Shown piece after piece: positions 1 through 64,000 of a DNA stretch of 64,000 nucleotides. Under the pieces are notes generated by a model that was given only the letters and a program-made list of their open reading frames with translations, had not been told where the DNA came from and did no database searches. This DNA comes from Yuukianura sp. NJ FZ-2021 (taxonomy: Eukaryota). Position 1 is the first letter of the stretch. Each line of letters opens with the position of its first letter. The DNA lies in assembly GCA_046563655.1 (NCBI GenBank), contig CM102285.1, positions 9,548,001-9,612,000 on the forward strand, read 5' to 3'. The translations under genes were made by a program, and so were the position numbers.

Positions 1-1269
1 TGTGTAATTCTTCCCGCGTATTTGCTTCCATTGCACTCGTCAAAACTGAGAATAGGAATGGTGACCTTCCGAAGTACGTCAGATATGGAACCGCCTTGAG
101 ACGTCGCTGGAATCACAATTTTGGTTGCAATTGGAATAAATTTTTAGAGTGACGATTGAATCTCGAACGAACATAAATCTTACCTCCAAACCCTACCACG
201 GTGGCATACGTTCCTGTAAAATCAAGGTACCTGGAAGCCACTACACAAGCGGGAACAATCGGACTGGTGCGCTCTAAGTCCACTGGAGGAGAAATTCGCA
301 AAATTGCAATGTCGTTGTCCACTGTCTTCCGGTCATATCCAGGATGCATTTGAATGTTAGTGACAATGTGCCGAGAACCTCCGCCACTTACTGTTTGCTG
401 ATTCAGAATTACGTTGATACCCGAAGCAGACATTCCATCGACACAATGACTTTTGCAAGAAATGAAACAACATAAAGCATAATTTTAAAAGAAGTAGTAA
501 TAGTTGATTCCGAAAACCTGGCTGTTAGAACGATTCTGTCTGCAATCAACGTTCCACCGCAGTAAGGACGGCTGCCTCCTCGTGTCAACGCTGCTGTCCA
601 CGGATAATCCGAAATCCGGGCAACATCTCCTCCCACAATACGACTCGTTGGTCGTCCGCATTCTTTTCATATTGAAAAATTGTGAATAGAAAATAACAAC
701 AAGGTTGTAAAAAAAATTGAGAGAGAAGTTCTCGCACCACACGCGGCTCTGTAAGGCGACGGCACATCACTGCTCACATTTGCATCCAGAATGTCGATCA
801 TAGTTTGCATTAAATCTGGAAACTTTTCGTAAGAAATGGAAGTTGGATCCGATTCAGAATGGTTAGTGACTACAACAATTGTATCGTCTGTGGGAGACTG
901 TGTTGGTGGAGTTTCGTCAAGGCCTTCTGGAAATACTGTCACTGGGCCATCAAATTCTGAAGTGTAAGCATTCGAAACTTAGTGATTCAATTTTAAAACC
1001 CAAGAAAAGTTGGAATATATTTCGCAAGAGTCTTTTACCGTTAATATTTGTGTCTTCCGACTCAGAGGAAGCTTTGGCGTAGTTTGCCTTTAGTGAAAAG
1101 AATTCACACCAATTGGATTATGCAATATTCCATAATTATTTCATCTATTTTTGTCAAATTATTTATTTAGTTATAAAACACTATTCGTTTTCAACATAAT
1201 CGTTTACTAGGAATGATTTCTTACCTTAAATGATAGCAAACTGAAGAGAAAAATCTCCAATGTTTTCAT
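1..1269 (-). CDS. Trypsin-like (S1A) secreted serine protease, multi-exon, 3' end runs off the window
   Basis: ATG at 1269 opens a signal-like MKTLEIFLFSLLSFK followed by a GT donor. Later exons give CGRPTSR/IVGGD, YPWTAAL, CGGTLI, HCVDG (catalytic His), DNDIAIL (catalytic Asp) and PACV. The catalytic Ser exon is outside the window. Confidence 0.85.
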
Positions 1270-1751
1270 CTTTGATTTTCAGAGGTTCTTGTTTTGAAAA
1301 AAAAAATGCAGAACTGGAAATGCACCCTAACTTCAAAAAAATTTACCAAATGTAAATCATACAACTAAATGACGCGCAAAAGTTTTTGGAGAAGTGGAAA
1401 CAGAAGAGGTCATTACTCCCACTTAAATCTTAGCGTGAAGATAAGCACCTTTGGTGTCTTTACTATTTCCGTAATTGTTTTTACGATGTTGTAAGAATTC
1501 TAATGATCTCTAGGGTTCTCTGAATTTTGAATGCAAGATGTGTCAGAAGAACAAGCCAAAGTGAATTCCGTTCAAGAGCATGGAAAATTCGAAAATTGCT
1601 TTGTGGAAATCCATATTTACACAATCCCAAGAAGTAATTTATTACAAACCAAATGCAAAGAATATTGTTAGCAGAAGTGGAAAAGTTTTAGCGATTACTG
1701 AAGAAATAAGTTATTAAAAATAGTGGAATTTCTCCTCAGAACACATTAGAG

Positions 1752-3943
1752 TTACTCGGAGCACCAGTTGGCATCACTCGTACGTGCCAAAATCCACTCA
1801 GGATATTCTGAAATTAAAAAAATTTAGACACCTTAGCAGTACTTTTCGTGTTTGTGTCGGATTCAAAAACTAGATTTTTAGAAACATAATCTAACGTAAT
1901 ATGTATTGTAACATTCTCTTACTTGCAACTCGTGTGTAGACACCGGGAGCTTGAGCCTTAGCACACCTACGGCAAACCGAGTTAAGCGCGGTTAGTTGAA
2001 TTAGTTAAAAGGTTAAATTTTATAGTTAGTTAATTTTAGTATTTGAAAACTCTTAGACAAATCTGGATACCCATATCCCCAAGACACAACTCCAACCAGC
2101 GTCTGTCGATCTCCATTCTCAATTATCAATGGACCTATAATGCACGATTTTGAAAAAAAAATTGAAAACATATCAAAAATTGATTCTGCGATTTTTTTTT
2201 CTAAATACGCAACCTCCAGAGTCTCCCTGTTTAAAACAAAAAAAAAGATGAGATACGTTTGGACACGTTCAAAATGTTGTGACTTTTTGATGCTTCTAAG
2301 TTACCTGGCAGGAGTCTTTCCCTACAAAACAAAACACAGCCAAAAATTAAAACATGGTCGAAAAAACTAAATACTATTCTCATTTAAGAAAATTTTCATT
2401 AATTTTTTACCTCCAGTTTCGATGAAACCAGCGCAAATCTACTCAGAAAAATTTGACATAAATTAGGAGCGGAATTTGTGTTAAAGACGCGGCATTTTAG
2501 CGAGATTACAACAGGCAGGTCAATGCTCCCACTTCCAACATTACACGCTACATGAGATTTGATTTTGCAAATGTTCTTACCATTCCATCTCGGATTTTGT
2601 TTTTGTACTTGGTCTTCGTGTTACAGTCATTGTTAGAGATAATTGGAACCTTCACTTTTCGCAAGCTGGTTGACACGCTTCCCCCTTCCACAGTGGTTCC
2701 CCAACCTAAGAATTTGGTAAAAACAAATTATCCAATAGTTTGCACAAAAACCGAATTTGTGAATACTATTTTGGAAACTTACCTGCGACTGTTCCCATCA
2801 TGGACACAAAGTCATGATCATTGTTTGCAGGCAAACACGCAGGAACTAACTGGGAATTCGACGCTTGAATGTCAACCGGCGTTGCAAGGCGAAGCAGTGC
2901 AATGTCATTCTCAACTGCAAAAGGTCAAAGGTTAAAAAATGCGAAGAGACATACTACGTATTCTACGAACTGAAACCTCTAACCTGTTCGCCTATTGTAG
3001 TTTGGGTGCATAATGATTTTCGATACGGCCATTTTCTTAGCTCCTCCTACAGTTTCTGAAGACAAAAGAAAGTCTTGTTCGTTCAACAGAACTGCAATAT
3101 TTTTCTCACTTTGACCGTCGACGCAATCTAGAAATTAAAAAATTGAAATTTTTAGGTTTAAAAGCAAACCCTGAAATGACAATTTAGCTTTAAATTTGAA
3201 AAGATCCGACTTACGAGATGCGGTCATGACATATCTGTCGTTGATGAGAGTCCCACCTTGAAAAATTTTAAAACATGTTAACCAAATTCCCCAGGAAATA
3301 CAATTCCAAATCCTTTCGTGTTTTGCTTTTTAAAAAACTTAGGGAATATTTCGATTTCTTTAGAATTTTACCGCAAAATGGGCGATTGGTCGTTGCAAAA
3401 GGATTGAGAAAGCTACCACTATTGCGAACCAGCGCTGCTGTCCAAGGAATGTCATTAATTTTAGCAGCTTCTCCATTCACGATTCTTCCAACAGGAAATC
3501 CACAACCTTACACGGAAATCAGGAAATAGGAGTTAAAAACCTGATTTTGTAGGATTTCCTAACCTGTGAATTCGTAAAATTGTAATTTCTTACGGCATGC
3601 TAGTCTCCCACCAGTAATTCGGTTTTGAGAAAATGTCAAATTGAGTTCGTTAACATCGAAATCTTGCGGGAGTGGATCCACAGTAGCAGATTCTTCATCT
3701 TCTCCAACATCTTCAGGTTCCTTTGGAAATCTTTCCCAAATCTTATTCTCTCTGTCTGGAATCCACGGACTTTCACCTGCTTTCTGCAGTTTCTGTTTTA
3801 AAAAAGCAATGTTTTTTTTTATAAACAAATTGTCATCAATTGAAACTTTAGAGAATTTGGACAAACACAATTACCGCAGCATAACTCAAACAATTTGGGA
3901 TTGCCAAAAGTAGAATTAACCGCCACAGATGAGTGTCGCCCAT
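1752..3943 (-). CDS. Trypsin-like (S1A) serine protease, multi-exon, catalytic triad intact
   Basis: Signal-like MGDTHLWRLILLLAIPNCLSYAA; GR/IVNGE; IPWTAAL; TAS-HCVDG; ENDIAL; GKDSCQ-GDSG-GP; GVVSWGYG; PGVYTRV; stop at 1752-1754. The intron boundaries checked read GT-AG. Confidence 0.85.
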
Positions 3944-4366
3944 TGTTCAAATGAGTTGTTCAAACAGGATACAACAGTAGTGAGTTGGACCACTCCAATC
4001 AAATCCAATTCTTTTTAATGTTACTCTCATATGAGGGACTTTGAGTTTTATAAGCTAAATGCTTAAGGTCATGACAGAAATGATGTGCTGAGTACAACAA
4101 TAAATAAGTTTGGCAATTGGTAATGGTTGACGAGTGCCAACTTTCCAGGAATAATTATTAAGCAACACAGTTTGTGTTAACTAGGCCTGTTAGATTCAGG
4201 GCCTCTAATTGATATGGATTTGGCAATACTACTTCTTTTATGGATTTTTTGGAATCCTTACTGCACTTTTCTATTTCAGTTGCAAAAGAAAGTTTCAGCA
4301 ATTTCAATAGCAGAATGACCCAGTTTTATTTCTGGCATAGAATAAATAAATAAGTCTTTCGAAATT

Positions 4367-6076
4367 TCAAACTTTTTTGGAAAACACTTGGCAGTATTGA
4401 GCATCCAGTGTATTTTCTAGGATCCATTTTGTGAATAACGTCACTCTGGTGTATACGCCTGGGGCTCCTAAAGAATCAAGCGACACAAAATTTTGCACAA
4501 TCAAAATTCAAGTTTTCAAACCAAATATTCTAAATCATTTTTGATATTTCAAAAAGAATGATTACTTGGTTCAGCACAACCGAATCCCCATGAAACTACT
4601 CCAACTAGAACTGCGGTACCTTCGTCCTCCGAGTCTCCCATGTCAAATGTCGTCACGTTTTGACGAATAATTAAGGGCCCTAAAATTTAGATACAAAAGT
4701 CTAAGCTTAAATTGTCGAGTTCATTAAACTAGCGATGTCAAAGGTCAACTAACCTCCGGAATCCCCCTGTTTCAAAGAAATAAAGTTCTAAGCTTTAAAA
4801 TTTCAGTATTTCTTTGAACAATTTTATAAACAAGTTTGGCTTACCTGGCATGCGTCGCCTCCTCCATCTTTGAATCCAGCACACATCATGTTATCCTTGA
4901 ATGTAGAATGAAAATGGGTTAACTTTTTAAAACACTTTTTTTAAAATTTTAAAACGTAAAATGACTGTCGCCGTTACCCGAACAGAGGTGCCGTATTTAC
5001 TGTCCTGTTGACACTCCTCATTGCTCCAAATAGGAACATTGATTTTGAGCAAAGCAGCAGACACCTTCCCTCCAGGGGCTATCTTGCCCCATCCAGCAAC
5101 CGTTCCAGTGTATCCAGCATAAGTATTTTCAGAATCGACTGGAAGACATACCGGATTGACCAGAACAAATTCTTCCCGACTGCCCAACTTGATTGTTCCA
5201 TCGACTTTGAGCAGGGCAATGTCATTAAAATATGCTTTGTACTGGGGATGCTTAATAATTTCCACGACATCAAACACGAGTCGTCCTCCTACAGTTTCAT
5301 TTGATAACAGAAAATGTTCATCGTTGAGCCAAACTTGGATTTCGGATGGTTTCGTGCTGCGGACACAGTGACCTGCTGTGAGCAAGTACTTGTTGTTGAT
5401 GAGCGTTGCGCCACAAAATGGTTGTTCAGCGTCACGAAATGCTACGGCGCTTGTCCAAGGAATGCTATTGATACGCGCTTCTTTGCCGTTGACGATTCGG
5501 CCGAGTGGGCGTCCACAATCTATGTAATATTTCAAATTTTCAAGCTTTTTAAGCAACATTTTTAAAGTTAGCATGAGTTTCTTACCACAAGGTAGTGTAC
5601 CCTGGACAAGGCCGTCAAACATCTCCAGGTTGAATTGTGAAACATCCACAGTCGTGTGCTCTGGAAGATCCAGTGTGAGTAACTCCGAAGTCTCATCGGG
5701 GTTTGGTACAGTTGGAAAATTTAGCAAATCCCAGAGCATGTCTTGCGGAATCCATTTTTTCAAAAAATTTGAAAATGAAAATTTTCCATCGATCGTGTCT
5801 TCTCCAGCGACAGTTCCATTGATTACGGTGCTATTTTCTTGGATTACTTCCATACTCCCCAGCATCTCTCCAAATTCTATAGGAGCTTCATCCTACCGGA
5901 GGGTTAGCAACGGGTCAATGAATTTGGAATTTTGAATCGGGAGATATTGTTTTTTTTTTTACAACGCTGATCTGAATTGAGTAGGAGTTGCGTTTTTTAG
6001 TTACCTTTTTAACGGAATTCCCAGATGCAAACAGGACGAAACCGAAAAATGTTAAGCCTAACGCACACAGCTTCAT
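4367..6076 (-). CDS. Trypsin-like (S1A) serine protease, multi-exon, catalytic triad intact
   Basis: Signal-like MKLCALGLTFFGFVLFASG; CGRPLGR/IVNG; LTAGHC; NDIALL; GWG; GDACQ-GDSG-GP; GVVSWGFGC; PGVYTRV; stop at 4367-4369. Confidence 0.88.
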
Positions 6077-6846
6077 GTTTAAAATTTAAAATAGGAATTA
6101 CAATTACGTGACTGTTCCGATTTGTGTTCTAAAATGATTGATATGTTTCCTTTTTAAACAGAAAAAGAGGAAGAGGAACTTGGCATTGAAACTTTAGTTA
6201 ATCAAATGCATTAATTGGCAAAGTATTAATTTGTTGAAAGTCTCAAGTATGACATTGGCGAGACCTCGAAATTGACGTTAAATCCAGATCATCCAATCTA
6301 TCCGGTTTGAGGCCAAAAAAATCATTTGAGTTTAAAATTTCATCTTGATTTGAACTTGTTCTACTTTTGGGGTAAACAAGGACGTTTTTGGCAATTGACC
6401 AAAAAGGGCAAATCTGTTCTTCATTGTTCCTCAAGTGACATGTTTTAAGTGGATGTAACTGGGTCAATTCGTCGGAATTCTACAAACTCACCTGCGCAAT
6501 TTCACAAGGTTCCCAGTTCTTTTTACCGTAACTTTTAGTGAGTCATCATCGTTAAGGTCATAGGTCATACACAAGTGAGGAAGTCTTTGGTAAAAATCGA
6601 ATTCCACAGAATCAGAACTTCGGTTTCTAGCTTTAGACGCTACGATTCGAATTGGGAAATCAGTTCGTGGCGTCTATGACATTATATTATTGCTTTCTTT
6701 TAAGAATGAATCTACATTTTGATTTTGGTTTCATAAAATCAAAAAATTGAAAAATTCGAATTTATTTTATTGTATTTTAACTTCCGTGTTTTAATTATAT
6801 CGTGCTCAATTCGTTCAAAACGTAATCATTCTGGCGAATAGTTTAT

Positions 6847-8229
6847 TTATTCAATACACCATTCGGCTGCGTCGCTGTTTCTCAAAATCCAGGCTGCATA
6901 TTCTAAAAAAAATCAGAGAAAATACTTTCACTTTTTCAAAATTTTAGAAACTTTAGAACTATTTGTTAAATAATTTACTTGGAACTCGTGTAAACACACT
7001 GGGTGCATCTGATCCACGACAGTTGAGACCCCAAGATCCAACTCCGGCCAAAATCATTCGTCCATTTCGCTCCACCAAGAGTTGACCTCCATGATCTCCC
7101 TGTGATTAAATTTTAAATTACTATTGCTTAGTTATGGTTAAGTTTTTCTTAAGGTGTGATAAGAACCTCACTTGGCATGATTTGGTGCAAATATGATTGT
7201 CTGAGATCAGGCCACGGTACTCATCAAACCGATTGCATTCGGTAGTGCTGATGATGTCCAGAGTCGATTTTTGTAAATTGTCCGATGTGTTTCTTCCGCG
7301 TGAGTCCAGGACGCTGACCCATTCAGTCACTGTGCCCTTCAGGTTGACATAGTCTTCAATCCTAACTGGCAAACAAACGGGACTGATCGGAATTTCAAAA
7401 AAGTCGATTGGGTTCGCAAGTTTGAGTAGGGCCAAGTCATGCTCAATTGTTTTTGGATTGTATTTCGGATGAATTCGAATTTCAGTAATGTCAAACTTGT
7501 GTGTTTGATAAATTGTGGAGCTTGACGGAAGGAAGTCGTCTTCTGCAATGTGGACAGCAACGTCACTTGGTTTCATTTTCAGAAGACAGTGAGCAGCAGT
7601 GATGACCTTTCAAAAAAGAATTCAACTTGACTTCGTTTTAAAGTGAATAATCTTTGGTGAAAAATTTACAATTCGATCGTTGAGAAGAGCTCCGCCACAG
7701 AACACATTTTGAAGTTTGTTCATAACTAAAGTGGCAGTCCATGGAACATCGTTTTTGAATGGTTCACTGTCCAGATATCGAGTCTGACGCCAAGGGCTTC
7801 TGCCACATTCTAATAAAAGTTGGTTTGGTTTTCAAAATTCTAAGATCCAACACATTTAAAAAGAAAAGTTGCTTACGACAAAACTTTTGACCAATGACGA
7901 ACCCATCATTTCCAACAGAAGTGTTCAATTTGGTGGCATCAAATGGTTCTGGAACAATTCCACCATTTCGGTTTTCTAGAACTTGCTCTGGCATTATGGG
8001 AAATTTGAGTTGTGACCAAATTGAAATAGGATGAATCCAGGATTTCGAATTTGCCAAAATTTTGTCTAATTTTCCAAAAATCTACACAGAAAAAGTTTTA
8101 TACGAATCAAAATGTTGTCAAATTATTTAAAAATAGTAATAAAATCTGATTTACCTTGTCATTTGAAGATCCTTTCCAAAATTGTGTGAATAAGAATACG
8201 GTAAAAATTTCTAAAGTATTCGTCTTCAT
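6847..8229 (-). CDS. Serine protease homologue (non-catalytic; Ser replaced by His)
   Basis: Signal-like MKTNTLEIFTVFLFTQFWKG; VPWTATL; CGGALL; AAHC; HDLALL. The active-site motif reads SCQ-GDHGGQL instead of GDSGGPL, and there is no IVGG/IVNG activation site. Stop at 6847-6849. Confidence 0.8.
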
Positions 8230-8724
8230 TTTTTTAAGAAAATTTTTGTTGTGAATACAAAAAACGAAACTGTGTTTAAAGAATTGAGAGGTGTTAAATG
8301 AAACCAATTAAGAATAAAGTCTTGAATCCCTTTAACACAGAATGACGGGTTAGAGCAACAGTGAAATAAGGATGGCTTTGCGTAGGAATAATTTTGGCAA
8401 TGTTTGTGAATTCTGCAACAAAGCAAATCTAGTGAATGAAAACTGTCATCTCGAACTGCAGTTTGCTAAATCAGGTTTCTGCATTCATTAATCCACTTTT
8501 TGCCGAAATTGGTTCAATGATCTCATGCTATAATTCACAAAGGATTCAGAACTTGTACCAGTTTCAAGAAGAATTAATTTATTTATTGCTAAAAAATATG
8601 ACGTATACATTGCTTCATTAGGATTGAAATACTTTCTCTAAACATCACTTTGCAAAAGAGATGCTAATAACTTATAGTGTTTTTAGACTTCAAAAATGGA
8701 AAAAAGAAGATTTTCCTTGAGTTC

Positions 8725-11354
8725 TTATAAGTTTGCGCACCAGAGAGCGTCCTTCGTATTTTCCAAAATCCAACTGACATAGCCTGGTTCATCAAAAAAG
8801 AAAATAGAAATTCTGAAGAGATTCGTTTAAAATTGAAATTAAAGACTTACGTCCAACGCGGGTGTAGACACCGGGACTTTTTGGTGCAGCGCAACCTATT
8901 GAAAATGTTGTAAATTTAAGTAACTGCCAAATTTATTAACATTAGGTTAATTATAATTGGAATTTCTAAAAGTCATCATACCAAAACCCCAACTGACAAC
9001 TCCCACCAAGGTTTGCCTCTGATTATTGTCAATAATTAATGGACCTAGGGAAAATTATTAAATTTTGTATTGAAATTTGGTGTCAAAAATGTAATTTGTT
9101 AACTTTCTCAGCACTAAAGTAAACGACTTACCACCAGAATCGCCCTAGTTGGACAAAAAAGTAAATCCAATTAAATGATTTGTCAGTTGTTTTGATGATT
9201 TTTGAATTTTAGAAAGCTTACTTGACACGAGTCTTTGCCTCCTTCCATCAAACCAGCGCAGAGCTAAAAGGTGTCATTTGGAAATTGTAAAATCGTATCT
9301 TTCAAAATCTACTTCAGAAATTCTAGTTATAAGAGAATACCAGCTTACCATGTTTTCACTAATTCTTCCTGAAAATTAAAATTTGCATCAGTATCAACAC
9401 CTTTTTCTCTTGCTAAAATTTCTGTCTTTTACCTTTGTATTTTGTTTCGTCAGAGTTGCAGACGTTATTGGACATTATGGGAACTACGACCTTGCGAAGG
9501 ACGTTAGATTGCTTTCCACCATCACTTATAAGTCCCCATCCTACAAAAGTTGATGGAACAGTGCAGGAGTAAAGATTTAAAAATTATTAATAATGAATCA
9601 AATATTTAATAGGTCCCACCAGCAACAGTTCCATTCATGCCTGCAAAATCGGCATCATTATTGGCCACGACACAAGCTGGGACTACGGTTGAATCAGGGC
9701 CAAATGTAACAGGTTTTGTCAACTTTAAAAGGGCAATGTCGTTGTTCACTACAAAAACAAAGCAACTTGAACCCAACGAGCTACCTATGTCAGTGTGAGA
9801 AAATAAACAGGTCAAAGGTATCAAGCTGACCTGTTCTTCGGTCGTAATCCTTGTGCATTATGATGTCATCCAGGAAGTACTCTTGTTTTCCAGAAGTTTC
9901 ACCGTCAATCAAATAGTCTTCATCATTCATCCAAACTTTAATTCCTCCTGCAAACATCCTTCACACCAAAAACATAATGCTAATGATAGTCAGCTCAAAA
10001 TAATTTGTTCAGTTAGTGTTTACCCATCGACGCAGTCTGAAACAAAATTGAGAGGGATTTTGCAATAAAATTTTCCGAAACCGAATGTATTTTGGTACAT
10101 TTATGAAAGTCTTACGAGATGCTGTGACCACGTATTGATTGTTAATCAGGGTTCCGCCGCAATACCTAATTGTAATTCCAAAGATTTAGAGTCAAGCAGG
10201 CGACATAATTAAACTACAGTATGTTTATGTTTAGGTAACCTGAAACAAAAATTGAAAGAAAACTTCAGTTTCGATTTCTTACGGTTTTTTACTAGCTCCA
10301 AATCCGAAAAATCCGTTTCGAACAAGAGCTACTGTCCATGGAATTGTGTTGATCCTGGCTGTCTCCCCATTGACTATTTTTCCAACAGGAACACCACATC
10401 CTTAATTTACAAATTAAACATTAACATTAATTAATATTCAAAATTTGAAATTTTTTTAAAAAAACTATATAGTATTGTTCTCAAAATTGGACTTTACTGC
10501 AATTTGCTCCTTTGATATCTGACAACGGAGATCCCCGAAGCATCGGAAATGGACCGATATTTGAACTTGGTTGAGAGGTCACAGTTAGAAATTCGGGTTC
10601 ACCCTCTGGCATCACCGTAAAGTTGAGCTCCCGCCATGCTGCAGTTGGATCCCAAATTGTTTGAATAGTTTCTTTCACCACTTCCTCGGCGACTTTCTCT
10701 TCAAAGTCATTCAGCTCATTCTCAGTGACAACTTCAGAAATTTCAGAAACTTCGGTAACTAAAATTAAAAAATTGAAATGCATTTGTATAATTTAACAAA
10801 TAATTTAAAATCTATGATCCATACAACTCTCCAACGCAAGTTCGATTATTTTTAGAATTGGACGATCTGGTCAAGCGGTACAATTTTTCAGCGTCAAGGT
10901 GGGAAAAAAATCTTCTGCAAATTGTCGATTTTTTTCTTCTGTTCCACTCTTTAAGGTGTCACAAACGTGGATAAATCGGACGAGAAACTCACTCGACGCT
11001 CCACTTTTACAATTTTTTTACAAGAATTTTATTCTTATTTGCTGAAAAATTCTGACCTGTTGGCACTTCATCATCTGCTGGAGTCGAATCAGTTGTTGGA
11101 TTGTCTACTTCATCAAGTTCAGGGATGTCACTTCTTTGAAGAACCTTAAAGAAACGGGAAAAAATCCAAAATTATTCCAAATGGAAACCATAAAATTTAG
11201 GCTTATAACTCCGAATTTGAAGTTTGGTTGTGCGTATTATCACCAAAAATTTAATAGGCTTCTCATCAGGGGAATTTATTGCTGGTCCAGCTAAAGATGC
11301 TGAAATATAAAATACAAAAGTGAGACCACCCAGTACACAGTGGATAAGATTCAT
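8725..11354 (-). CDS. Trypsin-like (S1A) serine protease, many short exons, catalytic Asp and Ser motifs intact
   Basis: Signal-like MNLIHCVLGGLTFVFYISASLA; CGVPVGK/IVNGE; IPWTVALV; CGGTLI; NNDIALL; GKDSCQ-GDSG-GP; GVVSWGF; PGVYTRV; stop at 8725-8727. Some N-terminal exon boundaries are uncertain. Confidence 0.82.
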
Positions 11355-12362
11355 GTTGCCGAAGATGCTGAAAATTGGGAACTGAATGCATCAAATGCAA
11401 CATTCAAAGGGAATCAGAACTTGACACAGAAACGAATTTCTTTTTGTTAATAAGAAATGAATTTAAAGTTGAAGTTAAGTCCTTCTGTTAAGTGTCTCTT
11501 TCCAAAAGTTGAAGTATCATTTTGGGGTAGGTTTTTGTTAAAAATTGGTCTCTTGGTACTCCTCATCAACCTACTTAAAACGAGTTTAAATTTCAACCTT
11601 TGTATTTTACAGGTTTTTTATGCAATTATAGAGATCCAGTTTCAGTGAAGCTACTAACTCGTAAGCCGTAAAATTGCAAATCACCAAAGAATTGGCGCTT
11701 ATGCAAATATGATATTGGTGTTTAGTAGATTTAACAACACATGGGTACGGTTTTGCTTAGCATGCAAATAGTAACGGTGGTCCTATATTAAATGAATCAT
11801 TGTACAAGTTCATTTAACATTTATTATATTTAATTCACACAAACCGGCTTCTATTGGTTGACCATGCAGTTCAGTACGTTATATTTTAATTTCGTTTTAC
11901 AATTTCGGCCAATACTACATTTTAAAATTTGGTATACATAACAGAATTCCGCACAAATCGTAAGCCACTTATTCCTAAAAGTTCTGCTTTGAAACACTTT
12001 TCAAGCACATAGGCTTCTGCACGTAATAACACAAACGCACCGGACGCATGATTGAAAAGCAAGGATAAAAGTAACACAAGGTCATACGCCTACTTATAAC
12101 AAATGTACTCAGAACATGTACCAAAATGAGTTTATTCTTAGAGCACTGTTTCAAGGCATAACTGGAAACAGGGCAGGGCTAGGAAGAGAAAGCTTAGGGT
12201 TAGAGGATTTTTCAAAATTTTGTTTTTATTGGACTTTTTCCTTTCCTAATTTACTAAATTCAGTAATTGATGGTATGATGAATGATGATGCTACGACGCG
12301 GTTTGAACCTCTTACAGTAAAGATGATATGTAGATGAACACGTTTTACTCAAACGCAACCTT

Positions 12363-12470
12363 CACGCATCAAAATAAAGTACGAACCAAGCCGAAGTCAA
12401 GGCAAATAGCCTTTCAGGAGTGAAACCAAAATATGGGCCACCCCAAGGATTTGGCTAAAGTATAGCAAGT
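12363..12470 (+). promoter_or_regulatory. Conserved upstream module of the ZAD-piggyBac paralogues (copy 1 instance)
   Basis: CACGCAT...ACGA..CCGA...CCAAGG pattern, which recurs at about 17277, 31749, 37290, 42178, 42405 and 47351, each within about 450 bp upstream of an ATG (17277 is separated from the copy 2 ATG by the gap-bounded block). Promoter function is inferred. Confidence 0.45.
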
Positions 12471-12602
12471 ACCGTTTATAAAGTACATTCTTAGTGATAC
12501 GAGATCCAAGTAGGAGTTAGCACAGGAATTTAATTTACTTTATACAGCAAATACTTTATAAAAAATAATTAACAAATACTTCAGGAAACGCAATTTAATA
12601 TA

Positions 12603-15600
12603 ATGGCATCAGCGTTTCAAAAAAGACCTCTTCCATATCATTTTCCAAATAGAGTTCAACAAAGTTTCATTTCCTGTGTTCAGTTGTGCTTCACTTGCAC
12701 AAAAATAAGAGCGCTTCAGGATTGTACATCAGTTGTTCTGGAATTTCAAAATTTACCCAACAACTTCGATACGAAATCTAATATTTTACAGGTCATTTGC
12801 CAACTACTTAGAGTTCAATGGGTGTCAGTGGAATCTCTTCAACTGGATGATGGAAACCTACCATTTTGTCCATCCTGTCTTAAAGCCATCACAGAAATCA
12901 TCATCCTCAGGGAAAAATTGTTTCAAATTGAAACAGAAATTAGAGAAAAACTCAGAAAACTGGAGGCGTCTGTGGCTGAAACTTTTGAAAACGATGTGAT
13001 GGAAAAGACTCCAGGGCTCGATTAAGTACGATGACCTTAGAATTATGTTTCAAAAACAAGTGCTGGAGGGTGAGTAAAGGTCAATCACATCATATCAGAT
13101 CAAGTTATTAAAACTTCATTATTAATCAAAATTGTTCTTATAGAGTACTTGAATAAGGAACTACTTCAAGAAAAAATCGCGGAGATGAACCTAACTTCGG
13201 ATGCTTTCATAGCGGAATCAATTCCATCGTTGGTTCAATTTCATTTCGAAAAGAACGTGTTTTCGGTTAATGACAAAAAGCCGTCTTCGGAGGTCAAACC
13301 CATTGACTTTCCAGTCATAATGAGTGATGCATCAACTGATACCACGGATTTAGACATGGCTGACGAAAATTTAATGACATTCGCCTCCAAAGTTGAATTT
13401 GTAGATGAAGATGATGAAATGCCTCCAGTGCTTGAAGCAGAAGGGACTTGTGCAATTATTCAACTAACGGCTTCGACTGAGGAAAACTTTACGCTTATTC
13501 CTGTATGTCACGAAACAAGCGTAAGCGACGATAGTGATTACGGCTCTCCGAGGTAAAACGTTTTCAACAATTACATTATCTCATGATAATTTTCAGTTGA
13601 AAAAGGCTTGCTGACTAAGTTAATTGAAGGGAATGCTAGTCTATCTCAACTCATATATTCTAGGCTTGTTTTTCGAAAATTGAAAACTCTTCTAAGAATT
13701 GAAATTCGAAAACTTAAAAGATTTCGGTGAAAAAGGCTTTTGGTCTGCAGGATTCGTGATTTTGGTTTTTTTTTTTCAGCAAAAAGTCAAGAAGCGACAT
13801 AATTTCTAGCGCACTTTCTCCGCTCGAAAAGAATGAAAAAGAAAGAAAAGCTGCCGTTTCTTTTCCAACAAGGAAGAAATTCGTTAGTACTGTGAAAACA
13901 AAACTGAAAAACAAAAATTCAATTTCCAAAGTCAAACTCAGTTCGCCCAACGCATGTTCAGTGGCCCCGCGTCTGAAAAATTTTAAACCAAATAATATTT
14001 CTGGTAGTAGTTTGAAACGCCAAAACCCTCTGGGTAAGTATTCAAACCATTCCTATTCAACATACCAAAAAAATTTATCTCCCAAAATAAAATATAAGCC
14101 TATCGACTTCCTAGACCAGACGTTGCTTACTTTCAAAAATGCAAAATTTCGAAATTTCAAACCGGAGTAAACGAAATAAAGGGAGATTAAAACCCAAATT
14201 TCAAACAACTTCAGAAAATAATGAAAACTAAAAATACTGAATTTTTGTTAGCTTCAGGCTTTGACGAGGACGTTGCCGCTGACGAGGACGATGGTTCGGA
14301 TTGGGAGCTGGACGAGAAAGGTGATTCGGCAGCATCCGAGTCCAGATCAAGTGACAGTGATACTGATAAATCCGAATCCGATGGTGATGCTATAAATGAA
14401 GAGCCGGAAGTCAAACTCGAGGAATCGGAAAATTCAGTGGCAGAACTTTGCAGAAAGCACACTTTCAAGCCAAAGCATTCCCTTCGCCCTACGTCCAAAC
14501 ATGAAAAAAATGAACGAACATTTGTTAATGTTGTTCAAGAGGAAGCAACATTTACGGGAAAAGACAAAACAGTTTGGAAAACTATAGAACCCAACCAGAA
14601 GAGACAGACAAGAGCTTATGAAGTTCTCAGAGAGAAAGGCGGCTTGTTGGGCCCAGCGAAGGACAGCACACTGACTCCAACTCAAATTTTTAAATTGATG
14701 TTCCCACCGTCCATCGTAGAAACCATTGTTAAACACACTACGCATTGTTAAACGCTTACGCTACGCATGTATATAAAGCGAATCCAAAGACGAACCCAGC
14801 GGGTATCGTGATAAAATGGTCACCTATTACGTTGGAGGAAATGTATGGCTACATTGGAATCCTCCTCTATTTGGGAGCTGAGAAGCGGTAAACAAAACAA
14901 CGCTTATGGGCGCCAACTTACGTTATGTGACTGAAATTTTTTTTTTAGATTTTTAGGAACCGAAGAATCCAACCAACTATTTTGGGAACTTATTTAGGAG
15001 CAATGTTTTTAGTATTGTACTTGTATTTTGTTGTTAATTATGTTTCAGCAATACACCGCTACGGCTCGTGTGGACATCGGACGAACGGTATTCCGTCCCC
15101 ACTGTAGTAGCCACAATGAGCAGGCAAAGATTTTATTCAATTCACGGTTTTCTAAGGTTCGATGACAAAGTTGCCCGCATGTCATCAACACCGGAAATGG
15201 AAGTAGAAGAAGACGAGAGTTCCAATTCCAAATTCTGTTATATTTCTGAAGTATTTGAGCCATTTGTGGAAAACATGCAGAAATACTTGCGTCCATACGA
15301 CACTCTCGTTGTGGATGAAATTCTGGTCAAGTTTAGGGGAAGTGCCAAATTCCGAGTTTACATGAAATCCAAGCCAGGAAAGTATGACCAGCATGGCTAA
15401 ATTACTCTAGTGTGCGAATTATTAAAATGATTTAATACGCATTTGCTTTAAGGTTTGGAATGAAGTTATGGGCTGTATGTGACGTTGAAACTGGATACGT
15501 TTTGAAGGTTGACCTCTATAAAGGGAAAGTTGGCGACAAAGTGGAGCGGGAGCATGGGAAGAAAGTGGTTTTGAATTTGGTAAAGAAGTACTTTGGTTCT

Positions 15601-16654
15601 GGACGTGGAGTGACGATGGACAACTTCTTTACGTCCAAATCCCTCGGTGAAGAACTGATTAAGCAGAAGATGTCGATGCTTGGAACGCTTAATCGTAATC
15701 GAATGGATGTCATTCCGCAGTTTGTGGATCCTAAAGGAAGGGAACTCTTGTCTTCAGTATTTGCTTTCCATGGAGACTTTACAATGGTAAACTTTCTTTC
15801 CATACTTTCACCAAACTTATTGAGTTCAATTTCAAAACACATAGGACAATTTCCAATTTCATCAAATAATTGTGCATCGTATGTAAATTTTTAGGTTTCA
15901 TACGTTCCAAAGAAGAACAGATCCGTGTTGCTGTTGTCAACTCAGCATCATTCCGCGGAAATTGATTCGCAGCGTCCGTTTAAACCTAGGATGATCCTAG
16001 ACTACAACATGACAAAGTCAGGAATAGACACCGCAGACTTTATGATTGCGAACTTGTCTTGTCAGCGGGTAACTGCAAGGTAAACCTTCCTGTTCCACAT
16101 GGAAAGTAGGAAAAGTAGGAAATTCAACTTTCATCATTTTCAGATGGCCGGTGAAAATTTTTCAAGCACTTTTGGACATTGCTGCTCTCAACGCATACGT
16201 CATCTACAAAATACACAAAAGCTCCTCGGCTGACTTTCGTCGCACTAGTCGCAGAATGTTTGTGAGGAGTCTTTCGGAGGGACTCATGGAACCTCTAATT
16301 TCAACAAGATTTAAAAGAATGCCTCAGACAACAAGCTACCTTGACAGAATCCTTGAAAAACTTGGCTACAGTAAAGTTGAAGATGAAACACTGGAAAGCC
16401 GAATAGCAAACGCCCTTGAAACTGACAAACCCAAAGGCCTGCCGCTAGCAAGAGGACGCTGTACATTTTGTCGCAAATGGGGAAGTGGAACGACACACTC
16501 AAGGACAAGATGCACTTCATGCCAGAAGTTTGTTTGTGCTAAATGTGGTACAAAAATTAACCATTGTCCAAGTCCAAAATGTGCATACATCCGAGTACCG
16601 CCACCGCCACCGCCACCTAAAAAAAGCCTTCTGTCGAGTTTCAACTCATTATAG
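12603..16654 (+). pseudogene. ZAD-like domain-piggyBac transposase fusion, copy 1 (frameshifted)
   Basis: Same 8-exon layout as the other copies: CFTC...LPFCPSC, then VVDEIL, TMDNFFTS, KSGIDTAD and a Cys-rich tail. A ~5-nt deletion near 13013 gives a stop at 13023-13025, and an 11-nt insertion near 14740 gives a stop at 14749-14751. Confidence 0.8.
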
Positions 16655-17501
16655 AGTTCTTACCTTGTAAAAGTTTACTACGTATGGTTTGAATTCACTC
16701 TAAAAAAAAGAGAACGAGAACTATTATAATCTTTTAGTTATGTCGCTAGTCGTGATTTTCTGCAAAACTTATTGTTAGATCAGGTTTTTTTTAAGACAAT
16801 TAGAATTGATGTGAATGTAAAGCTCTCATGGGTTGAGAACTTTCACTTTGTTTGGTCCTGTAACTTCTTGTGCAATACTATTTTTGTTATACATAAAAAT
16901 AAAAGTTATGTAATGCGTAGGAAATACTGATTCTCTATTTGTAATTAAAAAGTTTTCTAAATTGTTTGAATTTATAGGAATTTCCCTTCAAATTGATTTG
17001 CCGAAGGTATTCATCAAAGTTTTAAAATTCGAGAAATTGTTTTGCAAATTCAAAACAGCGGCATGATGTAGTATGTTACAGAATGCGTTTTGCTTTTAGA
17101 ACTTATTTGTTCGTGATTAACTTTAACAATCTAATCCATTCTTCCTTTTATTTTTAAAGCCTTCATTTTAAGTTTTTATAAGTTGATAGTAAGAGTAAGA
17201 CCTAAGACGAGCGCACTTAGTAGATAAGTGCGTTTACATCGAAAGAAGTAGGGTCTTGGTGATACACGCAGTGCTTCACGCATTGAAGCCACGCACGAAC
17301 CAAGCCGAGTCATCGAAAATATACGAAACCAAAAGAAAAATAGAGTTGTAAAACGCCAAGGACAAAGGGTAGTACGTAGGGGAAACATCATAAACTTATA
17401 GCATACTAGCATCTTGTTAAACGAGAAACATAAGAGGAAATCCGATTTTCATAAACTTTTTAGTTTACTAAATTAGGTGAATAATATAACAATTTATTTA
17501 A

Positions 17502-17601
17502 NNNNNNNNNNNNNNNNNNNNNNNNNNNNNNNNNNNNNNNNNNNNNNNNNNNNNNNNNNNNNNNNNNNNNNNNNNNNNNNNNNNNNNNNNNNNNNNNNNN
17601 N
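17502..17601. other. Assembly gap (100 N)
   Basis: Run of 100 N, a fixed-size scaffolding gap. Confidence 0.99.
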
Positions 17602-20600
17602 CAGGCTCCTCGGTGGGGCTTACCTTAGACTGCGTCTGTATCCCTAATCGAATGACTTGTTCCGAGGTCATGGGCTCTCCAGTCTTGGGATTGACGAAGC
17701 AGCCCTTCGTTAGATCATACCATCCTAATCGAATGGCATCCAGAAGTGTAAGCTCAGTTCCAGTCTTTGGATCAACGAGGCCACAAGTACCCAGTAACTT
17801 CTGAACAATTCCTGAGTCCAGAACGTAGCCCTGCTCCGCTGCCTCTGTGAGGCTCAGACGACGATTTGTCTTCGGATCAACGAATTCTCCCGTCTTAATG
17901 TCAATGAGTCCGCAACCAATAGCTTGAGCAAGGGTTAGTTTCTCTCGCGTTAGTGGATCAATTAGTAAAGGAACTAGAATTGCAGTTTCCGTTGAGATTC
18001 CTTCTTCCGGTTTTCGGGCTGAGCGGATTTGTGAGAAATGCAGTTTCGGTGTAATTGGAGAACCGACGAGCTCTCCGTTACCGTTCGGCTCTGCATTTCC
18101 GTTCGTATCTCCATTTTTGAGGTGAGTAATTGACCGCTTCTTGGGAGCTGGAGCTGAATTTAGTGTAATTTCGACCGAGGTTCGCTGCATAACGTTATTG
18201 TCAATGGTATCCTCATCCCTAAACAAAAAAAAATCAAATGCATCACGCATGTGTTGAAAATTACTTTCGATGCTCGAATTGTATACTTACATAGGCGTTA
18301 GATCCCGTGATGCTGAGCGATAAGTTCGTAATGGACTAGGTGCAGGTACTTTGGAGATGGAGAACTGAAAACGGAAGCCAAATCAAAATCAATACTGAAA
18401 CTTAGACTTATAAAGCTGACTAGAATCTAAAAACAATAAAAGTGTCTAAACGTATCCTTACATCTGTGGACGGTTCCTCTTGTTTGATCGCAGTAGACAA
18501 TTGTTGGAGTCTGTGAAACAAACTGTCAACCAGAACTTGGTACTTGAGATTGAGGAGATCCAAATTTTTCTGAATCGTTTCAGGGGCTGACTCCAACCTG
18601 GGCTTCTTGACTAGACTTCCCTCTAAAGCAGGATGATAAGGTTCCAAACTTGAACGGAATTCATCCAATGTCGTGTCATAAGTCTGTTAATTGTGTTAAA
18701 AGTTAGATTTTACTTTCTTTTTAATCTTAGCTTATAAGCACATTAATAATACTTTGAAATAGTAGAAGCAGTGAAAGCACGAATTGATCAGCGTCATAGA
18801 AAAAGAATCAGAAGAGACGTTTCTTATCAAAAACCTCTAGGTTTCCGTAAGAAACGTTGTGCACAAGTACTACTGTTTAGTTGCGATCTGCGCGCCCAGT
18901 CACCCAAGATGGTTTAAATTCTGGTAGAAAATTATTTGTGTAACTTCAAATTAGTTAACGTTAGATGTTTCAATGAAATATTGAGTGTTAACATTTTAGG
19001 AACAAAAAAATTAGCTTCGAATTGAAAAGTATAAGTTACCATTGACGAACGGGAGAATTCAGTAGAAAGGAATTCAAAATAATTTCAATTCTATCAAAAT
19101 TGGAAGTAAAAATCTCTCCCAACCTAAGCATTCCAGAAACTTTTGACGCAATACGAACAACACCAAACAGCACAAAACGCTAACACAACGGACATGTACG
19201 AACGCTGATTTCGTTTCAACTTGGACAAAACCATCAGTGCACTTCACAAGGCATCAACATCCCACAGCAAATTACAAAAAGAAAAACAAAGAACAAATAA
19301 GAATCTTACCTTAGCTTCCTTTGCCAATCTAGCACCCATTGTATTCACTTGCTCAATTGTAATCTTCTCTTCTATCACACTATTGTAAAGCGTCTGCAAA
19401 AAATAATTTCAATTCTTAGTTAGTTGTGAAGTTAACATTAAAAAACTTACAGTAAAGATTAAAAAACGTAAAGTTTAGCTTTACCATGTGAGGTTGAATT
19501 TTGGTTTTAGCTCGTCCACTTTCCATCAACGGAAGCGCTTTTGTCTTTGTATCAATTGTGTCCAACCAGTTCATCTCCTTTTGATATGAACTGTTGTAGT
19601 GAGATGCCAGTTCAGAAGTTTGTTCAACTGCTCGAATTCTAAAAATCAAACAAAATCATCCGCTGAAGTAAATTCATTGTTCAATTGCTTTTAAAAGTGG
19701 AACCTCCGCCCCGGAATCACACAATTAACAAGAAAAATAAACTAATCGAAGCTCAACCACAAATTTTACCGATCAGCGATTTGGGAAGTTGCATTTGACC
19801 ACCGGGTTGTCGCTCGATGAACTTCGTCTTCAAGTTTCTCCACGTCGGGATGTCGTTTTTGAGATCCCCGAGACTTTTCAACCACACTCCGAACGCTCTT
19901 CGTTTCCTCGACCAATTCCTCAACAATGTGTTGATTAATTTGCGAATTATTTTGTAGATTGAACAAATCTTCAGAAACCTGCGGAAGAAGTTAGTACAAC
20001 AATCAATAAGTTTTTTTTTGAAAAAGCTGCAGTATTGGTTTTCCATACCTTTCGGATTTCGTTTTCTTCGGTGGGTAAATTTTCGTATGAAGCCAGCTTC
20101 ATCTCAAACTTGGAAACCATGGCCGTAGTTTCTTCCAGATTGTTCAAAACTACCTCAACGACTTTGATCCGTTCGACGTAGAGGTGAGAGAGATTCCAAA
20201 CTCGTTCCCAACTTTCCACAACTTTGTCCATCTTGGCTTGAAGTGGAGCTGACTTCTGTGGAATACTTGAGTAAGTTTTTTGTACTGTTTGAATTCGGGA
20301 CTCAAAAGTTTCCAACTTGGACTCAAATTCTCTGTGTTCAAGGATCATTCGATCAAGGCCATCGAGATCACGAGGGAGAGCAGCGTTTACGCGACTCGTC
20401 AAGTTGCGTTCAGCGTCTTCCAAATCAGTTTGCAACGATTGTACTTGAGAGGTAAAGGCTTTGGTCGTAGTCTTTGATTCTGTAAAACAAAAACAAAATT
20501 ATTAAAAACCAATTTCTAAATAAACGACATCTTCCTAGCAAATCTAATAGCAGTAAATTGTTCATCTTCACTGACTTTCTGCATCTAATGCTTCCTTTTC

Positions 20601-21634
20601 GAATTGATCAAAGAGACGGTTGACTTCTTCGATTTCACGACGCAGCCTTCTCAATGCTGGGTCGTTTGGATCGCCTTCTTGAATCAATTTCTCGGCGTCT
20701 TCATTCAGAGCCTTCCTAATTGCATTTCTCTGCTCGGTGCCCATAGCGAGGAATTGACTCAAATCCCAACTCTTCACAACTTTGATGGTAGCAAAGATCA
20801 TATTTTGTCGCATTTTCAGTTGCTTCTTCTGCCAAAGCGTCACACATCGGTCGTATTGCTTTCGAATCCGATCCGCGGCATCGATTGCCTCTTTATCTGG
20901 CGGTGGAATGAGAAAGCACACGCCTGGAACCATCCCTTCCAAGCCTGAGGAGTTTCGTACTCTCCAACGAACACGTTGACTGTTGTCCAGCAAAACACAG
21001 CGCTCGTCCTTGGCAATGATCATTTGCTGCTGTAAAATCAGATAAGTTCAGGTTAATCAAAACAGTCAACCTCATAAATCCAGTTTCAAAGAATATAACA
21101 AGTACAACTTACATTGTTTTGTCGGTAGCTGCAAATTGCTGTCACTGTAAGTGGACGAGATACATTTGTTTTTCGTTGTTTCAGAGGAATAATTTCCCCA
21201 CTTTCGTTACTGATCGCTTGCACAAATTCTCCAAATCTAGTCAGTTCATTGCGCAGTTCCTGCATCTCTTTCAGCAAAATCTCGCCTTCATCAAGACTAA
21301 AATCAGCTTGGCTGAAAATGGAATTGAGAAGTTCCTCTTGTCTAAAAAAAAAATGAAATGTATTTACAAACTGCCATTTGCAAAATATCATGTGGTTGCC
21401 GTAAACAAGGGCTGTTCCATAGTTTCCACAAAGGGAAAGGTATGTACCTTGCGATGCTTTGTTCACACTCCCGAACATTAGAGAAATATTGCTGGTAAGT
21501 AGCCACATATTTGAGATGCGTTTCGAGACACAGCGTAAGTTGTAGGAGCCATGCCCACTGCGTCTGCATGGAGGACATGTAGGTTTCGATGCATTTGGAA
21601 GCCGGGTGATGTTGAAGAACTAGAGACTCTCCAC
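17602..21634 (-). CDS. shot: Internal fragment of a spectraplakin (short stop/dystonin/MACF1-like): plakin spectrin repeats, SH3 and plectin repeats
   Basis: HHPASKCIETYMSSMQTQWAWLLQL (plakin domain); IIPLKQRK...AICSYRQ...CVLLDNSQRVRWRV...VPGVCFLIPPPD (plakin SH3); plectin repeats LIDPLTREKLTLAQAI, FVDPKTNRRLSLTEA and LVDPKTGTELTLLDAI. Truncated by gaps at both ends. Confidence 0.88.
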
Positions 21635-21734
21635 NNNNNNNNNNNNNNNNNNNNNNNNNNNNNNNNNNNNNNNNNNNNNNNNNNNNNNNNNNNNNNNNNN
21701 NNNNNNNNNNNNNNNNNNNNNNNNNNNNNNNNNN
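21635..21734. other. Assembly gap (100 N)
   Basis: Run of 100 N. Confidence 0.99.
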
Positions 21735-24700
21735 CATTGGAAAATAACTTTTCCATTGGAAAATAACTTTTCCATTGGAAAATAACTTTTCCATTGGAAA
21801 ATAACTTTTCCATTGGAAAATAACTTTTCCATTGGAAAATAACTTTTCCATTGGAAAATAACTTTTCCATTGGAAAATAACTTTTCCATTGGAAAATAAC
21901 TTTTCCATTGGAAAATAACTTTTCCATTGGAAAATAACTTTTCCATTGGAAAATAACTTTTCCATTGGAAAATAACTTTTCCATTGGAAAATAACTTTTC
22001 CATTGGAAAATAACTTTTCCATTGGAAAATAACTTTTCCATTGGAAAATAACTTTTCCATTGGAAAATAACTTTTCCATTGGAAAATAACTTTTCCATTG
22101 GAAAATAACTTTTCCATTGGAAAATAACTTTTCCATTGGAAAATAACTTTTCCATTGGAAAATAACTTTTCCATTGGAAAATAACTTTTCCATTGGAAAA
22201 TAACTTTTCCATTGGAAAATAACTTTTCCATTGGAAAATAACTTTTCCATTGGAAAATAACTTTTCCATTGGAAAATAACTTTTCCATTGGAAAATAACT
22301 TTTCCATTGGAAAATAACTTTTCCATTGGAAAATAACTTTTCCATTGGAAAATAACTTTTCCATTGGAAAATAACTTTTCCATTGGAAAATAACTTTTCC
22401 ATTGGAAAATAACTTTTCCATTGGAAAATAACTTTTCCATTGGAAAATAACTTTTCCATTGGAAAATAACTTTTCCATTGGAAAATAACTTTTCCATTGG
22501 AAAATAACTTTTCCATTGGAAAATAACTTTTCCATTGGAAAATAACTTTTCCATTGGAAAATAACTTTTCCATTGGAAAATAACTTTTCCATTGGAAAAT
22601 AACTTTTCCATTGGAAAATAACTTTTCCATTGGAAAATAACTTTTCCATTGGAAAATAACTTTTCCATTGGAAAATAACTTTTCCATTGGAAAATAACTT
22701 TTCCATTGGAAAATAACTTTTCCATTGGAAAATAACTTTTCCATTGGAAAATAACTTTTCCATTGGAAAATAACTTTTCCATTGGAAAATAACTTTTCCA
22801 TTGGAAAATAACTTTTCCATTGGAAAATAACTTTTCCATTGGAAAATAACTTTTCCATTGGAAAATAACTTTTCCATTGGAAAATAACTTTTCCATTGGA
22901 AAATAACTTTTCCATTGGAAAATAACTTTTCCATTGGAAAATAACTTTTCCATTGGAAAATAACTTTTCCATTGGAAAATAACTTTTCCATTGGAAAATA
23001 ACTTTTCCATTGGAAAATAACTTTTCCATTGGAAAATAACTTTTCCATTGGAAAATAACTTTTCCATTGGAAAATAACTTTTCCATTGGAAAATAACTTT
23101 TCCATTGGAAAATAACTTTTCCATTGGAAAATAACTTTTCCATTGGAAAATAACTTTTCCATTGGAAAATAACTTTTCCATTGGAAAATAACTTTTCCAT
23201 TGGAAAATAACTTTTCCATTGGAAAATAACTTTTCCATTGGAAAATAACTTTTCCATTGGAAAATAACTTTTCCATTGGAAAATAACTTTTCCATTGGAA
23301 AATAACTTTTCCATTGGAAAATAACTTTTCCATTGGAAAATAACTTTTCCATTGGAAAATAACTTTTCCATTGGAAAATAACTTTTCCATTGGAAAATAA
23401 CTTTTCCATTGGAAAATAACTTTTCCATTGGAAAATAACTTTTCCATTGGAAAATAACTTTTCCATTGGAAAATAACTTTTCCATTGGAAAATAACTTTT
23501 CCATTGGAAAATAACTTTTCCATTGGAAAATAACTTTTCCATTGGAAAATAACTTTTCCATTGGAAAATAACTTTTCCATTGGAAAATAACTTTTCCATT
23601 GGAAAATAACTTTTCCATTGGAAAATAACTTTTCCATTGGAAAATAACTTTTCCATTGGAAAATAACTTTTCCATTGGAAAATAACTTTTCCATTGGAAA
23701 ATAACTTTTCCATTCGAAAATAACTTTTCCATTGGAAAACAAATTTTCCAGTGGAAAATAAATTTTACAGTGGAGAATAACTTTTCCATTGGAAAATAAA
23801 TTTTCCATTGGAAAATAACTTTTCCATTGGAAAATAACTTTTCCATTGGAAAATAACTTTTCCATTGGAAAATAACTTTTCCATTGGAAAATAACTTTTC
23901 CATTGGAAAATAACTTTTCCATTGGAAAATAACTTTTCCATTGGAAAATAACTTTTCCATTGGAAAATAACTTTTCCATTGGAAAATAACTTTTCCATTG
24001 GAAAATAACTTTTCCATTGGAAAATAACTTTTCCATTGGAAAATAACTTTTCCATTGGAAAATAACTTTTCCATTGGAAAATAACTTTTCCATTGGAAAA
24101 TAACTTTTCCATTGGAAAATAACTTTTCCATTGGAAAATAACTTTTCCATTGGAAAATAACTTTTCCATTGGAAAATAACTTTTCCATTGGAAAATAACT
24201 TTTCCATTGGAAAATAACTTTTCCATTGGAAAATAACTTTTCCATTGGAAAATAACTTTTCCATTGGAAAATAACTTTTCCATTGGAAAATAACTTTTCC
24301 ATTGGAAAATAACTTTTCCATTGGAAAATAAATTTTCCAGTGGAAAATAACTTTTCCATTGGAAAATAAATTTTCCAGTGGAAAATAACTTTTCCATTGG
24401 AAAATAACTTTTCCATTGGAAAATAACTTTTCCATTGGAAAATAACTTTTCCATTGGAAAATAACTTTTCCATTGGAAAATAACTTTTCCATTGGAAAAT
24501 AACTTTTCCATTGGAAAATAACTTTTCCATTGGAAAATAACTTTTCCATTGGAAAATAACTTTTCCATTGGAAAATAACTTTTCCATTGGAAAATAACTT
24601 TTCCATTGGAAAATAACTTTTCCATTGGAAAATAAATTTTCCATTGGAAAATAACTTTTCCATTGGAAAATAACTTTTCCATTGGAAAATAACTTTTCCA

Positions 24701-26764
24701 TTGGAAAATAACTTTTCCATTGGAAAATAACTTTTCCATTGGAAAATAACTTTTCCATTGGAAAATAACTTTTCCATTGGAAAATAACTTTTCCATTGGA
24801 AAATAACTTTTCCATTGGAAAATAACTTTTCCATTGGAAAATAACTTTTCCATTGGAAAATAACTTTTCCATTGGAAAATAACTTTTCCATTGGAAAATA
24901 ACTTTTCCATTGGAAAATAACTTTTCCATTGGAAAATAACTTTTCCATTGGAAAATAACTTTTCCATTGGAAAATAACTTTTCCATTGGAAAATAACTTT
25001 TCCATTGGAAAATAACTTTTCCATTGGAAAATAACTTTTCCATTGGAAAATAACTTTTCCATTGGAAAATAACTTTTCCATTGGAAAATAACTTTTCCAT
25101 TGGAAAATAACTTTTCCATTGGAAAATAACTTTTCCATTGGAAAATAACTTTTCCATTGGAAAATAACTTTTCCATTGGAAAATAACTTTTCCATTGGAA
25201 AATAACTTTTCCATTGGAAAATAACTTTTCCATTGGAAAATAACTTTTCCATTGGAAAATAACTTTTCCATTGGAAAATAACTTTTCCATTGGAAAATAA
25301 CTTTTCCATTGGAAAATAACTTTTCCATTGGAAAATAACTTTTCCATTGGAAAATAACTTTTCCATTGGAAAATAACTTTTCCATTGGAAAATAACTTTT
25401 CCATTGGAAAATAACTTTTCCATTGGAAAATAACTTTTCCAGTGGAAAATAACTTTTCCATTGGAAAATAACTTTTCCAGTGGAAAATAACTTTTCCATT
25501 GGAAAATAACTTTTCCATTGGAAAATAACTTTTCCATTGGAAAATAACTTTTCCATTGGAAAATAACTTTTCCATTGGAAAATAACTTTTCCATTGGAAA
25601 ATAACTTTTCCATTGGAAAATAACTTTTCCATTGGAAAATAACTTTTCCAGTGGAAAATAACTTTTCCATTGGAAAATAACTTTTCCATTGGAAAATAAC
25701 TTTTCCATTGGAAAATAACTTTTCCATTGGAAAATAAATTTTCCATTGGAAAATAACTTTTCCATTGGAAAATAACTTTTCCATTGGAAAATAACTTTTC
25801 CATTGGAAAATAACTTTTCCATTGGAAAATAACTTTTCCATTGGAAAATAACTTTTCCATTGGAAAATAACTTTTCCATTGGAAAATAACTTTTCCATTG
25901 GAAAATAACTTTTCCATTGGAAAATAACTTTTCCATTGGAAAATAACTTTTCCATTGGAAAATAACTTTTCCATTGGAAAATAACTTTTCCATTGGAAAA
26001 TAACTTTTCCATTGGAAAATAACTTTTCCATTGGAAAATAACTTTTCCATTGGAAAATAACTTTTCCATTGGAAAATAACTTTTCCATTGGAAAATAACT
26101 TTTCCATTGGAAAATAACTTTTCCATTGGAAAATAACTTTTCCATTGGAAAATAACTTTTCCATTGGAAAATAACTTTTCCATTGGAAAATAACTTTTCC
26201 ATTGGAAAATAACTTTTCCATTGGAAAATAACTTTTCCATTGGAAAATAACTTTTCCATTGGAAAATAACTTTTCCATTGGAAAATAACTTTTCCATTGG
26301 AAAATAACTTTTCCATTGGAAAATAACTTTTCCATTGGAAAATAACTTTTCCATTGGAAAATAACTTTTCCATTGGAAAATAACTTTTCCATTGGAAAAT
26401 AACTTTTCCATTGGAAAATAACTTTTCCATTGGAAAATAACTTTTCCATTGGAAAATAACTTTTCCATTGGAAAATAACTTTTCCATTGGAAAATAACTT
26501 TTCCATTGGAAAATAACTTTTCCATTGGAAAATAACTTTTCCATTGGAAAATAACTTTTCCATTGGAAAATAACTTTTCCATTGGAAAATAACTTTTCCA
26601 TTGGAAAATAACTTTTCCATTGGAAAATAACTTTTCCATTGGAAAATAACTTTTCCATTGGAAAATAACTTTTCCATTGGAAAATAACTTTTCCATTGGA
26701 AAATAACTTTTCCATTGGAAAATAACTTTTCCATTGGAAAATAACTTTTCCATTGGAAACTAAC
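21735..26764. repeat. 19-bp tandem satellite (CCATTGGAAAATAACTTTT)n, about 265 units
   Basis: 5030 bp of near-perfect 19-mer. A few variant units occur near 23710-23810, 24330-24380, 24635, 25440-25480, 25650 and 25737. Bounded by gaps on both sides. Confidence 0.98.
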
Positions 26765-26864
26765 NNNNNNNNNNNNNNNNNNNNNNNNNNNNNNNNNNNN
26801 NNNNNNNNNNNNNNNNNNNNNNNNNNNNNNNNNNNNNNNNNNNNNNNNNNNNNNNNNNNNNNNN
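26765..26864. other. Assembly gap (100 N)
   Basis: Run of 100 N. Confidence 0.99.
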
Positions 26865-26935
26865 TTTTCATAAACTTTTTAGTTTATTAAGTTAGATTAT
26901 AATATAGCAATTTATTTAACTATATAATTTACAAA

Positions 26936-40500: not shown

Positions 40501-41609
40501 CTTGGAACGCTGGATCATAGACGAAAGGATGTCATTTCCCAGTTTTTAGATCGCAGTGGGCGAGAAGATTTCTCGTCAGTATTTGCTTTCCAAAATGATT
40601 TTACAATGGTAATTCCCATTCTTTTTCTTTTCTAAAAATGACTGGGTTGTCTTGAAAAACAAAACGAACCGTTACACATTTTTTTAGGTTTCTTACGCTC
40701 CGAGGAAGCGCCGTGCAGTGTTACTGCTGTCGACGCAGCATCATTCGGCGGAGATTAATTCTCAGGACACATACAAACCGAAGATGATGCTGGATTACAA
40801 TAGTACTATAGGAGGCGTGGATACTGCGGCTCATAATATAGGAAAGTATTCGTGTCAGAAGGGCAGCAAAAGGTAACTTTTAGCAATTTTTGACCTTAAA
40901 ATAACACGTCTAGCAACATTACGAAAATTCTTATAGGTGGACAGTGAAAGTGCTCCAAGCTTTTCTGGATATTGCAGCTTTCAATGCCTATGCTATTCAC
41001 AAACTACAAAAAAGTTTGTCGGAAGATACCGCAACTGTTCTCGGGCGCAAGAGGTTCCTGGTAAGCCTTTCGAAAGGGCTGATGAAAGATGGAATTTATA
41101 AACTACTGCAGAGACCGAGACCACTATTTAGTCTGAATTCCCCTACAGCTTACCGTCGCAACATTACAGTTTTTGATGAACTTGCAGTGAAGAAAATGCA
41201 ATGCAGTTTGAATGCAGTTTCTCCTGCTATGCGCAAAGTATTTTTGAGGAACTTTTCGGAAGGACTGTTGCAACCTTCTACTGCAACAAAAGTTCAAAGA
41301 CCCCCGGAGTTAACGTATTTTCACAACATACTTAGGAAACTTGGTTACGAAGTTCCAGAGCAGGAGACGATGGAAAGTCGTACACCTAACGCGATGATAG
41401 GAGTTGGTGAAGTGAAACCGAGTAGGATAGTAGGGAGATGTCACATTTGCCCAAGGGGAAGAAAGGGGAGGTCCGCGAGCTCAACATGCCATGTATGCAA
41501 GAAATTCGTTTGTCTTCCGTGTAGTGTAAGACCTATCCATTGTCGTCGCCCAGAATGTACATTCGTACCGCCACCGCCGCCACGAGCAGAACCGCGGAAT
41601 AACCTTTGA
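37543..41609 (+). CDS. ZAD-like domain-piggyBac transposase fusion, copy 4 (intact ORF, first catalytic Asp replaced by Gly)
   Basis: 8 exons in frame. VLGEM replaces VVDEM (codon 40108-40110); MDKSF replaces MDNFF; GGVDTAA. The last exon is internally duplicated and the Cys-rich tail is kept. Confidence 0.85.
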
Positions 41610-42615
41610 CCTACTTTCAGCTTAAGAAAAAGTATTATCGTTATTTTGACACTTATTGTCTGCTAGGTAATTGAAATGTTTTAGGTGAACTATATATAAT
41701 TATGTTTCTTAATTATGCTTAAGTTGTTAAGATAAGAAATTTACTTTTCTACGAAGTGTTTCAGTTTGTCTGGTCTTTGTACTGCAAGTGTAATATTTTA
41801 ATAAAAATCGGAAGATATTTATGAAATTCTATTAAAGATCGTGAGATCGTGTTATTCTAGTTTTTTCTTTATGTAAAGAAGTCTCCTTCACCAATTATTT
41901 TTGGAAGGTTGGTTAAATTTCTTTAAATTAAATTCTTAAATTTAAAGTTAAAGGTTTTCTTTAGTTGTTAAATTTTTGCAACATCCGGCGCGTTCATGTA
42001 TTACCAAAGAAAAGAGCATCCTAGAGCTAAAGCAGGCCGATGCTTTCTTCTTTGATGTATTACGAAAACTTTTCTCTTTTCCGTGTTGTGTTAAGTTGAA
42101 ACGAAATTACAGAGTGAGACTGTATGAAAATTGCTGTTTGGTTTGTTTCAAAGCATTTAGGAACGAGAGAATCACTTACGCATCAACATCACATAAACGC
42201 ACGAGCAAAGCCGAATCCAATGTAAAAACGGAACGCAGCCCACTTATCAAATGGAGGGTACGCCAAGGACAGAGCATAGTATAATAGCAAAAAACTTTTC
42301 GCCAATTAAAGTTTCCCCGATTAACTTTTCGCCAATTAAATAAATAGTTTTGCTACTAATATCCCTCCATAAAAGTCTACATCCACAGGATACACTCAAA
42401 CATCACGCATCAACACAACGCACGAACAAACCCGAGTGAAAAAGAAAAACAGGGAAGTCAAGTCAAATTGAGGCCACGCCAAGGTTAGAGCCAAAGTATA
42501 CCAAAGGAAAATAAAATGTACCAAAGTGAACGAGACCGATAGAGCCACAAAACGAGTTTCAAAAATTTTCTCCATAGAATTTATAAATATTGAACCGAAT
42601 TATACAATTTATAAA

Positions 42616-45600
42616 ATGTCACTGCTTCATCAACGCAGGATTCCTTTTGCTACTCACAAGGTTCCACATGAAGCTATGGTTCCTCGTATTCAGTTGTGCT
42701 TCACTTGTACCAATCTAAAAGCACTACAAGGATGCACTTCAATTGTACTGGAATGCCAAGGTTTGGCTAGCAATCTGGAAACGAAATCAAGTATTCTGCA
42801 AGTAATTTGCCAATTACTAAGAGTTCAATGTGGGTCACTGGAATCGCTGATTCTGGAAGATGGAAACCTTCCATTTTGTCCAACTTGTCTCAAGGTCATC
42901 TCAGAAATCATCATCCTCCGGGAGAAATTATTTCAAATTGAAACCGAAATTAGAGAAAAACTAAGGAAGCTTGAATCGTCTGTGGCCAAAAGTTATAATG
43001 CTTACCGAGGTTATGAAAAGAACACGACAGAGGAGGATTCGGCATATGATGACTTCAGAATTATGTTTCAAGGACAAGTGATGGAAGGTGGGCAAAAGTT
43101 TAAACCGTTTCGTGTATTGAATGTTTTCAAAATTCAATGACTTGCATAAAACTATTTTTTCAGAACACATAAATAAGAAACTGCTTCATCAAAAAATCAT
43201 TGAGCTGAATGAGGATCCGAACGCTTTTGTTACTGAATCTGTTCCTTCGATGGTTCAATTTCATCTGGAGAAAAATATATTTTCGATTGTTGATAGGAAG
43301 CCATCTTTGAAAGTCGAAGCAATTGACTACGTGTGGCAAATTTTACGCACTGATGCATCAACTGATACAAGAGACTTTGAAATTCCTGAAGAGAAAGTTG
43401 AAGTTGCAGGAAGCGCTGAATTCAGCCTTTGTAGTGCTGAAATGCCTCCAGTCCTTGAGGCAGAAGCGTTGGATGGTTACGAAAACTTTAGTCTCGTCCC
43501 TGTGGATCAGGAATTGAATATTAGCGATGACAGTGATTATGGCTCTCCGAGGTATACCAAAAAATCAAAAGATTTTTCTGAAAAATACAATTTTTTTTTC
43601 ATTTTTTATTGTTTCTGTTAGCAAAAAATCCAAAACTGAGAAAATCGTGAGTGGAAATACTGAACCGGCGAAAAATGAACAACCAGCGAAACCTGTCGTT
43701 CCGACTCGAAAAAAGGTTAACACTAAAGTGGAACAGAAAAAACTGGCGAAATCTCGACGCCTGATTTTTGGTGCGCCTAAACCCTTAAAGATAGTCAAGC
43801 GTCCATTGTTAGTTAATAATAATCGCAAACGTGGCACTTCAAAACAACAAGAAATGATTGGTAAGTAAAAAAGCATTTAAGTCCTCACAAGATTCAAAGT
43901 TGAAGATATTTAGTATAACTACAAAGTATTGTCAAATACTGTGAAGAAGAGTATCGACGATTCGTCGGAAAACTGCGACTTGAACTCGTTGTTATTTGGA
44001 TTTTCTAAATTGTTTACCGGATTTCTTAAAAACAATTTTGTTGTAGACTGTGAAGAAGAAGAAGAAGAAGAGGAAGAAGAAGAAGCAGTAGAAGCAGAAG
44101 AAGAAGATGACGAAGTTGAAGGAAATGACGCTGATGAAGGCGATCCGTCTGATTGGATACCGAAGAAGAAGTACGGGGAATCCGATTCATCTGATTCTCC
44201 AAGTAGTGACAGCGATCGTGACGAAGCAGATGCAGACGACGGGGACAGAGACGGAGCTGCGAAAGTGCAAAAGGAGCCCGAGGATTCCGCAGTTTCAACT
44301 TCGGAACATTGCCAAAAGCACCAATTCAAACCGAAGCATTCTCGTCACCCGCCCCGCAAAAAATATCTTATTGAACCAACTTTTGTCAAAGTCGTTCAAG
44401 AAGAAGAAACGTTTAAGGCCAAGGACAAAAGTATCTGGACAACCAAGGAACCTGACCAGGACAGGCAGACAAAGGATTACGAAATTCTGAGAGAGAAAGG
44501 CGGCTTGATGGGCCCTGCGGCCGACACAACGCTAACTCCAACGCAGATATTTAAACTAATGTTCCCGCCGGATATTGTGGAAACCATTGTGAAATACACC
44601 AATGCCTACGCTACACATATGCTCAAAATGACTCCAAATAAAACAAAGGGGGCGGACGCGACTACGTTTAATCCTCTTACCGTGGAAGAAATGTACGCCT
44701 ACATCGGAATTTTGCTTTTCTTAGGAGCTGAGAAGAAGCGGTAAAGCGTACCAAACATTCCTTTGAATTCTTAAATGCTGATCCTCTTTTTTTTAAATTG
44801 TAATACTTTTTTTTGGAATTCAGCCTTTAAACACAATGCTTTTGCTGTTTACTTTCAGGACCTCGCCTATTCGTGAGGTTTGGACAACAGACGAAAGATA
44901 TATGATTCCTGTCGTGGCAGCCACAATGAGTATAGGAAGATTCTGTTCAATTACCAAATTTCTCAGGTTTGACGATAAAGTAGCACGCATGACCGCAACA
45001 GACAAACGCGAAACTGAAGAAGAAGAAGAAGATTCTAAATTCTGCTATATTTCCGAAGTATTTAAACCATTTGTAGAAAATATGCAAAACCACTTGAGCC
45101 CCTATGATACACTTGTCGTCGATGAAATGCTGGTCAAATTTCGGGGCAGTGCCAAATTTCGAGTTTATATGAAATCCAAACCTGGAAAGTAAGTATACCA
45201 ACTGATTCTTTTTAGTTTTCATATAACGTATTTAGCTTAATGGTGAAATGTTGACTTTAAGGTACGGGATTAAGTTTTGGGCTGTTTGTGACGTCGAGAC
45301 TGGCTACATCTTGAAAATTGCTGTGTATGAAGGGAAAGTTGGCGGTGTAGTGGAGCGGGAGCATGGAAAGAAAGTCGTTCTGAATATGGTCCAGAAGTAT
45401 TTCGGCTCTGGACGTGGAGTGACGATGGACAACTTCTTCACGTCCAAAGCCCTTGGCGAAGAATTGATGAAGCGTAATATGTCGATGCTTGGAACGCTCA
45501 ACCACAATCGAATGGATGCCATTCCAAAGCTTACCGATCCCAAAGGACGGGAAATCATGTCTTCAGTATTTGCATTCCAAGGAGATTTCACGATGGTAAG

Positions 45601-46440
45601 CGTATGTAAACACACGCTATATACGTTTGGTTACTCGCATTGTTCTTTATTGCAGGTTTCTTACGTTCCAAAGAAGAACAGAGCTGTTCTGCTCCTGTCA
45701 ACCCTTCATCACTCCGCTGAAATTAGTTCGCAACATCGAAGTAAACCAAAAATGATTCTGGACTACAATATGAGCAAGGGTGGTGTCGATACTGCGGACC
45801 AAATGATAGGTGCCTATACATGTCAGAGGACAACTATGAGGTAAACTGCGATGTCAATGCAAAATTGAATCCAATCCGGCAAGACTTACAAGCAGCTTCA
45901 AAGCTTGATTTCATGATGTTTAGGTGGCCAATGAAGGTATTTCAAGCTCTTCTGGACATTGCAGCTTTCAATGCATATGCCGTGTACAAAATGCACTGCG
46001 GTTCGACTGCTACGCCTTCTACTTTGCGCAAAGCGTTTTTGAGGAATCTTTCTGAAGGATTGATGGAACCCGTAATTGTAGCGAGGCTGGAAAGGGCTCC
46101 ATGGAAGTCATTGGAATATTCCAGGGTACTGGAGAAACTTGGATACGCTTTGGAGGAAGAAGAAAAAGAGACGATAGAAAGTCGTGTAGCAAAGGCCTTA
46201 GCGGGAAAAAGCGTTGAAGTGAATAAAAGAATGCCGAATGGGAAATTGAAAGCAGGTCGCTGTAAGTTTTGTCCACCCAAAAAACGAACGATAGCGACGA
46301 TAACATGTGACTCGTGCGGAAAGTTTGTTTGTAGTAAAACGTGTTTAATACGAATTTGTCCGACTCCAGAATGCGCTTATGTAAAAGGAAAAGTAGCGTC
46401 AGCTCGGAGGAATCTTCAATCAGCGTTCAGCCGAAAATAA
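42616..46440 (+). CDS. ZAD-like domain-piggyBac transposase fusion, copy 5 (intact, DDD triad intact)
   Basis: 8 exons in frame. CFTC...LPFCPTC; VVDEML; TMDNFFTS; YNMSKGGVDTAD; CKFC...CDSCGKFVCSKTC...CPTPEC. Confidence 0.88.
44052..44110 (+). repeat. GAA-rich triplet run encoding a poly-Glu tract in copy 5
   Basis: gaagaagaagaagaagaagaggaagaagaagaagca... in frame in exon 4. Confidence 0.85.
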
Positions 46441-46844
46441 GGAATAATGCAGTCTTATGAAAAAAAAAACTTAAGTATAAGTGATTCTTCTGAGTAATGT
46501 AGTGTAGAAAATTTTTACGTAGTTCACATTTTTAAGTAGTTCACGAAAAGTTGACCATAAGCCCCGTTACTAAACTCGATTCATGCAACATTTAGTTCTG
46601 CTATTTAAAACTTAAATTAGAACTTTAACCAACCTGGATTGCTTGTTATGGAGAAAATCCACTTTCACTTTGCCTGGTCTTTGAAGTTTGTGTGCAATAT
46701 TTTACAGAAAAGTTAAATAATTTTGTATGTTATAAATTTATGTGCATAATAAATAAACTAATATCTATAGTTCGAATTTTGTTGTGACTTCATTTAGCCT
46801 TCCGTTGGGCTAGGTTGAGAAGCTAGTTCCATGTAATTTTCCCA

Positions 46845-46995
46845 AAAAGTGAAATGACCAAAAGTGAAAAGAACAGAAAAAAGACCAGAAAAGGAAAATG
46901 AAACACAGGTCTTTCCTAAGGTCTTTCGAATTCTAGCTTTTCACTTTTTATTAGTCATTTAATTTTCGCCCAATTTTTTTGGCCATTTCACCTAC
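46845..46995. repeat. Short degenerate fold-back (MITE-like remnant)
   Basis: Nested inverted pairs GTGAAATGACCAAAA / TTTTGGCCATTTCAC, AAAAGTGAAAAG / CTTTTCACTTTT and AAAGACC / GGTCTTT. Confidence 0.45.
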
Positions 46996-47612
46996 TACGA
47001 AGCTCTTGCCTGCATTTGCACTTAGGTTTTCGAAATATTAATTTTTCAAATTCAAAATGTTTGGTAGTGAGTGACGGAATTTGAACTTTTGATTTTGAAA
47101 AAAAAACATGAAAATAATGTTGTTCTTTTTTCGTTTGAAAACCAACCGAGATGTATTTCTTCTTGAATTTAATAAGGCCAGGGTTTTATAGTGTGAGCGA
47201 ATTAAAATTTCTCTTTTCAGTTTTGACTTTGAGTAACTGGGATGGAAATTACAAAGTAAGACTGTACATGTTTGTTTTGTTCCAAAGCATTTGGAAAGTA
47301 GTACTTACAGGATCATAACGACCACAAAATAGTACACCACACGCAATGAACACGCATCAACACAACGCACGAACCAATCCGAGTCAAAATGAAAAACAAA
47401 ACAGCCAAGCCAAATCGAGGCCAAGCCAAGGACAGACCCTTGCAGTAGTATCTACTATACCAAATATGAAAAGTAAAATACAAAAAAAAAAATCTATTTC
47501 ACAGTAAACTAGACTCAGAAGGGCTACAGAACTTAAATTTTTTCTAGTTTCTTGGACTTATAATTTTATTAAAACGTTTATAAATATTAAACCGAATTAT
47601 ACAATTTATAAA

Positions 47613-50600
47613 ATGTCTTTATTCCGTCAAACTAGAATTAATTTTGCTGCTCCGAAAGTTCCAAATGGTGCAGAACCAATTAGAGTACCTCTTGTTCAGT
47701 TGTGCTTCACTTGTGTCAATATAAAAGCACTGCAGGGATGTACTTCGGTGGTTCTGGAATGCCAAGGTTTGGCCAGCAACATCGAAACGAAATCAAGTAT
47801 TCTGCAAGTGATCTGTCAATTACTACGAGTTCAGGGGAGATCACTGGAATCGCTCATTCTGGAAGATGAGAACCTTCCATTTTGTCCATGTTGTCTCAAG
47901 GTCATCTCAGAAATAATCATCCTCAGGGAGAAATTATTTCAAATTGAAACAGAAATTAGAGAGAAACTTAGAACACTGGAAGCGTCGGTGGCTGAAAGCT
48001 TCGAAACTTACGGAGACGATGTGAAGAAGAAGACGCCAGAAGAGGGGTCAATTGAGTACGATGACCTCAGAGTTATGTTTCAAACACAAGTCATGGAAGG
48101 TTTGTAAAAGTCAAATGAGGCTATAGCATGTAAATATACCTAACATTTTGCAAATTACTGTTATACTATTACTTGTTTCTTTAGAACACACCAATAAGGA
48201 ACTACTACGGCAAAAAATTCTGCAATTGAATCAGAATCCGAATACTTTTGCTGCTGAATCCATGCCTTCGATGGTTCAATTTCAACTGGAGAAAAACGTA
48301 TTTTCGATTGCTGGCCGGAAACCATCTCTGAAGGTCGAGGCAATTGACTGTGATTTCCAAATTCGTCACGCTGATGCATCAACTGATACAAAAGACTTGA
48401 AAATTCCTGAAGAGAGAACTCGTATCCCAGGACGCGCTGATTTGAGGCTTTATGATGCTGAAATGCTTCCAGTCCTTGCCTCAAGAGCTTCGGACGCTGC
48501 GGATCTCGTTCCTGTAAATCAGGGATTTTCTGCACAATTGAAAAATCAGAATCCAGAAATAACTTGCATTCCAAGTCCGGAAAAGAAAACTAAAGCTGTA
48601 CCGCAGAAATTTGTAAAATCCCAATTCCGGTATTTGCCACAACCCTCCAAACTCATCAAGCGTCCATCGTTGCCTAATCCTAATCCAGTGCCTTGTACTG
48701 CAAAACGACAAGAACCAATTAACCCCTTAACGGTTATTAACCTTCCACCCTTAACGGCAATTAACATTCCACCCTTAACGGTAATTAACCTTCCACCCTT
48801 AACGGCAATTAACCTTCCGCCGTTGCTTACTACATTCAACGATGCTCAAACACCTCCAGTCATTGATTTGGCAAGGTCGGACGTTGATGAAGACTTTAGT
48901 CTTGTTCCTGTGGATCAGGGATTAAATATTAGTGACGACAGTGACTATGGATCTCCGAGGTATACTACCAAAAATTTTATATTCAAAAGATTTCACATTA
49001 AAATATTAGTAAATTTTCACTTTTTTCTGTTTCTTTTAGCAAGAAATCCAAAGCTGAGAACGTGATGATTACAAATACTGTACTGAAAAAAAATCCACAA
49101 CCAAGGACTGTCATTCCGCGTGTAAAGAAAGTTCTCACTAGATTGGAACCGAATAATTTGGCGAAATCTCGACTCCGGAATTATATTGCGCCTAAGCCCT
49201 TAAAGCTAATCAAGCGTCCATTGTTTTCTAATCCCAAACCTACTACTTCAAAACAACAAGAAACAGTTGGTACGTTGTCAATTTAATATTTAATTCTTCT
49301 CAAAATTTCTCAAAAAGTTCAACCTAAATACTAAGAGACTTTGGAAATATGTGTTGTATTTGGATTTCCTTGGATTGGTTACTGACAATTCTTAAATAAT
49401 TTCGGCTATAGATTCCGAAGAAGAATTGGAAGATGATGATGGCGATGGGTCTGATTGGATTCAGAAGGACGGAGACAGCGACTCATCCGATTCCACATCA
49501 AGTGACAATGATTGTGATGAACAAGAACCAAATGGCGATGATGGCGTCAAAGACGGAGCTGCGGAATTGGAAGACAGCGCAGAGGTTTCAATTTCAGAAA
49601 TTTGCAAAACACAAGATTTCAAAACCATGGCTAAACCAACCTCCAAAGATGACCCAAATGAGCCGACTTTTGTCAAAGTCATTCAAAAAGAGGCGACGTT
49701 TAAGGCTAGGGACAACACACTATGGACATCCCAGGAACCCAACCACATCAGACAGACAAGGGCTTATGAAGTTCTACGACAAAAAGGGGGCTTGGTGGGC
49801 CCTGCAACGGACAGTACTATGACTCCAGCGGAGCTGTTTAAACTGATGTTTCCAGCCACCATCTTGGAAACTATTGTTAAACACACCAACGCACACGCCA
49901 TTCGAACGCGGAATAACCAAAAACCGCATTCAGCGTTGAGTGAATTGAATCCGCTTACCGTGACTGAAATGTATGCCTACATCGGTATTCTGCTGTTTCT
50001 GGGAACTGAAAAGAAAAGGTAAAGTGTTTTGTTGAATTTTGCTTATGGAAGCCACTAAAGCAGTTAGTTTCCAATTCATACTTTCAACGAGGGTGCCTGT
50101 TCTTGTTTATCTTCAGTAAGTCAGGAGAAGCGTGGGGAAAGGATGAAAGATATGCGATTCCCATTGTAGCGGCAACGATGAATAGAAACAGGTTTTGTTC
50201 AATTCAAAGCTATATCAAGTTCCACGATGATGCAGCACCAATGACCGTAACAAACAAAAACGAAACCAAGGAAGCAGAAGAAGCCAATTTCTGCTACATT
50301 TCCGAAGTATTTGAGCCATTTGTCGAAAATATGCAAAATCACTTGTGTCCTTATGAGACTCTAGTGGTGGATAAGATGCTCGTCAAATTTCAAGGAAAAA
50401 GCAAATTTCGCGTGAATATGAAATCTAAGTAAGTCGGCGGACCCGATTATTTCCGTTTGGTTTAAGCGGAAGTGCACATCTTCCGAGTTGTGCACTCGAA
50501 ATATCTTTCGCTACTTACATATGGCGTTTACAACGGTTTATTTTTATGTTTTTTTTTGGTTCTAAAAGGTATGGACTCAGGTTATGGGTGCTTTGTGATG

Positions 50601-51774
50601 CTGAAACTGGCTACATTTTGAAAATTGCTCTCGACGAGCGGAACGCTAGCGCTCAAGCTAGAAAGGACCTTGGGAAGAAAGTCGTTTTGAATTTGGTTAA
50701 GAAGTATTTTGGTTCTGGACGGGGAGTGACGATACACAATTTGTACGTGTCGAAACTCTTGGGAGAGGAACTCATGAAGAACAGGATGTCGATGCTTGGA
50801 ACGCTCAAACACAAGCAAATCGATGTCATTCGGAAGTTTGTGGATCTCCATGAAAGGGAACTCCAGAGTTCAGTATTTGCATTCCAAAGAGATTTCACAA
50901 TGGTAAGAAAATATGGCAATTTTCCCGCTGCATTTCAAAATATTCGCAGCGATTAGTGATAACTGATAGGTGGGTTGAAATCTTTAAACTCGTTTAGGTT
51001 TCGTACGTTCCTAAATGGAACAGAAAGAACAAATTAATTCTGCTCCTATCAACGCAACATCATTCCAGTGAGATCAGTTCTGAAGATGGGTACAAGCCAA
51101 AGATGGTTCTGGACTACAACATGACAACCCAAACTGCAAATATTGCAGATCGAACTATTCGTGCCCACACGTGTCAGAGGACAACTCTGAGGTAATTCTT
51201 CCGATTTTAGCACAGAATTGAATGTTATCCAGCAAATTCAAAGATTTGATTCTTGATTCGTAGGTGGTCAGTGAAATTGTTCCAAGCACTTTTGGACATT
51301 GCAGCTCTCAATGCATACACTATCTACAAAATGCACTGCAACTCTACTGCAGTTACCCCTACTTCCCGTAAAACGTTTTTGAGAAGCCTCTCAGAAGGAC
51401 TCATGGAACCTACACTTACGGTGCGGTTTGAGAAAGGTCCATCGCATACTGCATTCCCGCATCTTTGCAAATTGCTTGAGAAACTGGAATATGTTTATGA
51501 GGAAGAAGACACACTAGAAACTCGTGTACAAAACTTCCTGTCGGGAGAAATCCTTGAAAAGCCAAAAAGATTGAATGGACAGATCAGAGGTTTTCGTTGC
51601 ACCTTTTGTCCGAAAAGAAGAATGATAGCAACGATTAGGTGTAAATCGTGCCGAAAGTATGTTTGTAGAGCATGCCTAATAAGAATTTGTCCTACTCCAG
51701 AATGCTCCTATGTAATGACCACAGCTCTAGCTCGGGAGAATCCTCAAGCATCTTTCAACCTCAAAATGAAATAG
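47613..51774 (+). CDS. ZAD-like domain-piggyBac transposase fusion, copy 6 (intact ORF, second and third catalytic Asp lost)
   Basis: 8 exons in frame. VVDKML; VTIHNLY replaces TMDNFF (His codon 50735-50737); TQTANIAD replaces KGGVDTAD (Asn codon 51139-51141). Cys-rich tail kept. Confidence 0.85.
48718..48822 (+). repeat. 24-nt coding minisatellite (INLPPLTA/V repeats) in exon 2 of copy 6
   Basis: About four units of ATTAACCTTCCACCCTTAACGGCA/GTA. Confidence 0.9.
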
Positions 51775-52906
51775 AAATTCTAAAGAGTTTTAGTTTTAGC
51801 TTCTTTAATTCTGTTATTGCAAAATTTTGTAGTTCGTTCAAATTAGCTCTTGGTAGGCCAAGTTATTTTTTTCAATTTTCACTTTGTTATGTGCAATATT
51901 TACACAAAAGTCAGAGATGATGCTAGGTTGGAATTGTGCAATTTTAATTTAGAACCTATAGCATAATAGGTATTAAATACTTGAAAGATTTGCTTAGTAT
52001 GAATGCTATGGATCACTTTTCACTTGACTGTTCGAAATTTTGTACACAGTTCGAATCTTGTCACACTTATGAGAAGATTGGCTAAATTGGAAATTGGGAT
52101 TGGGTGGGACTGGGAGACGATGACGATAATGCTTGGGAAAGAACCATAAAATCAAGTTTGTTTAAGATTTATAATTTAATGTAAATAGTAAAATAAATAA
52201 ATCAATATTTTCTGTAATTATTATAGAAAATATATTTTCAAAAAAGTTGGCAAAAAAGTCTCTTTTCTAGATCTGCAAAAGTGTGGGTCCGCTCCGGTTT
52301 GAACGTTCCAAAAAAATATATTTTTTTCGCTAAAAAGGTTATAAGCTGAAAATAAAATAAGTTTTAATTACGTTTGGGACAAAAGTTAATGTTTTTCTTA
52401 ATAGGAAGGAAGGATCCCCCCTTCCCTTCATTTTCGAAAAGTTCAAAAACGACTAAAGTTCACAAACTGTAAAGAGAGGACCCTTCTCATTCAAACTTTT
52501 TTTGCGTAAAACGATTTAAAAAATGGCCTAAAACGCCGTAAAAATGACAGGGAAGAAAAAATCGAATTTACAGAGGTAATGCTTGGAAAAGAAGTGGGAG
52601 TGGGATCGGAAGAGCGAAGCGGAGAGTTAACGTGGATTACATGAACGGGAGTGTAGCAAAAGTGCCGACCTCTGCTATAACGGTAACTTGCGTGTTTTTG
52701 TTTACCTTTTTGACAACGTTGTTTTGTATTCCCGAGGACGAGACGAGAAGGAGATTGAAATTAATTTTTTGGAACGGACAGAGGTTAGTTTAGTTGGCTA
52801 ATTAATTCTTAAAATTAACTAATCAAATTAAACCTTTTGTCACGCGATACCTCAATAAAAGTGTCCCACCCAGGGCAGGGGTTAGACATTTATCATTTCC
52901 ATGATC

Positions 52907-52959
52907 GATCGTTTTGCAGTTGCAGACTGCAAGTTGCAGTCTGCAACTGCAAAACGATC
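52907..52959. repeat. Perfect 53-bp palindrome (26-bp arms, 1-nt centre)
   Basis: GATCGTTTTGCAGTTGCAGACTGCAA-G-TTGCAGTCTGCAACTGCAAAACGATC. Confidence 0.95.
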
Positions 52960-53020
52960 AAATTGCAGTTCAGGTACCGGTGTTTGCAGATTACGTGATT
53001 ATTATACTTTATGTTTAGAT

Positions 53021-54955
53021 ATGGCGACCAGGCGTAGCTTGCGTCTTCGCGTCTCGTCAGGAGCGTCGTCGGAAATGGCGCCCGCGCCCGATACTCCAAC
53101 TACGAGGGTCACACGTTCACGTACGTCGCAAAAGATCAACGAGACAAAAACACCGGAACCAGTGGCGAGTCCAATTCCGAAAGTCACGACGGAAAAGAAG
53201 AGACCAAGGCGTTCGAAACGTCAAGCGAAAGAAACCGACGATGAAGAGGAGAACGAAGAAGATGAATACGAAGGAGGCGTAAATAATGGTGGACGTCGAT
53301 TAGCAGAACCCCGTCAACCACGGCAATGTCCCATGCCTTGCAGAGAGTCACAATTCAATGATATTTCACAATTTTTGGAGAGTAATATTAGGTTTCAGAG
53401 CAGTGGGTAAGAGCATCCTATCAATCGCTTCATGGTTATTAATCCAAAAAAGTATTCGTTGACGCTTGTTACTATATTACAGGTGTTTGTACGTCAGCGG
53501 CGTCCCTGGAACTGGAAAAACAGCAATTGTGAAGGCAGTTATACAGGATTTCAAAGAGTATTATGCCAACAAGGAGGAAGTCATCAATGTAAACACATAC
53601 TGTAACGATTTGATTCCAGGAATTCGACGATTTGATATGGGATTAATTATTAATACGAATTTATTTTGTGTCCAATTCTAAGGTGATTTACATCAATGGA
53701 TTGACACTCAGCGCGCCAAATCGTATCTGGAAACGATTTTATAAAGAGCTCAATCCTAATTCGAAGATAAAGGCAAGACACACTCCAGATGTAGCGTATC
53801 AGAAATTGACTCTGTATTTTGAAAAGCAACATGATCCAATAATTCTCATCATCGACGAGGTTCGTATCATCCATATACTTTGTAGAATTACGCGTTCTCT
53901 TCTAAATTCCCAAATTCACTATACAGCTGGATCAAATTCTGGACAAACAGCAATCCATTTTATATCGTCTACTAGATTGGTCAAATCACCCTAAAAATGT
54001 CTTCTCGCTTATCTGCATCTTCAACACAATGCATCTTCCGGAAAGTATTCTCACTGCAAAAAATGCGTCACGCATGGCAAGACTCCGATTTTAAACTGTC
54101 AAACAACTTGAGTATTCTGTTTGTTATGTTAGTTTCTGAACAATCACAGGGTATGACAAGATGTGCCTTCCCACCATACACCCATGAAGAACTTGCAACA
54201 ATTGTAAGACGATCATTAGGAGATACGGATTCCAAAAGACTGAATGAGGCCCTTACACTTTTGTCTAGAAAAGTAGCGGCCATTTCTGGTATTAAGTTAA
54301 TCATTTTGGTTTTGAGTGTGTGATGAAATGTAAAATTCTAAATTGATTGCAGGAGATGCCAGACGAGCCCTTGAAATTGCAAAACGTACATTGGAGATCA
54401 TGAACAACAATGACCAAGGCAGAAAAAGTGCCTCTGCCGTCGACGCTGTTGCTGTGGCCTTCACAGAACTTTTTTCTTCACCAAAAATTGAAGCAATCCG
54501 GTAACGCAAAGCTGTTTAACTACGCAGCGCCGCAGACGCTTTAAGTTTGGTCAACATAAATTAATTGTGGACTGAATTTTATATTACTACAGACAATGCT
54601 CAGATATGGAAAAATTGGTTCTCCAATCTATAATGGGGGAACTGCAGACATCGGGATCCGAAGAAACCAAAGTTGTAAATGTCGCCAATAACACAATTGC
54701 AAGGGCGCGAGATGAAGGCAACAATAATTAATTCGCATTTCAAGCACACGAAGTTAAAGAACTTGATTTTAAAAATCCATCTTTCATTTTGTTCCAGGAT
54801 TTGAAATTTCGGGAGATCAAGTATTTCATATTCTAAAGAATCTTTTCCAGTCCAAATTGATCTTTATGGAGCACAACGTAACGTCTTTGTACAACCGAAT
54901 TTTATTGAACGTCGCTTCCACTGACATTCAATATGCCCTAGGCGCAGCCGATTAA
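53021..54955 (+). CDS. Orc1: ORC1-like AAA+ ATPase (ORC1/CDC6 family) with a short N-terminus and no BAH domain
   Basis: PCRESQF; CLYVSGVPGTGKT (Walker A); ILIIDELD (Walker B); NTMHLPE; SRMGMTR..FPPYTHEEL; RKVAAISGDARRAL; C-terminal LLNVASTDIQYAL, which is ORC1-type rather than CDC6-type. Confidence 0.8.
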
Positions 54956-55136
54956 GTCTATAAATGTCCAAGAAGTTTTTAGCATCGAAAGGAACTCATG
55001 CCACCGTGTTTTAAATTCGAATTTAAAAAAATATTCTTAATGAGACCAATAATTGTAGTGTAAGTGTGTGCACAAGAAAGATTTTAATTTATGTAGCACA
55101 GGTACAAGATTTGTATTTGAAACAATCTTTATATTT

Positions 55137-58100
55137 TTACTTAACTTTTGTAATAACTCCAGCAGCTACTGTAACTCCGTTGGACCTCAAAGAAAAACGT
55201 CCCAACTCCTTCACATCCCTATTTAATTACAAAACCAATATTCATTTCAACTCAATAAGTTACATTACGAATTCATAAAGACATTATGTACTGGTCTTAC
55301 TTGAATTCTTCCACACAAACTGGCTTTGAAGTCTCCAGTACAACGAGTCCGTTTGAATTCTTGCCCAAAAACCGTGGTTTGGCTTTGATGACCTCTCCGG
55401 TTCCTTTGTTAAGCTGACTAATTAGTTGTGTGACTACAACTTGCTCTGAAACTGAGCCCAAATGCATCACACCCGTGAATCCTTTCATAATAGGGATGGT
55501 CATGGCGTCAAAAGTAACCAGACGTGCTTGAAACTTGGATGTTACGGTGCAGGGATAGTTGATGTCACTCAGAACGTCACCAATACAGATCACGGTAGCA
55601 TCTGACAAGCCTTGTAACGTCACCATAACTGGATCTCCAGCGAACGCAATTGGACCCAGTGCTTCCTCCATTGACAGATCTGAAACAAGTTAATGCATTT
55701 TAAGAATTGCCATTTAAGATTGGTTTGAATTGTTGTAGTTTTAATTGTAAAATTACTTTTAACTGTTGCCACTTCTCCAATTGGTTGAACGAGAACTTTA
55801 TCTCCAGCTTGCAGCATCCCAGTTTCAATTCTCCCAGCGACACAAAGACCGCCGGATCCTTTGAATACGTCGTTGATCGTAAGACGAAGTGGTTTTCCGA
55901 TCGGCCGTTCCGGAGGTCTAAATGTATCTAAAAAGTATGAATTTTGTTAGATTTTGTTTAAAACTTTTCCCTTTCGCTGCGTCAATTTACCGATTGCCTC
56001 AATGAGCGATGGCCCCGAGTACCAAGAGGTTAGAGCAGGTTCTTTGGATTTCGTAGCTAAGTTCTCCCCCAGAAGGCCACTGCATGGGATAAATCGAATG
56101 TCACTTTCGCGAAAACCAGCATTTCTGACCAGGAACGTTGTCAACTTGGTTTTGATCTCTTCAAATCTATTCTGTGACCATCCTACTGTATCCAACCTGC
56201 ACCAAAAGAAACAAAAATTAACACTGTGCATTTCTGGACAACTTTTGTATAACTTTACTTGTTGACTGCCACGGTCAGCTGGTTGACTCCTAACGACCGG
56301 ACCAAGAGAGCATGTTCTCTCGTTTGACCTCCAGACTCAAACCCAGTTTCAAATTCTCCAGTTGTCGAATCCACTACTAAAATGGCCACATCCGCCTGTG
56401 ATGCTCCAGTAATCATGTTGGGAATAAAATCCTTGTGTCCAGGAGCATCCAAAAGAACAACTGATTTTGTTTCCGTCTCAAATCTAGACTGCCCAACGTC
56501 CATCGTGATCCCACGATTTCTAAAAATTGAAAATTTGTTAAAATGTAAAAACCAAAAAAATTCTTTAAATCGAGTTCGTTTTTTAAATCTGACTTCAGCA
56601 CCTTTCTTCACCAGTTTCATCCAGAACCCAAGCGTAGACAAATGATTGTTTCCCCAGTTTTTTGGATTCCTGCTCGTACTTATGCATAACTTTCTTGGAT
56701 ACTTGTCCTAACTGCCAGAGAACGTGACCTTCAAATAAACGAAAGATGTTAGAAGAAATGCCACAGTTCAAGGCAAGTGAAATTTCAATTCAACGTCCTA
56801 ATTGTAAGATTTTACCCATTAAAGTGCTCTTCCCAGCATCTACATGTCCAATAACCAGTAGATTGATTAGTTGTTTCGCGTTACTCCTTTCCTTCGAATA
56901 TTCTTTCTGAGCTATTTCCGGTTTGAACTCTTTGACCCTATAAGAACAGAAACAAACCTTTAGAATACTGTTGAATTTAATAGTCATAAGTTAAGCTAAC
57001 TTGGAATTCGATGCTTTTTGTGGTTCTTCCTTTTTGTCTTCCGTAAACGGTGGAATTGGAGAAGGTGCCGTACTGCTTCCTCTGGAATCAGACGAATCTG
57101 CTGACTTGTCTTTCGATGGAAGGTCAAATCCCAAAGTTACGCTTGCCTTGGCGGCAGGACGTGATTGTGCTGGTTTTGGAATCGTTGTGGCCGCTCGTAC
57201 CGGTCGCGGCTCTGCAGCAGTGATTTTCGGCGCAGGTCCCTGCTGGCTTGAAATTTTGGATTCATTGAAAATTGGCTTTGCGTTTCCACCTCCTTGGTCT
57301 CCTGAATCAAAGGAAGTCAAATCTGCAAAGTTAAAACTCAAATTCATTGAAAAACTGTTAGACAAATCCGAAAAATTTAAAACTTTAATATTATTTAGAA
57401 TTCATGTTAAAATTCATAAAATATTTAAATGTAAACTCAAAGAGTTATTAAATCACTCTTCAAGTTTACTATTTATTTAATGACAACTGTCGGATAAAAT
57501 AAATAATATAGAAATTCAATCATTAAAACTTGAGAAAATTCAACCAATCCAAACATTCCCTGAAATACACAATTCGAGCCAATCCGTTGTTATCCAAAGT
57601 ACTGAGCATCCTTTGCTCGTGGTCGCTGATATCCCGTAGGCTGATTTCCCAGGCCCATTCGCACCATTGCATCAGGCGATGGTGTTTCAAATTTGAAAAC
57701 GTTTTCGCTAAATTCACCCTCAAGCATTGACCAGACATTACGATAAGGTGAATTTTTCAATTCATTGCTGTTTCGCCGTCCATCAATAGCTTGCATTTGG
57801 TTCGGGCATGCGATTCGATTGCCGAGATGCGATGGAAGTTTCAGCAATTTCATGTCGACGGTTTGATGTGTTGGCGGAATTGGTAGCTGAATGAATCGAC
57901 GTTTACTTGAAACCAGATTTGGCGGAGTAGTATTCAGTTGTGACTTGGGAACCGGAATTTCTGCCTTAGCAGCAGCGACTGGATTCACAGGGATCAGTGT
58001 AGCTTGAACCGATGGTGATACAGCAAGTACCGGTTTCGTACCCGGGAAAAGGGAAACGGCAGGCTTCTTCTGGGCAGGATTGAAGAACAGCGGTTTCTGA

Positions 58101-59339
58101 GCCGCCAACAGAAGGTTCGGTGAAGGCTTTGATGATGGAGACGGTTGCCCCACAGTGTTATTACTTTTGAGAATACTTATAGGAGCAATGAGCGGCTTGG
58201 TTAGTAGAGTATTTGGAAGCACATGCTTGTGGATACCGTTGAGTGTAGATCCGACCTGACCATTCCTCGGGAGGGAAAGCTTGGTTGGTTGCGCAGAGAC
58301 CGAGTTTTCAGAATTCGTTCCGTTCACTTTCTCGAAGTGTTCTTTCACCAGCCGATCATACTCACATTCAGGTTGATGAGTGGCACTAGTCTTACTAATC
58401 GTATTATTTAATTTCAAAACATTCTCATCTTACCTTATCAAATTATCAGGAATCCAAGGCAATTTTTTGGAAAGAGAAAATTAGCGTTCATTACAATCAA
58501 GGTTAGAAGATACGCGAATCCGATCGAGGGAGAAAACAATAAAAAAAAGCAAGTTAGTATTCTATAATTGCTCAGAAAAGACAAGTTAAAATACCTTTTT
58601 TGACGGGCACATCACTGAGCTTCAATTTCTTGACTATAAACAAAAGATTCGTACAAATTCGGAATAAAGTCCAACTCTGGAAACGTAAAGTTAGCTAGGA
58701 TTACCTTCAGTCTCTTCTGCTTGAGGACTTGAACCGGACAACACAGCGTCCAGTGCTCTCTCTGTATTAAACTTGAATCGAAGAATTTGTGCGATTATAA
58801 TTGAGTCTGGAACGGAGTCTCCTACAACATCATGTATCGCGTCCATGCAGGATCTGAGTAAAATCTCTTCCTCGGGCACCAAATCTGCCACCGCTGTTTC
58901 CAACGTCATTGACCCAAACTTGCTCCGAGTTCGTTCAACTTCTTTATTGGAGTCATCTGTTGGCTCTTCAGGAATATCCTCCCCTGGGAAGAACGCCGAC
59001 ATGGCACTAGTCTTAGACCGATCAAACATGTAGTGCGACACTGTATCACAGAATTTCATTAAGTTCAACGTAGCATAACCATCACCCTGACAAATGTGTC
59101 TAGAATATTTTCCGAATCTCACCACTGGGACTGACGCAGTAGTCGTCTTCAACGGAATGCCCGTAAACATCGTTATAGCCTTCGTAGTCTGAAAAGTGAA
59201 CCAAAGCAATATAATTCCTTAAGAATAGCAATTTTGTCCAATTCCGAACATGACTAAATCTATCACCCATTCTTTCATTACAAACTTTAACCTTACCATC
59301 ATCATAGTTCATAGTTCGGACGTTCCGATGTCTCGCCAT
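55137..59339 (-). CDS. HBS1: HBS1-like translational GTPase (long isoform)
   Basis: N-terminal [14 protein letters not shown]...[71 protein letters not shown]-terminal [19 protein letters not shown]. Confidence 0.93.
57590..58417 (-). CDS. Putative alternative terminal exon of HBS1 encoding a Ski7-like (HBS1LV3-type) isoform
   Basis: 275-codon Pro/Ser/Lys-rich ORF inside an HBS1 intron on the same strand, ending in [12 protein letters not shown] and followed by AATAAA-like AT-rich sequence. The splice acceptor could not be pinned down. Confidence 0.7.
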   Translation of the reverse strand: MKLNNTISKTSATHQPECEYDRLVKEHFEKVNGTNSENSVSAQPTKLSLPRNGQVGSTLNGIHKHVLPNTLLTKPLIAPISILKSNNTVGQPSPSSKPSPNLLLAAQKPLFFNPAQKKPAVSLFPGTKPVLAVSPSVQATLIPVNPVAAAKAEIPVPKSQLNTTPPNLVSSKRRFIQLPIPPTHQTVDMKLLKLPSHLGNRIACPNQMQAIDGRRNSNELKNSPYRNVWSMLEGEFSENVFKFETPSPDAMVRMGLGNQPTGYQRPRAKDAQYFG

Positions 59340-60262
59340 GATTAAATTCAATTGTAAAGGATAGCTCAGTTGACAAATCCAGAACAAGACAAACGTCAAG
59401 TGTATAACAAAGAAACTGATTCGCGTTTTTACTTCTCGTTGTAACAGAAGCGTACGATTACAGCAAGAGCAAGACTTCTATAACTAACGGGACTTCGATT
59501 TAGAATCTGGAACAGAACAGCTGATTAACGGATTTCCTTCCTTATAAGTTATAAACGTACACATATCGTTCGTGTTGAATCGAATTACTCATTACGTACC
59601 TGATAAGTGACGACGTGGAACCTTTATTTCCATAAACTTGACTCTTCTTCTACTGAAAACTAAAATTTGGCAAAAATTTAAAAAACCTGATTCAAATTTA
59701 GGTTTTGAAGGTCAAAAACAACATAAGGCCTCAGGCGGAAATAAAAACAAAAACACTACAGGGTCTCACACATATGGGCAAATTCGTCGACAAATTCGCA
59801 ATAACTATTGTAACTCCTAAGCTCGTAGGTAGAGTTAAAATGTTTACATTTACTCGTTATAAAAATGAACTAATTCGTTATATTAACAATCGTTCCATTA
59901 ATTAATTCTGAGCTAAAGCCTGCCTTTAATTCAAGGTACGTCCACTTTCATTTATCACACTGTTTGGGAGCGTTTAATAGTTCGTAAAATCCCATTTTCA
60001 CGTTTCAATTTACTATACAGGCTGTATAGTAAATGGAACCTTGCTTCAACGTTAAAACAAAAAATTTTCAAAAAAAAAATCAATTAAAATATTAATTTGA
60101 AATTCATGTAATTTTTCATTCATTAATTTACTGTTACTGCTCTGTGTATGAGATGCTATGATGTGATCGGGAATGACTGTCTCTCTGAGATTCTAAATGC
60201 CATGATTTGAGAATGGCTTAAATGATAATTTGAGAGTACAATTTTTTAACAGTTGTAAAACG

Positions 60263-61500
60263 TTAAGATTTGTCTCTTGTACTAGATTCATACTTCCGAT
60301 AGTATTGCTTCAATTGATCCCAGAAAACTAGTGAAAGTAGTGTATGCGGTCCCAGTCGGAAGTAACTGGCGGTCCATCCTTTAAAGAATCCTTGAAATCC
60401 TTCCTTCCGCCATACTTTTCCAGCGCAATCAAAAACGGAAGAGTACAGAGTGCCTTTTCCAAGGGCATCAACACTTTGGTTATAAAACCTAATTGAGATG
60501 AGGTCAAATGGTGCAATGGCCACTGACACAAAGAATCCAGAAACAAGACTAGCTGCTAGAGCACTTATCCAACCAGTGCTGTCACGGAGTGGACTGTAAG
60601 TACTTGTCCGCACAAATTCTAAAACAAATTAAAACGTTAAGTTGATCAGAGAAATCGGGTGTTTCGGAATCATTCGGCAAGTTTACCCAGAGATTTTTCA
60701 AATGTTGACAACTGAACAGCAGACGCCACAACGACTCGTGGTATTGCGCTGGTCATACCGCGGTAGAGACCGGTGATTCCATGCTTAGCGTAAATGGACT
60801 TCAGTGCGACTCCCATTCGGCGATGTTCATGTTGATGACCAACGGCAATCGACGCTTCGTTTGCCAAGGACTGCAAATGCGTCTTCACCTGAAATTTGAA
60901 CATTGTGTGTTTTGGAATTTCAAATTTTTTTGGATCTTTGACGAATGGTTTTGTAATACATACCAGAAAAAATGGAGATCCGATGACAGCTCCAATGCCT
61001 CCAGAGAAAGATGCTACTGCCGCGCTTCTTATAAACGTCGTATCTCCTTTTCTGTTTTTCGTAAATCCCCGCTTATGTAGCCAGTCGTACAATCCCAGTC
61101 GAGTGCCATTCATGATCAGTTGATACCACAGGGCTGGAACGAGTCCCTTCTGCAGCGCCAAAATTCCATCTTTCCTCGCCACGGTATACGCTGCATGGAA
61201 AACGTTCCTAGTCGATTTTCAAAAATAAAAACAAACTCAATTTTAAAATTCATTCCTGCTAAACTTTCAGTTCCACCTTCCGGTATACTTAATTGGTCAT
61301 ACAGTCTTCAGAAAATTACATGTAATGTGTCTAAAAGTGTGGTTTTAGAAAATTTGTTTTTTAGCGTACCTGTAGTGTACGGCATATTTTCCTTTAGATT
61401 TTAATTCTCCTTGCAATTGCATCCGAATTTTGACAACTTCCAGAGGATTACTAAAAAATCCAGCGCCGACTGCCGCCATTCCTCCTAATAGTAACTCCAT
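60263..61500 (-). CDS. SLC25A35: Mitochondrial carrier, SLC25A34/35 (Oac1-like) subfamily
   Basis: [99 protein letters not shown]. Confidence 0.88.
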
Positions 61501-62706
61501 TTTTATATTTATGTACCTTATTTAAGGCTCTACTTTCTTATAGGGCTTATAAACTTTCCAAAATACTACTCATTTCAAAACCAAAATTTTGGAAAATGTT
61601 GTACTATCGAAAATAGGAACTTTGGATATTATTTGTGCCTAGACATAAATTACAGCCGCTTCAAAACAAGTCCTTGTTACGGAATATCACATCTTCATAT
61701 CCAGTAGCCTTTAGACTTTAAGCTTAACTCTTTAATTATCACGTTATATTAATTCCATGCGTAAGTCTTGTGCAGCTAACATCTGCCTATTGACACTACA
61801 TTAACTAAACTAAAATGGTATAGCACTCCCATTTGTGGGGGACAACAGCAGGTCTTGGATGATGAACTGTAAGAAGTAATTAAGTAAATTAAATCCTAAT
61901 GCTAATACTATTAAAATCTTGCTTTCACTTTTAGAGAATCACATGATGTGTTGCAACAGAAATATTTTTTGGGAAGGATACCGAGAAGTTAATTTGCAAA
62001 AGTTTATTTTCACAAATTCAACTTTAATAATTTTCTACTTCATTACAGAACTCAAATTTTACCAATGTGAAAATTCAAAATTCCTTTCCTGAACTTTCCT
62101 TTCCCAAATAAGTAAAAACTTATTGCAGGATACAAAGGGCCAACGTTAACATTAGTAAGGTTAAGTGGTGAAAGTTGTGTATAACTTCTGTATAAAAAAA
62201 TATGTAGCATATTAACAACTTATTTTTATTTTCGGTTTTGGTTTTAGAAAGCAAATTTATTAGTGTATTTCATAGCTCGTGTGGTATCGTTTGTAATTTT
62301 TATAACAATTTAGATTTTTTTTACAGTTTTTAAAAAATGTAGTTCACGAAACATTTTTTGAACGGGAGTTTTTACTACCGAAATACTTACGATATTTAGT
62401 ATACTTGATTCCACATTCTTTGAAAATTTGTTCAGAAACATCATTGAATCCCATGCTCAACCTAGTTTTGTCAATACCGGTTGCGTTTTTGGCAGATTAG
62501 ACACTGCGGATATTGGACGTTGATTCCCATAAGGTAACGTAGTACCCTAACCTTTTAAGCTAAATTAAACTTCTAGTTTCAAATAAACTCTAGTTAGGAA
62601 TTTCGATTCCTGATTTAAATTGTAAAGTAAACTCAGGTTAATGTAAAGTTAAATATTTACTAAATCATAGTAAAACCATCAAGTTGTTTTGTCCAAGATT
62701 CCGACA

Positions 62707-63242
62707 ATGCCGACATGCACACAAAGGGGATTTTCTATTAGTTCGTGGGAAACCAAGTACTTGAAATGCCGTTACCGAGCTCACAGAAACAAGGTGATTG
62801 ATTGAACAAAATTTGAAAAGTTCTAAAAAAATGAAATTCGAGTAGAAACAGAAACTATTTTTGTTGAAACCAAATCTTTGAGCAGATTGCTTCGGCAAAA
62901 CCAGCCATCGACTCATTACCACCAGCGACCAGGCCACATGTTGAATTCAATGGAAAAAAGATTTTGGAAGAAGAATTACGACAAGTATGCATTCTACAAG
63001 AAAATTTGAGACTTGTGTCCAAAACGACATCAATTATGGGTCCAAGTTCAACCAAAACCATGTCAAGGTCAAAGGTCAAATGGGTTGGCTCTGAGGATCA
63101 AGATCACCCTATGCGTCCAGTAGCAGCATCTTCCAAGCGTTCAATTTCAAAAGCCATGAAGAAAAGTGACCATGTCGTTTTGGCTTGGTTTCTTCGTAAA
63201 TTTCAAAAGTATATCCCATGGTGGGCTCAAGTCAATTACTAA
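62707..63242 (+). CDS. Small CFAP97/KIAA1430 (hemingway)-domain protein, two exons
   Basis: Exon 62707-62793 (MPTCTQRGFSISSWETKYLKCRYRAHRNK) splices in frame (GT-AG) to 62886-63242 (IASAKPAIDSLPPATRPHVEFNGKKILEEELRQVCILQENLRLVSKTTSIM...). This matches from memory the CFAP97D-type pattern YxxHRxKxxxAxPxIDxxxP...KK...EE.R...I..EN..L..K...IM. Confidence 0.65.
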
Positions 63243-64000
63243 ACTACTCTATGATTAACTCTGGTAATTCGTGTAATTCATTGCATAATTTACACAATTT
63301 ATGGTAAAATGTTAAGCTTGTTAATGTTACTGAAGTAATTGGAAAGGGAACCACCTTGGTATTGACATTTATGAACTTTTCCTTGACTACAGTTTCACTT
63401 TTAGTGCAACTTTCTGGGACAACTTGACCCTGTCAGAGTGTCATTGGCCAACAACCTAACTCGAATCAGTCAAAAATTATGAAAAGTGCGTGTGCCATTA
63501 TGCGAATGAATTTGATGTACGTCACGGCGTGTGTTGAGAAGACTTTGACCCATTTTTAACGTTTCCATCGATTTCCTATAGAGCTTTAGAAATGCACTAC
63601 TTTGAAAAACGTTGCGTTCGTTTCCTGGTGGGCTTTAGACGCACCGTGTCCATTCAAGTATCTTCGCCACGTGCCTGTTCCACATCCAGAGAATACTTTA
63701 GAACCATTTCTAGGCCAAGTCCTCATTTTGTTCCTAACTTTGTTCACGCAGTTCCTAAACAAAAGTGTCAAGAGTGCTTCCTACTTTATGTTCAGTCAGT
63801 TCCTCAAAGGTCACGCACAGGCACAATTGACTCCAACTAATGTGGCTTACTAGTTTATTAGCAACGTCTAATAAAATTATTGCTTAAACATTGTTTCCAT
63901 CCTTCCAAATATGTTCATTTTCTTGCGCATGGAGATTTTCTAAAAATGATATTCTGAAATATTTTCAATTACTTTTGTATTTCAATAGATTTTGGTAATT

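Follow-up and report, generated by a model that had tools for sequence, protein, structure and literature searches.

The analyzed stretch of DNA (the window) spans 64 kb and contains six paralogous genes, c1 to c6, whose ATG codons lie at positions 12603, 26936, 31972, 37543, 42616, and 47613, all on the plus strand. A tblastn search of the window with the spliced c5 protein returned these six copies and nothing else, bearing out the co-oriented paralogues and starts of the original prediction. The eight-exon, seven-intron structure that it had proposed also held for c1 to c6, with the same intron positions and phases (1,2,1,2,2,0,2) in every copy and GT-AG borders at 28/28 introns, 60 to 186 nt long, of the intact copies c3 to c6. 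When the copies were aligned, introns were 46 to 55% identical versus 55 to 79% for exons. On this anatomy, the genes are predicted to be spliced and expressed. Each begins with a CxxC...LPFCxxC domain and a helix, followed in turn by a linker, exon 3, which is basic (K+R, 16 to 29%), an acidic/Ser-rich tract (D+E, 27 to 44%), and a piggyBac core with an eight-ligand Cys/His tail, while exons 2 and 8 of the family have acquired insertions and duplications.

Four of the six copies were intact, encoding 1037 to 1149 aa. c3 (31972..35757; 1037 aa) comprises exons 31972-32464, 32534-32906, 32981-33267, 33412-34045, 34209-34529, 34596-34929, 35014-35198, and 35271-35757, and c5 (42616..46440; 1052 aa) comprises exons 42616-43087, 43164-43551, 43622-43860, 44047-44740, 44859-45188, 45262-45595, 45656-45840, and 45924-46440. 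The exons of c4 (37543..41609; 1146 aa) are 37543-38032, 38117-38672, 38776-38987, 39079-39745, 39864-40181, 40269-40608, 40688-40872, and 40937-41609, the last with an internal duplication. Those of c6 (47613..51774; 1149 aa) are 47613-48099, 48185-48959, 49040-49269, 49412-50018, 50117-50428, 50569-50902, 50998-51191, and 51264-51774, with a Pro-rich repeat insertion in exon 2. The other two copies carried frameshifts. In c1 (12603..16654), a 5-nt deletion near 13014 leads to a stop at 13023-13025, and a second lesion, near 14740-14750, is an 11-nt insertion that brings in an in-frame TAA; exons 5 to 8 are still open. In c2 (26936..31091), one extra base near 27150 and another near 27164 throw the reading frame off between the Cys pairs of the N-terminal domain, the remaining exons are open, and an N gap at 26765-26864 cuts the upstream region. 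Between c1 and c2 to c6 lie three 100-N gaps, an opposite-strand plakin gene fragment, and a satellite of 19-bp units spanning 5 kb; because of the N gaps, c1 neighbors the other copies only if the scaffolding is right.

Judged by sequence, the core of these genes is a piggyBac transposase. The proposed Pfam check gave DDE_Tnp_1_7 matches to exon 5 (E = 1e-17, 65 bits) and exon 6 (E = 2.2e-20, 73.7 bits). Exons 5 to 8 of c5 aligned to residues 202-288, 291-403, 404-462, and 465-585 of T. ni piggyBac (chain 6x67), and this alignment, from which all catalytic residue numbers are taken, placed D268, D346, D447, D450, and the Cys-rich tail on c5. The eight Cys/His ligands of the tail were kept in 6/6 copies. 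The full D/D/D set was present in c1, c2, c3, and c5 and lost from c4, with G at the D268 position and Ala at the D450 position, and from c6, where H replaces D346 and N replaces D447. The claim that each copy has the full domain order stood for the domains themselves in all six genes but failed for the reading frame in c1 and c2, and that of a DDD core in each copy was wrong for c4 and c6.

The same fusion recurred in a second organism. When 1.84 billion proteins were searched with a profile, five matches reached an E value of ≤0.001, four of which were exon-1-like ORFs ending at the same splice boundary, and a scan of metagenome contigs yielded six confirmed loci from 299 pattern matches. 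Contigs L001 and L004 each carry two head-to-tail copies with the domain order and exon boundaries seen in the window, and D/D/D was present in all three second-organism cores examined. In the tree, the window copies separated from those of the second organism with 100/100 support, and the window locus and the second-organism loci had no flanking genes in common. At least five different exon-1 sequences were found on separate contigs of the second organism, a variety that mobility could explain just as arrays could.

The absence of TTAA-CCC...GGG-TTAA ends around any copy was confirmed within the window. TTAACCC occurred twice in the 64 kb, compared with 8.9 occurrences expected, and no copy has either site in its flanks. 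No flanking inverted repeat around the window copies stood out, the best candidate, at c5, scoring 39 when mismatched upstream/downstream control pairs reached 37 to 39, and no TTAA-flanked TIR ends were found around the copies within the 64-kb window. A 23-nt motif was found 212 to 262 nt upstream of the c3 to c6 ATGs, on the plus strand only, with 0 matches expected. It is exact at c5 (42404..42426, 212 nt before the ATG) and c6 (47351..47373, 262 nt) and differs from that form by 3 mismatches at c3 (31749..31771, 223 nt) and c4 (37289..37311, 254 nt).

The suggested comparison of substitution rates among the copies pointed to purifying selection. For all six pairs of intact copies, whole-CDS dN/dS was 0.26 to 0.35 at a dS of 0.71 to 1.15, with bootstrap 95% intervals within 0.21 to 0.43, far below 1. 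The N-terminal C4-plus-helix domain gave the lowest values among seven regions (0.11 to 0.24), and for c1 and c2, although broken, exons 5 to 8 gave 0.18 to 0.33. A dN/dS of ∼0.3 between neighbors at a dS of ∼1 implies that selection acted after the copies had separated in place. These results, with the missing transposon ends in the window, support the predicted expansion by tandem duplication rather than transposition, with purifying selection keeping the copies, which do not look like inserted transposons.

An autonomous, intron-bearing piggyBac-like transposon family with a native N-terminal zinc/helix domain, its copies close by chance and mobile now or recently, would also produce multiple copies in both organisms and would account for the D/D/D and Cys-rich tail retained in four of six window copies and in the three second-organism cores examined. 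Purifying selection can arise between active transposon lineages, but selection following separation in place is harder to reconcile with mobility, as are the lack of TTAA-flanked inverted repeats around the window copies and the head-to-tail spacing of 0.9 to 1.8 kb in two organisms. The copies that lost catalytic residues nevertheless keep open frames of >1100 aa, and the seven conserved introns and one-stranded upstream motif are gene-like. On the 64-kb window and the contigs of the second organism, such a transposon family was judged quite improbable. Still less credence was given to a decaying relic, in which an old local amplification is drifting into pseudogenes with no present function. 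The frameshifts in two copies, the insertions and duplications in exons 2 and 8, and the loss of catalytic residues from two of the remaining four, c4 and c6, whose branches measure 0.71 and 0.47 versus ∼0.15 for the others, are what such decay would leave. Against it, 6/6 pairwise dN/dS intervals fall far below 1, the N-terminal domains remain 72 to 86% identical although the introns are randomized, four ORFs are still open at a dS of ∼1, and the architecture is kept in the second organism.

ZAD-type domains are small zinc-binding pairing domains that normally head zinc-finger transcription factors. The candidate domain was modeled from c5 as the C4 (CxxC...CxxC) plus long-helix piece at residues 22-128 (42679..42999, plus strand), the equivalent of which sits in exon 1 of every copy. 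Its four Cys, which vary little or not at all among 13 sequences and have 56 residues between the pairs, would bind zinc. The AlphaFold model (pLDDT 84.4, pTM 0.68) was compared with 48,161 chains, and ZAD crystal structures made up six of the 20 best entries (ranks 1, 2, 5, 6, 10, and 20; Z = 4.9 to 3.4), the top match aligning 79/92 residues; no chain reached a Z of 5, and by the tool's own warning, a Z under 8 can represent a common arrangement. Foldseek returned no match at an E value of ≤0.001, and when its 62 weak matches were rescored, the M1BP ZAD reached a Z of 4.9 and the next chain 2.2. The modeled fold thus appears specifically, but weakly, ZAD-like (best Z, 4.9). Among language-model (Atlas) neighbors, zf-AD clusters accounted for 19/30, and the nearest unnamed clusters carried no family. 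The zf-AD profile (PF07776), with which a match had been anticipated, hit none of the six window domains at an E value of ≤10, and profile searches of PDB sequences found no ZAD. The relative P0003 aligned to positions 2-74 of the 75 in zf-AD (E = 0.088) at 13.5 bits, under the cut-off of 28, and was the sole hint from sequence. The original assignment of the domain as a ZAD was weakly favored by structure, favored by language-model neighbors, and not matched by sequence profiles.

A distant relative in the second organism, L006, has the same exon 1 and, at the same position, a phase-1 intron; it also shares the exon-2 motif (BLASTP, E = 1e-4 to L004 and 0.009 to c5). Downstream it encodes C2H2 fingers, for which the two Pfam zf-C2H2 matches (E = 3.5e-4 and 7.5e-4) fell short of the cut-off, and no piggyBac match was found in it. 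The joining of exons 1 and 2 to C2H2 fingers is as predicted if a ZAD-type zinc-finger gene captured a transposase. A host-maintained family could instead bear an unrelated C4 zinc knot and coiled coil, either a transposase-lineage domain passed to the L006 gene or an independent lineage-specific domain. The unmatched sequence profiles, the empty Foldseek result, and the low structural Z would follow from such an origin, as would the unnamed Atlas clusters, and the long Cys-pair spacing points the same way, as do two helices that the model adds between the pairs relative to the ZAD described in PMC7913770. However, the ZAD entries among the best structural matches cover nearly the whole domain, zf-AD clusters form most of the Atlas neighbors, P0003 aligns to zf-AD, if below threshold, and L006 has a ZAD-type order of N-terminal domain, linker, and fingers. 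Drosophila ZADs themselves, according to PMC7913770, share little beyond the four Cys, the most divergent with under 18% homology. An unrelated module was considered unlikely.

Homodimer prediction of the N-terminal domain passed its controls, scoring 0.46 compared with 0.01 for the best of three controls, with at least 68% of contacts shared between runs, a partner pLDDT of at least 55, and the long helices packed antiparallel. Among microbial proteins, the homodimer mark was reached by 21/30 solved as one-chain pairs and 0/23 single chains, and among eukaryotic proteins by 17/29 pairs and 0/30 single chains, but by only 1/7 eukaryotic pairs lacking an older solved relative. Dimer predictions come readily for long helices, and because ZAD dimers have already been solved, the result may reflect likeness rather than show binding. 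PMC7913770 describes ZADs as homodimers that have four invariant Cys and are held together through a long amphipathic helix, and states that most tested pairs above 51% homology heterodimerized. By the model, the window domain may homodimerize in vivo, and given their high identity, the paralogous domains probably also pair with each other.

The explanation we favor, and consider reasonably probable, is a host gene family in which a transposase was captured into a ZAD-like zinc-finger gene that then duplicated in tandem. An ancestral gene with a ZAD-like domain plus C2H2 zinc fingers would have gained a piggyBac coding region after its first two or three exons. The predicted capture of piggyBac by host ZAD exons in place of fingers gains support from the L006 architecture and from the recurrence of the fusion; the direction of capture we infer. 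The resulting protein would consist of a four-cysteine zinc knot and long amphipathic helix, read as a dimerization module; a linker that is disordered; a run of basic residues that probably serves as a nuclear-localization signal; an acidic region of the kind typically seen at the N terminus of piggyBac transposases; and the complete transposase core together with its Cys-rich tail for DNA binding. Local head-to-tail multiplication and birth-and-death evolution would then explain the complete catalytic sets of c3 and c5, the open and constrained c4 and c6 without catalytic aspartates, and the recently broken c1 and c2. The proteins might enter the nucleus, pair via the N-terminal helix, and bind DNA targets via the DNA-binding regions of the transposase. 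Cleavage of DNA may persist in the members with D/D/D, and those without would serve as noncatalytic partners or regulators. The family would thus represent a transposase apparently tamed by its host. Literature searches found no description of a ZAD-like plus piggyBac transposase fusion.

The closest parallel was mammalian PGBD1, a SCAN-piggyBac gene in which, as predicted for the window genes, exons for a zinc-finger-family oligomerization domain are spliced to a piggyBac transposase. As PGBD1 is described, it likewise lacks transposon ends (for the window genes, within 64 kb) and is under purifying selection, with a Ka/Ks of 0.43 (PMC5381638) versus 0.26 to 0.35 here. The host domain is SCAN in PGBD1 and ZAD-like in the window genes, whose transposase part has four introns, compared with none in the PGBD1 entry in Table 1 of PMC5381638. 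PGBD1 is also a single mammalian gene, whereas the window family is a six-member tandem array in an invertebrate-type genome, and some of its members, unlike PGBD1, keep catalytic residues. The tetrapod fusions CSB-PGBD3 and KRAB/SCAN-transposase (KRABINER, for example) share the proposed origin, in which host exons lying upstream become spliced to the ORF of a transposon that has inserted into an intron (10.1101/2020.05.07.082677; PMC5381638). Such fusions are single vertebrate genes, several inside recognizable transposon remnants, while the window fusion was amplified in tandem with no remnant ends seen. PGBD5 is similarly an old piggyBac-derived gene with introns (5 to 7 in Table 1 of PMC5381638), but it is a single-copy chordate gene, and that table lists neither an added host domain nor a Cys-rich tail for it; comparison with the window copies by tblastn indicated no close relationship.

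Paramecium PiggyMac and its five PiggyMac-like partners are, as the window genes appear to be, six domesticated piggyBac paralogues (PMC6143343). In the ciliate, the genes lie dispersed, have no ZAD-like head, and function demonstrably in programmed DNA elimination. In the window family, some members keep catalytic residues and others do not; PgmL (PiggyMac-like) proteins are generally described as lacking them. Arthropod ZAD-C2H2 proteins (Grauzone, M1BP, Pita, Serendipity-delta, and CG2712) and vertebrate ZNF276 have an N-terminal four-Cys zinc knot and then a long dimerizing helix, as the window genes are predicted to have, and ZAD-C2H2 proteins likewise show lineage-specific tandem expansion. 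Their ZADs were the best structural neighbors of the c5 domain model, and their C2H2 fingers are shared by L006. The window domain differs from them in the lack of a Pfam-level match, the longer Cys-pair spacer, and the extra helices, and in the window genes a transposase replaces the zinc-finger array. The labels of the language-model neighbors included Mollusca among the clusters for the N-terminal domain and Arthropoda for a flanking protease.

The window DNA was eukaryotic, with a G+C content of ~38% and three 100-N scaffold gaps. When the spliced protein of the fifth fusion gene (c5) was searched against it with tblastn, the matches were exactly the six homologous genes c1 to c6, all on the + strand with ATGs at 12603, 26936, 31972, 37543, 42616, and 47613, where the original prediction had put six co-oriented paralogues. 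No copy fragments outside these six were found by the same search across the 64-kb window. Introns were placed by combining GT...AG boundaries, frame continuity, and agreement among paralogues. The predicted structure of eight exons and seven introns held throughout, with the introns of all six copies at identical positions and in phases 1, 2, 1, 2, 2, 0, and 2. Those of c3 to c6 were GT-AG in 28/28 cases and 60 to 186 nt long, and splicing them out left uninterrupted ORFs of 1037 aa (c3), 1146 aa (c4), 1052 aa (c5), and 1149 aa (c6). Between copies, identity was 46 to 55% in introns, near noise, versus 55 to 79% in exons.

The expectation of six genes held for c3 to c6, which were open, but not for c1 and c2, which were frameshifted or broken. 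In c1, a 5-nt deletion near 13014 led to a stop at 13023 to 13025, and a second lesion, an 11-nt insertion containing TAA, was located near 14740 to 14750. In c2, the stretch that joins the two cysteine pairs contained two single-base insertions, near 27150 and near 27164. The exons 3′ of the breaks were open in both copies, with dN/dS values of 0.18 to 0.33 against the other copies. As these downstream exons are open and were historically constrained, the breaks look recent from their sequence; they may also be assembly errors.

The description of the copies as a tandem set of six was also correct in part. All are homologous and on the + strand, but c1 was split off from c2 to c6 by an opposite-strand plakin gene fragment, a 5-kb satellite, and the three N gaps. 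The satellite (21735 to 26764) consisted of 264.7 copies of a 19-bp unit with 99% matches and lay between c1 and c2 with 100-N gaps on both sides. The plakin/spectraplakin-type fragment (17602 to 21634, − strand), with a Plectin repeat, SH3_10, and a spectrin repeat, was observed to stand alone between two N gaps within the cluster. The contig carrying it may have been misplaced; otherwise, the cluster would be located inside a large intron. Several smaller irregularities were also seen. Exon 8 of c4 (40937 to 41609) contained an internal duplication of ~50 to 60 residues past the catalytic core, with a local self-alignment score of 63 over 52 columns. Exon 2 of c6 (48185 to 48959) carried an insertion of ~130 residues that included a Pro-rich peptide (PLTxINLP type) repeated in tandem. 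The spacer between c3 and c4 was unusually long (1.8 kb), with an AT-rich, self-complementary simple-sequence block at 36880 to 37038.

The transposase assignment was clear from profile matches. In c1, the Pfam family DDE_Tnp_1_7 (PF13843), the profile proposed for checking the core, matched exon 5 with 65 bits and exon 6 with 73.7 bits, well above the cutoff of 22.4, while exon 7 alone scored 13.5 bits, under the cutoff. Exons 5 to 8 of c5 were collinear with residues 202 to 585 of the Trichoplusia ni (T. ni) piggyBac chain 6x67, with the c5 tail aligned to residues 550 to 585; the alignment of the same exons to piggyBat was weaker than that to the T. ni transposase. Catalytic positions were numbered by alignment to 6x67, in which D268, D346, and D447 are the catalytic residues. 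Asp was present at the positions of D268, D346, D447, and D450 in c1, c2, c3, and c5 (4/6 copies). The DDD core predicted for each copy was not retained in c4, with Gly at the D268 position and Ala at the D450 position, or in c6, with His at the D346 position and Asn at the D447 position. The Cys-rich tail, in contrast, was present as predicted, with eight C-terminal Cys/His ligands in 6/6 copies. Ahead of the core, the start of exon 4 was acidic and Ser-rich (D+E, 27 to 44%) and exon 3 was basic (K+R, 16 to 29%). The acidic tract probably corresponds to the piggyBac N-terminal region and the basic exon to a nuclear-localization signal.

Whether the copies constitute an active transposon or a gene family was judged from their ends, their flanks, and the selection acting on them. 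The reported lack of TTAA-CCC...GGG-TTAA ends was borne out within the window: TTAACCC occurred at 2 sites versus 8.9 expected, and neither adjoined a copy, one of them (48719) being inside exon 2 of c6. An inverted-repeat search of this window found no convincing flanking inverted repeats around c3 to c6 and none scoring above mismatched flank pairs. A 17-nt inverted repeat of c5 (41906/46619), extendable to ~36 nt, was considered as a transposon end and rejected: the match continues on both sides of its TTAA, outwards and inwards, it is absent from the other copies, and mismatched upstream/downstream pairs score equally high. The intact copies c3 to c6 were each preceded, 212 to 262 nt upstream, by a 23-nt motif that lay in every case on the + strand and for which 0 occurrences were expected. 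Its placement and orientation are such that it behaves like a shared promoter element rather than an end; it was not found in the loci of the second organism described below with up to 6 substitutions allowed.

The proposed dN/dS comparison of the intact copies gave values of 0.26 to 0.35 in 6/6 pairs, with bootstrap intervals within 0.21 to 0.43 and dS of 0.71 to 1.15, indicating purifying selection. These values are bracketed by the Ka/Ks of 0.12 to 0.43 given for domesticated piggyBac genes in the available portion of a published survey (PMC5381638). If the neighbors are local duplicates, then selection acted on them in place. The copies with incomplete catalytic sets, c4 and c6, had long branches (0.71 and 0.47, versus ~0.15 for the others), and their frames were still open with dN/dS of ~0.3. 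Taken together, the results for the ends, the upstream motif, and selection point to c1 to c6 being a gene family.

The N-terminal domain was the best-conserved part of the protein, with 72 to 86% identity among copies across the stretch that was modelled and dN/dS of 0.11 to 0.24. The suggested check against Pfam zf-AD (PF07776; cutoff, 28 bits) did not support its ZAD identity, with 0/6 window domains matching at an E value of ≤10. When 1.84 billion proteins were searched with a profile, four true relatives were recovered, all short ORFs ending at the exon-1 splice boundary; P0005 (1673 aa; E value, 1.6e-4) was dropped as spurious, being a repetitive Cys-rich protein. Of four relatives compared with zf-AD, only P0003 was matched, at 13.5 bits (E value, 0.088), below threshold, over profile positions 2 to 74 of 75. 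PDB sequence profiles likewise returned no ZAD for P0003 or for two alignments of the domain (A1 and A3), only chance-level rows. According to the available part of a paper on ZADs (PMC7913770), these domains are homodimers with four invariant cysteines and a long amphipathic C-terminal helix that starts at the second cysteine pair, and they are otherwise extremely divergent; a failure to match Pfam would follow from this divergence.

The four cysteines were the main conserved feature of a 13-sequence alignment made with the four relatives and related loci. The second pair was invariant and the first was present in at least 90% of the sequences; in a 9-sequence alignment, all four were invariant. 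With the 13-sequence alignment, the AlphaFold pLDDT rose to 84.4 from the 53 obtained with the six paralogues only, and in the resulting model of the c5 domain (residues 22 to 128) a helix spanning residues 68 to 106 began at the second cysteine pair. The cysteines, in two CxxC pairs, are putative zinc ligands of the ZAD type. A Foldseek search of the model against the PDB returned nothing at an E value of ≤0.001. When the model was compared with 48,161 chains, ZAD crystal structures (Serendipity-delta, M1BP, Grauzone, Pita, CG2712, and ZNF276) were placed at ranks 1, 2, 5, 6, 10, and 20, with nearly the whole domain covered and Z scores of 4.9 to 3.4, low in absolute terms for a tool that cautions against Z under 8. 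The best structural match had a Z of 4.9 and an rmsd of 3.8 over 79 aligned residues, and no chain reached Z 5. Rescoring of the 62 weak Foldseek matches again gave the M1BP ZAD at Z 4.9, with the next chain at 2.2, and zf-AD clusters made up 19/30 of the domain's language-model neighbors. The structure and language-model searches point to a candidate ZAD-like fold; what gives them weight is that the same small family was picked out again and again.

Pairing of the domain was also predicted. In homodimer prediction, it scored 0.46, versus a best of 0.01 among three controls, with contact agreement of at least 68% between runs and pLDDT of at least 55; the interface consisted of antiparallel helix-helix packing. 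The pass mark was reached by 21/30 solved one-chain pairs and 0/23 solved single chains, and among eukaryotes by 17/29 pairs, but by only 1/7 of those without an older solved relative. Because ZAD dimers have already been solved, the pass may show likeness only, or memory of those structures.

Relatives were encoded on six contigs of one metagenome, representing a second organism, with five different exon-1 sequences. Word-indexed searches for longer proteins, with exon 1 and with part of the core, gave nothing that scored. Two of the loci, L001 and L004, each carried the 3′ portion of a copy and, 1.6 to 2 kb farther downstream, the beginning of the copy after it. Domain order and exon boundaries were as in the window copies, except that exons 3 and 4 were fused: the basic and acidic parts formed one exon, giving seven exons without intron 3. 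All three cores examined in this organism (3/3) had D/D/D. In a core tree, the window's six copies and the second organism's three were split with full support, from which it would follow that the amplification was either lineage specific or homogenized. Neither flank homology nor shared flanking genes were found between the second-organism loci and the window.

The most distant and most informative relative is the locus L006. It had the same exon-1 domain and a first intron at the same place and in the same phase, and its exon 2 opened with the same motif; after exons 1 and 2, it continued into C2H2 zinc fingers, and no piggyBac similarity was found in it. This is the architecture that the original prediction had proposed as the source of the fusion, a ZAD-like gene whose fingers were replaced by a transposase. 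The direction of transfer, from the C2H2 gene to the fusion, is one that we infer. A BRCT-domain coding exon (BRCT_3; E value, 1.1e-15) was also observed at 219 to 741 of L006, just upstream of the ZAD-like/C2H2 gene.

Host-transposase fusions with SCAN, KRAB, or CSB are a recognized vertebrate route to new regulators. The present family would show the same route outside vertebrates, with a transposase taking the place of the DNA-binding array in a rapidly evolving zinc-finger gene, followed here by tandem amplification and divergence of the members into forms with and without catalytic residues. Among the closest known cases are PGBD1, in which SCAN exons are joined to piggyBac, and CSB-PGBD3 together with the tetrapod “transposase capture” genes; PGBD5 is close in having introns, and the PiggyMac family of Paramecium in comprising several paralogues. 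Compared with ZAD proteins, the window genes differ in having a transposase in place of the C2H2 zinc-finger array. None of the eight domesticated piggyBac genes covered in the available portion of the survey contained a ZAD (PMC5381638). No description of a ZAD-piggyBac fusion was found in the literature as represented mostly by titles and abstracts, and literature searches at that level found no invertebrate host-transposase fusion built on a ZAD-type pairing domain.

With four intact paralogues in 20 kb, the cluster offers a test bed for what a pairing domain adds to a transposase, for whether the noncatalytic paralogues are partners or inhibitors, and for whether the genes police piggyBac-like elements or cut host DNA. 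We regard it as improbable that the family forms a multisubunit, ZAD-paired nuclease in which the catalytically competent c3/c5 heterodimerize, by way of the very similar N-terminal domains, with the dead but conserved c4/c6 to cut animal DNA in a programmed, sequence-directed manner. If that were true, the nuclease could serve, for example, in developmental DNA elimination or the excision of transposon relics, and animals would then have a counterpart, of independent origin, to the PiggyMac/PiggyMac-like machinery of Paramecium.

Upstream of c1, genes for trypsin-like serine proteases formed an array at 113 to 10000 on the − strand. A Pfam Trypsin match was located at 7121 to 7609 within it, and a 321-aa ORF at 4927 to 5892 resembled arthropod “gd-like” protease clusters (Atlas); the Atlas neighbors of the N-terminal domain pointed to a different phylum. 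No tRNA genes were found by a tRNA scan. On the other side of the cluster, an HBS1-like GTPase gene (55297 to 59218; GTP_EFTU, GTP-eEF1A_C, and HBS1_N) and a mitochondrial carrier gene (60263 to 61218), both on the − strand, could serve as synteny anchors. The identity initially given to a gene at 52886 to 54323 was withdrawn, as it was without Pfam support, and its ORF at 52886 to 53410 had no Pfam match. The start of this ORF, ~1.1 kb 3′ of c6, held a perfect palindrome at 52907 to 52959, its 26-nt arms separated by 1 nt.
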